Shown in pieces: positions 1 through 63,492 of a stretch of DNA of 63,492 nt. The DNA is from Chloroflexota bacterium. Lineage in GTDB: Bacteria; Chloroflexota; Dehalococcoidia; DSTF01; RBG-16-68-14. The number at the start of each line of letters is the position of its first letter. Within the stretch, counting starts at the first letter, position 1. The position numbers and the translations under genes are program-made. The stretch covers positions 1-63,492 of the forward strand of contig JADFPV010000004.1 of NCBI GenBank assembly GCA_022562155.1. The letters run 5' to 3'. The notes under the pieces are model-generated. The model did not search any database. It was not told the DNA's origin and worked only from the letters and a program-made list of their open reading frames with translations.

Positions 1-576
1 GCGGGCTTTGCGTTGGGTTCCGTGATGCGCGGCATGCGCAAGATCGGACCGCTCATGCCTATCCTCGAGATCGTGGGCGGCGTGCTCGTAATCTTCATCG
101 GTGCGCTGATCTTCCTCGACGAATTCACCATCTTCAATCAGTACTTCACCGGCGGGGTGAGCACCGTAACATCCGCGGAAGGAGGTCTCCCGGGTGTCAG
201 CCTGACGGGGCCTTTTGGCTTCGGCATCGCCTTCGCGGCGGGCATCATCGCCTTTCTGTCACCATGCGTACTTCCCATGGTGCCCGCCTACGTCATGCAC
301 CTGGCGGGCGTCAGCACAGACACCGTCGGCGATCAGCGCTGGCAGACGTTCAGACATTCCATCGCGTTCGTGCTCGGGTTCTCGCTTATCTTCGTCGCGC
401 TCGGAGCATCGGTCGGCGCGGTGGGCTTCATCGTCCGCGACAACATCCTGCTGCTCCAGAAGATCGCCGGCGTGATGTTGATCATTCTCGGCCTGAACTT
501 GCTCGGTGTGCTGAAGATCCCCTGGCTCTACCGCACGTACCAGTTCGACTTCGGCAGCAACTCACCCGCCAAGTAA
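1..576 (+). CDS. CcdA/DsbD-family cytochrome c biogenesis membrane protein (5' partial; fused/rearranged)
   Basis: Frame open from base 1. FLSPCVLPMVPAY Cys motif and multi-TM pattern of a CcdA N-terminal half, preceded in frame by a CcdA-like C-terminal TM helix. Ends before the second conserved Cys motif. Confidence 0.6.
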   Translation, partial: AGFALGSVMRGMRKIGPLMPILEIVGGVLVIFIGALIFLDEFTIFNQYFTGGVSTVTSAEGGLPGVSLTGPFGFGIAFAAGIIAFLSPCVLPMVPAYVMHLAGVSTDTVGDQRWQTFRHSIAFVLGFSLIFVALGASVGAVGFIVRDNILLLQKIAGVMLIILGLNLLGVLKIPWLYRTYQFDFGSNSPAK

Positions 577-623
577 GAGCTAGCCTCTCCCAGATCAGCC
601 TCGTCTTCTATACTGACAGCGTT

Positions 624-1754
624 ATGAGCTCACGCTGGCGGAAACCATTGTTCTTCGCCTTAGTCGGTGTCGTGTTCCTCACCGCCGCGTGCAGGGGGGA
701 CGACCTGGAGCCGCGAGCAGCCAATACATCGACCTCCGCGCTGCCTCTAGCTCCCATCGCCGTCACAGGCCTATTCACGGAAGCACGCAGCACTGCGCCG
801 GACGAGTTTAGAACGCTCCCAGAACAGCCCTCTTCTCAGTTCGAGCCGTGGGACGGAACGTCCACCGTTCTATACGACCGCGTGACGGGAGAAGAGCTGA
901 ACCTTGGCCAAGGAAACTTCGGGCGGTTCAGTCGCGGTGGCGGATGGATGGGGTGGTCCGCTGGTCCGCCTAACGATTTTGAACAGAAGGAGGCCCGTGT
1001 CATCGAGTTATCAACTCTTGAGCAACGTTCGCTCGGGCCAGGGAGTTTCATCCGCTTTCTCAGCGAGACCGAAGTGTTGATACAGGTTGGCACCAGCGGA
1101 CAGGACGACTTCGCGGTCGTCGACCTCATTGCGAACGAGCGCACGTTCTTAGACAGGCAGCCAGCCCGGGGACAACCGGACCCGGACGACGGGCTCGCCT
1201 TCATCAAGACGACGCTCGATCAGGTCAACGGTGTGGAGAATTCCGACGGCGAAGTGTTGCTCGAGTTCGAGGTCTTCCGCGCCGTCGTCGCGGGTTCGGA
1301 AGACATCGCGGTGATGACGGTTCCAGCGAATGACAACATCAACATCTTCCTCATCAGTGTCGAGACCGGCAGAGCGACGTTCGTGGCGAGCTCGCCCATA
1401 ACGAGGATCGCAAACCACCCGTTCGCAGCGAACGAGGACTTCATCACTTGGACGGACGATTACCGCAACTTCACCGCGCCTGGTCAAACGCGGGTGTACA
1501 ACCGCCGCGACGGCACGATCACTGAGCTTGATGACAGATTGTGGGTGTCCTTCACTTCGGACGGGCTCATCGCCAGCGGAACGTTCGGCGCGAAGGCCTT
1601 GATCGATCCAGAGACGTTCGAATACGTGTTCGTTCTGCCCGATCTAGTTCCGGGCTTCGAAGGTGAGTCATCGGCCTCCGACGTCTCGTGGTCGCCTGAT
1701 GACCTCTACGCGAGCCGAGGCTTCGCGGGAGGGCACGGCGGCCTCTGCGGCTAG
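624..1754 (+). CDS. hypothetical lipoprotein
   Basis: Internal ATG at 624 of ORF 264..1754 gives a signal peptide + lipobox (VFLTAAC). The upstream part of the ORF overlaps the CcdA gene in another frame. Confidence 0.6.
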   Translation: MSSRWRKPLFFALVGVVFLTAACRGDDLEPRAANTSTSALPLAPIAVTGLFTEARSTAPDEFRTLPEQPSSQFEPWDGTSTVLYDRVTGEELNLGQGNFGRFSRGGGWMGWSAGPPNDFEQKEARVIELSTLEQRSLGPGSFIRFLSETEVLIQVGTSGQDDFAVVDLIANERTFLDRQPARGQPDPDDGLAFIKTTLDQVNGVENSDGEVLLEFEVFRAVVAGSEDIAVMTVPANDNINIFLISVETGRATFVASSPITRIANHPFAANEDFITWTDDYRNFTAPGQTRVYNRRDGTITELDDRLWVSFTSDGLIASGTFGAKALIDPETFEYVFVLPDLVPGFEGESSASDVSWSPDDLYASRGFAGGHGGLCG

Positions 1755-1818
1755 CCGCGCTTGGCGCGGCACTACCTGGGTAGTGTAAATCGCAAGGCGG
1801 CGGCGTATGCTGATGTAG

Positions 1819-3390
1819 ATGGGTAAACGAGGCCGTCCACCGCATCCGGACATTCTCACACCGCGGGAGTGGGAGGTCCTCGCACTGCTTCGCCGGGGGT
1901 TGAGCAACCCGGAAATCGCGGAGCGGCTGGGTATTAGCCGCGACGGAGCCAAGTACCACGTCTCAGAGATCCTCGGGAAGCTTGGCTTGGAGAGCCGCGA
2001 ACAGGCGGCCCGCTGGCAGTCCGAGGAGGCCAGGCCATGGTGGGCAATAGCATTCGCGCCGTTCCTTCCAGCCTGGCGTCGGTTCTCATCGATATTCGGG
2101 AGCGTGGCCGGTTCCGCTGCTAAAGTCGTTTCGATAGCGGTGCTGGGCGCTGCGATTGGCGGGCTCGGTCTGTTGGCGCTCTTGCTGTTCATGCAGTCCG
2201 ATAATGGCGACAGTTCCATTACGGCCGGTGAGACGCCCGACGCCACCGCTAACCAGCTCTCCTACCTAGATGCAGACGGTACGCTCTGGCTCGTGAACGC
2301 TGACGGTAGCGAGCGACGGAAGCTGTTGGATGACGCGGAGTGCGGCCGGTTCTCTAACTTCGAGTGGTCGCCAGACGGTCAAACGCTCGTATGTTGGTCT
2401 GGAGGACAGGAGGGTCGAGTCGAAGTTCGAGACTCAAGTGGTGGGTTACTGGCGACCTTTGTCGTCTCCGATCTGCTGGGGGTGCACTGGTCGCCGAATA
2501 GCGAGGCGTTTGGTTATCTGTATCTCGATCGTGTCTCGTTGGAAGGAGTGAGTGAAGAGGCCTACTATTTCGTCGTCGTGGAAGGCTCCAACATCTCCGA
2601 CATGATTTCTTTCGACATCTCCTCACCGATGTTCGGCCAGGCATCATACGGCTTCCCGCTATGGTCTCCTGACGGTAACCGAATAGCTTTTCACGGACCT
2701 CTCGCGGGTAACTCAACGTTCATTACCGATTTAGTTGACGGTACAAGAAGGACATTCGACCCGAACGACTATCCGCTCGCTTGGGCGCTGGACGGCCGCG
2801 CGCTGGTGATGGCTGCGGACTACCAGCCACCGCCTGCGGGGCTGCACCTGCCGTCGTACGAAGCGAAGCTCCTCGACCTCTCTGGTAGGGAGCTGAGAAA
2901 GCTACCAGAACTCGACGACGGCACGCAGTTCTGGATCTCGCACGACGGGTCAAAGGCGGTATATCTCATCCCCAGCTTCGCTCCCGTTAGGGGAGGGACG
3001 GTGCCAGGCCTGGGAGTGCTCGACCTCCGCAGCGGCGAAGCGACGCCGATTGCCAACTCCCTCATCACATACGGTAGCGATAGCATTCCGAAGGAGTTCG
3101 TAACGTTCTCGGAGGACGGAATGTACGTGTACTGGGTGGGTGGAGACAACGCGGGCTATCGGGCGCGGCTCGATGGGACAGGGCTGGAGCGAGTGGTAGA
3201 ACTCGACGAAATAGGGTTCTCGTGGTCGCCAGACTTTGGTCTGATCGCGTACAACGACTACGACAACGATACCGTCGCGCTCATCGTGGCTCGCGCAGAC
3301 GGGACCAACCGTCTTGAGATCGACAGCGCCCGCCGGGATAATGGCGCGCTCCGAGGCTTTCAATTCGCCTGGCGGCCCAATCCGCGTTAG
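1819..3390 (+). CDS. membrane-anchored LuxR-family HTH regulator with C-terminal TolB-like beta-propeller domain
   Basis: N-terminal LTPREWEVLALLRRGLSNPEIAERLGISRDGAKYHV (LuxR/GerE HTH), hydrophobic TM segment, then repeated WSPDG/WSPN/WSPD propeller-type motifs. Confidence 0.75.
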   Translation: MGKRGRPPHPDILTPREWEVLALLRRGLSNPEIAERLGISRDGAKYHVSEILGKLGLESREQAARWQSEEARPWWAIAFAPFLPAWRRFSSIFGSVAGSAAKVVSIAVLGAAIGGLGLLALLLFMQSDNGDSSITAGETPDATANQLSYLDADGTLWLVNADGSERRKLLDDAECGRFSNFEWSPDGQTLVCWSGGQEGRVEVRDSSGGLLATFVVSDLLGVHWSPNSEAFGYLYLDRVSLEGVSEEAYYFVVVEGSNISDMISFDISSPMFGQASYGFPLWSPDGNRIAFHGPLAGNSTFITDLVDGTRRTFDPNDYPLAWALDGRALVMAADYQPPPAGLHLPSYEAKLLDLSGRELRKLPELDDGTQFWISHDGSKAVYLIPSFAPVRGGTVPGLGVLDLRSGEATPIANSLITYGSDSIPKEFVTFSEDGMYVYWVGGDNAGYRARLDGTGLERVVELDEIGFSWSPDFGLIAYNDYDNDTVALIVARADGTNRLEIDSARRDNGALRGFQFAWRPNPR

Positions 3391-3402
3391 CACTCTTGTT
3401 CC
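3389..3402. promoter_or_regulatory. candidate LexA/Cheo-type box upstream of uvrA (AGCACTCTTGTTCC)
   Basis: GAAC-N4-GTTC-like palindrome with one core mismatch (GCAC). Overlaps a TTGTTC -35-like hexamer 18 nt upstream of TACACT, ~105 nt upstream of the uvrA start. Confidence 0.35.
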
Positions 3403-3507
3403 AATTTCGCTTCCTGTAGTACACTGAGGCTCCAGCACTACTGACACGCCGGGGTCACTCACTCCGGCTACTATTGTGTCTGAATACCACCGGAGGTAGC
3501 CGAACTT

Positions 3508-6474
<2,967 letters not shown>

Positions 6475-6481
6475 CGCCCGC

Positions 6482-6982
6482 ATGCCTAATGACAACCACA
6501 CCAAGCAGGATCTCCTCGCCGAGATCCAGCGAGAGCGCACGAAGCTCGTAGCCCTGCTGGCGCCGCTAGATGAGGCAGGCATGCTGGTGGCTGTGCGCGA
6601 TGACGGCTGGACGGCCAAGGACATCCTGGCCCACCTCACAGCATGGGAGCAGCGGCTCCTCCGATGGCTCGAACGCTGGCGCACCACGGGCGATCCAGGG
6701 CGACCGGAAGTCGGCGTTTCGTGGGACGGCTTCGACGCGCTCAATGACAAGGACCATCTCGCGACAAAGGAGACGCCGCTCCCCGACGTTCGGCGAGCGA
6801 GCACTGACGCGTACGAAGCGGTGATTGGGGTGCTGGATAGTATGACCGACGATGACTTGGCTGTGCATCCTGAGACACCGGATGGACCGACCTGGTCTTG
6901 GATCTTCAGCGCGAACACGTGGGAGCACTATCAGGAGCATCGCGAAGAGATCGAAGCGTGGGGAAAAGAGAAGAGCGGATGA
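6482..6982 (+). CDS. DinB/ClbS-like four-helix-bundle protein (DUF1706-like)
   Basis: KQDLLAEI...W(T)AKDILAHLTAWEQ...NTWEHYQEH pattern typical of the ClbS/DfsB-DinB superfamily. 8 nt after the uvrA stop. Confidence 0.5.
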   Translation: MPNDNHTKQDLLAEIQRERTKLVALLAPLDEAGMLVAVRDDGWTAKDILAHLTAWEQRLLRWLERWRTTGDPGRPEVGVSWDGFDALNDKDHLATKETPLPDVRRASTDAYEAVIGVLDSMTDDDLAVHPETPDGPTWSWIFSANTWEHYQEHREEIEAWGKEKSG

Positions 6983-7572
6983 CGGAGACTAGCAGGATGG
7001 CTACCAGGCCCTTCGACCGCAATCTCCACCATCGACGTTCTATCCGGCTACCCAACTACGATTACTCGCAGGCTGGAGCGTACTTCGTCACTATTGTCTG
7101 CAAAGACCACGCACTATTGCTCGAAGACCCCGCCTTGCATGCCTTCGTCGAAGATGCATGGCTCTGGTTGGCAAGACAGTACGCTTATGTGCACATCGAC
7201 GAGTACGCGATCATGCCGAATCATCTCCATGGCATTCTGGTCATCCGCGACGCTCGTAGGGGCGGTTCGCGAACCGCCCTTACAGACGCAGCGAAGCGCA
7301 AGCCACTCGGTAGGCTCATCGGGGCCTTCAAGACGGTCTCGACCAAGCGAATTAATACGATGCGAGGAACGAGACAAGCGCAAATCTGGCAGCGCAACTA
7401 CTATGAGCGAGTTATCCGCGACGAGGATGAGCTAAATCGTGTGCGTAAGTACATTAAAGAGAACCCCTTGCGTTGGGAAGATGACCCTGAGAATCCCGAA
7501 CGCCAGCGCGCAAGCCATGCACAGTCCGAACGCACTGATGTACTCTTCGGGCAGGAGAACTGGACACAGTGA
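6979..7572 (+). CDS. REP-associated tyrosine transposase (IS200/IS605-like Y1 transposase, RAYT)
   Basis: RLPNYDYSQAGAYFVT, HUH-type MPNHLHGIL, and QRNYYERVIRDE...YIKENPLRW Tyr region. ATGA overlap with the upstream gene, GTGA overlap with the downstream gene. Confidence 0.8.
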   Translation: MTETSRMATRPFDRNLHHRRSIRLPNYDYSQAGAYFVTIVCKDHALLLEDPALHAFVEDAWLWLARQYAYVHIDEYAIMPNHLHGILVIRDARRGGSRTALTDAAKRKPLGRLIGAFKTVSTKRINTMRGTRQAQIWQRNYYERVIRDEDELNRVRKYIKENPLRWEDDPENPERQRASHAQSERTDVLFGQENWTQ

Positions 7573-8273
7573 ACCCCCAACCCAAAGCGATCTTCTTCGA
7601 CCTAGACGGCACCATCCTCGACTGGCAGACCGGGATGGAAGAGACCTGGCTGGCGTCGATCGAGAAGCACAACGACGGCTTGTATCAGCCGCCTGAGATG
7701 CAGCAGCGGATACGCAAACGCCGCGACTGGTTCTGGCAGGACCCTGATCGAGCAAAGACCGGACGTATGGACCTCACCGAGGCGAGCCGCGTCATCGTTC
7801 AACACGCCTTTGAGGACGCAGGAATCACGGCACCCGACGTCGCCGATAACATCGCCACCTGGTACCGGGCGGAACGCGCGAAGACGATCGCGCCGTATCC
7901 CGGTGCTATGGAGACGGTCAAGACGATCCAATCGCGTGGCATACGGCTCGCTCTGATCACGAACGGCGAGGCGGCCAACCAGCGGCGCAGCGTAGACAAG
8001 CTGAAGCTCGAAACCTACTTCGACTGCATCGTCATCGAAGGCGAGTTCGGCGTTGGAAAACCGGACGAGCGGGTATTCCGCCATGCCTTAGAAGCCACGG
8101 ACAGCACACCTGAAACCACCTGGATGGTCGGCGACAGCCTGGCCGCCGACATTGCGCCAGCCGTCGACCTGGGACTACATGCGGTCTGGGTCGATGAGGC
8201 CGGCGATGGCTTGCCATCAGATGCGCCCGTCGAGCCGCACCGGATCATTCGCGCGATTGCAGAGCTGATCTGA
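7569..8273 (+). CDS. HAD-family hydrolase
   Basis: FFDLDGTILD motif I, ITNG motif II region, MVGDSLAADI motif IV. Confidence 0.8.
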   Translation: MNPQPKAIFFDLDGTILDWQTGMEETWLASIEKHNDGLYQPPEMQQRIRKRRDWFWQDPDRAKTGRMDLTEASRVIVQHAFEDAGITAPDVADNIATWYRAERAKTIAPYPGAMETVKTIQSRGIRLALITNGEAANQRRSVDKLKLETYFDCIVIEGEFGVGKPDERVFRHALEATDSTPETTWMVGDSLAADIAPAVDLGLHAVWVDEAGDGLPSDAPVEPHRIIRAIAELI

Positions 8274-8346
8274 CTACTGACACGCCACTGTCACGGGCAC
8301 ATCGTAAACTGGGCAAGTCTCACTTCAGCCAAAGGAGGTTGGTCCG

Positions 8347-9297
8347 ATGAAGTTTGGCCTCGACTTACCGAACATGGGCGGCGCGGGTGATCCGCGCCTG
8401 CTCGCGGAGATCGCGCACGAAGCTGAGGAATCCGGCTGGGACGGCGTCTTTATCTTCGACTCGATCCTGAGCCCGGAATGGGAGAGCCAGTTTCCGGACG
8501 ACCCGGAGAAGCGCGCTACGGTCGACCCCTGGATCGCGCTGGCCGCGATGGCGATGCGCACGGAGCGCGTCACGCTGGGTACGATGGTCACGCCGCTTTC
8601 GCGTCGCAGGCCCTGGAAAGTGGCCCGTGAGACGGTCACGCTGGACCACCTCTCGAACGGAAGGCTCGTGCTACCGGTCGGGCTCGGCACCGTGGAAGAC
8701 GGCGGCTACATGAACGTCGGCGAGGAGCTGGACCGCAAGAAGCGCGCGGAGATGCTGGACGAGTCGCTGGCCATTATCGAAGGTCTCTGGAGCGGCGAGC
8801 CGTTCGCGTTCCAGGGGAAGCACTACGACGTGAAGGAGATGCGCTTTGAACCGAAGCCGGTGCAGTCGCCGCGCATCCCCATCTGGGTCGTCGGCGCGTG
8901 GCCGCGCATGAAATCGATGCGGAGAGCCGTACGATGGGACGGCATCCTGCCTATCGTGTTGCCGGCTGGGACCGAAGCGACGGCCGGGCCGGACGTGGCC
9001 GTAGCTGCAAAGCGCATCGCAGAGACCGGCGTCAGTCTGGATGTGACACCAGAGCAGATTGGTGAAATCCGCGACTACGCGCAGCGTGAACGTGACTCCG
9101 ACGCGCAGTTCGACATCGTGTTAGAGGCCAACTCATCGCCATCTCGTCCGGAGCAAGCAGCGGAAACGCTCGCGAAGTACGAAGAAAACGGCGCCACGTG
9201 GTACCTAGAAGCCATCTTTTCCTGGCTCTTCCTCCCGCCGCACGACCTCGACCGCATGCGAGATCGCATTCGGCAAGGGCCACCAAGGGCAAAGTAG
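8347..9297 (+). CDS. LLM-class (luciferase-like) flavin/F420-dependent oxidoreductase
   Basis: MKFGLDLPN... N-terminus and TIM-barrel LLM-like sequence. AGGAGG RBS. Confidence 0.75.
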   Translation: MKFGLDLPNMGGAGDPRLLAEIAHEAEESGWDGVFIFDSILSPEWESQFPDDPEKRATVDPWIALAAMAMRTERVTLGTMVTPLSRRRPWKVARETVTLDHLSNGRLVLPVGLGTVEDGGYMNVGEELDRKKRAEMLDESLAIIEGLWSGEPFAFQGKHYDVKEMRFEPKPVQSPRIPIWVVGAWPRMKSMRRAVRWDGILPIVLPAGTEATAGPDVAVAAKRIAETGVSLDVTPEQIGEIRDYAQRERDSDAQFDIVLEANSSPSRPEQAAETLAKYEENGATWYLEAIFSWLFLPPHDLDRMRDRIRQGPPRAK

Positions 9298-9366
9298 CGG
9301 TATTGCTACAGGGCGTTCCTACCGATAGTATTGACGGCAACCATAGCTGCAATCTAAAGGAACCGC

Positions 9367-9462
9367 ATGGGAAACGTTATCAAGAAGCGGCGCAAGAAGA
9401 TGAGCAAGCACAAGCACCGCAAGATGCTCAAGAAGACGCGCTGGCAACGACGGCACAAGTAA
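9367..9462 (+). CDS. bS22-type (AURKAIP1/COX24-like) small basic ribosomal protein, 31 aa
   Basis: MGNVIKKRRKKMSKHKHRKMLKKTRWQRRHK closely resembles the actinobacterial bS22 consensus (MGSVIKKRRKRM..KKHRKLLKKTR.QRR). AAGGA RBS, followed by a terminator. Too short for the ORF track. Confidence 0.7.
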   Translation: MGNVIKKRRKKMSKHKHRKMLKKTRWQRRHK

Positions 9463-9484
9463 GCGGCGCTCGATCGCGCCATCA

Positions 9485-9514
9485 GCAGCCGCCTGAGATC
9501 AGGCGGTTGCTTTT
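9485..9514 (+). terminator. rho-independent terminator after the bS22 micro-ORF
   Basis: GCAGCCGCCTGA / TCAGGCGGTTGC stem (one G-U) followed by TTTT. Confidence 0.7.
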
Positions 9515-9555
9515 CGTCCCGCGACGTACGGCGCGCAGTGCGCTACGATCGGCAC

Positions 9556-10023
9556 ATGACCAGCCTGCAACTCTCAAACGTCGATGCGCGTCTCATGTAC
9601 TTGGCGATCCAGTACCATCTGGCCAGGCCCGGCTCCGAGTTGGACCAGGAGTCCGGACAGCAGTCGGACCAAGGCCTCGCCGAGGTTGCCGCGACGCTTG
9701 AACCACAGCTACAGCAAGCCGTGGCAACGATCGAACTCAGCGCCGACCAGCAGCGGCGACTGGATTCTGCCATTGCCGGGTCGATCAACGAGCTAAAGGC
9801 CACGCCACTCCTGGAGGCGGGCGGCAGGGGCACGATGCCCGCCTTCGCCGAAACGCTGCGCCGGCTCTTTCCGGAAGTGGCCGAAGATCCCGAGGAAGCG
9901 CTGCCGCTGGCCGGGCACCTGCTTCAGCTTCGACGAAGGCTCAGCACTCAGGCCGCAGCCAAGACCGGCAAAGCTGACATCGTGCCGAAGCGGCCGTGGT
10001 GGCGGTTCTGGAGGCGCTCATAG
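9556..10023 (+). CDS. hypothetical protein
   Basis: ORF with coding-like composition. ATG at 9556 preferred over the upstream GTG. No recognisable motif. Confidence 0.4.
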   Translation: MTSLQLSNVDARLMYLAIQYHLARPGSELDQESGQQSDQGLAEVAATLEPQLQQAVATIELSADQQRRLDSAIAGSINELKATPLLEAGGRGTMPAFAETLRRLFPEVAEDPEEALPLAGHLLQLRRRLSTQAAAKTGKADIVPKRPWWRFWRRS

Positions 10024-10151
10024 TCGAGAATTTTGCGAGAATCAGTCATTTAGGAAGTCTTTACTTAGTAAATCGCTTCCTTTAGACTGAGCCGAGAAGT
10101 AGAATGCGTTCGCTGAAGAGGAACTGATTCGCATAGGAGGGCATCGTATCC

Positions 10152-10466
<315 letters not shown>

Positions 10467-10486
10467 CCGCACATCGAGACAAGACT

Positions 10487-10513
10487 AAGGAGGCCCCTGT
10501 TCGGGGCCTTCTT
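10487..10513. terminator. bidirectional hairpin terminator between ferredoxin and rmuC
   Basis: AAGGAGGCCCC-tgttc-GGGGCCTTCTT hairpin between convergent genes. Confidence 0.6.
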
Positions 10514-10530
10514 GCTGTCTGCCGTTTAGG

Positions 10531-11649
10531 CTACTGCGCGTCGTCACCGATGTGTAGGCGTAGCGGCTCGGGCACTGCGGACTCCTCGGCAACCGGCTCC
10601 AGCAGCGAACTCTGCACCGGCACTTCGATCTCCAGCCGGTCACTGAGCCGTCCGGACGCGTTATTTAGCTCGTCGTGCTTGCTCTTTGCGTGGCTGATAT
10701 GGTTGCCCAACACGCGAAACTCGTCGTTGAACTTAGCGAACTCGCGACGGAAGAGGGCCAGACGGGTCATGATCTCTTTCGCGTCTTCCTGCACCTTGAG
10801 GCCGTTGAAGCCGCGCAGCACGACCTGCAGGAACGCATGGAACGTGTTTGGCGACACGAGGTGGACGTTCTGATCGAGCGCATACGTCATCGCAGACTCG
10901 TCCTCGGAGCCAGCGATCGTCTCGTAATAGATGTTCTCGGCGGGCACATACATGAGGGCAAAGTCCAGCGTCCCGTCGTCAGGGCGGATGTACTTTGCGA
11001 CCTCATCGATTCTCAATTTCACATCCCGCACGAATGCCTTCCGCGCGCGAGTTCGTTCCTCATCAGTTTCCGTCTGCAACAGCCGGCGAAAGCTCTCTAT
11101 TGGGAATTTCGAGTCGACCGGCACGAGCCCGTCTGGAGATTCGATGACGAGGTCGACGATCGTGCCATCGTTAAATCGATGTTGGGTGGAGTACTGGCCC
11201 GCCGCGAGCACCTGCTTAACCAATTGTTCTAACAGCAGCTCGCCGAACCCGCCACGTAGCTTCGGAGGCTGCAAGATATCCTTCAGTGACGAGACGTCTT
11301 GCCCGACTTCCAATATGCGCTTCGCCGACTCGTTCAACCCGCCTAGCTGCTGGCCTATCTTACCGATTGTGTCGGTGGTTGCGGCCAGTGATTGACCCAC
11401 GCTGGTCTGCACAGCGTCCAAACGCTGGTTCATTTTCTGGTCCAACGCGTTGACCTGGCCCAGCACGGTCTGCTGGGAAGCGCTCACCGCCTGCGTTAGG
11501 TCGGTCTTGAGGCCGGCAAGCGCTTGGGCAAGGTGCGCCGCCTCGTCTTTGTCAGGCTCTCTCTGAGTCAGGAACTGCCAGCCGACGATAGCTGCGATTG
11601 CTACCGAGACGATTAGGGCGAGAAGAAGAACGACAATCAGGGCTTCCAT
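10531..11649 (-). CDS. rmuC: DNA recombination protein RmuC
   Basis: N-terminal TM, long coiled coil, C-terminal RmuC nuclease-like domain (LRGGFGELLLEQL..., VPAENIYYE). Confidence 0.85.
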   Translation of the reverse strand: MEALIVVLLLALIVSVAIAAIVGWQFLTQREPDKDEAAHLAQALAGLKTDLTQAVSASQQTVLGQVNALDQKMNQRLDAVQTSVGQSLAATTDTIGKIGQQLGGLNESAKRILEVGQDVSSLKDILQPPKLRGGFGELLLEQLVKQVLAAGQYSTQHRFNDGTIVDLVIESPDGLVPVDSKFPIESFRRLLQTETDEERTRARKAFVRDVKLRIDEVAKYIRPDDGTLDFALMYVPAENIYYETIAGSEDESAMTYALDQNVHLVSPNTFHAFLQVVLRGFNGLKVQEDAKEIMTRLALFRREFAKFNDEFRVLGNHISHAKSKHDELNNASGRLSDRLEIEVPVQSSLLEPVAEESAVPEPLRLHIGDDAQ

Positions 11650-11689
11650 GGGCGGGGACCCCCTCTCTGGACGTGCCGCCTGCGGCGCA

Positions 11690-11703
11690 CGAACGTATGT
11701 TCC
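11690..11703. promoter_or_regulatory. consensus Cheo/LexA box CGAACGTATGTTCC upstream of rmuC
   Basis: Perfect match to CGAACRNRYGTTYC. Lies just downstream of a TTGCAT-17-TACCAT promoter on the minus strand. Confidence 0.6.
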
Positions 11704-11708
11704 CAGCT

Positions 11709-11737
11709 ATGGTACGCGAATCTTAGCGATTATGCAA
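11709..11737 (-). promoter_or_regulatory. putative rmuC promoter (TTGCAT-17 nt-TACCAT)
   Basis: Hexamers read on the minus strand at 11737-11732 and 11714-11709. Confidence 0.4.
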
Positions 11738-11759
11738 GCAGATAGGAAGCAGAAGTGGA

Positions 11760-13082
11760 CTAAAGGTCCGGTAGACGGTCTCGAACGGCGTCCAGGAGGT
11801 TCGCGATGGGGACGCGAATCTGCTCCATGCTGTCGCGCTCACGGATAGTGACCGCATCGTCGTCCAACGTATCGAAGTCGACCGTCACGCAGAGGGGCGT
11901 GCCGATCTCGTCCTGGCGCCGATAGCGACGGCCGATGCTCTGCGCGTCATCGAACTGCGTCATGAAGTGCGGCCGCAGCAGGTCCCAGACCTTGCGCGCG
12001 GTGGGCGCGAGCGTTTCTTTGCGACTCAACGGCAGGATCGCAACCTTGATCGGCGCAAGCGCGGGGTGCAAGCGCAGAAGCGTCCGTTTCTCGTCGTTGA
12101 CCACTTCCTCCTGATACGCGTCCAGCAGGAAGACGAGGATCGCGCGGTCCACGCCGAGCGCCGGCTCGACGACGTACGGTACGACGTGCTCGCCAGAGGC
12201 TTCGTCGAAGTACTCCAGCTTCTTACCGCTGTGCTTGGCGTGCTGCTTGAGGTCGTAGTCGCTGCGCTTCGCGATGCCCTCCAGCTCCGCCCAACCCATC
12301 GGAAAGAGGTACTCAATGTCGGTCGTACCGGTGGAGTAGTGCGACAGCTCTTCCGGGTCGTGCTCACGAAATCGCAGCCGCTCCTTCCGCGCGCCGAAGC
12401 GCACAAACCAGTTGAGGCGCTCGTTTCGCCAGTAGTCGTACCACTCGTCATCCGTGCCGGGCATGACGAAATACTCCATCTCCATCTGCTCGAACTCCCT
12501 GGTACGGAAGATGAAGTTCCCCGTCGTGATCTCGTTCCGGAACGACTTGCCCTGCTGGGCGATGCCGAAGGGGAGCTTGCGCCGCGTGGTGGTCTGGACG
12601 TTGTCGAAGTTGACGAAGATGCCTTGCGCCGTTTCCGGCCGCAGGTACGCGATCGCAGCTTCGTCTTCGATCGGCCCAACAAACGTCTTGAACATCGTAT
12701 TGAACTGGCGGGCCTCCGCCAGCTCACCCTCGCAGGCGGGGCAGGCCTTGGCATCGATCTCATCCTCGCGGAACCGCTTGCGGCAGCTCTTACACTCGAC
12801 GAGCGGGTCGTTGAAGTTCGTCGTATGGCCACTGGCCTCCCACACCTTCGGCGACATCAAGATCGAAGCGTCCAGCCCGACGATGTCATCGCGCTCCCGA
12901 ACCATCGCTCGCCACCAAGCTTCCTTCACATTGCGCTTGAGTTCGACGCCCATGGGGCCATAATCCCACGTGCTCTCGAACCCACCGTAGATCTCGCTGC
13001 TAGGAAAAATGAAGCCACGCCGTTTGCATAACGACGCCATGACGTCGAGGTCGACGCTCGGAGTTGGTGTCTCGTCGCTCAT
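11760..13082 (-). CDS. glyQS: glycine--tRNA ligase (alpha2 type)
   Basis: 440 aa. [18 protein letters not shown]-terminus, class II aaRS motifs, anticodon-binding C-terminus. Confidence 0.95.
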
Positions 13083-13273
13083 CGTGGAGGCAACGTAACA
13101 GAACCAGAATGATGGAGCAAAGCTATACGATAGGTCCTAGGGCTCGCTCATGTTCCTCGACGCTCGGCTGCGCCAGATATTCAAGTCCCCGCCACCGCGT
13201 TAACTTGCGCCTCCTCGTTGCTGGCCGTTATGCTCGCATCGAAGGTCGGTTGGTAGCGGGAAGCTTACACACT

Positions 13274-14527
13274 ATGGGCGAACGACTCGTCATCGAGGGT
13301 GGCCGTCCCCTTCGCGGTCAGATACGCGTCAGCGGCGCCAAGAACGCTGCTGATTACGCGATGACTGCCGCACTCCTCACAGCAGAGGACTGCATCCTGG
13401 AAAATGTGCCTGCGATCGAAGAAGTCAAGCACATGACGGCGATCCTCGAGAACCTTGGCGCGGAAGTCGAAACGCTATCACCATCGCGGTTGCGGATCAA
13501 CGCCTCGAAGGTGCACTCCTTTGAACCTCCAAGCGAACTTGTGGTGAACCTGCGCGCGAGCTTCCTGGTCATGGGCTCGCTGCTGACGAGATTTGGCCGG
13601 GCGGCCTGCTGCCCGCCGGGCGGCGACGTGCTCGGGATGCGACCGCTGGATGTCCACTTAGCCGGCTTCCGCGCGCTGGGCGCTGAGGTCTACCGCAGGG
13701 GTGACCAGTTTGTCGCCGAAGCGGACCGGCTCAAGGGCGCGCGTGTCGTGCTCGACTACCCGAGCGTGATGGGCACACTGAACGTGATGCTGGCGGCAAC
13801 GTTGGCAGAAGGCACAACCACCATCGTCAACGCGGCCGCGGAGCCGGAGGTCGTCAGCCTTGTTGAGATGCTGAACCGCATGGGCGCCCAGATCCGAGGC
13901 GCGGGCAGCCACTCGATCGAGATAGAAGGCGTGCGCGAGCTTCACGGGACAACGCAGCGGATCCTGCCCGACCGGCTGGAGGCGGGAACATTCGCGCTCG
14001 CCGCGGCGGCCACACGCGGCGAGGTAGAGATCCTCGGAGCGATCCCGGAGCACCTGGAGGCGCTGATCTGGAAGCTTCGAGAGGCGGGCGTCCGCATCAG
14101 GACGACGGAGGCTGGGCTGGTGGTCACGGGCACCGATAGCTACCAGGCTGTGACCGCTCAGGCGCTGCCCTACCCGGGCCTGGCAACCGACCTGCATCCA
14201 CCGCTGGCCGCGTTCCTCACGCAGGCAACAGGCGTTAGCGTGATCCACGAACGCGTCTATGACAATCGGCTGCTCTATATCAGTGAGCTACGCAAGATGG
14301 GCGCCGATGTTGTGACAGCGGGCCAAACTGCTATCGTGTCCGGGCCGACCCATCTCTACGGCACGCCCGTGCGCTGCATGGACTTGCGAGCCGGCGCCGC
14401 GCTCGTCGTCGCGGCGCTCGCCGCCGAAGGCAAAACCGAAATCGCAGACATCTACCATCTGGACCGGGGCTACGAAGCGCTGGACGAGAAACTCCGCTCG
14501 CTAGGTGGGTCGGTGGAGCGCAACTAG
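13274..14527 (+). CDS. murA: UDP-N-acetylglucosamine 1-carboxyvinyltransferase
   Basis: MGERLVIEGGRPLRGQIRVSGAKNAA start at the internal ATG 13274. Full-length MurA-like sequence. Confidence 0.95.
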   Translation: MGERLVIEGGRPLRGQIRVSGAKNAADYAMTAALLTAEDCILENVPAIEEVKHMTAILENLGAEVETLSPSRLRINASKVHSFEPPSELVVNLRASFLVMGSLLTRFGRAACCPPGGDVLGMRPLDVHLAGFRALGAEVYRRGDQFVAEADRLKGARVVLDYPSVMGTLNVMLAATLAEGTTTIVNAAAEPEVVSLVEMLNRMGAQIRGAGSHSIEIEGVRELHGTTQRILPDRLEAGTFALAAAATRGEVEILGAIPEHLEALIWKLREAGVRIRTTEAGLVVTGTDSYQAVTAQALPYPGLATDLHPPLAAFLTQATGVSVIHERVYDNRLLYISELRKMGADVVTAGQTAIVSGPTHLYGTPVRCMDLRAGAALVVAALAAEGKTEIADIYHLDRGYEALDEKLRSLGGSVERN

Positions 14528-14553
14528 AGCCAAGGATCTGAGAGGAGACATTC

Positions 14554-15585
14554 ATGCTGCCGAAGCGCATCGGGATCGACTTGGGAACCGCGAACGTCCT
14601 GGTCTACGTCAAGGGGCGCGGCATCGTCGTCGACGAGCCCGCCGTCGTCGCGCTTGCGAATCGCGACAACACCGTGGTGGCCGTAGGCTCGGAGGCGCGA
14701 GACATGCTGGGGAGGACCCCGGAAACGATCTCCGTCATTCGCCCGATGAGAGACGGCGTGATCGCGGACTACCTGATCACCGAAGCCATGCTGCGCTACT
14801 TCGTGAACAAAGTGGTTGGCAGACTGAACTTCATCAAGCCCGAAGTGATGATTTGCATCCCTGCCGGCGTCACGAGCGTGGAGCGCCGCGCTGTCGCCGA
14901 CGCCGCGGAGCAAGCAGGCGCCAGAAGGCCGGCTCGCCTCATTGAGGAGCCGCTCGCCGCGGCCATCGGCGCGCGCATCCCGGTTGCCACGCCAAGCGGC
15001 AATATGATCGTCGACATTGGAGGCGGGCGAACTGAGGCCGCCGTGATCTCAATGTACGGCATCGTGGTCTCGGAGTCGGCGCGGGTCGCCGGCGACCGTA
15101 TGGACGACGCGATCACCGCCTATGTGAAGCGCCGGCACAACCTCCTCATTGGCGAACGCACGGCCGAGGAGGTCAAGGTGACAATCGGCAGCGCCATCCC
15201 GCTGGAGGAAGAGATGACGATGCAAGTACGGGGCCGCGACCAGGTCAGCGGCCTGCCGCGGCCGGTTACGCTCACGAGCAACGAGATCACACAGGCCTTG
15301 CAGGACAGCCTGGCGAGCATTGTCCAGACCGTACGTAGCGTGTTGGAGCGGACGCCGCCGGAACTGGCAGCTGACGTGATCGATCGCGGGCTGGTCCTCG
15401 CCGGTGGTGGAGCGCTGCTGCGCTACCTGGACGTGCTGCTAACGCAGGAGACCGGCATTCCCTGCCACTTGGCAGACAATCCACTGCAGTGCACGGCGGT
15501 TGGGACGGGCCTCGCGCTGGAGCACTGGGACGTAATCCAGCGGAGCCAGCGGACGGAAGAAGAGTCGCTGATCGCTAGCGCATGA
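14554..15585 (+). CDS. mreB: rod shape-determining protein MreB
   Basis: [20 protein letters not shown]..., actin-fold ATPase motifs. Confidence 0.95.
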
Positions 15586-15631
15586 GGGCGGTCGCCTGAG
15601 GCGAACGCCTGTCACACGTTCTGGCGACAGC

Positions 15632-16267
15632 CTAGGACGTGGTTCCGCCTTCCTTGATGTAGAACGTCATGCTCTGGAGCCCCAAGACAGGGTCGATGTC
15701 CCTGATGCGCACGTCCGGCGGTGCATGCGCTGCGATGGGCGCGTAGTTGAGGATGGCCTTTACCCCACACTCGACCAGGGCATCGATGACTTCCTGTGCA
15801 TTTGCCGCGGGGACGGCAACGATTGCGATCTGAGCATCGAGGTCCGGCATCTCATCCTGTAGCTGCGCGACCGACTTCACCTCCAGGCCATTCACCATGT
15901 CGCCAACGATGTCGGGGTCGACATCAAAGGCAGCGACGATGCGAAAGCCTTGCGGCGCGAAGCCATCGTAGCCGAGGATGGCCCGGCCTAGCTGGCCGAC
16001 GCCAACAAGCACCATCGACCACTCGCGGGTGATGCCAAGAATCTGGTGGAGTTCTTCCAGCAGTCGCTTGACGTTATAGCCGCGGCCCTGCTTCCCGAAC
16101 CTGCCAAAATAGCTCAGATCCTTGCGAATCTGGGCCGGCGTGACTCCGAGCCGCCCGCCAAGCTCTTGCGAGTTCACCACGTTCCGGCCTTGGCGCTGGA
16201 GTAGCGCCAACGCTCGTGTGTAGATGGGCAGCCGATCGATGACGACCTCGGGGATCTCGAGAGCCAA
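15632..16267 (-). CDS. rex: redox-sensing transcriptional repressor Rex
   Basis: wHTH N-terminus (RLPIYTRAL...SQELG) plus Rossmann GVGQLGRA. TTG start. Confidence 0.9.
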   Translation of the reverse strand: MALEIPEVVIDRLPIYTRALALLQRQGRNVVNSQELGGRLGVTPAQIRKDLSYFGRFGKQGRGYNVKRLLEELHQILGITREWSMVLVGVGQLGRAILGYDGFAPQGFRIVAAFDVDPDIVGDMVNGLEVKSVAQLQDEMPDLDAQIAIVAVPAANAQEVIDALVECGVKAILNYAPIAAHAPPDVRIRDIDPVLGLQSMTFYIKEGGTTS

Positions 16268-16320
16268 TTTACACTCCTATTGACGCTCCGCCCTGGCGAC
16301 AGGCTTCCCTGGAGCAGGTC

Positions 16321-16361
16321 TGTGCAGTGCAGCACATGCGCAATCTGTGATTGCGTGCACA
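16321..16361. promoter_or_regulatory. two tandem Rex-operator-like palindromes (TGTGCAGTGCAGCACA, TGTGATTGCGTGCACA)
   Basis: Both fit TGTGN-N6-NCACA. Located 55-95 nt upstream of the rex start. Confidence 0.4.
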
Positions 16362-16405
16362 ATGTAGCATCGGCCTAATTGAGGGTCAACTTAGGACAAT
16401 GCGAA

Positions 16406-16428
16406 AGGCCTGCCTTAAGGGCAGGCCT
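16406..16428 (-). terminator. hairpin terminator after ftsH
   Basis: AGGCCTGCC-ttaag-GGCAGGCCT, 20 nt downstream of the ftsH stop. Confidence 0.55.
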
Positions 16429-16450
16429 CGCATATCACCTGTAGATTCGC

Positions 16451-18433
16451 CTATTTGTCGGAATCGAGCTGGATGTTCGTCTGACTACCGTACGCGAGGC
16501 CAGGCTCACCCTTTACCGGCGGCTTGTCGCTCTCCTCTTCCTGCCCGGGCTCCTCCTTGGGAGGCTCGTCTTCCTCCTTTGGAGCCTTCACAGCGGGTGT
16601 TGGCACCGGCAACTCGCCGACCGGCGAATCAAGCAGCTTCGCGAGCTCCTCGCCGTCGAGCGTCTCCTCGATCAGGATGTGTTGCACGATTTCGTCGAGT
16701 TTTGCGCGATGCTCCGTAAGCAGGTCCTTGGCCTTCTGGTAAGCCTTGTCGATCAGTCGACGTACCTCTTCGTCAATCTCTTCGGCGACCTTCTCGCTGT
16801 AGTCGCGCTGCTCAGAGATCTCGCGGCCCAGGAACACCATCTCCTGTTTGCGGCCAAACGTACGCGGGCCAAGGCGCTCGCTCATTCCCCACTGTGTCAC
16901 CATCTGCCGGGCGATGCTCGTCGCCTGCTGAATGTCGTTCTGCGGGCCCGTCGTCATCTCGCCAAACACCAGCTCTTCGGCAACGTGACCGCCGAGTGAC
17001 GTCGCGAGCATATCGTTGTACTGCGAGCGGTTCATGAGATGGCGGTCTTCTTCCGGCAAGTAGCGCGTGAAGCCACCAGCCATGCCGCGAGCAACGATGC
17101 TCATCTTGAACGGCTTGTCGGAGTTCGGGCACAGATGACCGACAAGTGCATGGCCGGACTCGTGGTAGGCGATGATCTTCCTTTCGTTCTCGCTGATCAC
17201 CCGGCTCTTCCGTTCGGGGCCCGCGATCACACGGTCGACGGCCTCGTTGAACTCCGGCATGCCGGCCTTCTTCTTATTCCGGCGGGCGGCAAGGATCGCG
17301 CCTTCGTTGACGAGATTCGCAAGGTCGGCTCCGGTAAAGCCCGGTGTCTGCTTGGCAATCACCATGAGGTCGACCTCGTCCTCCAGAGGCTTGCCCTTCG
17401 AGTGCACCTGGAGGATCGCCTCGCGGCCACGGATATCGGGCCGGTCGAGAATGACCTGGCGATCGAAGCGGCCCGGACGCAGCAGCGCCGGGTCCAGGAT
17501 GTCGGGCCGGTTGGTGGCAGCGAGGACGATCACGTTTGTGTTTGTGTCGAATCCATCCATCTCTACGAGGATCTGGTTCAACGTCTGCTCGCGCTCGTCG
17601 TGACTGCCCCCCAGGCCCGAGCCACGCATTCGCCCAACAGCGTCAATCTCGTCGACGAAGACGATGCACGGCGCGTTGCGCTTCGCCTGCTCGAACAGGT
17701 CCCGGACGCGGGAGGCGCCCACACCGACGAACATCTCAACGAACTCGGAGCCGCTGATGGAGAAGAAAGGCACGCCTGCCTCGCCGGCGACGGCACGCGA
17801 GAGCAGCGTCTTACCGGTCCCAGGCGGCCCCAGTAACAGGACGCCACGCGGGATGCGCGCGCCCAGCGCCGCGAATTTCTCCGGGTACTTGAGGAACTCG
17901 ACGACTTCTTCCAGCTCTTCCTTGGCCTCATCCACACCCGCAACGTCCATGAAGGTCACTGTGGGGCGGTTGCCCGTGAACGTTTTTGCCTTACTCTTAC
18001 CGAAGCTCATGGCTTGGGCGTTTGAGCCCTGTGCCTGACGCATGAAGAAGATCAAGATCGCGCCGAAGAGCAGGAGCGGCAGGAAGGTGATGAAGAGACC
18101 GATGTAACTGCCGAAACCGCCGGAGCCTTGGACGTTTATTAAGACGGCATCCGGCCCAGTGACGGCAACGCCTTGGGCCTCCAGCAGTTCAACAAGGCTG
18201 GCGCCTTCTTCCTTCTTAGACTTGAAGAGGTCTTCGCCGTTGCTCTTAAGCGTGAGGTTGTCGCCCTTGACGACGATCTCGTCAATGCTGCCGTCCTTGG
18301 CCATCGTAATGGCTTCAGAGATCGATATCTCTTTTAGGCCTTCACCCCGGCCAAAGAACGAGTAGACGATAGCGACGACTGCTACCAGAATGAGGAGATA
18401 AATGAATCCGTTGCGAAGCCAGCGGGAACCCAT
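16451..18433 (-). CDS. ftsH: ATP-dependent zinc metalloprotease FtsH
   Basis: 660 aa. N-terminal TMs, AAA+ [14 protein letters not shown] zinc motif. Confidence 0.97.
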
Positions 18434-18562
18434 GCTGGTGTACCTACCTTACTCTTCGATGGCCCGTCAGCTCGGGGATCGGCTCTGGCCGAAGGCCTCA
18501 AGATCAGTATAGCAGACTCGAATAGTGATTCAGCAGTAGTATCGGCAGGCGGCCGGCTCGCC

Positions 18563-18754
18563 TCAATCCTCGTCTTCGGACGCTAGCTTCCCTGACTGAG
18601 CCCAGTCGTCCTTCGAGACGTCCGTGAACACAACGATAGTCTGGTCCGGCGTCGTGTGCGCCACGTTGCAGACGACATCGGTGATGGCGCGCGCCATCTC
18701 CCGCTTCTGGGCCCGCGTCCTGCCCGGCCACATCTCTATTCGCACGATTGGCAT
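18563..18754 (-). CDS. 4-oxalocrotonate tautomerase family protein
   Basis: MPIVRIEMWPGRTRAQKREMARAIT (Pro-1 after Met), 63 aa. GGAGG RBS. Only the last 63 codons of ORF 18563..19222 are used. Confidence 0.75.
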   Translation of the reverse strand: MPIVRIEMWPGRTRAQKREMARAITDVVCNVAHTTPDQTIVVFTDVSKDDWAQSGKLASEDED

Positions 18755-18948
18755 GCTGTCCCTCCTATAGACGATGTCCTCTAAGCAGGCGCATGATAGC
18801 GCGTACGCCTGTCCGTGCGGACAGGCGCGCGGTACGTCCGTCGATGCGGTAGCATCGGGCGAAACGAGGAGGTAGTACGCTGGGCATTTTTCGCGGCATC
18901 CCAACCCTCTCTCAAGAGCTGCGCGCGTGGCGGCGAGGCTTTCGTCAT

Positions 18949-19563
18949 GTGGCGGGAGTCGACGAGGCCGGTCGCGGACCGATGGCAGGCCCGGTGATCG
19001 CAGCCGCAGTCGTGCTGCACCCAGAATTCGCCGCGGTGTGGTGGTCCGAGCTGCGCGACTCGAAAGCGCTGACCGCGCGCCAACGAGACCGCCTGGCCAG
19101 TAGCCTGCGAGACAGCGCCGGCTATGGTATCGGGCGCGCCGGCAACGATGAGATCGATAACGAGGGCCTCGTCCCGGCCACACAGCGCGCGATGCAGCGA
19201 GCGCTGGAAGCGCTTCCTTCACGACCGGACCTGGTGCTCGTCGACGCTGTGACGCTGCCCGACGTCGCAGAAGAGCAGCACGCGATCATCCACGGCGACG
19301 CGCTCTGCATCTCGATCGCGGCCGCGTCGATCTTGGCGAAGGTCGAACGGGACGAAATCATGGACAAGTACGACGAGCAATACCCCGATTATGGCTTCGC
19401 CCACAACCGAGGCTACTGCACCAAGGAACATCTACAGGCACTCGAAGAGCACGGACCATGCCCTGTACACCGGCGATCCTTCGCGCCGGTACGAAGCTAC
19501 CTCGAGGGACGTCAGACAAGCCTGTTCGATCAGGAAAGGACTGACGCGTTGCGCCAGTCCTGA
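18949..19563 (+). CDS. rnhB: ribonuclease HII
   Basis: AGVDEAGRGPMAGPVIAAAVVL, DSK, catalytic Asp motifs. GTG start (uncertain). Confidence 0.9.
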   Translation: MAGVDEAGRGPMAGPVIAAAVVLHPEFAAVWWSELRDSKALTARQRDRLASSLRDSAGYGIGRAGNDEIDNEGLVPATQRAMQRALEALPSRPDLVLVDAVTLPDVAEEQHAIIHGDALCISIAAASILAKVERDEIMDKYDEQYPDYGFAHNRGYCTKEHLQALEEHGPCPVHRRSFAPVRSYLEGRQTSLFDQERTDALRQS

Positions 19564-19590
19564 CCTCGTGAAGAGTTGGGCTGATCGGAC

Positions 19591-19773
19591 CTAAGCGGCG
19601 GCCTGTGCAGAACGCTCGTCCATCTCATCATTGAGACGGGCGCGGATGCGATTGATAGCGGCGGCACTAGGCTTCTGCGCGACATCTTTACGTACGTCCA
19701 CGAGCAGATTGTAGAGCCATTCGCCCCGTTCGAACTGATCGATGCGTGTCTGCTTGGATTCTTTCGCTTTCAT
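19591..19773 (-). CDS. hypothetical small protein (60 aa)
   Basis: ATG at 19773 with AGGAG RBS. Divergent from the block A promoter. Confidence 0.35.
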   Translation of the reverse strand: MKAKESKQTRIDQFERGEWLYNLLVDVRKDVAQKPSAAAINRIRARLNDEMDERSAQAAA

Positions 19774-19872
19774 CACGGTTCTCCTCACTACTACAATCGG
19801 CAGGGCCTCTCGAATCTTCGTACTGGACTTCCCCTATATACCCGCTGTTTACTCACGTCTGCCGTCTTAGGC

Positions 19873-19901
19873 TTGACGGAATAGTACATATGTTCTATTC
19901 T
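19873..19901 (+). promoter_or_regulatory. promoter P1 with embedded LexA-like box (TTGACG-gaat-AGTACATATGTTCT-ATTCT)
   Basis: -35 TTGACG 19873-19878, 17-nt spacer, -10 TATTCT 19896-19901. Box 19883-19896 has one mismatch to AGAAC-N4-GTTCT. Confidence 0.5.
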
Positions 19902-19956
19902 GCACATTAGCAGACGCCTCGATGGCGGGGCGGGCACATAGTGAAGTTGGCTTCTC

Positions 19957-20259
19957 TTGAACATTTCCGGCCTGATCATAGGCCAAGACATCACGACGGC
20001 GCTGTTCGCCACGGTCAACGCCGGATACTTCGGCGGCTACTGGTGGCGAAGCTCGGCCACGCGAGGACGGCGCGTTGGCGCGGCGGCACTTATGTTGCTG
20101 AGCACCGCGAGCGTCGTGGAGGCGATATTCTCCCAAGGCCTGTTCTGGTTACAACGCGGTGACCTGCTCTCTTACAGTGTCTGGGCGCTCCTCCGCCTGC
20201 CCCTGCTAGCGGCGACGTTGCTCATCTCAGCCATCATCCTGCGGAGGGTCCTTGGCTGA
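19957..20259 (+). CDS. small 3-TM membrane protein (holin-like, speculative)
   Basis: 100 aa, three hydrophobic segments. TTG start uncertain. First gene after P1. Confidence 0.4.
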   Translation: MNISGLIIGQDITTALFATVNAGYFGGYWWRSSATRGRRVGAAALMLLSTASVVEAIFSQGLFWLQRGDLLSYSVWALLRLPLLAATLLISAIILRRVLG

Positions 20260-20420
20260 TGGCCGCAGCGTTGCCAATCGCCATCGAGAGAAAAGAGTGG
20301 ACGTTGGCAGCGCTCTGTCTTCTCCTCGGCGTGGCCGAAGCAGCCTCGCGTCTGCCGCCCGAGACATTCGAGAGCCTGCTGGAGCTGCTCGAAGGAACAT
20401 CGCGTGACCAGCGAAACTGA
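20259..20420 (+). CDS. hypothetical small protein (53 aa)
   Basis: ATG overlaps the upstream stop (TGATG). Not in the ORF track (<60 aa). Confidence 0.3.
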   Translation: MAAALPIAIERKEWTLAALCLLLGVAEAASRLPPETFESLLELLEGTSRDQRN

Positions 20421-20751
20421 GGAGGCGATCAAGGATGACGAGGCCGACGTTGCAGACAACTTCTACAGCGACGCCTGTAACGAGGCTGAGCGCCTTCAGC
20501 TACAGAAGGCAGGAGAGATCGAAGGCCTCGATGACGAGATTGCGATGTTGCGAGTGAAGCTCCGCAGCGTCGTCAGCAAGCGCAAGGAGAACATCCCGCT
20601 GATGTTGCGCGGAATCGATCTACTGGTGAAGGCCGTCTCTGCCCGCTATCGCCTCTCGAAGAAGGCCGAAGAGGATCTGTCGGACAGCCTGGCCGGGGTG
20701 CTCCGTGGCGTCGGCGGCGCGCTGATGCCAGAGCGATTCGACGATGCGTAA
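20404..20751 (+). CDS. hypothetical helical protein (phage block A)
   Basis: 115 aa, acidic N-terminus, predicted helical. Overlaps its neighbours. Confidence 0.45.
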   Translation: MTSETEEAIKDDEADVADNFYSDACNEAERLQLQKAGEIEGLDDEIAMLRVKLRSVVSKRKENIPLMLRGIDLLVKAVSARYRLSKKAEEDLSDSLAGVLRGVGGALMPERFDDA

Positions 20752-20989
20752 GCCATCAGCAACGAAAGGCCCCCGCCTGCTGGAGAGAACGCTTGCCCGC
20801 TTTCGCGCACCAGCGCCACGCACCACCCACACGGTCCGGCTTTCGCCGGAGACGTTTCGGGCCGTCGTCGACGAGCGGCTCCGTTCGCTGGAACATCAGC
20901 TCAACGAGGTCAAAGGCCGCGTCAACGGCCTGATCTTCCTGCTCGCGGGGGCCGTGGCGACACAGCTGATCCTCAGACTGGCGGGCTAG
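20744..20989 (+). CDS. coiled-coil + C-terminal TM protein (XhlA-like architecture)
   Basis: LRSLEHQLNEVKGRVNGLIFLLAGAVATQLILRL: coiled coil followed by a single TM. Confidence 0.4.
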   Translation: MRKPSATKGPRLLERTLARFRAPAPRTTHTVRLSPETFRAVVDERLRSLEHQLNEVKGRVNGLIFLLAGAVATQLILRLAG

Positions 20990-20992
20990 GGC

Positions 20993-22384
20993 GTGCCGGC
21001 CGAGCGAGGTCCGTGGAGGCAGCAGCTGCGTCCATACCAAATCGAGGCCGGCCGCGCGATCCTGGAGAGCGTGCTCGACCGACAGGGGCGAAGCATCTCC
21101 GTAGAGATCGCCCGGCAGGGTGGTAAGAACGAGTTGTCGGCGCAGATCGAGGCGCTGCTGCTCTCTGTCCACCTGGGGCACCAGATCGACGCCGTCAAGT
21201 GCGCTCCGACGTTCGAGCCGCAGGGCCGTATCAGCCTGCGGAGGCTCTGGTCGCGATTGGTGGAGGCGGGCCTCGCGCCGATCTCTTCGGTCGAAGCAGG
21301 GCACGCGATTCGCGTCGGACGAGCGCGGCTGCTGTTCATGTCGGCAGAGCCGGAGGCGAACGTGGTGGGGCACAGCGCGCAGCTCCTGCTGGAAGTAGAT
21401 GAAGCGCAGGACGTGAACGAAGAGAAGTTCGACCGCGATTTCCGGCCGATGGCGGCCACGACAAACGCGACGACCGTCTACTACGGTACTGCGTGGGATG
21501 ACCGTACGCTCCTGGAACACGCCAAGCAACACCATCTGGAGCTGGAGCGCTCCGACGGCATACGACGCCATTTCGAGTATGACTGGCAAACTATCGCCCG
21601 CTACAACCCCGCCTACGGCCGCTACGTGGAGTCGGAGCGCGAACGCCTGGGCGAGCAGCACCCGCTGTTTCTGACGCAGTACTGCCTGAAGCCCATCAGC
21701 GGCGGCGGCCGGCTCTTCTCGCCGGGGCAGCTCGCCCAACTCGAGGGCGGCCATCCTCGCCAGCGCGCGCCCCGGTCAGGCGAGACATACGTCGCGGGAC
21801 TCGATCTCGCGGGCGGGGCGAGCGAGGACAACGCGGCTGCGGGCAATCGTGACGCTACCGTCCTGACGATCGCCCGCGCCTCTTACCCGGATTCGACGGC
21901 CATGATGCAAGAGCCACGGCTGGAGGTCGTCGAGCACTACACCTGGACGGGCGAACCGCACGACAAGCTGCTGCCGCGGCTGGCCGACCTGCTACGCGAG
22001 GTCTGGCAAGTGCGGCGGCTCGCCGTCGACAGCACGGGCCTCGGCGAGACGATCGCGCGGCTGCTGACGACCGTGTTGGGATCGCACGTCGCCGCCGCCG
22101 TTCGCTTCACGCAGGAATCGAAGTCGCGGCTCGGTTACGGGCTGCTGGCGGCGACGAACGGCGGCCGGCTCAAGCTCTACGCAGGCGACGGCTCGCTCGA
22201 GTCGCGTCACTGCCGCGGCGAGTTGGAGCAGGCGCGGGCGGCGTACCGGGCGAACCGCACGACGAACTTCTTCGTGGACCCCGCCGACGGCCACGACGAC
22301 TATCTGATGAGCCTGGCGCTGCTGGTGGAGGCGGGGTCGGACGCTGCTCCCCGGACAGCGCGCGGGCGAGTACGCAGTTTTTGA
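20993..22384 (+). CDS. terL: phage terminase large subunit
   Basis: RPYQIEA...ARQGGKNE (Walker A-like), LLLEVDEAQDV (Walker B), VAGLDLAGG...DATVLTIAR, LAVDSTGLGE, DGHDDYLMSLALL (RNaseH-like nuclease). Confidence 0.85.
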   Translation: MPAERGPWRQQLRPYQIEAGRAILESVLDRQGRSISVEIARQGGKNELSAQIEALLLSVHLGHQIDAVKCAPTFEPQGRISLRRLWSRLVEAGLAPISSVEAGHAIRVGRARLLFMSAEPEANVVGHSAQLLLEVDEAQDVNEEKFDRDFRPMAATTNATTVYYGTAWDDRTLLEHAKQHHLELERSDGIRRHFEYDWQTIARYNPAYGRYVESERERLGEQHPLFLTQYCLKPISGGGRLFSPGQLAQLEGGHPRQRAPRSGETYVAGLDLAGGASEDNAAAGNRDATVLTIARASYPDSTAMMQEPRLEVVEHYTWTGEPHDKLLPRLADLLREVWQVRRLAVDSTGLGETIARLLTTVLGSHVAAAVRFTQESKSRLGYGLLAATNGGRLKLYAGDGSLESRHCRGELEQARAAYRANRTTNFFVDPADGHDDYLMSLALLVEAGSDAAPRTARGRVRSF

Positions 22385-22463
22385 AGCTGGAGACCGGAAG
22401 CTTGAGGTTAGACGTCAGGGATTCGATGTTCAACCGCATGCCGCACGCACAAGGAGAGAGCTG

Positions 22464-22802
22464 ATGGGTAGCGTAGAGACAATCGAGCGACCAGCGTCCA
22501 GGATCCAGCATCCAGAGGCGGAGCGACACGCGAACGGGCGCAAGATCAGGAGCGACGCGCTACCAGAGCACGCCAGCTTCCAGGACCTCGGCTGCGAGCT
22601 GGCGCCGAGCTGCTTGCGCTGCCCGCTCGTGCGCTGCCGCTACGACGAGCCTGGCGGGGCGCGCAAGATCCGGCAGGTCCCGCGCGACGAAACGATCCGC
22701 GTGCGCCGCGCAGAAGGTGCGGAGATCGATGCGCTCGCCTCAGAGTTCGGCCTCTCGCGCCGGAGCGTCTTCCGCGTACTCGCGCGCGGGCGGGAAGGCT
22801 AG
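22464..22802 (+). CDS. Cys-rich + HTH DNA-binding protein
   Basis: CELAPSCLRCPLVRC cluster and C-terminal HTH (IDALASEFGLSRRSVFRVL). AAGGAG RBS. Confidence 0.55.
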   Translation: MGSVETIERPASRIQHPEAERHANGRKIRSDALPEHASFQDLGCELAPSCLRCPLVRCRYDEPGGARKIRQVPRDETIRVRRAEGAEIDALASEFGLSRRSVFRVLARGREG

Positions 22803-23173
22803 GCGTCGCCGCCCACCGGCGCGCAGAGCTCTAACGCGTGACCGTCCGGGTCCTCGAAGTATGCAGACTTGGCAGGCATCCATTCGTGGTAGACCGGGCC
22901 GTTGACCTTCACGCCGCGCTCACGCAGCTGCTCGACCGCACGTTCGATGTCGGCTTCCTCGACCGTGAACGCGAAGTGCTGAGTCGCCCACTCGCCCTTG
23001 TCCTCCTGCAGGACGATCATGCCGGCCTGGCCGCCGACGCGCAGGAAGAGCCAGTTCCGGCTCTCGTCGCGCAGGCCTTCCTCCAGTCCAAGGACCTCCG
23101 TATAGAACGGCTCGGCCTTCGAGAGGTCTTTTACTCGGATCGCCACCTCATAGACTCCACTGATCGGTAACAT
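22799..23173 (-). CDS. VOC/glyoxalase-family protein
   Basis: Start at the internal ATG 23173. VYEVAIRVKDLSKAEPFYTEVLGL...FEDPDGHALEL. Confidence 0.8.
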   Translation of the reverse strand: MLPISGVYEVAIRVKDLSKAEPFYTEVLGLEEGLRDESRNWLFLRVGGQAGMIVLQEDKGEWATQHFAFTVEEADIERAVEQLRERGVKVNGPVYHEWMPAKSAYFEDPDGHALELCAPVGGDA

Positions 23174-23335
23174 GCCGCTCTCCTTTCGCTCGTTCACCAC
23201 CACAGCCAACGTACCGCCTAACAAGCACGGCGCCATCCGGCGGAGGGCCGAGATCGCCGTAGGCCTTTCGACTGAGGCAGGAACGGATCGCAGCAGGGTA
23301 TAATGCCGCCGACTCCAGGCAGGGAGGAGATCGCG

Positions 23336-24223
23336 TTGCCACACGTCCGCTACGTCGACGGGCCGACCATCGAGTTGCAAGACGAGGAGACTGTACTCGA
23401 GGCCTCCCTGCGCTGGGGGGTGGACCACCGACACGCCTGTGATGGATCATGCCGCTGTAGTACCTGCCGAGTGGAGATCCTAGAAGGCGCAGACCATCTC
23501 GCCGAGCCCGACGATGAAGAGTGCGAGATCCTGGCAATCAATAAGCTCGGGCCGCCGATCCGCCTGGCCTGCCAGTTGAGGCCAACCGGTGATATCACTA
23601 TCCGTGTGCTAATGAGCGAGATCGACGCGACGTTGCCGCCCTCGCTCGCACAGGGGATGGCGCAAGAGCGCGAGGTGGCAGTGATGTTCGCCGACATCCG
23701 CGATTTCACGCCGTTCTCGGAGCAGCAGATGCCGTTCGACGTGCTGCATCTACTGAACCGCTACTTCGACCGCATGGGAACCATCATCGAGAAGTTCCAC
23801 GGCCATATCGTCTCGTACCAGGGAGACGGCTTCATGACGCTCTTCCCGGCGGGCGGCGATACGTCGGCGTTGGAGGCGGTGCACTGCGGCCTGGAGATGC
23901 TGGAGGCACGCGAGTCGCTCAGCACGTACGCGAAGGAGCACTTCGATTTCGAGATGCGCATCGGCATCGGCATCGACTTCGGCCGGGCGCTTGTGGCCCA
24001 AATCGGCTACTATCGCGGCACGCAGCTCAACGCGATCGGTGATGTCGTGAACACGGCGTCTCGAGTACAAGACCTGACGAAGGAACACGGCGCCCAGCTA
24101 CTGATCACCAGCGCTGTGCACGAACGGCTGCGTGATCGCTTCGAGACGGGTCAGCGTCTGGAGACCGACATTCGCGGTAAGAGCGGCAAGCACACTCTGA
24201 TCGAAGTGCTAGGGACGAAGTAG
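23336..24223 (+). CDS. [2Fe-2S] ferredoxin domain fused to class III adenylate/guanylate cyclase
   Basis: ACDGSCRCSTCRV...IRLACQL (adrenodoxin-type Cys pattern), then VMFADIRDFT, YQGDGFM, NAIGDVVNTASRVQ. TTG start 23336 after GGGAGGAG. The ATG at 23303 overlaps a TATAAT hexamer. Confidence 0.8.
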   Translation: MPHVRYVDGPTIELQDEETVLEASLRWGVDHRHACDGSCRCSTCRVEILEGADHLAEPDDEECEILAINKLGPPIRLACQLRPTGDITIRVLMSEIDATLPPSLAQGMAQEREVAVMFADIRDFTPFSEQQMPFDVLHLLNRYFDRMGTIIEKFHGHIVSYQGDGFMTLFPAGGDTSALEAVHCGLEMLEARESLSTYAKEHFDFEMRIGIGIDFGRALVAQIGYYRGTQLNAIGDVVNTASRVQDLTKEHGAQLLITSAVHERLRDRFETGQRLETDIRGKSGKHTLIEVLGTK

Positions 24224-24256
24224 ACGGCTACGACCGTTTTCTATACTTGACGCATC

Positions 24257-24757
24257 ATGAAGGCTTGGCGGCCAAGGCTAATGTTGGCGATGGCGGCGCT
24301 GATGCTCGCCTTGTTCGTGGTGGCATGCTCCGGAGGAGACGCGCCTGACGCCAATGCGACCCCGGCGGGCACGCCTGATCTCTTTACAACGCCAGTACTC
24401 CCAATCGCCATCCCAACTAAGACACCAATCCCTCAGATCGCCTCCTATTTCGATCACCCAGAAGGCGAACTCATTTGGGACGGTCCCGACGACCGCGTAT
24501 CGAGTATCGCACGAGCTCACTGTGAACCGTCGAGTGAAGTTCGCCAACGATATGGGATTCCGGCTCGGATTGAGATCGCCGGCGAGCGTGGATTCTGGTA
24601 CGCAACGCAGACGGCGCCGCAGACGACATGGAGTTCGACAGGATATCACCACGACGGCTGGCAGATCTGGCGGAGCCCTTCTCAGGAGTCGATCTATCTC
24701 ATCAACCCGGGTGAGCCCGGACTCGCGTTCGAGTACAGGGATTACGGCTGCATCTAG
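24257..24757 (+). CDS. hypothetical lipoprotein
   Basis: Signal peptide with lipobox LFVVACSG. Confidence 0.6.
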   Translation: MKAWRPRLMLAMAALMLALFVVACSGGDAPDANATPAGTPDLFTTPVLPIAIPTKTPIPQIASYFDHPEGELIWDGPDDRVSSIARAHCEPSSEVRQRYGIPARIEIAGERGFWYATQTAPQTTWSSTGYHHDGWQIWRSPSQESIYLINPGEPGLAFEYRDYGCI

Positions 24758-24761
24758 GCAT

Positions 24762-25385
24762 CTACCTGTGCGCCGGTCGCTTCATCGTCCAGAAGTGGGG
24801 GCCGCCGTCCGGCAGGTCGTCTTCGACGACGACCTGGAAGCCGTGCTTCTCGTAGAAGACAACGTTGCGCTCCTTCATCGTCTCTAGGTAGCACGGCAGG
24901 CCGTCGGCGTCGGCGCGGGCGAGCATCGGAGCGACGAGCGAGCCGCCGACGCCCTGGCCCTGCTTGGCGGTATCGACGCCCAGGATCATCAGGTACCAGT
25001 GGTCCTCCGGCATATCGCGCTTGTGCAGCTCTTCCATGTGGTCGTTGATGTTGAGGAAACGCCGAAACGCGCCGAGGCCGAGCTTGAACGGCGCAAGCAG
25101 CAGGCCGGCGCGGGCCATGCGAAACGGGGTCATGTCGGCCTCACCGGGCGGGAGCCAGCACGCGGCGCCGTCGACCGACTCCGGCGTGGTATGCACTTCG
25201 CCGTAGAGCTGGCCGTACTTTGCGCCGGCGCGCATGAACCATTTCAGCTTCCCCGGACGGCTGTCTTCGTCCGGGAGGATGTAAGCGAGCAGCGGATCGT
25301 CGAAGAATGCTCTGCCGAGCACTTCGCCCGCTTCGTCGAGTTGGGACTCCTTGAGATGCGTGGCCTGTGGAGTGTCGGTGGTCAT
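24762..25385 (-). CDS. GNAT-family N-acetyltransferase
   Basis: ILGVDTAKQGQGVGGSLV...FYEKHGFQVV acetyl-CoA binding region. Start at ATG 25385. Confidence 0.8.
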   Translation of the reverse strand: MTTDTPQATHLKESQLDEAGEVLGRAFFDDPLLAYILPDEDSRPGKLKWFMRAGAKYGQLYGEVHTTPESVDGAACWLPPGEADMTPFRMARAGLLLAPFKLGLGAFRRFLNINDHMEELHKRDMPEDHWYLMILGVDTAKQGQGVGGSLVAPMLARADADGLPCYLETMKERNVVFYEKHGFQVVVEDDLPDGGPHFWTMKRPAHR

Positions 25386-25543
25386 AAGCGGCCTCCGCGC
25401 ATGCATGCGTTTCTTCGTGCGGCGACTGTAGCTCTCGGTGGGCGATGGCGTCAAGTGCCACGGCCCTCTTTGCGATCGACGCGCACTGGAGCAGCATGGG
25501 TTAGCTTCTTTGCTTCCCAGACAGAGCTGATGGAGGTGCTCCG

Positions 25544-26911
25544 ATGGCCCAACAGACCGCCCTCACGATCCCACAGCAGCTCAGCAGAATGAACACCGGC
25601 CGGCTGCGCGCCTATGCGGAGCTGCTGTCGTTCTATCAGGGCGACCAGTGGCCGCGACAGATGCGGCGGCGTGAACGGCGGCTGATCTTCAACTACGCGA
25701 AGGCGTTCGTCGATAAGACGACGTCGTACTTGATGTCCAGCATGCATGCGGTGGTCGATGTCGAGGACGACTCCCCTGAGGCAGCCGAGCGGGCGCTACG
25801 TACTGAGCGGGCGCTACGCGAAATATCGGAGCAGAACAACCTCGCGCAGCTCGATTTCGACACGGAGCTGGACGCCGCCGTGCTGGGCGACGGCGCGTTC
25901 AAGGTGACGTGGGACCCGGTGGAGCGCCGTGTACGCGTCTCCGCGCCGGATGTACAGGGGCTCTTCGTCTGGTGGCTGGGCGACGATGTCACCAGAGTTT
26001 GGCGCGTGGCGAGCCGTTACTTCATGTCGGCGGACGAAGTCGAGATCGCGTTCGGCGTCCGCCCTTCGGCGCAACGTCCCGACCGCGTCGAGGTGGTCGA
26101 AGTGTGGACGGCAGAGACGTTCGATCTGTGGATCGATGGCAAGATCGCCGACGAGAAGGCGAATCCCTACGGCTTCATCCCGTTCGTTATCTATCCCAAC
26201 CTGCGCGAGCCGAAGCAGTTCTGGGGCACGTCTGACATCCCGGCGATCCGTGAGTCGGTGCGCGAACTGAACCGGGCATTATCGCAGTTGTCGATGATCC
26301 TGGAGCTGTCCGGCAACCCGATCGCCGTGCTGGAGAACGTGACGGAAGCGCAAGACATCGCGGTGCAGCCGGGCGCGGTCTGGGAGCTGCCGGAACGCGC
26401 GCGCGCCTACCTGCTCGACCTGCTGCAGGGCGGAGGCGTGCAGCTCCACATCGAATACGTGAACCTGATCTACCGAACGCTGCACGACCTCGGAGAGGCG
26501 CCACGCACGGCCTTCGGCGAGAGCCGCGCGAATCTCTCCGGCGTCGCGCTCAACCTGGAGCTGGACCCGCTGCTGAAGAAGGTGCAGCGCAAGCGCCTGG
26601 TCCGTTCGACGGCATACGTACGCCGGAACGAGATGGTCCTGCGCATTCTCGAACAGGAGACCGGCGTGTCATACGCGCCGTATCGCTCGCGCATCGTCTG
26701 GGGCGCCGTCATCCCCCGCGACCGCAGCCGCCTGATCGGCGACGAGAAGTCGCTCGTGGCCGCGGGTATCCATAGCCGCCGTCGCGCCGCCGACGAACTG
26801 GGCGTCGCGGACCCGGACGCGGAGTTCGCCCGCTGGCTGGAAGAGCAGGAGCGTATACGCGAGGACGGCGTCCGCAGCGAGAACGGGCGGGCAGCCGTGG
26901 GGCGGGAGTAG
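25544..26911 (+). CDS. phage portal protein (SPP1 gp6-like)
   Basis: 455 aa. FYQGDQW...NYAKAFVDKTTSYLM N-terminal region and overall portal-like pattern. GGAGG RBS. Confidence 0.75.
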   Translation: MAQQTALTIPQQLSRMNTGRLRAYAELLSFYQGDQWPRQMRRRERRLIFNYAKAFVDKTTSYLMSSMHAVVDVEDDSPEAAERALRTERALREISEQNNLAQLDFDTELDAAVLGDGAFKVTWDPVERRVRVSAPDVQGLFVWWLGDDVTRVWRVASRYFMSADEVEIAFGVRPSAQRPDRVEVVEVWTAETFDLWIDGKIADEKANPYGFIPFVIYPNLREPKQFWGTSDIPAIRESVRELNRALSQLSMILELSGNPIAVLENVTEAQDIAVQPGAVWELPERARAYLLDLLQGGGVQLHIEYVNLIYRTLHDLGEAPRTAFGESRANLSGVALNLELDPLLKKVQRKRLVRSTAYVRRNEMVLRILEQETGVSYAPYRSRIVWGAVIPRDRSRLIGDEKSLVAAGIHSRRRAADELGVADPDAEFARWLEEQERIREDGVRSENGRAAVGRE

Positions 26912-26922
26912 GTTAGCGAGCC

Positions 26923-28122
26923 CTAGTCGTCGCCCGAAATCACGGCGAGTGCGTCATTCAGGAGCGGAATGAGGGTGTTGGATGCTGCGTTGCCGTTGGT
27001 CAGTGCAACAACCGCCACCCGTTGGCGAGGTGAATAGACGAACAATGAATCGAACCCAGGTATCGCCCCATCGTGCCCCCAGACAGGTCCCGAATCGGTC
27101 GGAAATTGTATGAGCCCCAACCCATAATTCCAGTCTGGAGGCTCCGTTTCCAGTTGTACGATGGTGAGCATCTGGTCTAACGAGGCGTCGGTTAGTAGCT
27201 CGCCACCGAACAAGGCCACAGCGAACCGTGCCAGATCTTCGGCGCTCGAGACGATGCCGCCCGCGGCCCACGCCGCCGTTTCGATTGCCGTGTAGGGGAT
27301 ACTGCCTAGGTCGAAGAGCGTCCCTACATGAAGAACGTCATCATACCCCCTGACAAGGCCCTCCGGGCCCTCTTCGTGGCCGGCGAGATATGTGCTCCCC
27401 AGGCTCAACGGCTCGATAATTCGGCTCCGGATCTCAGAAGAGAGGGAGTTACCAGTCGCCGCCTCCATCGCCATGCCCAGAGCCACATAACCGGTGCTGG
27501 AATAGGACCAAGCTGTACCCGGCTCGAACTGTGGCTCTGGAGACACAAACTCTAGCACCTCAATGGGACGCCATCTCTTGTTCAGGTCAGCGATCACTGC
27601 CTCCTCGAACTCGGGCAGGGGCTGGAAATCTTCCAGACCACTTGTGTGTTGTAGAAGTTGGCGAATGGTGACTTGGTCACCCGCAGCGTAGCTTGGCACG
27701 TAATCCCGAACACGATCGTCGAGATCTAACGTGCCTTCCTCAACGAGTTGCAGGATGATCACTGCGACGAAGGTCTTCGTGATGCTGCCAACGCGAAACA
27801 GAGCGTCCGGAGCGACGGGGCTTGCGTCGTCTCGATCGGACACGCCGGCCGTGCCAACCCAGCCGCCACGACCATCGGTCGAAACCGCCAGTGTTACACC
27901 GATAGCATGAGTCGAGAGCTGCCAATCTTTCACGAGTGTTTCCAGTGACCGCACAACTTCAGGGTCGTCCCCCAGATCTGGCTTGGCGGATTCGCAAGCA
28001 GCAGGAATGAGCGAGAGAGCCAGGAGGAAGGCTATTGCGAGGCGTGGGTGCCCCCTGCCTTGCCTCTCGGCTGTCGCATCGTCTCGCACCCTGTTCTTGC
28101 GTTCCGAGGTTGCTGTTCTCAC
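26923..28122 (-). CDS. serine hydrolase / class C beta-lactamase-family lipoprotein
   Basis: SITKTF (S-x-x-K) motif. Lipobox LIPAAC. Confidence 0.85.
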   Translation of the reverse strand: MRTATSERKNRVRDDATAERQGRGHPRLAIAFLLALSLIPAACESAKPDLGDDPEVVRSLETLVKDWQLSTHAIGVTLAVSTDGRGGWVGTAGVSDRDDASPVAPDALFRVGSITKTFVAVIILQLVEEGTLDLDDRVRDYVPSYAAGDQVTIRQLLQHTSGLEDFQPLPEFEEAVIADLNKRWRPIEVLEFVSPEPQFEPGTAWSYSSTGYVALGMAMEAATGNSLSSEIRSRIIEPLSLGSTYLAGHEEGPEGLVRGYDDVLHVGTLFDLGSIPYTAIETAAWAAGGIVSSAEDLARFAVALFGGELLTDASLDQMLTIVQLETEPPDWNYGLGLIQFPTDSGPVWGHDGAIPGFDSLFVYSPRQRVAVVALTNGNAASNTLIPLLNDALAVISGDD

Positions 28123-28134
28123 GAGCCCAACCAG

Positions 28135-28614
28135 CTAAACGCTCGCTCCTTTGCGCGTAAGTGCCTTCTCAGCTCGGTCGATCGGCGAGAAGACGATGCA
28201 GCCGACCTGATCGTCGCGCCTGAGGAGCCAGTTTGAGATCGCCGTCACTTCGCAGCCGGCATAGCCCCGCGCTGCCGCCAACAATAGTGACACACCCAGG
28301 AAGAGGGAGAACGCATCTCGCGTATGGGGATTCGAGAAGAGTACGATTGCTACTGCCAGGTTGATGCAGAAGCCGAGGGCGCCTGTGGCGTCTAGACGTT
28401 CAGTTGTGACCTGTAATCGAATCCACTGGAACAGCAGCACGACCGCGGGGAACAAGATGAGCCCTATAGCGGGTTCGTGCCAATGGAGACCCTCTCCTCC
28501 CCACCAAGCGGGTCCCCAGACCGGCACAAGGATAAGAAAGAAACCCAGGATCACGCGGCCAATAGTACCGATCGTTCCGATGGCGCGTCGCTGGCCGACT
28601 GGTGTGTCCAACAT
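28135..28614 (-). CDS. hypothetical multi-TM membrane protein with conserved Cys residues
   Basis: 4-5 hydrophobic helices, Cys in GFCINL, GYAGCEV, VGCIVF. Immediately downstream of merB. Confidence 0.5.
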   Translation of the reverse strand: MLDTPVGQRRAIGTIGTIGRVILGFFLILVPVWGPAWWGGEGLHWHEPAIGLILFPAVVLLFQWIRLQVTTERLDATGALGFCINLAVAIVLFSNPHTRDAFSLFLGVSLLLAAARGYAGCEVTAISNWLLRRDDQVGCIVFSPIDRAEKALTRKGASV

Positions 28615-28655
28615 GCATTGCTCTCCTTCTTGAACTCCAATTGGGCCGTTCTCGC

Positions 28656-29336
28656 CTAGACCTTGACCCCGCCAACCGGTAGCTCCTTAGCGAATGAAAG
28701 GACGCCGGCCCATAGCTGCTTCGTTAGTTCGAAGCCCTCATCCAGCGACATGATCCTGATGTCGTCTCGTCCGTTGGCCCACTGCTCCGCTTCGCCTTGT
28801 GAGGTGAAGAAGAAGATGTGCTGGCAGAAAGTCATCCAGATGGATGCCACGGAGGTCATGTCCGTCTCCTCTGGCACGACAAACGAGATCACCGCGTCGG
28901 CGGGGTCGAGCGTTTGGACGCCCTCTGGGCCTACCGTCAGGCGCACCTTCTCTTTGCTCTCCGGTGACTCGGACTCAATCGTCGCAGTCTGCCCAAGCAT
29001 GGCAGGCAGAAAGAGCGTGTCGGCCGCACACCACGTCGCCATCTGGACGCCGTCGACGGTGAACTTGTGCGGGTGATCGTTCAGCGACAGGCCCATGATG
29101 CCGACGATGCTGTCGTCATCATCGCGCTCCGTCATCTGCCTAAGAAACTGGTCCGCGTCCTCGGCCTTGATACCAAGGTCTGACACGAACTCATCGATCT
29201 GGCTCCCGGTAACCGGCCCGCCCGCTGCAAGCGCTCGCCAGACTTGCACGAGCAGCCGCGAGCGCTCTGCTCCGTAGTCAACCAGATCTAAGACCGCTGC
29301 CAGCTTGTTCGTCATCTCGTCGGTTCCGCTAGCCAT
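28656..29336 (-). CDS. merB: organomercurial lyase MerB-like
   Basis: TWCAADTL and FCQHIFFF match the MerB catalytic regions (TWCALDTL, FCCHVHFF). ATG 29336 after AAGGAG. Confidence 0.8.
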   Translation of the reverse strand: MASGTDEMTNKLAAVLDLVDYGAERSRLLVQVWRALAAGGPVTGSQIDEFVSDLGIKAEDADQFLRQMTERDDDDSIVGIMGLSLNDHPHKFTVDGVQMATWCAADTLFLPAMLGQTATIESESPESKEKVRLTVGPEGVQTLDPADAVISFVVPEETDMTSVASIWMTFCQHIFFFTSQGEAEQWANGRDDIRIMSLDEGFELTKQLWAGVLSFAKELPVGGVKV

Positions 29337-29507
29337 TACGTCATGCTCCTTGTGCAATCGCGGGAAGCCAACGTTGCTGCCCGCTCTAAGATCAGGCTAC
29401 GCGGGATAGAACCGTCTGCCATCCGCGTAACCACGTATCTTGCGTCGTCAAGATCTGAGGACGGGCTCGCGTTGTGGCGGAAACTACGTAGAGTCAGGTA
29501 CGGAGGT

Positions 29508-30593
29508 CTAGAAGAGGCCGTGCGTCAGCGTGTAGGCTGCGGCGTCCGCCCGGCCGCGCGCCCCGATCTTCTTATAGATGTTTCCGACGTGGCGTTCGAC
29601 CGTGCGCACGCTCAGAACGAGCTCGTCGGCGATCTCCTTATTCGTTCGCCCTGCGGCCACGAGCCGCAGTACCTCAATTTCGCGGTCGGTCAAGCCGGCG
29701 GGGCGTGGTGTTCCCGGCTTGACATCGCCGGCTTGGAGCGCCGGCTCCGCTCCAGTCGCGGGCTCAGGCCGTTCCTCCAGAAACTCAAGGAGGGCAGTGG
29801 CCACCGCTTCGGAGTCGCCAAGGTAAGGCGCTGTCGAATCGCCTCCCAGGAGCGCCAAACGAGCGTCCGGAATTGCGGAGGCGAGACCCTGAGCGATACC
29901 GGGCGAAAACCATGCAACGTCGCTTCGCTGAAGCACCAGCGTGGGCGCCTGCACTTTGGATAGGATCCCCGTCACGTCGAATCCGCCTTCTGCTACCAGC
30001 GCGGCCGCGGCGCCCTCCGGCGTCACGGCCTGCCGCAGCCGTTCGGCCGCCTTTTTCCCCAACTCCCCCTCAGACCATCCAAAAACTATCTGGGCGCAGG
30101 TGTCTGTCATGAGTTCCCAATCCTGGTCGATCAGACTCAGCCAAGCCTGAATCCTTGGTGAAGTCAGGTCGGCCGTCCTCGCCCACGAGCACCAAAGCAC
30201 AAAGCGTGCCACGTGCTTCGGATGCTGAGCGGTGTATGAAATCGCGACGGGTCCGGCGTCTGTTGCCGCTACAAGGTCGAACGTCCCGAGGCCAAGACGA
30301 TCTACGACTGCCTCTAGGTCGGATGCGTGGGCTTCCAGCGAGTAATCCGCAACATCTCGTTCTGATGACCCAGTACCACGAACGTCGTATCTAACGAGCA
30401 TGTGGTTTCGCGCAAGGCGCTCGTACCAATCACGGCACTCAGGAACATCCCACAACTCTATATGGTGCCATGGCCCGCCTGCCATGTACACAAGAGGAGG
30501 GCCATCCCCGAGCGTCCAATAGGCGATGCTTGTTCCGTCTTCCGCCTTTGCGTATTGGATACGCGGCTCCATGACGCACACATCGTACATCAT
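29508..30593 (-). CDS. alpha/beta hydrolase domain fused to C-terminal LuxR-family HTH
   Basis: N-terminal alpha/beta-fold-like ~270 aa. C-terminal [36 protein letters not shown]. Confidence 0.75.
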
Positions 30594-30695
30594 CGCGACC
30601 GCCGAAGATGCGCGGAGGTCGCCGATTCTTGTCGGGCGGGAGTAGGCTCGGTAGGTGCTGGCCCTAGCCGGCGGGATCTACGGAAGACGGAATAG

Positions 30696-31157
30696 CTACT
30701 TGACGATGAGTGTCGCCGTCATCTGAGAGGTGTGTATCTGGCACCAAACAAAATAGTCGGCGGCGGGTAGCGGTGTCACTGACAGCTCCTGTGAGATGGG
30801 ACCGGCCTCGATCTCCGTCGCGAAGAGCGGATCGTCACCGTCCATCGCCTGATCCTCATCGAGGAAGATCGCGATATTGTGCGGTGTACGGTCATCCAGG
30901 TTGTCGAAAGCGATTATGAACGAAACGGCTGCGGGCGCCTCAATGACGTCCGGCGTGAAGCTGATGTTTTGAGCCGTGACTTCGAGTTGAACCGGCTCTA
31001 CATCGGCGTTGGCATCATCGGGGGAGGTAGGCAGCGGTTCTGAGGCCTCCGTCGCCGCTGGCGTTTCTCCATCGTCATCATCGTCGTTGCAGGCGGCGAG
31101 CGCCATCATGAGCGCGGGCAGCGCTACGAACAGAACGAGCCATCTAACGTGCGTCAT
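30696..31157 (-). CDS. cupredoxin-like (blue copper) lipoprotein
   Basis: Lipobox LAAC, poly-Asp linker, PHN...WCQIHTSQM ligand pattern (His, Cys-x2-His-x3-Met). Confidence 0.7.
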   Translation of the reverse strand: MTHVRWLVLFVALPALMMALAACNDDDDDGETPAATEASEPLPTSPDDANADVEPVQLEVTAQNISFTPDVIEAPAAVSFIIAFDNLDDRTPHNIAIFLDEDQAMDGDDPLFATEIEAGPISQELSVTPLPAADYFVWCQIHTSQMTATLIVK

Positions 31158-31293
31158 CGGTTCCCTCCCTCGCTAAAGCTCACCCAATTGTCCCTGTTGG
31201 AAGCTGTGGGTGCAAGAGAACGTGCCAATCGGCAGGGGTCGCAGGGGCCATGTGAAAGCGAAGACGCCCCACGCTCCACGCTATACTCCAGGA

Positions 31294-31938
31294 ATGCATG
31301 CTGAGGCGCTAGCGTTCGAACGTCCCGCGCTCCGCGGAACGCTGCATCTCTTCGCCGCGTTCGCGGCGATCGGGGGCACGGTCTGGATGCTGCTGATCGC
31401 GGACTCCCCGACAGGCTACGTCAGCGCCGCGATCTTCGGCGCCAGCCTGATGCTGCTCTACGGTACGAGCGCAACCTACCATCAAGTGCCCTGGCCAGAG
31501 GCCTGGCGGCACATTCCCAAGCGCCTGGACCACGCCGCCATCTTCCTGCTGATCGCCGGAACGTACACACCCTTCTGCCTGAACGTTAGCCTCGCCTGGG
31601 GGATCCCGATGCTGTCGGTCGTTTGGAGCTTGGCGGCGGCGGGCTCGCTCATGAGCCTCGTATGGCCGTACGCGCCGCGCTGGCTGAACTTCGCGCTCTA
31701 CGCCGGGCTCGGCTGGGTAGGTATCGTCGGCGTTTCTGCGGCCATCGCGGCGTACGCCACCAGCCCCATCGCGCTGCTGCTCGCCGGCGGCATGATGTAC
31801 ATGGTCGGTGGGGCGATCTACGCAGCGCGCAGGCCCGACCCGTGGCCGCGTGTGTTCGGCTTCCACGAGGTGTTCCACACCTTCGTCGTCGCCGGCAGCA
31901 TTTTCCACTTCGCGGCCATCGCCATCTACGTCATCTAG
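31294..31938 (+). CDS. hemolysin III / PAQR family membrane protein
   Basis: 7-TM pattern, SATYH...LDHAAIFLLIAGTYTPF...FHTFV motifs. ATG 31294. Confidence 0.85.
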   Translation: MHAEALAFERPALRGTLHLFAAFAAIGGTVWMLLIADSPTGYVSAAIFGASLMLLYGTSATYHQVPWPEAWRHIPKRLDHAAIFLLIAGTYTPFCLNVSLAWGIPMLSVVWSLAAAGSLMSLVWPYAPRWLNFALYAGLGWVGIVGVSAAIAAYATSPIALLLAGGMMYMVGGAIYAARRPDPWPRVFGFHEVFHTFVVAGSIFHFAAIAIYVI

Positions 31939-31965
31939 CCATCGCGCCCGAGTGCCATCTCTCCC

Positions 31966-31994
31966 TTGATCATCTAGCACGACTGTTCTATTTT
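31966..31994 (+). promoter_or_regulatory. promoter P2 with embedded LexA-like box (TTGATC-atct-AGCACGACTGTTCT-ATTTT)
   Basis: -35 31966-31971, 17-nt spacer, -10 TATTTT 31989-31994. Box 31976-31989 has one mismatch. Same geometry as P1 and P3. Confidence 0.45.
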
Positions 31995-32031
31995 CGGGCT
32001 ATCGTCCCGATTCTTAGCAGGAGGTGCGCAC

Positions 32032-32499
32032 ATGACCCAGGAACTGACCGCCACACAGGAGGAGCTGGCTGCCACCAAGGCCGAGCTGGAGGCGCTGCAA
32101 GAGACTGTCGCCGACGCGGAAGCGCGCGCGACGCATCTCGATTCGCAGCTCACGCAGGCGAACGAGGAGCTAGAGGTAGCCCGCGGCGAGAGCGAAACGC
32201 GCGAGCAGGACCTGACCGCGCAACTGCGGTCGGCGGCCGAGCGCTATCGAGAGCTGGCGTTGGAGCAGACGCCGGAGCTGCCAGCCGAGCTGGTGTCGGG
32301 CGCGACGGTCGACGAGATCGACGAGTCGCTGGAGCGCGCCCGCGAGACCGTCTCCAAGGTGCGCGGGCATCTGGAATCACAGGCCCAGGCCGGCAGGGTG
32401 CCGGTCGGCGCGCCGCCCCGGTCCGAGCCGGACCTCTCCGGTCTGAGCACCGAAGAGAAGATCAGCTACGGCCTGCAGCATAGGAACGCGACAGGCTGA
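32032..32499 (+). CDS. phage scaffold-like acidic coiled-coil protein
   Basis: 155 aa, E/A/L-rich heptad-like sequence directly upstream of the capsid gene. AGGAGG RBS. Confidence 0.5.
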   Translation: MTQELTATQEELAATKAELEALQETVADAEARATHLDSQLTQANEELEVARGESETREQDLTAQLRSAAERYRELALEQTPELPAELVSGATVDEIDESLERARETVSKVRGHLESQAQAGRVPVGAPPRSEPDLSGLSTEEKISYGLQHRNATG

Positions 32500-32519
32500 A
32501 GCCTGTCCCACGGACACGG

Positions 32520-32557
32520 ACACAGAGCGCCTCTGACGAATCAGAGGCGCTCTGTGT
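32520..32557 (+). terminator. 17-bp perfect hairpin between scaffold and capsid genes (no U-tract)
   Basis: ACACAGAGCGCCTCTGA-cgaa-TCAGAGGCGCTCTGTGT. Confidence 0.45.
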
Positions 32558-32567
32558 CATCGACACG

Positions 32568-32596
32568 TTGGTGATCGCTAGATCACGACCTATGCT
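32568..32596 (+). promoter_or_regulatory. putative capsid-gene promoter with GTGATC-N4-GATCAC palindrome in the spacer
   Basis: TTGGTG-17 nt-TATGCT. Palindrome at 32571-32586. Confidence 0.3.
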
Positions 32597-32651
32597 GGCA
32601 GACGTCGTCCCCATCTGGCGGGACGAGCTTTAGAACAGAAGGAGACAGCAC

Positions 32652-33551
32652 ATGGCCCTTACCCTAGCGGAGTCCGCGAAGCTCTCGACCGACATGATCC
32701 TGGCGGGCGTGATCGAAACCGTGATCAAGGAGGAGCACATCCTCGACCAACTCCCGTTCGTGGAGGTGGTCGGCACCAGCTTCGTCTACAACCGGCTGAA
32801 CACGGAGCCGACCGTCTCGTTCCTGGATGTCGGCGACACCTGGACGGAGGACACGCCCGACTTCACGCAGCTCTCGGTCCAGCTCAAGATCCTCGGCGGC
32901 GACGCGGACGTCGACAACTTCATCCAGGCTAGCCGCGTCAACGTCCAGGACATCGAAGGCGCGGTGATCCTGCAGAAGGCGAAGGCGCTGGCCCGCACGT
33001 GGGCCGACACGTTCGTCAACGGCGACACGGGTTCGGACCCGAAGGAATTCGACGGCATCGACAAGATCTGCGCCGGCTTGCCGGCGTCGCAGACCATCTC
33101 AATGGGCACGAACGGCGGCACGCTCACGCTCGCCAAGCTCGACGAGATGATCGACGCGGTAAGGACGAAGAACATCGCGCTGATCATGTCGCGGCGCACG
33201 CGGCGGACGCTCCAGAGTTTGATCCGCACCAGCGGCGCGATCTTGGAGTCGCGGCCGGGCGCGTTCCTGGAGTGGGTGCAGCTCTACAACGGCGTCCCGA
33301 TCTTCATCAACGACTACATCTCCAACGCGCAGACGGTCGGCACGTCCAGCGACTGCAGCACCGTCTACTGCTTCACGATGGGCGAAGCAGATCAGGGCGT
33401 CATCGGGCTCACCGCACCTGGCGGGATGCAGGTGGAGCAGATCGGCGAACTGGAGTCGAAGGACGCGACGCGCCACCGCGTGAAGTGGTACAGCGCCATC
33501 GCGGTGCTGAGCACGCTCTCGCTGGCGCGCCTCATCGGCGTGCGGCCGTAA
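32652..33551 (+). CDS. phage major capsid protein (HK97-fold-like)
   Basis: 299 aa. Pattern resembling HK97-family coat proteins (KEFDGIDK, TLAKLDEMIDAV, LYNGVPIFIND). Follows the scaffold-like gene. AAGGAG RBS. Confidence 0.7.
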   Translation: MALTLAESAKLSTDMILAGVIETVIKEEHILDQLPFVEVVGTSFVYNRLNTEPTVSFLDVGDTWTEDTPDFTQLSVQLKILGGDADVDNFIQASRVNVQDIEGAVILQKAKALARTWADTFVNGDTGSDPKEFDGIDKICAGLPASQTISMGTNGGTLTLAKLDEMIDAVRTKNIALIMSRRTRRTLQSLIRTSGAILESRPGAFLEWVQLYNGVPIFINDYISNAQTVGTSSDCSTVYCFTMGEADQGVIGLTAPGGMQVEQIGELESKDATRHRVKWYSAIAVLSTLSLARLIGVRP

Positions 33552-33570
33552 GCGCCGCCTCCCTACCGAG

Positions 33571-33602
33571 CAGAGAAGGCCTGAGAAATCGGGCCTTCTC
33601 TG
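33571..33602 (+). terminator. hairpin terminator after the capsid gene
   Basis: CAGAGAAGGCC-loop-GGCCTTCTCTG. Confidence 0.55.
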
Positions 33603-33650
33603 TACCTTGATATCTCTTCTTGAGGGCGATCTTCCAATTTCCTTTTTCTC

Positions 33651-33668
33651 ACTTGACAAACAGCACGT
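33651..33668 (+). repeat. direct repeat DR1 (ACTTGACAAACAGCACGT), truncated copy of the imuB promoter/operator
   Basis: 17/18 identical to 33930-33947, 279 nt apart, bracketing higA. Confidence 0.8.
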
Positions 33669-33671
33669 GAT

Positions 33672-33914
33672 ATGGCGATCCCACCCGGCGAGATCCTGGC
33701 CGAGGAGCTTGAGGCACGGAGCATGACCCAACGCCAGCTCGCTGAGGAGCTGGGACGGCCGGCGCAGGTGATCAACGAGATCATCAAAGGCAAGAAGGCG
33801 ATCACCCCCGCGACGGCGCTTCAGCTCGAGGACGCCCTCGGGCCGTCAGCGGAATTCTGGATGGGCCTCCAGACGACGTACGGGCTTACTCTCGCTCGTG
33901 CCGCGCGCGCTTAA
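33672..33914 (+). CDS. higA: HigA-family antitoxin / XRE HTH protein (no adjacent toxin)
   Basis: PPGEILAEELEARSMTQRQLAEELGRPAQVINEIIKGKKAITPATALQLEDALG is typical HigA/VapI. Confidence 0.8.
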   Translation: MAIPPGEILAEELEARSMTQRQLAEELGRPAQVINEIIKGKKAITPATALQLEDALGPSAEFWMGLQTTYGLTLARAARA

Positions 33915-33929
33915 TCATCTCCCTTCTGT

Positions 33930-33947
33930 ACTTGACAAACAGAACGT
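33930..33947 (+). repeat. direct repeat DR2 (ACTTGACAAACAGAACGT)
   Basis: Partner of DR1. Part of promoter P3. Confidence 0.8.
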
Positions 33948-33959
33948 CTGTTCTATATC
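33932..33959 (+). promoter_or_regulatory. promoter P3 with perfect LexA/Cheo-type palindrome (TTGACA-aac-AGAACGTCTGTTCT-ATATC) upstream of imuB
   Basis: -35 33932-33937, box 33941-33954, -10 TATATC 33954-33959. Confidence 0.6.
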
Positions 33960-34005
33960 CTGATAGCTACCCCGTGCGAGCGAGCCTAACCGAAGGGCCT
34001 TAGAT

Positions 34006-35169
34006 GTGCGCATCGCCTGTGTCCGCATCCCCTGCTTCACCGTCGCCGTCGAGCGGCGGGCCAACCCCCAGCTGGAGGAGCAGCCGCTTGTGGTCTACGA
34101 CCGTAGCGGTGTGCTCGACGCGTCGCCGGAGGCGACGGGCGTCCAGCGCGGGCTGCCGCTGCGCCAGGCGAAGGCGCTCTGTCCCACCGCCATCTTCGCT
34201 CAGGCAAACGTCTCCCTTTACCGCGATGTCGCCGAGGCGATGCTCGACGCCATCGAGGAGGTCAGCCCGCAGGTCGAGGAGGCCGAGGCGGGCGCGGCCT
34301 ACGCCGACGTCGGGGGCCTGGACGGCCACTACGAGAACGAGTTTGCGCTGGCGGGCTCGCTGATCGAGGCCGTCCGGCAGGCCACAGGCTTGCTCGCGGC
34401 GGCGGGCGTCGCTGAGGGCAAGTTCGCATCGTGGGTGGCGGCGTCGATGACCACACCAGGCGACGCCGGCATTGTGCCGTCAGGCAAGGAGCAGGAGTTC
34501 CTGCGCGACAAGCCAGTCACGTTCCTGCCCGCCGAATTGGAGACGCTCCAGCGACTCGACCTGCTCGCATTAACCACGCTGGGCGACGTCGCCACGCTGC
34601 CGCAGACGGCAGTCGAAGCGCAATTCCGCAGCCCTAGGCTCTGGGAGCTGGCGAACGGCATCGACCGCGACGCGCTGCGGCCGCGCAAGCGACAGGAAAT
34701 CCTGCGCGAGCGGCTGAGCTTCGATGCGCCGGTCGCCGTGTCTGAGGCGCTGGTGCTGGCGAGCAAGCAACTGCTGAGGCGGCTGGTGCGGCGGTTGCGT
34801 GGCCGGACGGCGCGCCGCATGCACATCCAACTCCTGGCGGACGAGCGCATCGTCTGGGAGAAGCTGGAGACGTTCCGGGAGCCGACAAGCGACGAGCGCC
34901 TGATCATGCTCGTCATCAAGACCCGGCTCTCGCTGCTGGAGCTGCCGCAGGCGATCGATACGGTCGCCATCAGCCTGACGGGCATCGGGCGGGAGACGGC
35001 GAAGCAAACGAAGCTCTTCACCGACACGAAGAACCTGAACCAGATCGCGGACGCTATCAAACAGCTCCAGGCCCGTTACGGCCGGCCGATGATCTGGCGC
35101 GTTAAGGAGGTGGACCCATCGTCGCGACATCCCGAGGAGCGGATCGCGCTCCTACCCTACGACGTCTAA
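34006..35169 (+). CDS. imuB: ImuB-like Y-family DNA polymerase (catalytic carboxylates missing)
   Basis: MRIACVRIPCF...VVYD...RGLPLRQAKALCP aligns to the DinB/ImuB N-terminus but has RIP instead of DxD and EAGAAYADV instead of SIDEAxLDV. GTG start. Confidence 0.7.
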   Translation: MRIACVRIPCFTVAVERRANPQLEEQPLVVYDRSGVLDASPEATGVQRGLPLRQAKALCPTAIFAQANVSLYRDVAEAMLDAIEEVSPQVEEAEAGAAYADVGGLDGHYENEFALAGSLIEAVRQATGLLAAAGVAEGKFASWVAASMTTPGDAGIVPSGKEQEFLRDKPVTFLPAELETLQRLDLLALTTLGDVATLPQTAVEAQFRSPRLWELANGIDRDALRPRKRQEILRERLSFDAPVAVSEALVLASKQLLRRLVRRLRGRTARRMHIQLLADERIVWEKLETFREPTSDERLIMLVIKTRLSLLELPQAIDTVAISLTGIGRETAKQTKLFTDTKNLNQIADAIKQLQARYGRPMIWRVKEVDPSSRHPEERIALLPYDV

Positions 35170-35189
35170 ACACACCTCGGTCCGTCGAA

Positions 35190-35408
35190 GTGCGTGCGGG
35201 CGCGGACGGCGTCCCAACCGCGCTGCTGCGCAATCGAGACTGGCGTGCCGTCGTCGATGTGCTGGACCGCTACCGGACTGTCGACCGCTGGTGGACGTCG
35301 GAGCCGGTCTCGCGCACCTACTACGATCTGCTGCTAGAGGACGGCCGCACCGTGACGGTCTATCGCGATCACGTCGGGAAGGAGTGGTACGAGCAGCGCT
35401 ATGGGTAA
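35190..35408 (+). CDS. small Trp-rich conserved protein of the imuB-dnaE2 cassette
   Basis: 72 aa, DRWWTSEPVSRTYYDLLLEDGRTVTVYRD...EWYEQRYG. Function unknown. GTG start uncertain. Confidence 0.4.
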   Translation: MRAGADGVPTALLRNRDWRAVVDVLDRYRTVDRWWTSEPVSRTYYDLLLEDGRTVTVYRDHVGKEWYEQRYG

Positions 35409-35421
35409 TTCAGCGAAGGCA

Positions 35422-35844
35422 TTATTCGTCGCGCGTCAGCCACTCGATGCTCACCAGATGCTCCACCTGCTGGAAGTCTGGGTCGCCGGTGACGACAGAC
35501 CCGCCCAGCCGTTGCGCCAGCGCCGTCGCGATGCAGTCGGCGTACGACATCTTGTAGATAGCCCTGTGACGCGCGGCCACCAGCGCAAGTGCGCGATCGA
35601 CGTCGACCACGCCGATCTGGTACTCGATAATCTTCCCCAATACGCCCTCGACTCGCTCGAATCCGAACTCCCGCTCGGTCCGGTAGGCCACCTCGCCCAG
35701 GTTTATAGTGGCGATAGAGATTCGGACTTCTCCTCGTTGAGCCAATCGGAGGAGGTCTTCGACCGCACCCGCCGCCACTTCATCCCTAAACAGCGCCAGC
35801 AGCGCGAAGCTGTCGAAGACGTACGAGGGAGTCCCAGAGATCAC
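35422..35844 (-). CDS. vapC: PIN-domain toxin VapC
   Basis: YVFDSFALLALF..., INLGEV, YADCIATALA, VTGDPDF: PIN acidic residues. GTGA overlap with vapB. Confidence 0.85.
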   Translation of the reverse strand: MISGTPSYVFDSFALLALFRDEVAAGAVEDLLRLAQRGEVRISIATINLGEVAYRTEREFGFERVEGVLGKIIEYQIGVVDVDRALALVAARHRAIYKMSYADCIATALAQRLGGSVVTGDPDFQQVEHLVSIEWLTRDE

Positions 35845-36107
35845 GACCGCGGCTTAGGACGCCGCATCTTGCTCTCTTCCTTCTCGTACTCCCAGCGTCG
35901 ATCCTCCAGCAGCCCCTCGGTGCCAGTACCACCCTTCAACATTCCGCGTCCCTCTTCGATCGGGTCTCCCTTGGAGGCAGGGATGATCATGATGGTCCCG
36001 TAGTCGTCGATGATGTGTACTTTGTCGCCCTTCTTCAGACCGAATCGCTCCCGAACCTCTTTCGGAATGACGACCCAGCCTTTCTCAGAGACAGTTACTG
36101 TAGCCAC
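35841..36107 (-). CDS. vapB: AbrB/MazE/SpoVT-family antitoxin VapB
   Basis: VTVSEKGWVVIPKEVRERFGLKKGDKV swapped-hairpin motif. Confidence 0.8.
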   Translation of the reverse strand: MATVTVSEKGWVVIPKEVRERFGLKKGDKVHIIDDYGTIMIIPASKGDPIEEGRGMLKGGTGTEGLLEDRRWEYEKEESKMRRPKPRS

Positions 36108-36119
36108 GATTCATTCTTT

Positions 36120-36129
36120 CGTATATACG
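36120..36129. promoter_or_regulatory. AT-rich palindrome CGTATATACG in the vapBC/dnaE2 divergent region
   Basis: Perfect 10-nt palindrome in a local GC dip. Possible VapB operator. Confidence 0.25.
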
Positions 36130-36199
36130 GTATCCATTTTTATATCTACGATTCTGTTTTTAGTATACACATCTGCAACGAGCGTGGCAATACACTGAG

Positions 36200-39100
36200 A
36201 TGGCATCGTACGTAGAACTCCACTGCCATTCCTGCTTCTCCTTCAGGGAAGGCGCCTCCACGCCGCTGGAGTTGGTGCTACAGGCGCGTAAGCTCGGCTA
36301 CCCGGCGTTGGCGCTGACTGACCACGATGGCCTGGCCGGCGCAATGGAGTTCGCGCAGACGGCTAAGGAGTGGGAGGTGCAGCCGATCATCGGGTCGGAG
36401 ATCACGTTCCAAAGCGGTACACACCTCACGCTGCTCGCGGAGACACCGCGTGGCTACGCGAACTTAAGCCGCCTGCTCTCGATCGCGCACCTCGAGAGCC
36501 CGCGGGGCGAGCCGTCGCTCGATCCCGCAGCGCTGGAAGGCCACACAGAAGGCCTGATCGCGCTCTCGGGCTGTCAACATGGCGAGGTGCCCCGGCTCGC
36601 CTCCCACGACGCAGTCGGGGCCCGCGCGGCCGCGCAGCGCTATCGCGATCTGTTCGGTCGAGAGCACTTCTTCATCGAGCTGCAGCAGAACCTGGTCTAC
36701 GGCGACCGGCCGCGCAACCGCGGGCTCGTCGAGCTGGCTAGGGAGCTGGACATTCCGATCGTCGCGACGAACAACGTCCACTACCACCAGCAGTCGCGCC
36801 ACCGGCTACAGGACGTACTGGTCGCCGTCCGGCATCGCACAACGCTGGACGCCTCGGAACGGCAGCGGCGCAACAACGCGGAGTTCTACCTGAAGTCGCC
36901 GGGGCAGATGGCTGAGCTGTTCTCGGAGCTGCCGAAAGCGATCAAGAACACGCTCGCGATCGCGGAGCGCTGCGTCTTCGATCTCACTCGCGACCTGACC
37001 TATCAGTTCCCGGACTTCGATGCGCCGCCCGGCAAGACGGCCGACGAGTTCTTGGAGGAGGTCTGCATGGCCAGTGCCCGCGAACTCTACGGCTGGGCCG
37101 CGCCACAGGCCGAAGAGCGCATCAAGCACGAGCTGGCCCTGATCCAGCAGGCGGGGCAGGCCGGCTTCTTCCTCCGCAACTGGGAGCTGATGCGCTACGC
37201 CCACGACAACGACCTGCCCGCCCGCGGTCGCGGCTCCTCCGTAGGATCGCTGGTGTGCTACCTGCTAGGGCTTTCCGGCATCGATCCGATTAAGTACAAC
37301 CTCTTCGTCGGGCGCTTCCTCAACGAAGCGCGCCAGAAGGAAGACGTGCCCGACATCGACCTCGATTTCGCGCGCGAGGCGCGCGAGCGCATGTTCGAGC
37401 ACGTCTTCGAGACTTACGGCACCGAGCACGCCGCGCTCGTCGCGAATGTGATCCAGTATCGCTACCCGATGGCCATCCGCGACGTCGGTAAGGCGCTCGG
37501 GCTGCCCGAAGCCGACATCGACAAGCTGGCGAAACGCATGCGCGGCCGCTTCGCACGCTCGCTCGACGAGGAGATGCGGTCGCTTCCGGAGTTCCGTCAA
37601 CGCATGAACGCGCCGGTCTGGCGCACGTTTGCGCAGCTGGTGGAGGAGCTGCGGGGCAAGCCGCGACACCTCAGCCAGCACTCCGGCGGCGTGATCATCT
37701 CTAGCACACCGATCGTGGAACAGGTGCCGGTGCAGCCCTCCGCGATGGACGGTCGCTACATCTGCCAGTGGGACAAGGACTCGGTGGCGGACGCGGGCTT
37801 TATCAAGATGGACTTCCTCGGCTATCCCAGCCTAGGCCACCTCTACCGCTCACTAAAGCTGATCGAGGAGCGCCATGGCCGCCGCATCGACCCGGTGCGC
37901 ATCCCGCTCGACGACCCGCAAGTCTACGAGATGATCCGGCGCGGCGACATCCTCGGCATCGTCCAGATCCAGAGTCGCGCGCAGCTCCAAGCGATCCTGC
38001 GGCTGGAGATCAATTCAATTGAGGACCTCGTGATCCAGGTCGCGCTGATCAGGCCTGGCCCCATACAGGGCGGGGCCGTCAACCCCTACATCGCCCGCTG
38101 CCAGGGCGTCGAGCCTGTCACGTACGACCACCCCTGCCTGGAACCAGTATTGAGCGAGACGAAGGGCGTGATCATCTTCCAGGAACAGGTACTGGAAGTC
38201 GCGATGGCCGTCGCGGGCTTCACCGCCGGCCAAGCCGAGACGTTGCGCAGAGCAATGAGTCGCAAGCGCTCACGTGAGGAGATGGAAAAGCTGCACGAGA
38301 CGTTCCTGGAGGGCGCGCGTAAACAGGGAAAGGTCGACGCAGCGACAGCGGAGAGCATCTACCAGAAGGTCCTGGCGTTCGCGGAGTTCGGGTTCCCGAA
38401 GGCGCACGCCGCCGCAATGGCGGAGACGGCCGGCAAACTCGCGTGGGTGAAGCGCTACTACCCGCTGGAGTTCTACTGCTCCTGGCTGAACGAGTGGCCC
38501 TTCGGGTTCTACAGCCCCGGCGTGATCACGAACGAAGCTCGGCGCAACGGTGTGGAGGTGCTCGGCGTCGACGCCAACCGCAGCCGGGCCGAGTGTTCGA
38601 TCGAAAAGGTGCCTGATGGAGACGAGGCGATCCGGCTGGGCTTCAACTACGTGAAGGGCATCGGCGAGGCGTGGCTGGCGCGGTTGGACGAAGAGCACTA
38701 CCGTCATGCCGAGCCCTTCGCTCCCGCTCAGGATAAACTCCGCGAGGCATCTAGCTCCTCGCGAACAACAGTTGATCTCAAAGGATCAGACCCCTCGCTT
38801 ACGCTCAGGGTGACAGACGCATCTCGTGACTACGCTACGGCCGATCGACAGATCGCCCCTCTCCCGTTCGCGGGAGAGGGGACGGGGGTGAGGGAGGAAC
38901 GCGAACCTTACCCCGCAAAGACAGACCCTTCGCTAGCCCGTCATGCCGAGCCCTTCGCTCCCGCTCAGGATAAACTCCACGAGGCATCTAGCTCCTCGCG
39001 AACAACAGTTGATCTCAAAGGATCAGACCCCTCGCTCACGCTCGGGGTGACAGAGGCGCTGGTTCCTGGCCCCTACCTCTCCCTCTGGGACTTCTGGCGG

Positions 39101-39721
39101 CGCACGCAGTTGCCCCGAGAGCCGATCGAGCGGCTGATCCGGCTGGGCGCGTTTGCCTGGACCGGCCTGCACGAGCGGCAGCTCCTCTGGCAGCTCGGGC
39201 TGTTCTACAAGCCGCTATCCGGGCAGCTCCCGCTCGAGCTGCCGTACGACGCCGATATGGTGCGGCTACGCGAGATGTCCGACGGCGAACGCGTCCGCGA
39301 GGACATCGGGCTCACCGAAGGTGCGATCGCGACGCGCGGCCACATCATGGACCTGGCAGGCCCTTCGGCAGGCTCAGAACAGAGCCTCCATGAAGGCATC
39401 ACCCCCAGCCACATCGTCACCCAGATGGAGGAGGGCGCGAAGGTATCGGTCGCGGGCTTCGTCGCGGTGCGGCAAGCGCCGGAGACGGCGAAGGGCTTCG
39501 TCTTCCATACGCTGGAGGACCGCTACGGGCTGATCAATATCATCACCAAGCCCAACCTGGTCCAGCGCTACAAACAGCTCGTCGCGGAGGCGGGCGCGCT
39601 GATCGTCCACGGGCACATCGAACGCCAGGAGCGAGCTGTCAACGTCGTCACGGAGCACATGGAGCCGCTGCCGCTCCAGGGCGCCCGCGTGCCAAGCTCG
39701 CGTACACACAGCTTCCGCTAG
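36200..39721 (+). CDS. dnaE2: error-prone DNA polymerase DnaE2 (with ~118-aa in-frame repeat insertion)
   Basis: PHP domain (YVELHCHSCFSFREGAS, LTDHDGL), pol III alpha core, C-terminal OB region. 1173 aa. Confidence 0.9.
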   Translation: MASYVELHCHSCFSFREGASTPLELVLQARKLGYPALALTDHDGLAGAMEFAQTAKEWEVQPIIGSEITFQSGTHLTLLAETPRGYANLSRLLSIAHLESPRGEPSLDPAALEGHTEGLIALSGCQHGEVPRLASHDAVGARAAAQRYRDLFGREHFFIELQQNLVYGDRPRNRGLVELARELDIPIVATNNVHYHQQSRHRLQDVLVAVRHRTTLDASERQRRNNAEFYLKSPGQMAELFSELPKAIKNTLAIAERCVFDLTRDLTYQFPDFDAPPGKTADEFLEEVCMASARELYGWAAPQAEERIKHELALIQQAGQAGFFLRNWELMRYAHDNDLPARGRGSSVGSLVCYLLGLSGIDPIKYNLFVGRFLNEARQKEDVPDIDLDFAREARERMFEHVFETYGTEHAALVANVIQYRYPMAIRDVGKALGLPEADIDKLAKRMRGRFARSLDEEMRSLPEFRQRMNAPVWRTFAQLVEELRGKPRHLSQHSGGVIISSTPIVEQVPVQPSAMDGRYICQWDKDSVADAGFIKMDFLGYPSLGHLYRSLKLIEERHGRRIDPVRIPLDDPQVYEMIRRGDILGIVQIQSRAQLQAILRLEINSIEDLVIQVALIRPGPIQGGAVNPYIARCQGVEPVTYDHPCLEPVLSETKGVIIFQEQVLEVAMAVAGFTAGQAETLRRAMSRKRSREEMEKLHETFLEGARKQGKVDAATAESIYQKVLAFAEFGFPKAHAAAMAETAGKLAWVKRYYPLEFYCSWLNEWPFGFYSPGVITNEARRNGVEVLGVDANRSRAECSIEKVPDGDEAIRLGFNYVKGIGEAWLARLDEEHYRHAEPFAPAQDKLREASSSSRTTVDLKGSDPSLTLRVTDASRDYATADRQIAPLPFAGEGTGVREEREPYPAKTDPSLARHAEPFAPAQDKLHEASSSSRTTVDLKGSDPSLTLGVTEALVPGPYLSLWDFWRRTQLPREPIERLIRLGAFAWTGLHERQLLWQLGLFYKPLSGQLPLELPYDADMVRLREMSDGERVREDIGLTEGAIATRGHIMDLAGPSAGSEQSLHEGITPSHIVTQMEEGAKVSVAGFVAVRQAPETAKGFVFHTLEDRYGLINIITKPNLVQRYKQLVAEAGALIVHGHIERQERAVNVVTEHMEPLPLQGARVPSSRTHSFR
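38701..38817 (+). repeat. 117-nt repeat unit copy 1
   Basis: Direct comparison with 38938-39054. Internal hairpin CGCGAGG-9 nt-CCTCGCG at 38741-38763. Confidence 0.9.
38856..38881 (+). repeat. perfect hairpin CCCCTCTCCCG-ttcg-CGGGAGAGGGG
   Basis: 11-bp stem seen directly, between the two 117-nt units. Confidence 0.9.
38938..39054 (+). repeat. 117-nt repeat unit copy 2
   Basis: 3 mismatches to copy 1. Same reading frame (offset 237 = 79 codons). Confidence 0.9.
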
Positions 39722-39742
39722 CCACGTAACGGTAGGCGGGCG

Positions 39743-39761
39743 CCCGCCGCCAAGCGGCGGG
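39743..39761 (+). terminator. GC-rich hairpin after dnaE2
   Basis: CCCGCCGC-caa-GCGGCGGG, no clear U-tract. Confidence 0.35.
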
Positions 39762-39779
39762 TGCTAAACTCTGGCGGTC

Positions 39780-40952
39780 ATGGCCGTTACCTTCGTGCCC
39801 AACACACCGGAATGGATGGCCGATCCCCACGCCTCGTATCGAGAGCTGCGCGAACAGGACCCGGTGCATTGGAGCGAGACGTTGGGCCACTGGGTCCTCA
39901 CGCGCTACGAGGATGTCGCGTCAGTACTGAAAGACGAGCGCTTCTCCGCCGCCAACAGGGCGCCGCAACGTCGCTGGGACCGCCCAACGACGATGGTCAC
40001 AGCCGACCCGCCCGACCACGGGCGGCTCCGGAAGTCGGTCCGCCATCGATTCTCGCTCACGTCGGTCAACGCGCAGCGGCCGCGCATCCAGGAGATCGTC
40101 GATCAGCTTCTCGATGCGGTCGAACCGGCGAGCGACATGGAGGTCGTACAGCAACTCGCGCGACCGCTCCCGAGGACGGTGATGCTGGAGTTATTGGGTG
40201 TGCCGGAGCCAACGCCCTCCGGCTCACCAAATGCGCCAACGCCGCGTGTCGCCGAGCCACACGGCGGCTCGAGCGCTGGTTCGCGCTTGCGAGGAGTCCC
40301 GTTGGCCCCGGGTACCGCGATGCCAAGCGAGGCCTTCTTCCAGGAAGCGATCGAGAAGCACCGTGAGGAGTTGACGGACGATCTGCTGGGCGAGCTGCTC
40401 AAGGCGGAGACGGGCCGCGAAATGTCTCCCGAGGAAGTACTCGATACAGCCGTGATTCTCTACGGCGCGGGGCAGGAGACGACGGCGAAGATGATCGCCA
40501 ACGGGCTGTTTCAGCTGCTCCGGCATCCCGCAGAACTTGAGAAGCTGCGTGGCAATCCAGGACTGATCGACTCGGCGACAGAGGAGTTATTGCGCTTCGA
40601 CTCACCAGTGCACGCCATCACCCGCCGCGCCACCGAGGACGTCGATGTTGGAGGAACCACGATCCAGCAAGGCGACAAGGCACTTTGCGTACTGGCGGCG
40701 GCGAATCACGACCCGGAAGTCTTCCACAATCCGAACGAGCTGGACATCTCTCGCGCCAACAATCCACACATCGCGTTCGGTACCGGCATCCATGCCTGTC
40801 TGGGCGCGACCCTGGCGCGCGTTGAGATTCAGATCGCGATCGCGACGATGCTGGCGCGATTTCCCAAGCTGCGACTCGCAACAGATGATGTCGACTGGGA
40901 GGGCAGCTTCATCATCCGAGGCGTCGCGAGCCTACCTGTTACCTTCCTTTAA
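39780..40952 (+). CDS. cytochrome P450
   Basis: FGTGIHACLGATLAR heme-thiolate loop, EELLRF (ExxR), AGQETT I-helix. Confidence 0.9.
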   Translation: MAVTFVPNTPEWMADPHASYRELREQDPVHWSETLGHWVLTRYEDVASVLKDERFSAANRAPQRRWDRPTTMVTADPPDHGRLRKSVRHRFSLTSVNAQRPRIQEIVDQLLDAVEPASDMEVVQQLARPLPRTVMLELLGVPEPTPSGSPNAPTPRVAEPHGGSSAGSRLRGVPLAPGTAMPSEAFFQEAIEKHREELTDDLLGELLKAETGREMSPEEVLDTAVILYGAGQETTAKMIANGLFQLLRHPAELEKLRGNPGLIDSATEELLRFDSPVHAITRRATEDVDVGGTTIQQGDKALCVLAAANHDPEVFHNPNELDISRANNPHIAFGTGIHACLGATLARVEIQIAIATMLARFPKLRLATDDVDWEGSFIIRGVASLPVTFL

Positions 40953-41057
40953 GCCTTCGCTAGGCCCTTGCATCCTTGCTGGACACCGTGCCATGCTACA
41001 GCGCGCTAAGCGGCATTGAGGCGCTATCTGAATGACACTGAGAGGAGGAGAGACATC

Positions 41058-41915
41058 ATGGGCAAACTAGATGGGAAAGTCGTTGTCGTCACGGGCGCCA
41101 GCCGAGGTATCGGCGCGGAGATCGCGAAGGTGTTCGCGGCCGAGGGCGGGAAGGTGGTCTGCGCGGCGCGAACGCTTAAGGAGGGCGAGCATCCGCTGGA
41201 AGGCTCGTTGGAGACGACCGTAGCCGGAATCAAAGACGAGGGCGGCGAGGCGACCGCCGTCGCGGTGAACATCTCCGAGGAGTCCGAATGCGAGAAGCTC
41301 ATCCAAGCCGCCCGCGATACTTACGGCCCGATCGACGTGCTGGTGAACAACGCGGCGCTCACGTACTTCGTGCCGGTGAAGGACTACCCAACGAACCGCT
41401 GGATGCGATCGTGGGCCGTGAATTTCCACGCGCCCTTCATTCTCAGCAAGCTGGTTCTGCCGGACATGATCGAGCGCAGCAGCGGCAGCATCGTGAACAT
41501 CTCATCGGGCGCCGCGATCGGTCCCGGCCGAGGCCCCTACCAGGAGATGCAGCAGCGCGGAGGCGGCACCTGCTACGGCGCCGAGAAGGCGGCGCTGGAG
41601 CGCTTCACGCAGGGGCTCGCTGCCGAGGTCTACGCGAACAACGTGTCCGTGACGTGCGTCTCGCCGTCGCAAGTCGTGCCGACGCCGGGCACTGTGTTCC
41701 ACAAGCTTGTCAAGGGGCTGGACGACCCGCGAGGTGAGTCGCCAGAGCTAATGGCCAAGGCTACCCTGCTGCTCGCCACAGAGCCACTCGACAAGGTGTC
41801 GGGCCGCGTCACGTACAGCCAGCAGATCCTCAAGGAGTATGGCTGGATCGAGGAGGCGCAGGGCACCGGCGTCGGCGACGCCGCACGTGTCGGGAGCGGC
41901 TACAGCCAGATCTAG
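41058..41915 (+). CDS. SDR-family oxidoreductase
   Basis: VVVVTGASRGIGAEIA, NNAA, Y-x3-K (YGAEK). ATG 41058 after AGGAGG. Confidence 0.85.
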   Translation: MGKLDGKVVVVTGASRGIGAEIAKVFAAEGGKVVCAARTLKEGEHPLEGSLETTVAGIKDEGGEATAVAVNISEESECEKLIQAARDTYGPIDVLVNNAALTYFVPVKDYPTNRWMRSWAVNFHAPFILSKLVLPDMIERSSGSIVNISSGAAIGPGRGPYQEMQQRGGGTCYGAEKAALERFTQGLAAEVYANNVSVTCVSPSQVVPTPGTVFHKLVKGLDDPRGESPELMAKATLLLATEPLDKVSGRVTYSQQILKEYGWIEEAQGTGVGDAARVGSGYSQI

Positions 41916-42619
41916 GGAATCGCGATCCCCTCCAGCCGGATCTGCGAACCGTCCAGGTTCGTTCGCCAGCTGAGGAACTCTGCCGGCACCGCCGTTGGCG
42001 AAGGTGGCGTTGGGGCGGGCAGAGGCACCAGCCAACCCTTCAGTCTGATCCGGTATCCGTCGACGAGCGCTTCCGTGCAGGCCTCGCCCGGCTCCGGCAG
42101 GCCGAGACAACCGTTGGGCCACGTCTCGGCGCTCACCGATCTCACGATAACTTGATCCTCTGGAATGCTCAGGGTTTCGGCTGTAGCCTGAATCGCCGCT
42201 GCGATCGCTTCCCTTGCGGCCGCTGGCAGAAAATCGATGAGCCCGGCATCGAGCTGTAGGATCAGTGCGGCATCGATAGAGCCAACTGTGCCGTCGGCGT
42301 CGACGTCAGCAACCTCGCGACAGCCAAGGTCCAATATCAGTCGTGCGTCAAACTGCAAGACCAGAGCCGCGTCTATCGCATTCGCCTGACCGTCGCAATT
42401 GGCATCGCCAATCATCGTGCCTGAGGCAGGCTCGACAGACTTCGCAATTGTGAAGCTACCGACAATTAAGCCTATCGCTAACAGTGCTGCCGCAATCAGA
42501 GACAGAGCGTGTCTATCGTAGGCCACCTCCACCACCTCCATCTGCTGCAAAGCGTCCCCCAAACGAAGGTAGCCATGAGGATAGCAGTCGAGCGCTAGAA
42601 GAGCGAGTGCCACCTGCAT
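41912..42619 (-). CDS. dockerin-repeat-containing membrane-anchored protein
   Basis: GDANCDGQANAIDAALVLQ and DVDADGTVGSIDAALILQ (two dockerin-type Ca-binding repeats). N-terminal TM. AGGAG RBS. Confidence 0.6.
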   Translation of the reverse strand: MQVALALLALDCYPHGYLRLGDALQQMEVVEVAYDRHALSLIAAALLAIGLIVGSFTIAKSVEPASGTMIGDANCDGQANAIDAALVLQFDARLILDLGCREVADVDADGTVGSIDAALILQLDAGLIDFLPAAAREAIAAAIQATAETLSIPEDQVIVRSVSAETWPNGCLGLPEPGEACTEALVDGYRIRLKGWLVPLPAPTPPSPTAVPAEFLSWRTNLDGSQIRLEGIAIP

Positions 42620-42657
42620 ATTGGCGCTCCTCTAGCTCCCTCGTAGGCTGGCATCCT

Positions 42658-43092
42658 ATGCCCGCGACAAGACCGTATGAGACATCAGATCGCGCGTCCG
42701 CTATCGAGCAGCTAGGCGACGCCCGCGCCGTCGACCAGGTCTCCCACCGCATTCACGCAGCGGAAGACGGTCCGACCGCTGGCGTGGCCGTCTGGGTGGA
42801 ACCCGGGCCTGGCGGCGAACCGTACCTGGGAGCCGTGAAGGTCCCCGGCGACAATCGGCGGCTCTTCTACCAGCTCATCGAAGCCTGCGCTGCGGACGCC
42901 TTCGGCCGAGGATATGAGCACGCAACGTTTACCGTCCACGATGCCCAACTCCTTTCGCTGATCCGGCGCGACTTCACAGTTGAGGCCACACCGGCTGGAT
43001 GGGACCCGGAGAGCGACTTGCCTGTCCAGTGGGACATCCGCGTCGAACTGCAAGACGCCCTCGAACAGTTACAGAGGGTGCTGCGTGCCTGA
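42658..43092 (+). CDS. hypothetical protein (possible acetyltransferase-like fold), first gene of block D
   Basis: ATG 42658. No strong motif. Confidence 0.35.
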   Translation: MPATRPYETSDRASAIEQLGDARAVDQVSHRIHAAEDGPTAGVAVWVEPGPGGEPYLGAVKVPGDNRRLFYQLIEACAADAFGRGYEHATFTVHDAQLLSLIRRDFTVEATPAGWDPESDLPVQWDIRVELQDALEQLQRVLRA

Positions 43093-43789
43093 AGAAGCCT
43101 TCCTTCCCATCCGCGACTCCAAGATGCAGGGCATTCCCGAATTCGCGCAGGCGCTGAACTACGGCGGTGCGCCCACGTTGCGCCACATCGTGCTCTACGC
43201 GGGCGGAGGCAAGTCCACCTGGGAGCGCACGATCGTGGATTTCGACGTCGCCCAGATCAGCGAAGCCAAGATCCTTGGAGCCAAGCTCGTGCGTGAGATT
43301 ACGTTGCTCTCGAACGGAGGCCACCAGGCAAGGCTGTCTCGTTGCACGAGGCCGGGCGAATGGGTCGAGAGCGAAGTGACGTGGCTCCGCTACAAGGCCG
43401 GCGCCGACTGGACGGACAACGGCGGCGATTTCGACGACACGGGGCCACCGGCGGTCCTGACCTACGATGAGCCAACGATAACCGGAGAGCACGAGATCGG
43501 CGGGCTCTTGGCGTTCGTTGAGGACGCGATCGAGAGCCGAGGCGGCATCGTTTCCCTGATCACACGCCTCTCCGACGAAACCCCGGACGTGGACACCGGA
43601 GCGTCCTGGTTCGCCAAGGGCCACGCCCAGAGCTGGCGCCTCGTGGTCGAGTACACGGCCCCGAATGCGGGACGTAGAAGTATTCCCAGATCTACCAAGC
43701 GCGGTTCTACTACGCCGCGCGCTCCGTCGCGACCGGCACACCCCCACGCATCCGCACGGGCACAACAACCTATAAGGAGGCGTAGATGA
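43085..43789 (+). CDS. DNRLRE-like domain protein with basic Arg/Pro-rich tail
   Basis: GEWVESEVTWLRYKAGADWTDNGGDFDD ... SWRLVVEYT. Start is GTG 43085 (overlap) or ATG 43124. Confidence 0.4.
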   Translation: MPEEAFLPIRDSKMQGIPEFAQALNYGGAPTLRHIVLYAGGGKSTWERTIVDFDVAQISEAKILGAKLVREITLLSNGGHQARLSRCTRPGEWVESEVTWLRYKAGADWTDNGGDFDDTGPPAVLTYDEPTITGEHEIGGLLAFVEDAIESRGGIVSLITRLSDETPDVDTGASWFAKGHAQSWRLVVEYTAPNAGRRSIPRSTKRGSTTPRAPSRPAHPHASARAQQPIRRRR

Positions 43790-44427
43790 GCAATCTAGCA
43801 ACGATCCGGGCCGCCGTCCGCATCGACTTGCAGGACGAGGATGCAACGAACGAGCGTTGGGCAAACGACACGCTGGACCGGCACATCGAGCGGGCCGTGC
43901 TGGAGTACTCGCACGTCAGCCCGCTCGAGAAGAAGTCGACGCTCCAGACCGCGCAGGACTCGCGCGACGTCGACGTCTCCAGCCTCAGCTCGGCAATCCG
44001 CATCGTGGCGGCGGAGTATCCCACGGGCCAGTACCCACCCGCATACGTCCCGTTTTCGCTTTGGGGCGACACCCTGACCCTCGATCTCGCCGGCGCGCCG
44101 AGCGGTACGCCCGATGTCGTGGTCTTCTGGCATGCCGTGCACACCATCAACGGCGCCATCAGCTTTCCGGACAGCCACGACGACATCATCGCCGGCGGGG
44201 CCGCGGGCTATGCGGCGCTCGAATGGTCCTCGTTCTCGTCGAACAGACTGAACGTCGGTGGAGATGACGTCTGGGGCCGTTACATGGAGTTCGCGAACGT
44301 ACGGCTGGCGGCCTTTCGTCAACAGCTCAGCACGCTGCCCTCGGCGAATCGTGCCCGCACGTCGCGCCTATACACACCGGCCGACGTCAGGTTTTCGTCG
44401 CAGTCGACAGACCCGGGACCCGTCTAA
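43786..44427 (+). CDS. head-tail adaptor/connector candidate
   Basis: 213 aa. ATGA overlap with the upstream gene, AAGGAGG RBS. Assignment is by position only. Confidence 0.35.
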   Translation: MSNLATIRAAVRIDLQDEDATNERWANDTLDRHIERAVLEYSHVSPLEKKSTLQTAQDSRDVDVSSLSSAIRIVAAEYPTGQYPPAYVPFSLWGDTLTLDLAGAPSGTPDVVVFWHAVHTINGAISFPDSHDDIIAGGAAGYAALEWSSFSSNRLNVGGDDVWGRYMEFANVRLAAFRQQLSTLPSANRARTSRLYTPADVRFSSQSTDPGPV

Positions 44428-44432
44428 CCACG

Positions 44433-46421
44433 ATGCGGACCCTCAGTTCCACGCTACTGGCCGCTCAGAAGGACCTCAGCTCGGTCCCGTTCGTCAAGGT
44501 CACTCTCACCGACGAGATCGCGGACATCGTCCGCCTCCGTTGGGAACGGCTATACACCGGTAGCGAGACCGACGCTTACCACGCCGTGGCGATACCGGCC
44601 GACGGCTCGCTGTTGCGGCTGCGGGTCGATCCGGCCGGGCCAACGCTCTACTACCAGCGCACGACCTCGCCGGACGATCAAAGCGACTTCAGCGGCTGGA
44701 CGAGCCTCGGCTCCGTGGCCGATGCCGGCGTCGCGCTGACGGTAAACGGCAGTGATGTCCTGCGCGCATACGTGGCCGCGAACGGAAGCGACATCAAGGT
44801 GGAGGACAGCAGCAACAACGGCGCGAGCTTCGGCGGCGCCGTGACGGCTGCAAGCCTCGCGAACGTCGTCTGGCTGTCAGGCGCACTGAAGAGCAACGGG
44901 GACGCGGTCCTCATCTACGCGGACGCGACAACGGTCTACGCCGTCCGGCGCACGACAGGGACGTGGGGCACGCCGGCCGCCTGGTCACACTCGGCGAACG
45001 GCATCGAAGGCATCGCCATGGCCCTCTTCGGCGACTTCCACGTCGCGATCGCGGGCACGGACACGAACGACAACCCACGGCTCTGGACCGCCGTCTACGG
45101 CGACGGCGTCACTCGCGCCGCCGATACCTGGTCGGTGCTCTCGAACATCGCCGAGGCGGATGACGGCTCCGACGTCACGTTCCTGGCGCCGTTCCTGGCC
45201 TACGTCGACACGGCGCGCCTCTTCTTCGTGGAGGCTTACGCGGGCACCGTCTCGTACTCGCAGCCGCAGTGGACGTGGTTCCCCGTAGGTCAGAGCTTCG
45301 AAGCCAACGCTTGGCGCGAGCCCGTGCCGTTCGAAGTCGACAGCGACTTCGGGTCGGCCATCGCCGGCGTTGGCTCGTACGCGTGGCTCTCCACTCCGAG
45401 CGGCGTCTGGCGGGCATCGCTGGCGCCGTCGGAGACCGAGCTGAGCGACGACGTGCTCGAGCTATCGCTCGAGACGCAGCGCACACGCGGCGGCGTCAAG
45501 ATCGTGCTGCGGAACGACGACGGTCGATACAACGATCTGCAGAACGGCGCCTACAGCGTCATCCGGCACGGCGCCCAGGTCGAGGTGGAGCTTGGGTTCG
45601 TCACCCCGCAGGGCGAAGAGGTCTGCGTGCCAGGGCTCAAGTATTGGCTCGATGGCTGGGAACACACGTCGGCTGGCGGGGAGGCGACGCTTGTGCTTCA
45701 CGCGAGCAACGCTTGGTCGCTGATAGAGCGCTGGCGGGCGCGCAGACAACACACGTGGCAGGCGGGCGACAGAGCCATCTCGCAGATCCTGAGCTTCGTC
45801 GTCGGGCGGGCCGGCGTTGAGCTGGTGAACATTGGCATCAGCTCCGTGGTCGCGAACCACAAACCGGACTTCACGATTCACCCCGGCGAAAGCGGTCTGC
45901 GGGCTGTCCAGCGCTTGCTGGCGATGGTGCCGGACTCCATCCGCATGTCTAATGCGGTAGCCCAGCTCTTAGAGACCGAGGCAACGGACACGTCCGACTA
46001 CGACTACGGCACTGACCACCCGATCCTCCACGCGCGCTACGGTTCACCCGCGCTGGCTAGAAATCGGTTCCAGGTGTTCGGAGATGATCTGTTCGCGCAA
46101 GCGTTTGACTGGCCGGAGATCGAGGACCAGTTCGACAACGTGCGCCAGATCTTCGACCTGAACCTGACGACGCAGACGAACGTAGAGGATCGGGCCGGGA
46201 TCGCGCTACGGCACGAGACGCTGGCGCCCTCTCGTGGGGAGCTGGTCACACCCGTCAACTGCGGCCAAGACGTGAACGACGTCGTGTCCGTGACCGACGA
46301 GGCGGCCGGTCTTTCGGACATCGACTTCCGCGTCGCCGGGATCGAGCTGCGCTACGTCCGGCGGAGCAAGGTGCGGCGTTCCCCGATTTACGAACAGCGC
46401 CTGCAACTGAGCAACGTCTAG
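44433..46421 (+). CDS. tail-tip protein: N-terminal beta-propeller/sialidase-like region + C-terminal hub (gpD/gp27-like) region
   Basis: 662 aa. Asp-box-like SSNNGASF. C-terminal RGGVKIVLRNDDGRYNDL...VEVELGF...LDGWEH pattern resembling phage late-control D/hub proteins. Confidence 0.45.
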   Translation: MRTLSSTLLAAQKDLSSVPFVKVTLTDEIADIVRLRWERLYTGSETDAYHAVAIPADGSLLRLRVDPAGPTLYYQRTTSPDDQSDFSGWTSLGSVADAGVALTVNGSDVLRAYVAANGSDIKVEDSSNNGASFGGAVTAASLANVVWLSGALKSNGDAVLIYADATTVYAVRRTTGTWGTPAAWSHSANGIEGIAMALFGDFHVAIAGTDTNDNPRLWTAVYGDGVTRAADTWSVLSNIAEADDGSDVTFLAPFLAYVDTARLFFVEAYAGTVSYSQPQWTWFPVGQSFEANAWREPVPFEVDSDFGSAIAGVGSYAWLSTPSGVWRASLAPSETELSDDVLELSLETQRTRGGVKIVLRNDDGRYNDLQNGAYSVIRHGAQVEVELGFVTPQGEEVCVPGLKYWLDGWEHTSAGGEATLVLHASNAWSLIERWRARRQHTWQAGDRAISQILSFVVGRAGVELVNIGISSVVANHKPDFTIHPGESGLRAVQRLLAMVPDSIRMSNAVAQLLETEATDTSDYDYGTDHPILHARYGSPALARNRFQVFGDDLFAQAFDWPEIEDQFDNVRQIFDLNLTTQTNVEDRAGIALRHETLAPSRGELVTPVNCGQDVNDVVSVTDEAAGLSDIDFRVAGIELRYVRRSKVRRSPIYEQRLQLSNV

Positions 46422-46430
46422 GAGCATGTG

Positions 46431-46643
46431 ATGAACATCAGACGAGGCGAAGTAAAGTCGTTCAACAGCACCGCCTACACCGCGACGGTCCAGCTGGCCG
46501 GCAGCCTCAGTGTGTGGCTTTCGGACGTGCCCGTCGCGCGCAACATCGCATCGGCTGAAATGGTGGCTGGCCGGCGCTGCGCTGTGCTCTCATTCGATGA
46601 GAGCAATCACCAGGACGCCGTCGTGATCGCCGTCTACGTGTAG
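46431..46643 (+). CDS. small OB-fold spike/gpV-like protein
   Basis: 70 aa. RRGEVKSF...ATVQLAGS...VPVARNI...AVLSFDESNHQDAVVIAVY resembles baseplate V/gp5 N-terminal OB-folds. AGGAG RBS. Confidence 0.35.
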   Translation: MNIRRGEVKSFNSTAYTATVQLAGSLSVWLSDVPVARNIASAEMVAGRRCAVLSFDESNHQDAVVIAVYV

Positions 46644-47272
46644 CGGGCACGGCCGCCCTCTAGGACAATCGCGAGGGCGCCGGCGAGGACGAGGCCCCAG
46701 GCCCAGCCCCCAAGCACGTCGCTCGGCCAGTGCACGCCTAACCAGACGTTGGGCGGACCCGCCACCACAATGACCGCCACAGACCAGATGCCAGTCAGCC
46801 ACCTCACGACGCGGGGAAGCGGTGTGCTCACGGTTAGATAGAGCAGGAAACCGTAGAGCAGCGCCGGGCTCATAACGTGACCTGCCGGGAAGCTCTCGCT
46901 AGAGAACCCTGTACGGAGTGTCACCAGCGGCTCCATCGGTCGCGGCCGGTCGACAATCTCCTTAAGCCCTGCCTGCAGCAGCGGCAGCACGGCCAGTCCG
47001 ACCGCAAGCACCCCCGCCTCCCATCGATACCCGAGGAGCCATAGTGCCACCACTATCATGGCGCCGGTCGCCAGCACGACCTCCGTAGTCGTGAACGCGC
47101 GCACGATGTCGGAGAGCGCCTCGCCGGGGTAGGCGCGGTCCTGCGCCCAGGACATGATCCACGTATCGCCCGGCAGGGTCTCGTGTTGCGCGGCAAGCAC
47201 CGACAAGGCGACTGATCCCGCCAATAGCGCCGTCCATACGGCGGTGAAAGCACTTATCCTGGTCACAGCCAC
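46634..47272 (-). CDS. PAP2-family phosphatase
   Basis: KEIVDRPRP, SFPAGH, GVHWPSDVLGG motifs. GTG start ~47272. The longer ORF to 47674 is antisense to ruvB. Confidence 0.8.
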   Translation of the reverse strand: MAVTRISAFTAVWTALLAGSVALSVLAAQHETLPGDTWIMSWAQDRAYPGEALSDIVRAFTTTEVVLATGAMIVVALWLLGYRWEAGVLAVGLAVLPLLQAGLKEIVDRPRPMEPLVTLRTGFSSESFPAGHVMSPALLYGFLLYLTVSTPLPRVVRWLTGIWSVAVIVVAGPPNVWLGVHWPSDVLGGWAWGLVLAGALAIVLEGGRARYT

Positions 47273-47329
47273 ATTGTAGATAACTCGCACGAATAGATGC
47301 TGGTACAATGGGCGAAACCGGAGGGAGCC

Positions 47330-48364
47330 GTGACCACGGACCGCATCATCGCCGGCGCGCCCAAAGACGAAGACGAACCGTTCGAGACGTCGCTGCGGCC
47401 GCGTCACCTGTCCGAGTACATCGGCCAGAATAAGGTCAAGGACAACCTCCGCATCTCTATTGAAGCCGCAAAGCAGCGCGGCGACCCCCTCGACCACGTC
47501 CTCCTCTACGGCCCGCCCGGCCTCGGCAAGACGACGCTCGCGAACATCATCGCTTCGGAAATGGGCGTGAGCGTGCGCACGACATCCGGGCCTGCCATTG
47601 AACGGCCGGGCGACCTGGCTGCAATCCTCACGAACCTCCAGCAGGACGATGTGCTCTTCATCGACGAAGTCCACAGACTGGCCCGCGCCGTCGAGGAGAT
47701 CCTCTATCCAGCAATGGAGGACTACGCGCTGGACCTGATCCTGGGGAAGGGCCCGGGTGCCCGTAGCATGCGGCTCGCCCTGCCGCGGTTCACCCTGATC
47801 GGCGCGACCACCCGCTACGCGATGATGAGTCCGCCGCTCCGGGACCGATTCGGCTCCGTCTATCGGCTGGACTTCTACGACGTGGACGCAGTGAGCCAGA
47901 TCGTCGCGCGCTCCGCACGCATCCTCGAAGTTGAGCTGGACGAAGAAGGGACCATGGAGATCGCACGTCGTTCCCGAGGCACACCCCGCGTGGCGAACCG
48001 CCTGCTGAAGCGCGTACGAGACTACACCCAGGTAATGGCGGACGGGACCATCAACGCGGAGATCGCGCGCGAAGCGCTCACCCGGCTAGAGATCGACGAA
48101 CTGGGTCTGGACGATGTCGACCATCGAGTGCTGACCACCATCATCGATAAATTCAACGGTGGGCCGGTCGGCCTCGACACCATCGCCGCCGCCATCTCGG
48201 AAGAAGCCGACACGATCATGGACGTCTACGAGCCGTATCTCCTGCAGCTCGGCTTCCTTCACCGCACACCGCGCGGGCGCGTCGTGACGAAGGCCGCCTA
48301 TGAACACCTGGGAGTGAAGCCACATGCTCGCGCTCCCGCCGGCCAGTCCACGCTGTTCGACTAG
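47330..48364 (+). CDS. ruvB: Holliday junction branch migration helicase RuvB
   Basis: [32 protein letters not shown] 47330 after GGAGGG. Confidence 0.95.
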
Positions 48365-48414
48365 GCCTACTCCTCCGACGAGGCCTGTCTTCGGAGCTGC
48401 TTGCGAATATGGAC

Positions 48415-48453
48415 GGGCGGCCCTCCCTTGCTTGGTGTGGTGGAGGGCCGCCC
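48415..48453. terminator. 12-bp GC-rich hairpin between convergent ruvB and csrA
   Basis: GGGCGGCCCTCC-15 nt-GGAGGGCCGCCC. Confidence 0.55.
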
Positions 48454-48494
48454 TGTTAGGCCGACCGGCGGCTTCAGTGTCCCCGCCTAAAGTT

Positions 48495-48728
48495 TCACCG
48501 ACGCACTGGCCGGAAGGTCTCTTCTTGGTCCTGTTCCCCCGGAACAGGTCGTTCACGCCCGTTCGACGAATCCGCGGAACGCTCTAGGAGTTCCTCTCGC
48601 AAGATCGATATGCCATTGGGTGCCTCGATACCCAGCTTCACTCGCCGCCTACCGACGCTGAGAACCTTGACGAAAATGCGGTTATCTATCCAGAAGCCTT
48701 CGCTGATTTTCCGATCGAGGACTAACAT
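48495..48728 (-). CDS. csrA: carbon storage regulator CsrA
   Basis: MLVLDRKISEGFWI...VKLGIEAPNGISILREEL matches the CsrA consensus (MLVLTRK...GIEAP..V.I.REE). Confidence 0.85.
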   Translation of the reverse strand: MLVLDRKISEGFWIDNRIFVKVLSVGRRRVKLGIEAPNGISILREELLERSADSSNGRERPVPGEQDQEETFRPVRR

Positions 48729-48760
48729 CCCTGCCTCCTGCCTCCTCCTCCTCGTCCCGT
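48729..48760 (-). promoter_or_regulatory. GGA-rich purine tract forming the csrA SD/leader
   Basis: Minus strand reads ACGGGACGAGGAGGAGGAGGCAGGAGGCAGGG-ATG, with at least 5 GGA motifs. Confidence 0.4.
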
Positions 48761-48775
48761 CTCCCTAATCGGAGT

Positions 48776-48842
48776 GGCCGGAGCGGCCCAATCACACCAC
48801 CCCACATCATCACAGACCCACCTTGATTGGCCCGCTCCGGCC
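48776..48842 (-). other. 19-bp imperfect inverted repeat in the csrA upstream region
   Basis: GGCCGGAGCGGCCCAATCA ... TGATTGGCCCGCTCCGGCC (one mismatch), 29-nt loop. Confidence 0.5.
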
Positions 48843-48908
48843 TGGAACCCCATTGCTGGGACATCTAGTAACGACTTGACGTATCCCTGGGTGATACGGT
48901 AGAAGTTG

Positions 48909-48925
48909 GTTACTGGATGTGTAAC
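48909..48925 (+). promoter_or_regulatory. CsrA-binding-type hairpin GUUAC-UGGAUGU-GUAAC
   Basis: GGA presented in a 7-nt loop of a 5-bp stem. UAC.GGAUGU matches the high-affinity consensus RUACARGGAUGU. Upstream of the wHTH gene. Confidence 0.4.
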
Positions 48926-49028
48926 GCTGGATTATCCTTACCAGCCCCATGCTACCGGATTCCTGATGCCAGTATCATACTTCGTACTTCCCGTCTTGTC
49001 AAGCCCCGCAAAGTGAGGAGATCTGAGA

Positions 49029-49337
49029 ATGGCTAAGTGGCGATTTCTGACGAACCACGCGATGGTTCTCATTCACGTCGCGAACCACCCGCGCTCTACC
49101 CTCCGAGAGATCGCCATGGCGGTTGGCATCACTGAGCGGGCCGCTCTCTCCATCCTCCGCGCCATGGAGGAGGACGACATCATCAGCCGCCAGAGGGAAG
49201 GCCGGCGCAACAAGTACTGGGTGGACTTTAGAGCGCTGCTGAAGTATCCGCTTGGCGGCCCCTACTCGGTCGCCGAACTGGTCGACAACCTGACCGGCAT
49301 CGCCACCCGCCTGCAAGAGCTACAACGCACTCGCTAG
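49029..49337 (+). CDS. winged-helix transcriptional regulator
   Basis: FLTNHAMVLIHVANHPRSTLREIAMAVGITERAALSILRAMEEDDIISRQREGRRNKY. GAGGAG RBS. Confidence 0.6.
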   Translation: MAKWRFLTNHAMVLIHVANHPRSTLREIAMAVGITERAALSILRAMEEDDIISRQREGRRNKYWVDFRALLKYPLGGPYSVAELVDNLTGIATRLQELQRTR

Positions 49338-50296
49338 CCGTCTCCCTGCGTCTCCCAGTCATCGATAGCGGTAAGTATCTCTTCCCGTAGCTCCTCTGCC
49401 GCGAACGAGCCATCGATGGAGTTCTTCGCCAACCGCGCGTACCCTACGCGATCGAGTTTGAGGAGCCGGCCGGCGATCTCGTACTCGCCAACAAGGTCGC
49501 AATCGAAAAATCCCGGATCGTCAGTGTTCACCGAGACGCTGATTCCAGCGTCCCACAACGCGCGTATCGGGTGGTCATCGAGTGAAGACACAACGCCGAG
49601 CAGCAGATTCGACGTCGGGCAGACGGCCAGCGGGATCTGGCGCTCGGCCAGCTCTCGAACAAGCGTGGGGTCTTCCACAGACCGAACGCCGTGCTGAATA
49701 CGGTCGGGGTCCAGAGCATCAAGCGTGTCCCACACCGATTCAGGGCCCGCGTTCTCGCCCGCGTGCGGCGCGGAGTGAAGACCTCGCCTCTTCGCTTCGG
49801 CAAAGACGTCCGCAAATGGCTTCGACGGGAAACCCTCCTCTGGTCCACCCAAGCCAATCGCAACGAGGCCGGGTACGGCGCGTGTGGCGTCCAGCGCCTC
49901 CAGCTTCACCTCGGCCGGCATCACACGCCCGAGTCCGAGCACAAGGCGAAGGATAACATCGCGCTCTTGAGACGCGGCTTCGGCAGCTTCGAAGAAAGAT
50001 TCGAGCGTTCTCGGGCCGAGCGCGGGAGAGATCTCCAGCTCAGCGTAGCGAACGCCAGCGTGGGCGGCGTCTTCGGCGTACTCCCGCACCATGCGGGCGT
50101 AGTCGCCGGGCCGGATCATGACGCGCGTTGCCAGCATGTACGTTTCGACGAAGCCATTGGGGTCGGTGAACTCACGCGAAATGCTCACGCCTTCCCGCGC
50201 ACTAAACTCCTCCAGCGTCGCGGGCCTAACTGTGCCTTCGAGGTGGACGTGTACTTCGGCCTTCGGTAGGGCGGCGAGATCGCTCGGCGCCCTCAT
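49334..50296 (-). CDS. add: adenosine deaminase
   Basis: LPKAEVHVHLEGTVRP metal motif, HAGE, SVNTDDP. Confidence 0.85.
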   Translation of the reverse strand: MRAPSDLAALPKAEVHVHLEGTVRPATLEEFSAREGVSISREFTDPNGFVETYMLATRVMIRPGDYARMVREYAEDAAHAGVRYAELEISPALGPRTLESFFEAAEAASQERDVILRLVLGLGRVMPAEVKLEALDATRAVPGLVAIGLGGPEEGFPSKPFADVFAEAKRRGLHSAPHAGENAGPESVWDTLDALDPDRIQHGVRSVEDPTLVRELAERQIPLAVCPTSNLLLGVVSSLDDHPIRALWDAGISVSVNTDDPGFFDCDLVGEYEIAGRLLKLDRVGYARLAKNSIDGSFAAEELREEILTAIDDWETQGDG

Positions 50297-50413
50297 CGCC
50301 TAGCCGCGCGGCAGCCTTAGGCCTCTCGTGGCGATGATGCCGCGCTGGACCTCGCTCGTGCCGGCGGCGATCGTGCTGGAGACGGCCTGCAGGTAGCCAC
50401 GCTCCAGCCTGCC
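50290..50413. repeat. 124-nt duplication copy A (add start + acyl-CoA dehydrogenase 3' end relic)
   Basis: 109/124 identical to 52313-52436. Confidence 0.9.
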
Positions 50414-52207
50414 GAGTTCGGTCGCCTCTTCGACGGCAATTGTGTCTGAAGACCGAACCGTCATAGTCGGCCGGTCCGTGGAGCCTCGGATGACACCACG
50501 GACGCAGATGTTCTCTCCGAGATAAGACTGCTCCGGTTCCGGGAAATATGCCCGCCTGTGCGGTGGGATGATGACACGGAACTTGCCTCGGTCGCCGACA
50601 TGGAGGATTGACGTCTGGCCGACCCGGTCAACGCGTGTCACAGATCCGCTGACGATCGCGAGGTCGTCCACGTGCTGGCCTGCCTGCTGCCACGGCACCG
50701 CCTGCGGACACGGAGCGGCCACCGCCACGCTCCAGAACCTCCCGGCATCGTACGCAGGACCGGCAGTTCCCGTGTATTTTCCTCCCCGCCACTCGATGAC
50801 GCAGTCGCCCGGTGAAAGAAGGTCAAATCCCTCACCCCCAATGTGAACGACCTTCGTCTCGGGTCGGACAAGCTGGATTAGTCCTAGAACCAGGTGGGAC
50901 GGGTCTACGAACGGAAGCGCCAGCACAAAGACGGTTTCACCGTTCTCCAGCATGGGGCAATCGTCTTCAAGCGCGTCTTTGATTCCTTCCGTCTGAGCAG
51001 CCTGCCCTGACATCCAGCGCTGAACTTCTGTGTCACGCGGGAGCAGCGCGGCGCCAAGGCCTGCGAGCACCACGACGATAGCGGCGGCTCCGGCGATGAC
51101 GTGCCGTACTGACAGCCACTGGATTAACGTCACGGTCAGAGCGGCTATGAAGCCCGCCCAAGGAATGCTTGCCAGGTACACCCATCGAGGGAAGAACGCG
51201 CCTGCGAGGAAGCTGGAGGGAACCAGCGCGATGAGCGCGCAGGCAAAGAGAGCGGGCATGGCCCATTGGCGGCGGAGGAGCGCAACGGTCGCCGCCAAGC
51301 TGAACGTCGCCAGGGCAGCCCATTGGGCCCCTCCGACCCATGAGCCATAGTCGGTGGTGGAGAGGGGGAGGCTAAGCCAACGCAACCGTTCGCCTAGCCT
51401 AACTGCTGCCTGCCAATCTAGTTGATACTGCGTCGACGAGCCAATCTGCGATTGCGAGAGCTGGAGAGCGCCGTAGGCCGCGGCCAGAGCCACGAATGGG
51501 AGCACCGCCCGGGCGAAAGCAACGACCTTCGGTCTATCGCTGGGCAGCTTGACGGCCAGCCCAAGCACGACCAGGAGCACTGGAAGAGAGGCGCTTGCTT
51601 CCATCGTGAACAGCGCAGCCGTGAACGTGACGGTTGCGAGGACCAACGTCCTCCGGCCAGCCGCTCCTTCCCAGAACCTCAAGAACAACACCAACGTGGT
51701 GACGCTCAAGAGAGCGGCCATGAGCGATCCCATGGTGGATATCCAGACCACGCCGGTGCCGTAGGCGGGCGCAACGGCGAACAGCAGGCCGGCAAGGATA
51801 CCCGCAGCGAGGGAGCGCGTGACTCGTCGGATGAGCATGACCGTGGCCGCCGCCGTGGCAGCGTGCAGCACCAGATTGGCCAGGTGGTAGGGAAAGGCGT
51901 CCAGCGAGAACAGCCGGTACATGGAAAAGAAGTAGAAGTCGGCGAGAGGGCGCCAATACGGCGTAGGGCCGCGAGGGAACTCAAACGCGCTCTTGATAGA
52001 TTCGAGAACGTGCGGGTTCTTCGCCGCCCCCAGCCAGACGATGTCGTCCCGGAAAAACCACTGGTCAAGGAAGCGATAGTAGACGAGCGAGGCGGCGGCG
52101 ACGGTCAACAGGAGGCCGGCAACGAGGACCAGCCGCTGGCCAGCCGGCGTGTCATACGAGCGCCGTAGCCCGCCCCAGACTTCAGTGAGCCGGGGCTTGC
52201 AAATCAT
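50300..52207 (-). CDS. GT-C-fold membrane glycosyltransferase-like protein with chimeric C-terminus
   Basis: ~11 TM helices, FRDDIVWLG and PYHLANLVLH (PMT_2/ArnT-like). The last ~37 codons duplicate the acyl-CoA dehydrogenase C-terminus. Confidence 0.6.
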   Translation of the reverse strand: MICKPRLTEVWGGLRRSYDTPAGQRLVLVAGLLLTVAAASLVYYRFLDQWFFRDDIVWLGAAKNPHVLESIKSAFEFPRGPTPYWRPLADFYFFSMYRLFSLDAFPYHLANLVLHAATAAATVMLIRRVTRSLAAGILAGLLFAVAPAYGTGVVWISTMGSLMAALLSVTTLVLFLRFWEGAAGRRTLVLATVTFTAALFTMEASASLPVLLVVLGLAVKLPSDRPKVVAFARAVLPFVALAAAYGALQLSQSQIGSSTQYQLDWQAAVRLGERLRWLSLPLSTTDYGSWVGGAQWAALATFSLAATVALLRRQWAMPALFACALIALVPSSFLAGAFFPRWVYLASIPWAGFIAALTVTLIQWLSVRHVIAGAAAIVVVLAGLGAALLPRDTEVQRWMSGQAAQTEGIKDALEDDCPMLENGETVFVLALPFVDPSHLVLGLIQLVRPETKVVHIGGEGFDLLSPGDCVIEWRGGKYTGTAGPAYDAGRFWSVAVAAPCPQAVPWQQAGQHVDDLAIVSGSVTRVDRVGQTSILHVGDRGKFRVIIPPHRRAYFPEPEQSYLGENICVRGVIRGSTDRPTMTVRSSDTIAVEEATELGRLERGYLQAVSSTIAAGTSEVQRGIIATRGLRLPRG

Positions 52208-52312
52208 AATGTGGCGCCTTGCCTCTGGTGCACCTGATGTGCTGACTGTGAAGAAGGGTTCGTGCCAGGCAGGTAAGCCAAGTGAACGGCACGGGGTTGC
52301 TCCGTAGCGGCA

Positions 52313-52436
52313 CCCTCATCGCCTAGCCGCGCGGCAGGCCCAAGCCCCTAGTCGCAATGATGCCGCGCTGCACTTCGCTCGTGCCCGCGGCGATTGTGCT
52401 GGAGACGGCCTGCAGGTAGGAGCGCTCCAGCCTGCC
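52313..52436. repeat. 124-nt duplication copy B (authentic ACAD 3' end + relic add start)
   Basis: See copy A. Offset 2023 nt. Confidence 0.9.
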
Positions 52437-53489
52437 CTTCATCGGCGCATACTTCGACCCTGGCTCGAGACCCCCATACATCCCAAGCAATTGGATGCCG
52501 GTGAGGGCGAGCCGCTGCCCGAATTCAGAACCGAACAGCTTACTGATCGAGGCCTCGTAATTGGGGATGATGCCCTTCGACTGCATCCAGGGTATGCGGT
52601 AGGCGATGTTTGTGCCAGCAGCCAGCTCCACCGCGCGATCCGCGAGCCTGTTGCGGACCGTCGGGTTGCGGCGTACCGTCTCGTCGGGATGTTCCTGCAC
52701 GAACTCGACAAGCCGCTCAAGCGTCCGCCTGCCGCCCGCGTAGGCCTGAATGCCGGAGCGCTCGAAGTCGAGTGCGACCGCGACCTGATACCAGCCACGG
52801 TTCAGCTCGCCCACAAGGTTCTCCTTGGGAACGCGCACGTTGTCGAAGAAGACTTCGCTGAAGCCGGACTGGCCTGCCATATTGATCAGCGGCCGCATGG
52901 TGATGCCGGGTGTGTCCATCTTGACCGCAAGCGTGCTGATCCCTTTGTGCTTCGGCGCCTCCGGGTCCGTCCTAGCGGCGAGCCAGCCCCAGTGGGACCG
53001 CTGGGCCCCAGACGTCCAGATCTTTTGGCCATTGATCACGAAGTCGTCGCCGTCCTGGACCGCGCGGGTCTGGAGCGAGGCCAGGTCGGACCCGGCCTCC
53101 GGCTCCGAGTAAAGCGTGCACCAAACGTCTTGGCCGGATGTGATCCCCGGCAGGAAGCGCTGCTTTTGCTCTTCTGTGCCGTAGAGCATGACGGCCGGCC
53201 CAACCCAGGCGACGCCCATGCTGTAGGCGCCCGGCGCGCCCTGATACGACATCTCTTCGTTGTAGATCAACTGCTGCATATGCGGAGCGTTCAGCCCGCC
53301 GTACTCCTGCGGCCACGCCATGGCGAGCCACTTACGTTCAGCGAGTTTCGATGTGATGCGTTGGCCGATGTCTGTAGCGCCCTCTTCGCCATACCCAGTG
53401 CCATCCCAGTCCTTTGGCAGCTCCTGGCGCAGGAACTCGCGTACCTCTTCTCGAAACTTTTCCTGCTCTTCGGAGAATCTGAAATCCAT
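52323..53489 (-). CDS. acyl-CoA dehydrogenase
   Basis: 388 aa. MDFRFSEEQE..., typical ACAD domains, C-terminal AAGTSEVQRGIIA. Confidence 0.9.
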   Translation of the reverse strand: MDFRFSEEQEKFREEVREFLRQELPKDWDGTGYGEEGATDIGQRITSKLAERKWLAMAWPQEYGGLNAPHMQQLIYNEEMSYQGAPGAYSMGVAWVGPAVMLYGTEEQKQRFLPGITSGQDVWCTLYSEPEAGSDLASLQTRAVQDGDDFVINGQKIWTSGAQRSHWGWLAARTDPEAPKHKGISTLAVKMDTPGITMRPLINMAGQSGFSEVFFDNVRVPKENLVGELNRGWYQVAVALDFERSGIQAYAGGRRTLERLVEFVQEHPDETVRRNPTVRNRLADRAVELAAGTNIAYRIPWMQSKGIIPNYEASISKLFGSEFGQRLALTGIQLLGMYGGLEPGSKYAPMKGRLERSYLQAVSSTIAAGTSEVQRGIIATRGLGLPRG

Positions 53490-53498
53490 CGCTACCTC

Positions 53499-54119
53499 CT
53501 AGCCAGACCTAGTCGCCGCGCCCATGCGTTTCGCGACGTTCTGGAACACTGCATAGTCTTGCGCGCCGACGATCGGCAACCGCCGCTCCCCGTCGTCGAA
53601 GATGAACGTCGGCGTTCCCGTGATGCCCGAGCTACGCGCCTCCTCCGTCGTCTCGTTGACGAACGAGACGTAGCGGCCCGAGGCCAGCGCCTCTTCGAGG
53701 CCGGATACGTCGAGACCAATCGATGAGCCTAGCTCGGCCAGCACGGCGAGATCGCCAAGGTCGCGGCCCTCGCCGAAGTACGCCCGAAAGAGGGCGTGGT
53801 GATAAGCATCGAACAGTCCTTGTTCACGAGCGAACTCGGCGGCCTCCAGCGACCTGTGCGCATTGGGGATGTGGCCTCCCGGTGCGTACGGCAGGCCTGC
53901 CTCCTCGGCAAACTGCCGGATCGGGCTGACGGAGCCTTCCGGGCGTGGGCGCCGCTCGCCGCGGTCGCGGCCCTCGGGCGGAATCTCAGGATGCAGCTCG
54001 AATGGCAGCCAGGTCACCTCGATGTCGAACTCCAGTTGAAGCTGGTCGGCCCGCACGAGGCCGATATAGCACCACGGTCAGATGTAGTCTGAATATATCG
54101 TGAGGTTCATCTGGCTCAT
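53499..54119 (-). CDS. DsbA/FrnE-like dithiol oxidoreductase with in-frame TGA at the first active-site Cys (Sec candidate or pseudogene)
   Basis: Frame reads MSQMNLTIYSDYI-TGA-PWCYIGLV..., with TGA at 54078-54080. The ATG lies 1 nt after the upstream SDR stop. The rest of the DsbA_FrnE-like sequence is intact. Confidence 0.55.
54046..54064 (-). other. candidate bacterial SECIS-like hairpin
   Basis: UCGGCC-ucgugcg-GGCCGA begins 13 nt after the UGA. Confidence 0.3.
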
Positions 54120-54120
54120 A

Positions 54121-54897
54121 TCACGCGTTTCTAACGGTTAACCCACCATCAACAGGCAATGCAACCCCGGTAATATACTGGGCTGCCGGCAATACCAGGC
54201 TGAGCGTGCCATGGGCGACTTCCTCGGGCTCTCCATAGCGCCTGAGGGCAACTCGCCTTTTCGCATATGTTTCCTTGTGTTCTTCCGGTATTCCTGCAGT
54301 CATACCAGTACGAATTGGTCCAGGACAAATGCAGTTGACGGTGATTCCCTCCGACCCCAACTCAACGGCAAGCGACCGAGTCAACCCAATGACGCCCGTC
54401 TTAGCGGCCGAATACGGACTCCCATACTTTGTGGCGCCCAGTGCCTCCGTTGATGCGATATTGACGATTCGACCATGAGGAGACTTCCGGATGAAGGGCA
54501 GCGCGGCCCGGATCGTTAGTACGTGCGCGGTGAGCAGCACAGCATGGGTCTTCTCCCAGGCCGTGAGATAGCCATCTCCATCTACAGGTGATGGCATGGA
54601 TATCCCCGCATTGTTCACAAGAATGTCGATCTGACCGAAGTGCTCGCCAATCTCTCTGATGATGGGGGCAATGGCATCACCATCGGACAGATCCAGGGTC
54701 CAGCCCTTCGCATCGTATCCCGCATCGGTCATCTCCTTGACGACATCTTGCAAAGGTTCCTCATTGATATCAATCAAGGCAACGCGTGCGCCTTCATCGC
54801 CGAACAGGTGCGCAGTGGCGCGGCCCATACCACTCGCCGCGCCAGTAACTATCGCGACTTCTCCTCTAATGGAACGGCTTAGCGATGTCAGTGGCAT
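54121..54897 (-). CDS. SDR-family oxidoreductase
   Basis: VAIVTGAASGMGRA, NNAG, YSAAK. ATG 54897 after AAGGAG. Confidence 0.85.
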   Translation of the reverse strand: MPLTSLSRSIRGEVAIVTGAASGMGRATAHLFGDEGARVALIDINEEPLQDVVKEMTDAGYDAKGWTLDLSDGDAIAPIIREIGEHFGQIDILVNNAGISMPSPVDGDGYLTAWEKTHAVLLTAHVLTIRAALPFIRKSPHGRIVNIASTEALGATKYGSPYSAAKTGVIGLTRSLAVELGSEGITVNCICPGPIRTGMTAGIPEEHKETYAKRRVALRRYGEPEEVAHGTLSLVLPAAQYITGVALPVDGGLTVRNA

Positions 54898-54947
54898 AGT
54901 TAGTCTCCTTCCTTCCAAGCAGAAGCTACCTGATCTCGCGTGGTTCC

Positions 54948-56090
54948 TCAGCGCATCAGTCTGAAACACTTCCGCAGTTCGTCCACGAACAGGTCCGGCT
55001 GCTCGAACGCCGCGAAGTGCCCGCCCTTGTCCAGCTCGTTCCAGTAGACGATGTTGCGATAATGCTGCTCCGCCCAAGAGCGTGGCATGGGCACGATCTC
55101 CTTCGGGAAGATGCTGCACCCGGTCGGAAGCTCGACCCCACCATCTCCACCGGTCAGCCGGCCGAAGCTCTCCCAGTAGAGACGGGCCGACGACGCGCCA
55201 GAAGCGGTCAGCCAATAGATCATCACGTTGTCCAGCAGTTCATCGCGCGTCAAGGCGTTCTCTGGATGGCCCTGGCAATCCGTCCAGGCCCAGAACTTCT
55301 CAAGAATCCACGCGGCCTGGCCGATGGGTGAATCCACAAGCCCGTAACCTAGGGTCTGTGGCCGCGTCGACTGCTGCTTGGAGTAGCCGGAGTCCCAGTC
55401 CTGGTAGTGCTTGCCACCCGCAAGCGCAGCCTGTTCGCGCTCTGTCGGATTTGCCAGAGATTTCTTGGTAGGGCGAGCGGTCGGCATGTTGACGTGAATG
55501 CCCGCGCAGTGGCCCAGGTTCTGCAACCCGATCTCGGTAGTGACACCGGCACCCCAATCGCCGCCTTGCGCCACATATCGCTCATAGCCCAGGCGAGTCA
55601 TGAGCGTATCCCAGCTCGCGGCGATTTTCTGCACGCCCCAACCGGGCTCGGTCGGCTTGCCGGAGAACCCGTACCCAGGCAGCGACGGAGCGACGACGTG
55701 GAACGCGTCGCTTGCATCGCCGCCGTGCGACGTAGGGTCCGTCAGCGGCTCGATAACCTTGTGGAACTCCACGATCGAACCCGGCCAGCCGTGCGTGATG
55801 ATCAGCGGTAGGGCTTCGGCGTGTTTGCTGCGCGCGTGTAGGAAGTGGATGTCCAGACTCTCGATCTCGGTCTTGAACTGAGGCCACCTATTGAGCCTCT
55901 CCTCCATCGCGCGATAGTCGTAGTCATTCGCCCAGTAGGCACAGATCTCCTGCATGTAGGCGAGCGGAATACCCTGCGACCAGTCGTCCGGCGTCTCCGC
56001 GTCGGGCCAGCGCGTCGCCCCGAGGCGGCGCTTGAGGTCATCGACTGCCGCATCGTCAATCTCGACAAGGAACTCTCGTACGTCGCTCAC
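54948..56090 (-). CDS. epoxide hydrolase (microsomal EH-like, alpha/beta fold)
   Basis: EH N-terminal domain (RWPD...WSQGIPL), HGWPGS. GTG 56090 after GGAGGAGG. Confidence 0.85.
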   Translation of the reverse strand: MSDVREFLVEIDDAAVDDLKRRLGATRWPDAETPDDWSQGIPLAYMQEICAYWANDYDYRAMEERLNRWPQFKTEIESLDIHFLHARSKHAEALPLIITHGWPGSIVEFHKVIEPLTDPTSHGGDASDAFHVVAPSLPGYGFSGKPTEPGWGVQKIAASWDTLMTRLGYERYVAQGGDWGAGVTTEIGLQNLGHCAGIHVNMPTARPTKKSLANPTEREQAALAGGKHYQDWDSGYSKQQSTRPQTLGYGLVDSPIGQAAWILEKFWAWTDCQGHPENALTRDELLDNVMIYWLTASGASSARLYWESFGRLTGGDGGVELPTGCSIFPKEIVPMPRSWAEQHYRNIVYWNELDKGGHFAAFEQPDLFVDELRKCFRLMR

Positions 56091-56103
56091 TTCAGTCCTC
56101 CTC

Positions 56104-56865
56104 CTAGACGCCGCTGCCGCCGTCAATGCGAAGGATCGCGCCCGTTGTGAAGGACGAAGCGTCCGTCGCGAAATAAAGCGCCGCACCGACGATCTCCTCC
56201 GGCTCGCCCCCGCGTCGCATATCGAAGTGCTGTGCCCGCTGATTGAACACCTCCATGGGCCATGCCTTCGAGATGTCGGTAAGAAACGGACCGGGCATGA
56301 TGCAGTTGACGCGCACCTTCGGCCCGTACGCATGAGCGAATGCCTCAGTCATCGCGTTCAGCGCGGCTTTGGCCGGGGCATATGGGATCACGTCTGCGCT
56401 GGGGCGAATCGAAGCAGTGCTGCTCACGTTGATGATCGAGCCGCCCTCGCCGTCGGCCATCCGCTGGCCTATCAGCGCGGTTATTCGGAACGGTCCTTTG
56501 AGGTTGACGGCCAAAACCTTGTCGTACAGCTCTTCCGTCACGTCCACAGGTCGCGGATAGGTGGGCGACATGCCCGCGTTGTTTACGAGCACGTCGACCT
56601 GCCCAAAGCGCTCGTACGCCGCCTCAGCTAGCCCTTCCACCTGATCCCAATGACCTACGTGGCAGGCTGTCGCGAGGGCGCTCCGTCCTGTCTTCGCCTC
56701 GACTTCTCTCGCAAGCTCCTCACAAGCATCCAGCTTGCGGCTGGCGATGACGACATCGGCCCCAGCTCTCGCGAAACCGAGTACCATCTGTTTCCCAAGC
56801 CCCCGGCTACCGCCGGTCACGAGTGCGACCTTTCCAAGGAGAGGTTGGTCATCCGAATCAGGCAT
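56104..56865 (-). CDS. SDR-family oxidoreductase (3-oxoacyl-ACP reductase-like)
   Basis: VALVTGGSRGLGK, NNAG, YAPAK. Confidence 0.9.
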   Translation of the reverse strand: MPDSDDQPLLGKVALVTGGSRGLGKQMVLGFARAGADVVIASRKLDACEELAREVEAKTGRSALATACHVGHWDQVEGLAEAAYERFGQVDVLVNNAGMSPTYPRPVDVTEELYDKVLAVNLKGPFRITALIGQRMADGEGGSIINVSSTASIRPSADVIPYAPAKAALNAMTEAFAHAYGPKVRVNCIMPGPFLTDISKAWPMEVFNQRAQHFDMRRGGEPEEIVGAALYFATDASSFTTGAILRIDGGSGV

Positions 56866-56916
56866 GATGGATTCCCTTCATACTTGCGAGCACCAGCGCC
56901 GAGCTAGCCCGCAGGG

Positions 56917-57684
56917 CTAGCCGTGCTTTGCTATGAAGGCCAGCACTCGCTCCCAGGCGTTCGCGGCGGTGTCGGCGTGCTCCTCATAGGACCGGTCGAA
57001 GAAGCTGTGTGGCGCGCCGGGATAAATGTTGATCTCGTGCTCCACGCCTGCGGCCTGAAGCGCCGCCTCGTACTCGTCAACCTGCTCCTTGGGGATTCCC
57101 TGATCGGCCCCGCCCATGAGAGCCAACACCGGTGCCTTGAAGTCCCCTGCCCGGGCCGTCGCGCCAGGCGAACCGTCGCGCCCAGGGCCCGGCCGGCCAT
57201 AAAAGCCGATGACGCCGGATAGCTCGTGTCCCGCGGCGGACTGCAACCAGGAGTTGCCTCCGCCGAAGCAGAAGCCGACGGTGAACACCGAGGAGCAGTT
57301 GCCTCCCTCGGGCGAGCGCAGGTACGCAACCGCAGCGCCGGCGTCATCGGCGATTTGCGGTGCCTTCGTTTGGGCAACGTGTTCCATGAACGGGAAGTCC
57401 TCGCCGCGCTTGTCGACGCCGGCGGTGCGACCGAAGTAATCGATCACAACGCTATTGATGCCCTGTTCTGCGAACCGGAGCGCCAGCTCTTCGTAGAAGC
57501 GGAACAGGCCCCGAACGTCCGGCAGCACTACAACGCCGGCTCCGGACGCGTCATCCGACCGCGCCAGGAACGCAGCGAACTTAGTCCCATCCTTGGACTC
57601 GAGGACGAGATCCTCGGAATCGACGGCCGCCCCCGAAATGGGCGTTATTGCGGGATGAGCATTGAAGTCGTGACACATGGGCAA
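56917..57684 (-). CDS. dienelactone hydrolase family protein
   Basis: GAGVVVLPDVRGL, GFCFGG nucleophile elbow, YPGAPHSF. Confidence 0.85.
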   Translation of the reverse strand: MPMCHDFNAHPAITPISGAAVDSEDLVLESKDGTKFAAFLARSDDASGAGVVVLPDVRGLFRFYEELALRFAEQGINSVVIDYFGRTAGVDKRGEDFPFMEHVAQTKAPQIADDAGAAVAYLRSPEGGNCSSVFTVGFCFGGGNSWLQSAAGHELSGVIGFYGRPGPGRDGSPGATARAGDFKAPVLALMGGADQGIPKEQVDEYEAALQAAGVEHEINIYPGAPHSFFDRSYEEHADTAANAWERVLAFIAKHG

Positions 57685-57814
57685 ATCCTTTCTTTCGTTG
57701 ACGTAAAAGCCTAACCTACCGGCACGTCATCCTACGGAGGTGGAACTTGGAATGTCAACACACTTTTTATGCTCAGGATGGAGCTACGGCGCCCGCTCTG
57801 GCATACTAACACCG

Positions 57815-58516
57815 ATGGAAATTGACGAAGGTGTCCATGCCATCGAAAGCCTCGGCATCGGCAGGGCGTACATCTATCAAGAGCAGGACAGGCTCACGCT
57901 AATCGATACCGGGTTGGCAAACAGCGCCGACAAGATCTTCGCCGTCATCGAGAAGATCGGGCGCAAGCCTGAGGACCTAAAACAGATCTTCATTACGCAT
58001 CACCACCGCGACCACACCGGTTCGCTGGCGAACGTAATCGATCGCTCGAACGCCCAGGTGTTCGCGCACAAGATCGAGGCGCCCGTTATTCGCGGCGACC
58101 AGCCTTCGCCCAAACCTGACGCGAACACATTGCGCTCCGTCCTGCGTCCCTTCATCGGCAGCGGGGCGGAGATCGCAACGCCGGCGCGCGTCGACCGGGA
58201 GTTGGAGGACGGTGACGAACTCGACATCGGCGGCGGCGCGAAAGTGCTACACGTGCCAGGCCACACGATGGGAAGCGTCGCGCTCTTCATTCCCCAACGC
58301 AAGATGTTGTTCGCCGGAGACGCGGCAGTGAGCGCCATCGGTCTTGGGCCACCGGCCGGACCATTCGGCCTGTTCAACGAAGACAGCGAGCAGGCCATCG
58401 AGTCATTCCAGAAGCTGGCGGAGCTCGATTTCGACCGCGCCTTCTTCGGACACGGCAAGCCATTGGACGGCGAAGCCTGCACACTCTTCCGCCGCGCCGC
58501 CGACCAGCTCAGCTAA
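57815..58516 (+). CDS. MBL-fold metallo-hydrolase
   Basis: ITHHHRDHTG motif, VPGHTMGS. ATG 57815. Confidence 0.8.
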   Translation: MEIDEGVHAIESLGIGRAYIYQEQDRLTLIDTGLANSADKIFAVIEKIGRKPEDLKQIFITHHHRDHTGSLANVIDRSNAQVFAHKIEAPVIRGDQPSPKPDANTLRSVLRPFIGSGAEIATPARVDRELEDGDELDIGGGAKVLHVPGHTMGSVALFIPQRKMLFAGDAAVSAIGLGPPAGPFGLFNEDSEQAIESFQKLAELDFDRAFFGHGKPLDGEACTLFRRAADQLS

Positions 58517-59208
58517 TGGAAGTCATTCCTGGTCTCTGGATGATCGAGGGGCTGGGCCCCTGCTATCTCTACCGCGACGCAGACACATACACGCTGATCG
58601 ATACCGGCATCACGGGCGATGCGACCCGCATCCTCGACCATCTGACAGACATTGGCGGCAAGCCGGAGCAGCTCAAGCAGATCATCCTGACACACAGCCA
58701 CCCGGATCACACCGGCGGCCATGCCGAGCTGATCGAACGCACAGGTGCCCAGGTGCTGGCGCATGAGCTGGACATCCCCGTCATCACGGGCAAGGAGGAG
58801 ATAACGATCCCGGACGTCCCTGAAGAAGAGCGCAAGTTCATGGAGATGGCGATCGAAGAGACGCCCTTGGCCAAGCCCGCTCGCGTCGACCGCGTGCTGC
58901 AGGACGGCGATGAGATCGAACTGGGCTCGGGCGCCACAGCCGTGCACGTGCCAGGCCACACGCCCGGCAGCCTGGCGATCTTCCTGCCGAAAGAAAAGCT
59001 GCTCTTTGCGGGAGACGCCGCCGAACGGGATGAGGAGGAGAAGCTGATCCTCGGCATGTTCAACCTCGACCGGCCGCTGGCCATAAAGTCGTTCCGCAAA
59101 CTCGCGGAGCTCGACTTCGACATCGCCTGCATCGGCCACGGCAAGCCGCTCGATAAGGACGCCTCCCTGGAGTTCCGCAGGGTCGCAGAGAAGCTGGCAA
59201 ACGGCTAA
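58516..59208 (+). CDS. MBL-fold metallo-hydrolase (tandem paralog)
   Basis: LTHSHPDHTGG, VPGHTPGS. Start overlaps the upstream stop. Confidence 0.85.
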   Translation: MEVIPGLWMIEGLGPCYLYRDADTYTLIDTGITGDATRILDHLTDIGGKPEQLKQIILTHSHPDHTGGHAELIERTGAQVLAHELDIPVITGKEEITIPDVPEEERKFMEMAIEETPLAKPARVDRVLQDGDEIELGSGATAVHVPGHTPGSLAIFLPKEKLLFAGDAAERDEEEKLILGMFNLDRPLAIKSFRKLAELDFDIACIGHGKPLDKDASLEFRRVAEKLANG

Positions 59209-59279
59209 GTAAGCATGGCCAGGCGAGGCGCCGCTGCCGAGCCTACAGCTGAGGGACGAACCACCACGAACCGAACGCC

Positions 59280-59750
59280 ATGACTCAGCAGCACCATCTA
59301 GCGCAGGTGAACATCGGGCGCGTGCGAGCGCCCATAAGCGATCCGGTGATGGTAGAGTTCGTCGCGGGGCTTGAGGAGCTCAACCGGCTGGCGGATAAGA
59401 GCCCCGGCTTCGTCTGGCGGATGCAAACAGAGGAAGGCGACAACACCGCCGTTCGCGCGTTCGACGACGACACCATCCTGATCAACATGTCGGTCTGGGA
59501 GTCAGTTGAATCGCTGTCCGATTACGTCTATCGCAGTAGTCACAAGCAGATATTTGCCCGCCGCAGAGAGTGGTTCCACGTCATGGAGACCCCCACATCG
59601 GGGCTGTGGTGGGTACCGGCGGGGCACATGCCGACCACCGACGAAGCCAAGGAGCGGTTGGAGAAGTTGCAAACGTCGGGCCCCAACCCCTCAGCATTCA
59701 CGTTCCTGAAGCCGTTCCCATCGCCCAACGGCGAGGCCATTCCACAGTAG
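59280..59750 (+). CDS. DUF3291-like protein
   Basis: HLAQVNIGRVRAPISDP...SPGFVWR...SVWESVESL...FARRREWF. Confidence 0.55.
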   Translation: MTQQHHLAQVNIGRVRAPISDPVMVEFVAGLEELNRLADKSPGFVWRMQTEEGDNTAVRAFDDDTILINMSVWESVESLSDYVYRSSHKQIFARRREWFHVMETPTSGLWWVPAGHMPTTDEAKERLEKLQTSGPNPSAFTFLKPFPSPNGEAIPQ

Positions 59751-59816
59751 TAATAGACAACCTAGATCGGACCCCGCCACCCGGCTCAACGCTGCACCGC
59801 ATAATCTTGCCAGCAG

Positions 59817-59851
59817 CTGGTTTGCCAAAACCAGACGGCTGGCTAGCCGTC
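59817..59851. terminator. two adjacent hairpins between convergent genes
   Basis: CTGGTTT-gcca-AAACCAG and GACGGCT-ggct-AGCCGTC. Confidence 0.4.
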
Positions 59852-59873
59852 CTCAAGCACCTGTATTAGCTAG

Positions 59874-60107
59874 CTAACCTTCGCTCGTTGCGGCCTCTGC
59901 CGGCCGCTTCAGGATGAAGTAGCTGCTTTCTGGACGCCCCAAGGGGAGGATCCCGGTCATCTCCCAGCCCTCTTGCCCTAAGGTTTCGAGGTACTTTTTG
60001 ACGAACCCGGTGCGGTGCTCACCGCTCTGGCGGATGAACTCCACCCCTTCTGCGCTGATCCGGCCACGAAAATCGACGTAACAAACCTTGTATTCCCATG
60101 CGTTCAT
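59874..60107 (-). CDS. DUF4177-like small protein
   Basis: MNAWEYKV... start at 60107 after GGAGG. Confidence 0.5.
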   Translation of the reverse strand: MNAWEYKVCYVDFRGRISAEGVEFIRQSGEHRTGFVKKYLETLGQEGWEMTGILPLGRPESSYFILKRPAEAATSEG

Positions 60108-60270
60108 GCGAACCTCCTTCAGTGGTGCTGAACGGACACGGGCACAACGCCGTACTCCAAGAGTACGCATACGCCGGGCGACGAGGCCCTTATTGGGAGT
60201 GTAGCAACCGTGTCAAGAGGTGAGTGTGACGTAGGCCATCCCGAGACGCACCTGCTAGGATGGTTCCGCC

Positions 60271-61305
60271 ATGGCTGAGCAATCTGACGTACTCGACGAA
60301 GCGCTAGACCTCCTCTGTGACACCGGACCTGAGTTCGGGCCCGGGCTTTCCAACCACGGCCCCATGGCCGCCGAAGCGCTGTATACGTTGGGACGGGCTG
60401 AAGAGGTTGTTCCCTGGACTGAGGGCTACAAGCGCAACCTGCAGGATGCGCCGAAGCCAGGAAACCCGATCCCACCCGACGGCTGGCGCGAAGCGCTCGG
60501 CAACGTCAAACGCGTCGCCGACTGGGCCGTGTTCTTCGAACGAGAGCTGGACCAGGCTCCGTGGCAGCAGATCGTCAACACCTGGACGGCAGAATTCGCG
60601 CCGGGCATGGTGTCGGCGGCGACGCACGGCATCATCCGCACAGCCCACGCCGCCAGGAACCTCGGCCGTAACGAGACCAAGGAACGCCTTCGCGAGCTAG
60701 CCCAAGGCTTGGCGTATTGGGCCGCCCGCTACATGACAGTCCCCGGCCTGCCCGACCGTGGCGGGTCACGGCTGCCGTCGGCCGCCATTGAGGACGTCCC
60801 CGTGCAGTCCGTGGAAGATCAGCACCAGCTTGGCCTCATCACACACCGCCTCCTGCGCCTGGACGAGGAGTCGTTCGGCGGAGTGATCAACATGGTCGAT
60901 ACGAGCGATCGCGATGCGTTCCTCTCCGACATGACGGAAACGTTTGCCCGCGCCTATCTGGCGAACGTGAACGACGCGAACTCGATCGGACTGATCCACT
61001 GCGTGACCGGTCCCAGCGCCGTCCGGCTGCTCCTCCCCTACCTGACGCCCGACGTCGCCGACCAGGCCTGCGCCCACGCCTGGCAGGCGGGCGCCGCGAT
61101 CTACGCCGCCTTCGGCCAGCGGCCTGCGCCGGAATCGATCGCGACCGTGTCGAACGTTCGCGAGGACATCATCGATCAAGCCGTGTTCACCCAGGACGAG
61201 CACGCGATCAAGTTCACCGAAGCCTGCCTGCGCGAGTACGACCTCCATGGCAGCAACGTATTCCTCGCGGCGGCCGTCGACGCGTCGCAGCGGCTTCGCT
61301 CTTGA
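60271..61305 (+). CDS. hypothetical protein (questin oxidase/DUF4243-like, tentative)
   Basis: GPGLSNHGPMAAEALYTLG N-terminal pattern. 344 aa. Confidence 0.35.
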   Translation: MAEQSDVLDEALDLLCDTGPEFGPGLSNHGPMAAEALYTLGRAEEVVPWTEGYKRNLQDAPKPGNPIPPDGWREALGNVKRVADWAVFFERELDQAPWQQIVNTWTAEFAPGMVSAATHGIIRTAHAARNLGRNETKERLRELAQGLAYWAARYMTVPGLPDRGGSRLPSAAIEDVPVQSVEDQHQLGLITHRLLRLDEESFGGVINMVDTSDRDAFLSDMTETFARAYLANVNDANSIGLIHCVTGPSAVRLLLPYLTPDVADQACAHAWQAGAAIYAAFGQRPAPESIATVSNVREDIIDQAVFTQDEHAIKFTEACLREYDLHGSNVFLAAAVDASQRLRS

Positions 61306-61344
61306 TGCCGCGCACCATGCCGCGCACGATGCGGCGCACGATGC
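61305..61344 (+). repeat. 12-nt tandem repeat (ATGCCGCGCACC x3) at the gene junction
   Basis: atgccgcgcacc atgccgcgcacg atgcggcgcacg atgc. Each unit carries an in-frame ATG. Confidence 0.85.
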
Positions 61345-62438
61345 AAGGCGCCGTCTTCCACGGCCCGCACCAGCCCCTTGTGATCGAAGAGGTCTCGATG
61401 GACGCGCCGATGGCGCGCGAGATGGTCGTTCGAACGATCGCGAGCGGCGTCTGCCGCAGCGACGCGCACTACGTCGACGGCCTCTACACTTGGCCGGCGC
61501 CGGCCGTGCTCGGGCACGAGGCGGCGGGCATCGTGGAGGAGGTCGGTGAGCTGGTGACCAAGTTCCGGCCGGGCGACCACGTCATCGCGAACCTGTCCGT
61601 GTTCTGCGGACACTGCGAGTACTGCCTGACAGGCCACCCGAACCTGTGCCCAAAACAAGAGACTCGCAGGGGCCCGAACGAACCACCAAAACTGACGTTG
61701 GCCTCCACCGGCGTAGCGCTCCACGATTTCTTCGACCTGTCCAGCTTTGCCGAGCGCATGCTCCTGCACGAAAACGCCGCTGTGAAGGTCGCTGATGATA
61801 TCCCTCTGGATGTTGCCGCCTTAATTAGCTGCGGCGTGATGACGGGCATGGGCGCCGTCCTGAACTGCGCAAGAGTCGAGCCCGGCTCGACAGCAGCGGT
61901 GTTCGGCGCCGGCGGCGTCGGGCTGGCGGCGATCCAGGGCTGCCGCATCGCCGGCGCGCGCCGCATCATCGCGATCGATGTCGTAGCCGCCAAGCTCGAT
62001 CTGGCACGACAGCTAGGAGCGACGCACGCGGTCGACTCGTCCAGCGAGGACCCGGTCGCGCGGGTCCGCGAGCTGACCGGCGGGGGCGTCGACTACGCGT
62101 TCGACGCCATCGGACTGGCCCTGGTCTCGCAGCAGGCGTTCGATGCGTTGCGGCCCGGCGGGACGGCAACCGTGATCGGCATGATCCCTGAGGGCGATAA
62201 GGTAGCGCTAGACGGCACCGCGTTTCTGCAGGAAAAGAAGATCCAGGGCACGGACATGGGCTCGAACCGTGCGCTTGTCGACATGCCCCGCTACGTCGAG
62301 TTCTACCGGCAGGGCAAACTCCGGCTCGACGAGATGGTGACCCGCCGCATCGCGCTTCAGGACGTGAACGAGGCCTTCCGGGCGATGAAGGCCGGCGAGG
62401 TCGCGCGTTCGGTGATCATGTTTGACGGCGGCACGTAG
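61341..62438 (+). CDS. Zn-dependent alcohol dehydrogenase (class III/mycothiol-dependent-like)
   Basis: GVCRSDAH, GHEAAGIVEEVG, GAGGVGL. Start 61341 by alignment to the paralog; 61305/61317/61329 are also possible. Confidence 0.85.
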   Translation: MQGAVFHGPHQPLVIEEVSMDAPMAREMVVRTIASGVCRSDAHYVDGLYTWPAPAVLGHEAAGIVEEVGELVTKFRPGDHVIANLSVFCGHCEYCLTGHPNLCPKQETRRGPNEPPKLTLASTGVALHDFFDLSSFAERMLLHENAAVKVADDIPLDVAALISCGVMTGMGAVLNCARVEPGSTAAVFGAGGVGLAAIQGCRIAGARRIIAIDVVAAKLDLARQLGATHAVDSSSEDPVARVRELTGGGVDYAFDAIGLALVSQQAFDALRPGGTATVIGMIPEGDKVALDGTAFLQEKKIQGTDMGSNRALVDMPRYVEFYRQGKLRLDEMVTRRIALQDVNEAFRAMKAGEVARSVIMFDGGT

Positions 62439-62543
62439 AAGCGATCGTGGTCCGCGGTCGCCGGCCATTGTCGGCGCCGTCAAAGAGTTGACGCGAACGC
62501 CGCCTATCGCTTGAATGGAACGCTTTTCTGAAAGGAGCATGTT

Positions 62544-63492
62544 ATGCAAGCAGCAATATTCCACGGACCGAAGCAGGACCTCACGATCGAAGGCGTAGAC
62601 ATCGACAAGCCGGGACCGCGCGAGGTACTGGTCAAGACCGCCGCCAGCGGCGTCTGCCACAGCGACCTCCACTTCGTCGACGGCCTCTATCCGTTCACGG
62701 CGCCTGCCGTGCTGGGCCATGAGGCGGCCGGCATCGTCGAAGAGGTCGGCGAGTTGGTGACACAGTTCGCGCCCGGCGACCATGTGATCGCCTGCCTCTC
62801 CGCGTTCTGCGGCAATTGCGAGTACTGCTTGACGGGCCACCCCTCGCTCTGCCGAAGCCCGGAGGTGCGCCGGTCGCCCGATCAGCCGCCTAAGCTCACG
62901 AAGGAAGGCACGGACGAACCCATCGCGCAGTTCGCCAACATCTCCAGCTTCGCGGAGCACATGCTGCTCCACGAGAACGCGATCGTCAAGATCCGCGACG
63001 ACATGCCGCTGGCCCAAGCCGCGCTCATCGGCTGCGGCGTGATGACGGGCGTCGGCGCGGCGCTCAACACGGCAAAGGTTGAGCCTGGCACGAGCACCGT
63101 CGTCTTCGGCGCTGGTGGCGTCGGGCTGGCAGCGATCCAGGGCTGCCGTATCGCTGGCGCGGGCCAGATCATCGCGGTCGATATGGTCGAGAGCAAGCTC
63201 GGTCTCGCGAAGGAGCTGGGCGCGACACACACCATCGACGCTTCGCAGGGCGACGCGGTCGAGAAGATCAGGGAGATCACCGGCGGCGGCGCTCACTACA
63301 CGTTCGAAGCGATCGGCAACAAGGACGTCGCCGAGCAGGCGTTCGATGCACTGCGCGCCGGCGGTACCGCGACGATCATCGGCATGATCCCGGTCGGCCA
63401 GAAGGTGGAGCTAAACGGCGCGTCCTTCCTGCAAGAGAAGAAGATCCAGGGCTGCACCATGGGCTCCAACCGCTTCCGCGTCGACATGCCAC
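62544..63492 (+). CDS. Zn-dependent alcohol dehydrogenase, tandem paralog (3' partial, runs off the window)
   Basis: MQAAIFHGPKQDL..GVCHSDLH..GHEAAGIVEEVG..GAGGVGL. AAAGGAG RBS. Absent from the ORF track because no stop lies within the window. The long minus-strand ORF 62208..63296 is its antisense shadow. Confidence 0.85.
   Translation, partial: MQAAIFHGPKQDLTIEGVDIDKPGPREVLVKTAASGVCHSDLHFVDGLYPFTAPAVLGHEAAGIVEEVGELVTQFAPGDHVIACLSAFCGNCEYCLTGHPSLCRSPEVRRSPDQPPKLTKEGTDEPIAQFANISSFAEHMLLHENAIVKIRDDMPLAQAALIGCGVMTGVGAALNTAKVEPGTSTVVFGAGGVGLAAIQGCRIAGAGQIIAVDMVESKLGLAKELGATHTIDASQGDAVEKIREITGGGAHYTFEAIGNKDVAEQAFDALRAGGTATIIGMIPVGQKVELNGASFLQEKKIQGCTMGSNRFRVDMP

Follow-up and report, generated by a model that had tools for sequence, protein, structure and literature searches.

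Gene Organization of the Locus

The window, that is, the whole 63,492-nucleotide stretch of Chloroflexota DNA analyzed here, contains thirteen phage-type genes arranged on the + strand in four blocks and in canonical order: TerL, Cys4-HTH protein, portal, scaffold, HK97-type capsid, adaptor, propeller-hub protein, and small tip protein, together with accessories. This arrangement, proposed in the initial annotation, is borne out by profile, BLAST, and structure identities, and all thirteen genes are full length, as had been claimed. The blocks are parted by cellular genes, whose identities were confirmed by Pfam, in gaps of 2741, 5120, and 9106 bp (previously given as 2.7, 5.1, and 9.1 kb). 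The GC content is flat across the window, and the element, flanked by FtsH/rnhB on the left and PAP2/ruvB on the right as described earlier, spans 26.7 kb, approximately twice the genome size of its free relatives. The statement that integrase, tRNA, and att site are absent holds across the whole window: no integrase or recombinase, tRNA, or att-like or IS-like repeat (repeat search) was found in it; no excisionase, repressor, replication gene, or lysis gene was seen at the locus, and no endolysin was recognized in the element.

19957..20259, +: 100-aa membrane protein, about three TM segments by eye, first gene of operon 1 (translation)
20259..20420, +: 53-aa small ORF overlapping the preceding stop codon (ATGA; read from sequence)
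20404..20751, +: 115-aa coiled-coil protein, immediately 5′ of the terminase
20744..20989, +: 81-aa protein, hydrophobic helix at the C-terminus (translation)
20993..22384, +: large terminase TerL, ATPase and RNaseH-like nuclease (PHROG, tblastn, Pfam, motifs)
22464..22802, +: Cys4 and HTH protein, sigma region-4/HTH_7-like (weak profile matches)
22799..25454, mixed: cargo 1, VOC(−), Fer2-cyclase(+), 166-aa protein(+), GNAT(−) (Pfam)
25544..26911, +: portal protein, SPP1 gp6 type (profile matches)
26923..31938, mixed: cargo 2, beta-lactamase-like, DUF6410, MerB, LuxR-hydrolase, cupredoxin (all −), HlyIII(+) (Pfam)
32032..32499, +: acidic coiled-coil scaffolding protein (weak profile matches, gene position)
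32519..32558, +: perfect 18-bp inverted repeat with a 4-nt loop, between the scaffold and capsid genes (repeat search)
32652..33551, +: HK97-fold major capsid protein, 299-aa allele (profile matches, relatives)
33672..42619: cargo 3, HTH_3, LexA box (33941–33954), ImuB, VapBC-like pair, DnaE2, P450, SDR, dockerin(−) (Pfam)
42658..43092, +: 144-aa accessory protein, clade-specific
43121..43789, +: protein of ~222 aa, carbohydrate-binding-like domain (weak Disaggr_repeat match)
43786..44427, +: head-to-tail adaptor, SU10 adaptor family (Pfam)
44433..46421, +: tail hub of 662 aa, N-terminal beta-propeller and Mu gp44/gp27-type hub domains (AF2, Foldseek)
46428..46643, +: 71-aa conserved tip or spike protein (position, conservation)

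The large terminase assignment is supported by matches to four TerL PHROGs (best E 7e-5), by PF17289 Terminase_6C, which matches 9 of 12 members of the family, by tblastn matches to phage proteins annotated as TerL (among them that of Bacillus phage vB_BboS-125, 33%, E 2e-41), and by invariant Walker A (RQGGKNE), Walker B (LLEVDE), and nuclease Asp residues; the low quality of the AF2 model (pLDDT 49) left the fold search uninformative. TerL has more than 4000 homologs, the best 120 of which are 66–93% identical, and the capsid protein has more than 4600; nearly all of the 120 best-scoring matches in each search are full length. The 115-aa coiled-coil protein, a small-terminase candidate, gave no match in profile searches, and its gene adjoins TerL in chromosomal and mini-phage relatives alike (L016, L024, L025, L028, L039, and L041–L044, where L numbers denote related loci). 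The 100-aa membrane protein, whose orthologs in L039, L041, L042, and L044 occupy the corresponding position and which gave no Pfam or PHROG match, may have a holin-like role. Small genes of 52–65 aa are also called at the position of the 53-aa ORF in L040 and L041–L044, and orthologs of the 81-aa protein occur in L016, L039, and L041–L044. The Cys4-HTH protein, which matches HTH_7 and phrog_836 “late activator” weakly, is a candidate element-specific activator; its gene sits between TerL and portal in chromosomal relatives and is missing from the mini-phages L023–L025 and L028 and from L019.

The gp6-like portal (PF05133 SPP1_portal, E 3.7e-21; phrog_64, E 8e-33) and the HK97-like capsid protein (phrog_212, E 1.4e-68; PF05065, E 9e-6) of the initial annotation were both confirmed. 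The scaffold matches phrog_1793 weakly, as does an ortholog PF06810, and its gene lies immediately 5′ of the capsid gene in all compact relatives; the inverted repeat between the two genes is possibly an attenuator or processing site. Within the tail block, the 144-aa protein has orthologs in L001 and L045 only; it gave no profile match and is not homologous to the genes that precede the adaptor gene in the other clade. The protein previously called DNRLRE-like shows just a weak Disaggr_repeat/CBM96-type match, its L045 ortholog matches both CBM96 and Disaggr_repeat, and it may be a fibre or receptor-binding protein. The adaptor-like identity of the next protein is supported by PF24175 SU10_adaptor in the window (E 7e-4) and in the L044 ortholog (E ≤ 1e-5, precomputed match); a PDB profile search aligned its N-terminus with “Adaptor protein gp12” of 7wmp, but insignificantly (E 0.24). 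AF2 modeling (pLDDT 82.6) and Foldseek (E 1e-11) agree with the propeller-and-hub guess for the 662-aa protein, which is predicted to combine an N-terminal lectin-like beta-propeller with a Mu gp44/gp27/VgrG-type tail hub; 848 homologs were found, with zero matches among 50,697 deposited phage genomes. The tip gene is invariably located immediately 3′ of the hub gene (51–77% identity across loci), and the sole match of its product, to 4jiw_D (PDB chain, an uncharacterized 93-aa protein), was insignificant (E 0.1).

Promoters and LexA-Type Operators

19873..19901, +: promoter P_A, −35 TTGACG, LexA-type box AGTACATATGTTCT (19883–19896), −10 TATTCT (promoter scan)
25455..25474, +: promoter P_B, 5′ of portal, GTGCCAC-N7-TTTGCG (motif search)
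31952..31993, +: promoter P_C, GTGCCAT-N7-TTGATC (−35), LexA-type box AGCACGACTGTTCT (31976–31989), −10 TATTTT
42607..42649, +: promoter P_D, GTGCCAC-N7-TTGGCG-N17-TAGGCT, with its end 8 nt 5′ of the start codon (ATG, 42658)

The SOS-type operators noted earlier proved real: AGTACATATGTTCT and AGCACGACTGTTCT are each flanked by a −35 and a −10 element. The sequence ACNNNNGTTCTAT occurs three times in the window versus 0.10 expected, every time in a promoter (block A, scaffold, and imuB), and perfect LexA boxes also stand 5′ of imuB and rmuC. LexA-type boxes are found within the block A and scaffold promoters of every chromosomal relative and in none of the free integrase-bearing mini-phage relatives, although ordinary SOS-dependent prophages carry LexA boxes too (PMC12527982). 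The P_A architecture is kept 5′ of block A in L039, L041–L044, and L016, and P_C 5′ of the scaffold gene in L001, L002, L004, L007, L017, L018, and L041–L044; a motif orthologous to P_B precedes portal in L001, L002, L039, L042, and L048, and P_D has an ortholog in L045 (GTGCCAC-N7-TTGGCG-N17-TAGCCT), the motif being present in L001 too. Of 30 matches to GTG[CA]CA-N7-9-TTxxC, the GTGCCAC motif having been defined post hoc, 18 fall within the 3.1% of sequence directly 5′ of element genes, including genes that stand alone elsewhere, such as the L009 adaptor; similar sequences lie upstream of the L047 hub gene and of capsid genes that occur alone. Chromosomal copies are marked by the HTH gene, LexA-type boxes, and the GTGCCAC-N7-TTGxCG motif, all three of which the free mini-phages lack; the GTGCCAC motif did not turn up in L016 and L018, relatives of lower GC content that do have the HTH gene.

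Same-Site Relatives and Selection

Related Dehalococcoidia MAGs carry an equivalent set at the equivalent site (FtsH-rnhB/element/PAP2-ruvB). On the left, an EPSP-synthase-family gene, MreB, Rex, FtsH, and rnhB are common to L039/L040 and L042, and on the right, PAP2(−), ruvB, HTH, ACAD(−), and DsbA(−) are also found in L045, a locus on the L042 contig. In a distant clade (L041/L046, L043, and L044; TerL 69–71% identical), a nearly contiguous 12.5-kb version without integrase adjoins ruvB. No integrase, HNH, tRNA, or att was found in the window or in chromosomal relatives; an ordinary contiguous prophage with integrase, which the initial annotation had considered as an alternative, was not found at this site in the relatives, which carry the integrase-less split set instead. 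The compared genomes share GNAT before portal, HlyIII before scaffold, and SDR plus dockerin before the tail block, and therefore selection acted on the split state. In cargo 1, GNAT and the 166-aa gene are common to L001, L002, L007, and L042, whereas VOC and the cyclase are not; in cargo 2, HlyIII is common to L001, L002, L007, L042, and L048, and the remaining genes differ among genomes; in cargo 3, ImuB-DnaE2 occurs in the window and L002 only, and SDR and dockerin are common to L001 and L045.

Against L042/L045, element genes have a median dS of 0.89, compared with 1.04 in neighboring host genes, and RuvB, TerL, portal, adaptor, hub, and tip all group as ((window, L042/45), L041/46). Against L002, the closest relative, dN/dS is 0.05 for capsid, 0.12 for portal, and 0.12 for scaffold, and against L001 it is 0.18–0.35; DnaE2, ImuB, and FtsH fall within the range of the element genes, and values of 0.78 and 1.29 were obtained for two spurious antisense ORFs. 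Full-length copies of all thirteen genes are likewise present in L042+L045 and throughout the available stretches of L041+L046, L043, and L044. The expectation of intact blocks in sister genomes thus holds for most of them, under purifying selection, but fails in 4 of ~18 chromosomal relatives, in which portal is cut (L039) or gutted (L048), or capsid is truncated (L007) or frameshifted (L017). MAG errors could account for some of these lesions; taken as they stand, the lesions imply that the set is dispensable and at times decaying. Elsewhere, genes are scattered singly (L047 hub, L009/L011 capsid, and L011 adaptor on the opposite strand).

Exchange with Free Mini-Phages

L024 (12,495 bp) and L025 (14,875 bp) are complete circular mini-phages, closed by terminal overlap, which carry a tyrosine integrase, HNH, and an uninterrupted module. 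Tail tube, sheath, and tape measure are missing from these complete phages also; thus, the ancestor was presumably short-tailed and the lack of these genes is no defect. Operon 2 of L018 is 84–92% identical in nucleotides to the circular phage L025, versus ~70% for TerL and portal, and the capsid of the window lineage is 59% identical to that of the same-site L042, whereas L042 is 74% identical to the distant L041. These sequence comparisons show a capsid allele swap in the window lineage and exchange of modules with free phages, from which the element is not sealed off.

Origin and Possible Function

The shared site, matching dS, purifying selection, lack of integrase, and conserved operators support the domesticated reading of the initial annotation, and we consider it fairly probable that the four blocks are one endogenized phage-derived particle gene set, GTA-like or PBSX-like, rather than a phage; the system is probably SOS-induced. 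A feasible model is that an ancestor related to tiny (12.5–15 kb) temperate short-tailed phages became fixed beside ruvB in the ancestor of a Dehalococcoidia-type clade of Chloroflexota, lost its integrase and HNH endonuclease, gained or kept the small Cys4-HTH regulator, and was thereafter inherited vertically with the chromosome under purifying selection. DNA damage would lead to LexA cleavage, which would open P_A and P_C through the boxes between their −35 and −10 elements; P_A would drive the membrane proteins, small-terminase candidate, TerL, and HTH protein, and P_C the scaffold and capsid. Portal and the tail block (accessories, adaptor, hub, and tip) would use their own promoters, whose common upstream GTGCCAC-N7-(−35) motif may be the target of the HTH activator. 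Cellular genes could enter at operon boundaries without silencing the set; we propose that it is split yet intact because each block has its own promoter and insertions at the boundaries are tolerated. These genes would then yield a small head with a short tail, into which TerL and portal package DNA. Because the span is about double the genomes of free relatives, on whose sizes this head-capacity argument is based, the particle could not carry its own genes, which argues for a GTA-like or PBSX-like device.

Domestication for a role other than transfer is unlikely, though the most credible of the alternatives; the set might make a PBSX-like particle that kills, bring about altruistic lysis or the release of eDNA upon SOS induction, or interfere with relatives of the ancestral phage that infect the cell. 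The evidence for endogenization, selection, and SOS wiring fits this reading equally, the lectin-like propeller on the hub and the clade-variable receptor-binding-type accessories would suit a targeting device, and free relatives exist as targets of interference, examples of which are mis-assembly with, or capture of, their components. However, TerL, with its ATPase and nuclease motifs intact, and portal are among the best conserved genes, and therefore DNA packaging itself appears to be selected; the present data fit delivery and killing alike.

An old cryptic remnant without host function, decaying slowly and looking conserved because recombination with infecting relatives repeatedly repairs or replaces its genes, is slightly harder still to credit. 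It would account for the four lesions, the module exchange and capsid swap, and the absence of lysis and replication genes, but neutral decay at a dS of ~0.9 or more would put stops and frameshifts in most genes, whereas the full-length genes of the window, L042+L045, and the distant clade, dN/dS values of 0.05–0.35, dS equal to that of the host flanks, and promoters and operators kept even at isolated genes indicate otherwise. Finally, a temperate phage that is still active and carries large moron or cargo islands, excising or spreading by a host recombinase, by in situ packaging and homologous re-integration, or by a helper, is highly improbable despite its close relatives being real phages, its intact structural genes, and SOS control typical of prophage induction, given that integrase, excisionase, repressor, replication genes, and att sites are all absent, that conserved core genes flank the element in several genomes, that it spans 26.7 kb against genomes of 12.5–14.9 kb, and that single genes are scattered elsewhere.

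The endogenized particle gene set, known here from its sequence, is a strong candidate for a new GTA-like device, and no description of such a system was found in the literature searched. Loss of the DNA-binding domain has been reported for GTA small terminases (PMC11841831). Unlike these, the small-terminase candidate described here has the same length as in free phages, and thus shows no sign of such a loss.

Organization of the phage-type gene blocks and identity of their products

The initial annotation described a phage gene set kept in canonical order but split into four blocks by cellular cargo, and this description stands after profile, BLAST and fold searches and annotation of the window. 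The left border is formed by FtsH/rnhB and the right border by PAP2/ruvB, and the blocks that lie between them are as follows.

Block A, 19957-22802, plus strand: 3-TM protein, 53-aa ORF, 115-aa coiled-coil protein, 81-aa protein with a C-terminal hydrophobic helix, large terminase (TerL) and Cys4+HTH protein
Block B, 25544-26911, plus strand: portal
Block C, 32032-33551, plus strand: scaffold and HK97-type capsid
Block D, 42658-46643, plus strand: two accessory proteins, SU10-family adaptor, 662-aa protein and 71-aa protein

The gaps between the blocks measure 2.7, 5.1 and 9.1 kb, with about 17 kb of cellular genes interleaved, and Pfam searches returned the cargo identities that had been listed for them (VOC, ferredoxin-cyclase, GNAT, beta-lactamase-like, MerB, cupredoxin, hemolysin III, HigA, ImuB, VapBC, DnaE2, P450, SDR and a dockerin protein). 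The remaining genes of the window are also cellular (UvrA, RmuC, a class II tRNA synthetase, an EPSP-synthase-family enzyme, MreB, Rex and dehydrogenases), and its GC content of 59-68% shows no compositional break. An ordinary prophage is expected to carry an integrase or recombinase and att sites at its borders. No integrase/resolvase Pfam match was found among the window genes, tblastn queries with the integrases of free relatives and with a serine recombinase gave zero window matches, and repeat and tRNA searches of the window revealed no tRNA, no att-like or IS-like repeats and no flanking repeats, confirming what had been reported from first inspection. No endolysin was seen in the window, and the element consists of structural and packaging genes plus one HTH gene, which is not the content of a contiguous prophage with regulatory, replication and lysis modules.

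Two repeats were also observed in the window. A perfect 18-bp inverted repeat with a 4-nt loop (32519-32558) lies between the scaffold and capsid genes and could set the scaffold:capsid expression ratio. The interior of dnaE2 contains a 120-nt direct repeat, the two copies of which are 97% identical and 237 nt apart (38701-38820 and 38938-39057).

The terminase, portal and capsid assignments were upheld. Profile searches identify the portal and capsid unambiguously. The profile match of the window TerL is weak, and its assignment draws on three further results: annotated phage terminases were hit by tblastn (E 2e-41), 9 of 12 family members match PF17289, and the Walker A, Walker B and nuclease positions do not vary. 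An AF2 model of TerL from a shallow alignment reached a pLDDT of only 49, and its Foldseek matches were unusable (RNaseH-like folds; P74-26 TerL ATPase, E 0.58). For the 662-aa protein, the AlphaFold model (pLDDT 82.6, pTM 0.80) bears out the earlier guess of a propeller plus hub: in fold searches the N-terminus matches seven-bladed lectin propellers, and the C-terminal ~360 residues match the tail hubs Mu gp44, MuSo2 43-kDa, gp27 and VgrG (E ~1e-11), so that the protein is predicted to be a gp27/Mu gp44-type hub. A T7/SU10-type “nozzle” was set aside on this fold search, and no podovirus nozzle protein occurs among the 50 best PDB matches. PDB profile searches with alignments of TerL, hub, tip and adaptor gave nothing significant; PHROG and Pfam gave no match for the small block A proteins, the two proteins preceding the adaptor or the accessory proteins of a second clade, and hhalign did not link the pre-adaptor genes of the two clades. 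The 115-aa protein is a small-terminase candidate from its position alone, without a profile match; its free-phage counterpart has 117-118 aa, and as judged by length the candidate appears to show no GTA-like truncation. GTA small terminases are reported to lack the DNA-binding domain (PMC11841831). The Cys4-HTH protein resembles sigma region-4/HTH_7 domains and has a weak “late activator” PHROG match.

An encapsulin, which combines an HK97 shell with a cargo enzyme in the absence of portal, terminase and tail, is a poor description of this gene set. The capsid has a weak SrpI-like Pfam match (E 1.7e-4), which ranks below its phage capsid match, and the portal, TerL, adaptor and hub are all present and conserved.

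Free circular mini-phages related to the element

A capsid-based scan of viral contigs found free relatives of the element, two of which close into circles.

L024, IMGVR_UViG_3300032053_009471: contig of 12,689 nt, 194-nt terminal overlap, giving a 12,495-bp circle
L025, IMGVR_UViG_3300029267_002955: contig of 15,019 nt, 144-nt direct terminal repeat, giving a 14,875-bp circle

Both carry the module uninterrupted and in the order of the window (small-terminase candidate, TerL, portal, scaffold, capsid, adaptor, hub and tip), with 53-56% identity to the window in TerL and 50-52% in the capsid. A tyrosine integrase and an HNH endonuclease adjoin the terminase genes. Beyond these, only small ORFs are left, and neither a tube nor a tape measure nor a lysin gene is present. 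The Cys4-HTH gene, LexA-type boxes, the GTGCCAC motif (see below) and cargo are all absent from both. Each circle encodes a complete minimal phage, temperate and short-tailed, and the two rank with the smallest genomes of tailed phages. The ancestor of the element would thus have been a minimal short-tailed temperate phage, and the missing long-tail genes of the window are no defect. A search of 50,697 deposited phage genomes gave no sequence similar to the hub, and the mini-phage group itself therefore appears to be uncharacterized.

Exchange between the two forms seems to continue. The scaffold(3′)-capsid-adaptor-hub segment (operon 2) of L018, a chromosomal element with LexA-type boxes, is 84-92% identical at the nucleotide level to that of the free L025 (L018 9855-14973 versus L025 9511-15019); the identity in TerL and portal is ~70%. 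This mosaic indicates a seemingly recent module exchange, which implies that genes still flow between free phages and chromosomal copies.

Sites, cargo and scattering in chromosomal relatives

TerL and capsid searches each returned >4000 homologs, and the best-scoring 120 of each were almost all full length. In a scan that took one genome per species, nearly all genomes with the capsid were Chloroflexota MAGs that carry the label Dehalococcoidia, with identities from 96% down to 50%; Ca. Amarobacter glycogenicus (Tepidiformales) is among the hosts. All chromosomal relatives are MAGs.

A contiguous prophage with integrase at the same site would have pointed to recent decay, and this is not what was found. 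L039/L040 and L042 carry the left flank of the window (EPSP-synthase-family gene, MreB, Rex, FtsH and rnhB, then block A), and L045, on the same contig as L042, carries its right flank (tip gene, PAP2 on the minus strand, ruvB, HTH, and minus-strand ACAD and DsbA). The L042/L045 element is integrase-less and split by cargo: it already holds a minus-strand GNAT gene before the portal, HlyIII before the scaffold, and SDR with a minus-strand FG-GAP/dockerin gene before the tail block. It contains no VOC/cyclase genes, no beta-lactamase-to-cupredoxin block, no ImuB-DnaE2 and no P450. Other cargo combinations occur in L001, L002 and L007. Thus, part of the cargo is old and shared, and part is recent and lineage-specific.

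A distant compact clade (L041/L046, L043 and L044; TerL 69-71%) has a nearly contiguous cluster of ~12.5 kb without integrase, with two or three variable minus-strand genes in the portal-scaffold gap. These loci share an acyl-CoA-dehydrogenase/HIT left flank, and ruvB lies at the end in L046, where the downstream sequence is covered. Dispersal goes further elsewhere: L047 has the hub alone among glycine-cleavage genes, L048 has a minus-strand gene between scaffold and capsid, and L009 and L011 have the capsid alone between a Na+/H+ antiporter and SDR, with the adaptor 4-7 kb off and, in L011, on the opposite strand. The portal or capsid gene is damaged in 4 of ~18 chromosomal relatives.

Several further observations concern the insertions. 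In the same-site relatives L039 (11981-14300) and L040 (6414-8733), the portal gene breaks off near residue 244, where it meets an inserted element with genes for a large serine recombinase, a tyrosine integrase and an MT-A70 methyltransferase; the interruption may be reversible or a plain disruption. Programmed rearrangement by a serine recombinase, suggested by L039, L004 and L017, was ruled out for the window, which has no recombinase. The portal-scaffold junction contains variable, mostly minus-strand genes (L041 13141-15226, L043 13357-15091, L044 13077-14663, window 26923-31938), including PDDEXK nuclease, SPL-like, MerB, beta-lactamase-like and cupredoxin genes, which differ in almost every genome, and is a hot spot for gene insertion. 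The imuB-dnaE2 mutagenesis cassette (33672-39721) directly follows the capsid gene, with an HTH_3 gene upstream and a VapBC-like PIN toxin pair between imuB and dnaE2; it is a recent insertion, shared by no genomes other than the window and L002. An FG-GAP/dockerin-type surface protein accompanies the tail block (L046 12799-14556, L045 6303-7901, L001 14133-17489, window 41912-42619), downstream and co-oriented in one clade, upstream and inverted in that of the window. The window copy is reduced to 235 aa. The protein may be an adhesin long associated with the element.

In L006, L008-L013 and L020, a lineage including Ca. Amarobacter glycogenicus, a lone capsid lies among unrelated cellular genes, with an SDR gene as its recurrent neighbour (L005, L008, L009, L011 and L012). 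A conserved segment of ~90 nt, GTGCCAACCGGCCCTTCGGG...GACCATCG, precedes its start (e.g., L009 9900-10000). A structured RNA leader was considered for these 90 nt and set aside, because they read better as the same promoter type as elsewhere in the element. The lone capsid may serve a dispersed set or, alternatively, form an encapsulin-like shell.

Inheritance and selection

Against L042/L045, the median dS of the element genes is 0.89, and that of the other shared genes (flanking host genes and shared cargo) is 1.04. Protein identities are likewise comparable: 76% for TerL, 81% for portal, 74% for adaptor and 77% for tip, compared with 79% for FtsH, 86% for RuvB and 65% for rnhB. In a three-taxon comparison, RuvB, TerL, portal, adaptor, hub and tip all group the window with L042/L045 against L041/L046, and the capsid is the only gene compared that departs from the RuvB topology. 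The 299-aa capsid allele of the window (32652-33551) is 59% identical to that of the same-site L042 (16773-17660), a 295-aa SU10_MCP-like allele that is itself 74% identical to the capsid of the distant clade. The capsid of the window lineage is thus most plausibly a replacement by recombination.

Against the closest split-architecture genomes, including L002, dN/dS is 0.05 for the capsid, 0.12 for the portal and 0.12 for the scaffold, at dS 0.37-0.84; against L001, values of 0.18-0.35 were obtained. The ratios of DnaE2 and FtsH are comparable to these, and two spurious antisense ORFs gave 0.78 and 1.29. Since the genomes compared are already split, these low ratios point to selection acting on the fragmented, integrase-less state. 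Endogenization and selective maintenance of the element are accordingly regarded as highly probable.

Promoters and operators

The promoters of block A and of the scaffold, P_A and P_C, each have a predicted Gram-positive-type LexA box between a TTGAC-type -35 and a TAnnnT -10. The B. subtilis LexA consensus is CGAACN4GTTCG (PMC3091678). Both boxes, located at 19883-19896 before block A and at 31976-31989 before the scaffold, are of the GAAC-N4-GTTC type, with one core mismatch each in the window and a canonical form in L041, L044, L016 and L018. The imuB promoter in the third cargo region has the same design with a perfect box (33941-33954). The pattern ACNNNNGTTCTAT occurs three times in the 63.5 kb, compared with 0.10 expected, and all three lie in the block A, scaffold and imuB promoters. 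Every chromosomal relative that was examined has such a box at each of the two positions, with canonical forms in the distant relatives; the mini-phages and the Acidimicrobiia prophage L019 have none. The earlier proposal that two blocks stand behind SOS-type operators is thus consistent with predicted boxes kept at both positions, and the element would belong to the SOS regulon as judged by a LexA operator of host type overlapping the promoter. LexA boxes are also common in ordinary prophages (PMC12527982). Elsewhere in the window, a perfect GAACGTATGTTC box (11691-11702) lies 42 nt upstream of rmuC (10531-11649, minus strand), and uvrA is preceded by a one-mismatch box (3390-3401); these suggest that the SOS regulon of this organism may use a Gram-positive-type operator.

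In the window, a second motif, GTG[CA]CA followed after N7-9 by a TTGxCG-like -35 (the GTGCCAC motif), lies upstream of the portal and of the tail block. Among relatives it stands before the portal, scaffold, capsid, adaptor or hub, wherever one of these starts a unit, and the lone capsid genes retain a version of it. Across 20 loci, 18 of 30 matches lie directly upstream of element genes, in regions that make up 3.1% of the sequence (binomial p ~5e-20). The post hoc definition of the motif inflates this value, but several of the loci were added only afterwards. The Cys4-HTH gene is present in the chromosomal elements but absent from the mini-phages, which makes its product the obvious candidate reader of this motif. 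L016 and L018 have the gene, and the motif as defined was not found in them.

Origin and possible function of the element

The data fit a model in which a phage was endogenized next to ruvB and lost its integrase and HNH endonuclease, and in which the element was brought under direct LexA control and a dedicated activator and retained by selection. Each unit would have its own promoter, and for this reason the boundaries would tolerate insertions and accessory genes would accumulate there.

Six attributes of gene transfer agents have been listed (PMC9662315), and three of them are recognizable in sequence evidence. Particle proteins of phage origin are represented by the portal, capsid, TerL, adaptor and hub, the module of which occurs in circular phages. 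Endogenization, often at multiple loci, is seen in the four window blocks, the single scattered genes elsewhere and the conserved host flanks. Vertical inheritance is reflected in syntenic flanks, a dS close to that of the flanks and a RuvB-matching topology, with the capsid swap and the L018/L025 mosaic as exceptions; co-diversification is based on the three-taxon comparison and shared flanks. A fourth attribute, insufficient head capacity, we only infer: the window locus spans 26.7 kb, whereas the free relatives, whose capsid protein is of similar length, have complete genomes of 12.5 and 14.9 kb, and a head of unchanged size would be too small for the genes of the element itself. This argument fails for the compact clade of ~12.5 kb. 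The list is completed by the encapsidation of mainly random host DNA and by the delivery of this DNA to other cells. Overall, we lean slightly towards SOS-induced, DNA-filled particles, and true gene transfer seems doubtful. It is tempting to speculate, as a rather unlikely but attractive possibility, that the element is an independently evolved GTA, the first of its kind in Chloroflexota and also the first short-tailed one, switched by LexA, activated by its own regulator through the GTGCCAC motif, and widespread in environmental Dehalococcoidia/Tepidiformales-type bacteria.

In the literature searched, neither a GTA nor anything similar is described for Chloroflexi, Chloroflexota or Dehalococcoidia. 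To our knowledge, only a handful of independent GTA lineages exist, none of them outside Proteobacteria, Spirochaetota and Archaea. Organisms of the carrier type are abundant in soil, groundwater and wastewater and poorly cultured. Gene exchange among them, or their response to DNA damage, could run in large part through a packaging device that is inherited vertically and wired to the SOS system. The series from free mini-phage through compact integrase-less cluster and cargo-split cluster to scattered single genes that keep the promoter motif would be an unusually complete natural record of a virus becoming a cellular organelle-like system. If so, the 12.5-15 kb phage cousins would reveal the steps of domestication: loss of integrase and HNH endonuclease, gain of regulator and operators, invasion by cargo, and scattering. 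The model offers testable parts in two operators and one candidate activator with its motif, and the inter-operon gaps emerge as insertion hot spots for accessory genes, the imuB-dnaE2 cassette included.

Comparison with known systems

RcGTA-type GTAs (Rhodogtaviriformidae, Alphaproteobacteria) resemble the window element in having phage-derived head, packaging and tail genes without integrase, chromosomal inheritance, host-like rates and possibly several loci (PMC9662315, PMC9638019). RcGTA is controlled by host regulators and a dedicated activator, GafA, with sigma-like DNA-binding domains, and its locus exceeds head capacity (PMC9662315, PMC9638019). By contrast, the window element would be an independent domestication in another phylum; its tail is short, made up of adaptor, hub and tip, and lacks both tube and tape measure. 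It has LexA-type boxes directly in two structural promoters, whereas in R. capsulatus LexA is reportedly linked to cckA. Furthermore, its cargo is interleaved within a former single cluster, close free phage relatives persist, and it is known here from genes alone.

The BhGTA/VSH-1 of Brachyspira hyodysenteriae is described as DNA-damage-inducible, possibly divided and packaging host DNA (PMC11841831, PMC9662315). VSH-1 belongs to an unrelated host phylum, and its function was established by experiment; the window element is represented by its genes only.

SU10-like podophages (Pfam SU10_adaptor and SU10_MCP) match in the adaptor family and, through the 295-aa allele of relatives, in the capsid family, although the profile similarity to the window element is weak and the window hub has a gp27/Mu gp44-like fold. 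Capsid-forming PICI satellites are small chromosomal islands with their own capsid, portal and terminase, which keep integrase and replication genes and take tails from a helper. The window element differs in having its own adaptor, hub and tip and no integrase.

PBSX-type defective Bacillus prophages are chromosomally fixed and SOS-inducible, and produce a non-propagating particle that packages ~13 kb of host DNA, less than their own locus. PBSX is contiguous and contractile-tailed, encodes a repressor of its own (Xre) together with lysis genes, and functions as a killer particle. The window element, on the contrary, has a short tail, a gene set split by cargo and a LexA-type box directly in its promoters. 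By analogy, the nearest functional counterparts of the window element would be RcGTA, BhGTA/VSH-1 and PBSX.

Follow-up and report, generated by a model that had tools for sequence, protein, structure and literature searches.

Among the proteins of the DsbA family two described systems come closest to the gene presented here. A selenoprotein family denominated "DsbA-like protein, COG2761, UxxC" appeared in the Sargasso Sea analysis of Zhang, Fomenko and Gladyshev in 2005 (PMC1088965). Later it was met in genomes in 2006 (PMC1794560), comprised 45 genes in 41 genomes in the survey of Peng et al. 2016 (PMC5029168) and is given as PF01323 with UxxC in reviews from 2022 and 2026 (PMC9312934, PMC13188914). 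The second system is FrnE of D. radiodurans, a disulfide reductase/isomerase of the cytoplasm whose inducers are cadmium, radiation and desiccation. Its nucleophile is Cys22, and the active site is regenerated by a C-terminal CxxxxC tail (PMC8945050). The FrnE proteins of S. roseofulvus and D. maricopensis do not possess this tail (PMC8945050), so it is not strictly defining for the FrnE subfamily. In BSepDB, marine metagenome-assembled genomes (MAGs) of Dehalococcoidia rank with the bacteria that are richest in selenoproteins (PMC13326102).

Here, we describe a gene from a Chloroflexota bacterium of marine sediment, probably related to Dehalococcoidia, that lies on a stretch of 63,492 nucleotides, in the following called the window, and that very probably encodes a FrnE-type DsbA protein with selenocysteine (Sec) as first active-site residue (U14-P-W-C17) by predicted Sec insertion. 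All features described below are located on the minus strand. The complete gene covers positions 53499..54119, as defined by one open frame together with a Pfam DSBA match. The open reading frame listed for this region (53499-54056) has a GTG start at 54056 and comprises 185 aa without any CxxC, which agrees with the statement of the first-pass annotation that it lacks the active site of a thioredoxin fold. The same annotation had claimed that an upstream extension in the same frame yields TGA-PWCYIGLV with the frame otherwise intact, and its coordinates are all correct: ATG(54119)-SQMNLTIYSDYI-TGA(54080-54078)-PWCYIGLV is read on the minus strand and the next stop is TAG 53501-53499. In codons the DNA reads ATG(54119) AGC CAG ATG(54110) AAC CTC ACG ATA TAT TCA GAC TAC ATC TGA, followed by CCG TGG TGC TAT ATC GGC CTC GTG CGG GCC GAC. 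If read through with U replaced by C, the resulting protein of 206 aa matches Pfam DSBA (PF01323) with E=4e-34 over residues 6-194, and because the profile is covered from position 2 to 188 of 191, the 5′ extension represents the true DsbA N-terminus with strand β1, the SDY motif and the active site.

The putative Sec codon UGA (54078..54080) corresponds to residue 14 and to position 1 of U-P-W-C and aligns with Cys22 in the CPWC motif of FrnE. The resolving cysteine of this motif, Cys17 (TGC, 54069..54071), is invariant in the homologue alignment and is the sole cysteine of the protein, which ends with ...KRMGAATRSG. Thr169 and Pro170 (53610..53615) are likewise invariant and make up the conserved (cis-)Pro loop, an element of the thioredoxin fold facing the active site. 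There are two candidate starts within 54108..54119, namely ATG 54119-54117 and ATG 54110-54108, giving 206 and 203 codons, respectively (UGA and TAG included). In a relative with 90% identity (L085) a TAG directly precedes the ATG equivalent to 54110 and leaves it as the only possible start, so ATG 54110 may be the true start in the window as well.

Whether orthologs carry Cys or Sec at this site was a question raised already by the first-pass annotation, and the answer is that both occur. Among GTDB species representatives 80 homologous loci were read on the DNA level, and the codon is TGA in 44 and TGC or TGT in 36 of them. The TGA forms are found in Chloroflexota, in many Dormiibacterota, in one Symbiobacteriaceae MAG and in MAGs labelled Verrucomicrobiia and Actinomycetes, and the best-matching loci are those of Chloroflexi/Dehalococcoidia MAGs. 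As one clade of Dormiibacterota dominates the Sec-type sample, fewer independent observations stand behind these counts than their size suggests. In a crude neighbour-joining (NJ) tree, which is only indicative, Sec forms are distributed over at least four clades. The clade of the window gene is nested in this tree among Cys-type Dehalococcoidia, which suggests repeated exchange between Sec and Cys. On the protein level a search returned dozens of metagenomic relatives with 55-90% identity that are called with ~185 aa and reach a query coverage of 89-90%, therefore their gene calls are truncated at the same point. Full-length CPWC relatives (205-239 aa) turn up at ≤70% identity.

A single base change is sufficient to turn TGC or TGT into TGA, and a remnant of 185 aa is all that gene callers report from this gene. 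Both facts would suit a fresh pseudogene, i.e. an ordinary Cys-type FrnE gene killed by a nonsense mutation, which the first-pass annotation had kept as its alternative. Against such an origin stands the occurrence of TGA in 44/80 loci of several phyla and even in relatives with no more than ~40% identity; in every case the frame is intact before and after the TGA and a start is available in frame. This start is located 11-17 codons before the TGA in all 45 TGA-type genes and is ATG in each of them except L020 (TTG), and after the site the genes keep 177-209 open codons; no additional lesions are present in sister strains. In the nine codons preceding the TGA the variation per position is highest at the third (2.73), intermediate at the first (1.44) and lowest at the second position (0.38), and judged by this substitution pattern these codons evolve like coding sequence under purifying selection. 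A hairpin that covaries and is confined to TGA forms (see below) speaks against decay as well, and we consider a pseudogene extremely unlikely.

The same upstream codons bear on a further explanation, namely that the TGA is a true stop, that the product is a redox-inactive DsbA-fold protein of 185 aa starting from GTG 54056 and that the 13 upstream codons represent a leader peptide or non-coding DNA. This GTG is indeed in frame after the TGA and is used by gene callers. The internal start is, however, not conserved and the callers choose different starts among the relatives (e.g., P0056 and P0094). Moreover, the upstream codons under purifying selection encode β1 and the SDY motif common to Cys-type enzymes, and a product without them would miss β1 and the beginning of helix α1 of the thioredoxin fold. 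Such a truncated product is thus very unlikely.

An error of sequencing or assembly had also to be considered, as the window is a metagenome-type assembly and contigs break near the site. Nevertheless, the identical TGA is present in an ENA assembly that is 99.9% identical over 7 kb (L083) and in a Logan contig with 100% identity (L084). The sequence is present in marine-sediment metagenomes of at least eight studies, and contigs from four of them agree in every base at 54078-54080, the sole variant nearby being a synonymous ATC>ATT exchange in the preceding codon. The closest relatives with DNA read, L085 (90%) and L086 (83% identity), retain TGA, frame and hairpin, and L001 and L002 likewise carry TGA. 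The probability left for an artefact is negligible. Taken over the loci, this Sec/Cys signature of a real selenoprotein gene excludes both the fresh pseudogene and the assembly error.

Downstream of the UGA a bacterial SECIS-type hairpin is found within the coding sequence at 54046..54064. Its arms UCGGCCU (54064-54058) and GGGCCGA (54052-54046) enclose the loop CGUGC (54057-54053), it starts 13 nt after the UGA and consists of 7 bp and a 5-nt loop with a folding energy of -10.8 kcal/mol, and the minimum free energy (MFE) fold adds a U·G closing pair. A GC-rich hairpin at exactly this distance and position and with G/U in the loop had been noticed in the first-pass annotation, and this observation holds. 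If compared to shuffled sequences its stability is ordinary for GC-rich DNA (z = -0.40), so the significance of the hairpin rests wholly on comparative data. According to the published bacterial SECIS model (PMC13188914) an upper stem of 4-16 bp carries an apical loop of 3-9 nt that has a G at one of its first two positions; the loop is 16-37 nt away from the UGA and the MFE is ≤ -7.5 kcal/mol. In the window hairpin all four properties lie within these ranges, with a 5-nt loop on a 7-bp stem, a loop G, 20 nt between UGA and loop (the SECIS-like spacing claimed earlier is thereby corroborated) and the energy given above. The loop G is found at position 2, followed by U, and this assignment depends on the U·G closing pair predicted in the MFE fold. 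Other Sec-type loops also have a G as demanded by the model, as seen in GUC, GGUCA, GGG and AGGAUCG.

All features of this model are combined in 41 of 45 Sec-type sequences vs only 4 of 36 Cys-type sequences (Fisher p=7e-14). The hairpin register is identical in 45/45 Sec-type sequences while the arm sequences differ, e.g., UCGACUC(G)...(C)GAGUCGA in Dormiibacterota, UCGGCC...GGUCGA in Anaerolineae-like forms and UCGGCGAG...CUCGUCGA in L054. At least six contiguous pairs are formed in 44/45 Sec-type sequences; among the Cys-type sequences 5/36 have seven and 0/36 have six. In the Sec-type alignment 98.7% of the cells are paired vs 16-50% in controls with the 3′ arm shifted by 1-3 columns. Both sides are altered in three of the seven pairs, and the covariation score observed was reached by none of 500 shuffles. 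Over the 19-nt segment the energy averages -9.5 kcal/mol in Sec-type vs -4.3 kcal/mol in Cys-type genes (p=4e-12). L085 and L086 have a hairpin identical to that of the window, and L087 (70% identity, TGT), the nearest relative of the Cys type, has a hairpin decayed to -6.5 kcal/mol. With respect to hairpin conservation, the point on which the first-pass annotation had made its proposal depend, the structure covaries in Sec-type genes and is relaxed in Cys-type genes.

One compensatory G-C to A-U change in the stem (columns 20/32) alters two residues together, from Gly20/Ala24 to Asp20/Val24. In Sec-type genes the third-position variability per codon amounts to ~0.18 over the 11 codons that follow the site vs 0.42 further downstream, and the corresponding values in Cys-type genes are 0.38 and 0.47. 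One 19-nt stretch would have a dual coding role, for a part of helix α1 and for the SECIS stem. As a separate observation, five Cys-type genes (L055, L056, L060, L062 and L067) retain the hairpin; they look like relics or precursors. A search against Rfam gave no match at gathering thresholds across the whole window, and permissive E-values over 53900-54200 returned noise only.

The original proposal of a U-P-W-C selenoprotein with a downstream SECIS is supported by the Sec/Cys pairing, the purifying selection before the UGA, the covarying hairpin and the sister strains, and the suggestion of a fresh pseudogene has to be abandoned in view of the TGA forms across phyla, the sister strains without further lesions and the coding-like upstream codons. 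The decoding machinery was searched for in the DNA at hand. ARAGORN detected no tRNA in the 63-kb window, and runs on 47 related loci and on 1.27 Mb gave one tRNA-Val only. With SelA, SelB and SelD of E. coli as tblastn queries neither the window nor ~1.2 Mb of DNA flanking related loci, which cover the genomes in part, yielded a homologue; the lone match was a weak GTPase hit in a Cys-type locus. The window was also scanned for further selenoprotein genes by looking for TGA codons in frame that are flanked on either side by coding-like GC3. None of the 59 candidate sites is convincing, as all of them were out of frame, represented natural stops or preceded a start. Transcript evidence is limited to fragmentary contigs, one of them with 181 nt from a metatranscriptomic library that was prepared with WGA and may contain DNA.

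tRNA(Sec)-like tRNAs charged with Cys have been described in some bacteria but are rare compared with ordinary Sec decoding. SECIS- and SelB-dependent recoding of UGA to Cys by such a tRNA would be expected to leave the same comparative signature, i.e. a conserved TGA together with a SECIS. No tRNA of this kind was present in the window or in the related loci searched, however, and the lineage is documented as rich in selenoproteins, so we regard Cys insertion as very improbable. That UGA has become a sense codon throughout the genome (genetic code 4 or 25) might be suspected from the stop codons, since in this sequence of 63% GC TGA (11/51) is used less often than TAG (30/51). Yet TGA ends 11 of the 51 gene calls of the window, including conserved genes of normal length and the short-chain dehydrogenase gene directly upstream, and is therefore no general sense codon. 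Besides, no other genuine coding frame in the window holds an internal TGA, and the likelihood of a reassignment is practically nil.

Ordinary insertion of Sec at the UGA thus remains the preferred reading, and the following mechanism is suggested. During translation the UGA at 54080-54078 would be passed over as stop, and the mRNA hairpin 54064-54046 with the loop CGUGC would act as SECIS that recruits SelB·GTP·Sec-tRNA(Sec) to the ribosome, leading to the insertion of Sec. The product would be an oxidoreductase of ~205 residues with Sec as the exposed nucleophilic residue 1 of the CxxC motif. Only 13 residues precede U-P-W-C and leave no room for a signal peptide, which on sequence grounds points to a cytoplasmic location. 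The mature enzyme is supposed to alternate between a selenolate/thiol and an intramolecular selenenylsulfide (U14-C17) and, by analogy with D. radiodurans FrnE, may reduce or isomerise disulfides of cytoplasmic substrates. A C-terminal CxxxxC regeneration tail was looked for in the window protein and is absent, C17 being its only Cys; because this tail of FrnE is missing, recycling would be accomplished by an external reductant, e.g., thioredoxin/thioredoxin reductase. We infer in this scheme Sec insertion, SelB dependence, the catalytic cycle and the recycling partner, as well as the operon described below. The most likely function is that of a cytoplasmic thiol-disulfide reductase/isomerase that would cycle through the U14-C17 selenenylsulfide and be recycled externally.

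The gene neighbourhood is conserved on one side only. Downstream, the GGAGG Shine-Dalgarno sequence (53495..53499) of an acyl-CoA dehydrogenase (ACAD) gene overlaps the stop of dsbA. The ACAD gene itself (52323..53489, ATG 53489) is recognized by Pfam Acyl-CoA_dh_N, _M and _1. The dsbA-ACAD spacing of 9 nt is the same in L083, L085 and L086, and an ACAD gene adjoins the DsbA gene in ~20 loci of Chloroflexota, Sec- and Cys-type alike, so that it represents a conserved neighbour and dsbA is probably co-transcribed with it. On the upstream side a short-chain dehydrogenase (SDR; 54121..54897, adh_short) with a lower GC content (0.53-0.58) is found, whose stop TGA 54123-54121 is separated by one T from ATG 54119. 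The first-pass annotation had regarded this spacing as consistent with operon coupling with the SDR gene: the ATG 1 nt after the SDR stop stands, but the coupling is not conserved in relatives and it is the ACAD gene that is conserved instead. The upstream neighbour is a hemerythrin in L085 and a dienelactone hydrolase in L086, and as the SDR neighbour is not conserved the 1-nt coupling appears to be local to the genome of the window. From the conserved ACAD neighbourhood and the overlap of the ACAD Shine-Dalgarno sequence with the dsbA stop one may speculate, with a rather low probability, that in Chloroflexota ACAD has the FrnE-type (seleno)oxidoreductase as its dedicated partner in acyl-CoA/fatty-acid metabolism and that the latter does not serve general protein-disulfide repair. 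If so, the oxidoreductase may keep ACAD or a CoA-thiol/disulfide pool reduced or act on a CoA-linked substrate, and the repeated switching between Cys and Sec would adjust this one step to the redox conditions that prevail in anoxic sediments.

The assignment to the FrnE subfamily (cd03024-type cytoplasmic oxidoreductases with CP(W/F)C near the N-terminus) is based on sequence and on the structural model of a homologue. Among the PDB entries D. radiodurans FrnE (5CNW and others) is matched best on the sequence level, with E=1.3e-22. For the Cys-type homologue P0008, which is 69% identical to the window protein, an AlphaFold model with pLDDT 89.9 has as top structural matches the FrnE crystal structures 5CO3, 5XWH and 5CNW with TM ~0.7 (best 0.72). 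In this model the first Cys is located immediately before helix α1 and an invariant Thr-Pro precedes the strand at residues 196-200. NCBIfam gave nothing at threshold for the window protein, with one far sub-threshold match to another seleno-lipoprotein model.

Family, motif and mechanism are already established and the window gene adds a member. It is not a new selenoprotein family, because the DsbA-like UxxC family has been known since 2005, and the understanding of selenoproteins is otherwise unchanged by it. What becomes visible is that the family is abundant in MAGs of Chloroflexota and Dormiibacterota and is systematically called there as a truncated ORF of ~185 aa. In the public annotation of MAGs an intact redox enzyme is thus misread as a remnant in dozens of relatives, and since these are called as 185-aa fragments without active site, the selenoproteomes of both phyla are under-counted. 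Moreover, the nucleotide conservation of the SECIS-bearing segment is high enough to break metagenome assemblies.

In comparison with the known systems, kappa-class GSTs, HCCA isomerases, DsbM and YjbH have the same overall fold as the window protein (Foldseek E 1e-9 to 1e-7 with the P0008 model) and are found, together with SCO1869, below FrnE among the structural matches of P0008. Kappa GSTs and HCCA isomerases operate with glutathione and Ser or single-Cys chemistry and not with a CxxC/UxxC dithiol. A membership in any of these four groups is unsupported. With D. radiodurans FrnE (DR_0659; PDB 5CNW, 5CO3, 5CP1, 5XWH) the window protein has in common the missing signal peptide, the helical insertion domain, the Thr-Pro loop and C/U-P-W-C at the start of helix α1. 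The differences are that FrnE has Cys22 where the window protein would have Sec, and that it possesses the CxxxxC tail whereas the window protein is tail-less like the enzymes of S. roseofulvus and D. maricopensis. On the RNA level the hairpin shares with the bacterial SECIS consensus (bSECISearch model; E. coli fdhF/fdnG/fdoG type) an in-frame stem-loop just 3′ of the UGA. The SECIS of E. coli fdhF has in addition a bulged U and a lower stem that contacts the UGA, and neither of them is present in the window hairpin. DsbA-like protein form 1 (COG2761/PF01323), to which the window gene adds a member, has the same Pfam domain, UxxC with Sec in first position, widespread Cys homologues and, as in the window, a SECIS-type stem-loop right after the UGA with G in a small apical loop. 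In the available parts of the literature its named members are Sargasso Sea sequences, deltaproteobacteria and Firmicutes, and within this scope there is no categorical difference to the window gene, which shows the features of form 1 with a DSBA domain spanning the TGA, a UxxC Sec/Cys pair and a downstream stem-loop.

The acyl-CoA dehydrogenase (ACAD) gene lies directly 3' of the FrnE-like DsbA gene in the window (52323-53501) and at about 20 of the homologous loci (e.g., L001, L003, L008, L013 and L050), and in the window the stop codon of dsbA and the ribosome-binding site of the ACAD gene overlap. This gene pair is kept across the Chloroflexota with DsbA proteins of both types, those encoded with TGA at the active-site codon (Sec-type) and those with TGC or TGT (Cys-type) alike.

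The region upstream of dsbA looks like a variable cassette. Between the dienelactone hydrolase gene and dsbA the window contains a block of three genes (SDR, epoxide hydrolase and SDR; 54121-56865), and in L086, a relative at 83% identity, this block is missing and only about 50 nt separate the dienelactone hydrolase gene from the inferred start of dsbA downstream of it. The GC content is 0.53-0.58 both at 54000-55000, which includes the first SDR gene (54121-54897), and in the entire block, compared with 0.62-0.68 around it, and the cassette was possibly acquired. Within it 808 nt of the window (55901-56708) correspond to 100 nt (1145-1244) of the ENA assembly contig L083, the two contigs being otherwise 99.9% identical. 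What L083 lacks is the greater part of the second SDR gene (56104-56865), together with the EHN domain at the N-terminus of the epoxide hydrolase (54948-56333). Behind this length difference is either structural variation between strains or an artefact of assembly in one contig or the other.

At the 3' end of the pair, a direct repeat of 129 nt with 88% identical copies (50285-50413 and 52308-52436) was observed. The repeat unit is the 3' end of the ACAD gene, and its copies flank an insertion of about 2 kb that separates the ACAD gene from the adenosine deaminase gene; in L001 the gap between the two is only 4 nt. The insertion includes an ORF of 635 amino acids on the minus strand (50300-52207) that gave no match in Pfam, looks like a membrane protein and terminates in frame with the copy of the ACAD C-terminus (…YLQAVSSTIAAGTSEVQRGIIATRGL.LPRG).

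Some Cys-type genes too have kept a SECIS-like hairpin whose register, 16-35 nt past the TGC or TGT codon, is that of the Sec-type genes. They are L067 and the Anaerolineae-type L055, L056, L060 and L062, and this Anaerolineae-type group is sister to a Sec-type clade of L009, L011 and L020. These hairpins (UCGGCCA-GGGUG-UGGUCGA; UCGGCCU-CGCCC-GGGCCGA) may be relics of selenocysteine use or its precursors. In metagenome contigs from four studies the segment with the active-site codons and the SECIS hairpin (54044-54097) shows, over these ~50 nt alone, a depth ~10-20-fold higher, and many contigs stop here or continue into unrelated flanks. Many different genes or organisms of the community share this segment in near-identical form, and assemblies break at it.

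ARAGORN detected a single tRNA gene (tRNA-Val in L066) in the 1.27 Mb of MAG sequence that L001-L080 and the window comprise, far below expectation. The probable reason is that tRNA and rRNA regions are often missing from MAG contigs or are the places where these contigs break; this low tRNA content limits searches for tRNA-Sec in such data. Among the 51 gene calls of the whole window 30 end with TAG, 11 with TGA and 10 with TAA, and in a bacterium at 63% GC it is unusual that TAG dominates and TGA stops are comparatively few.
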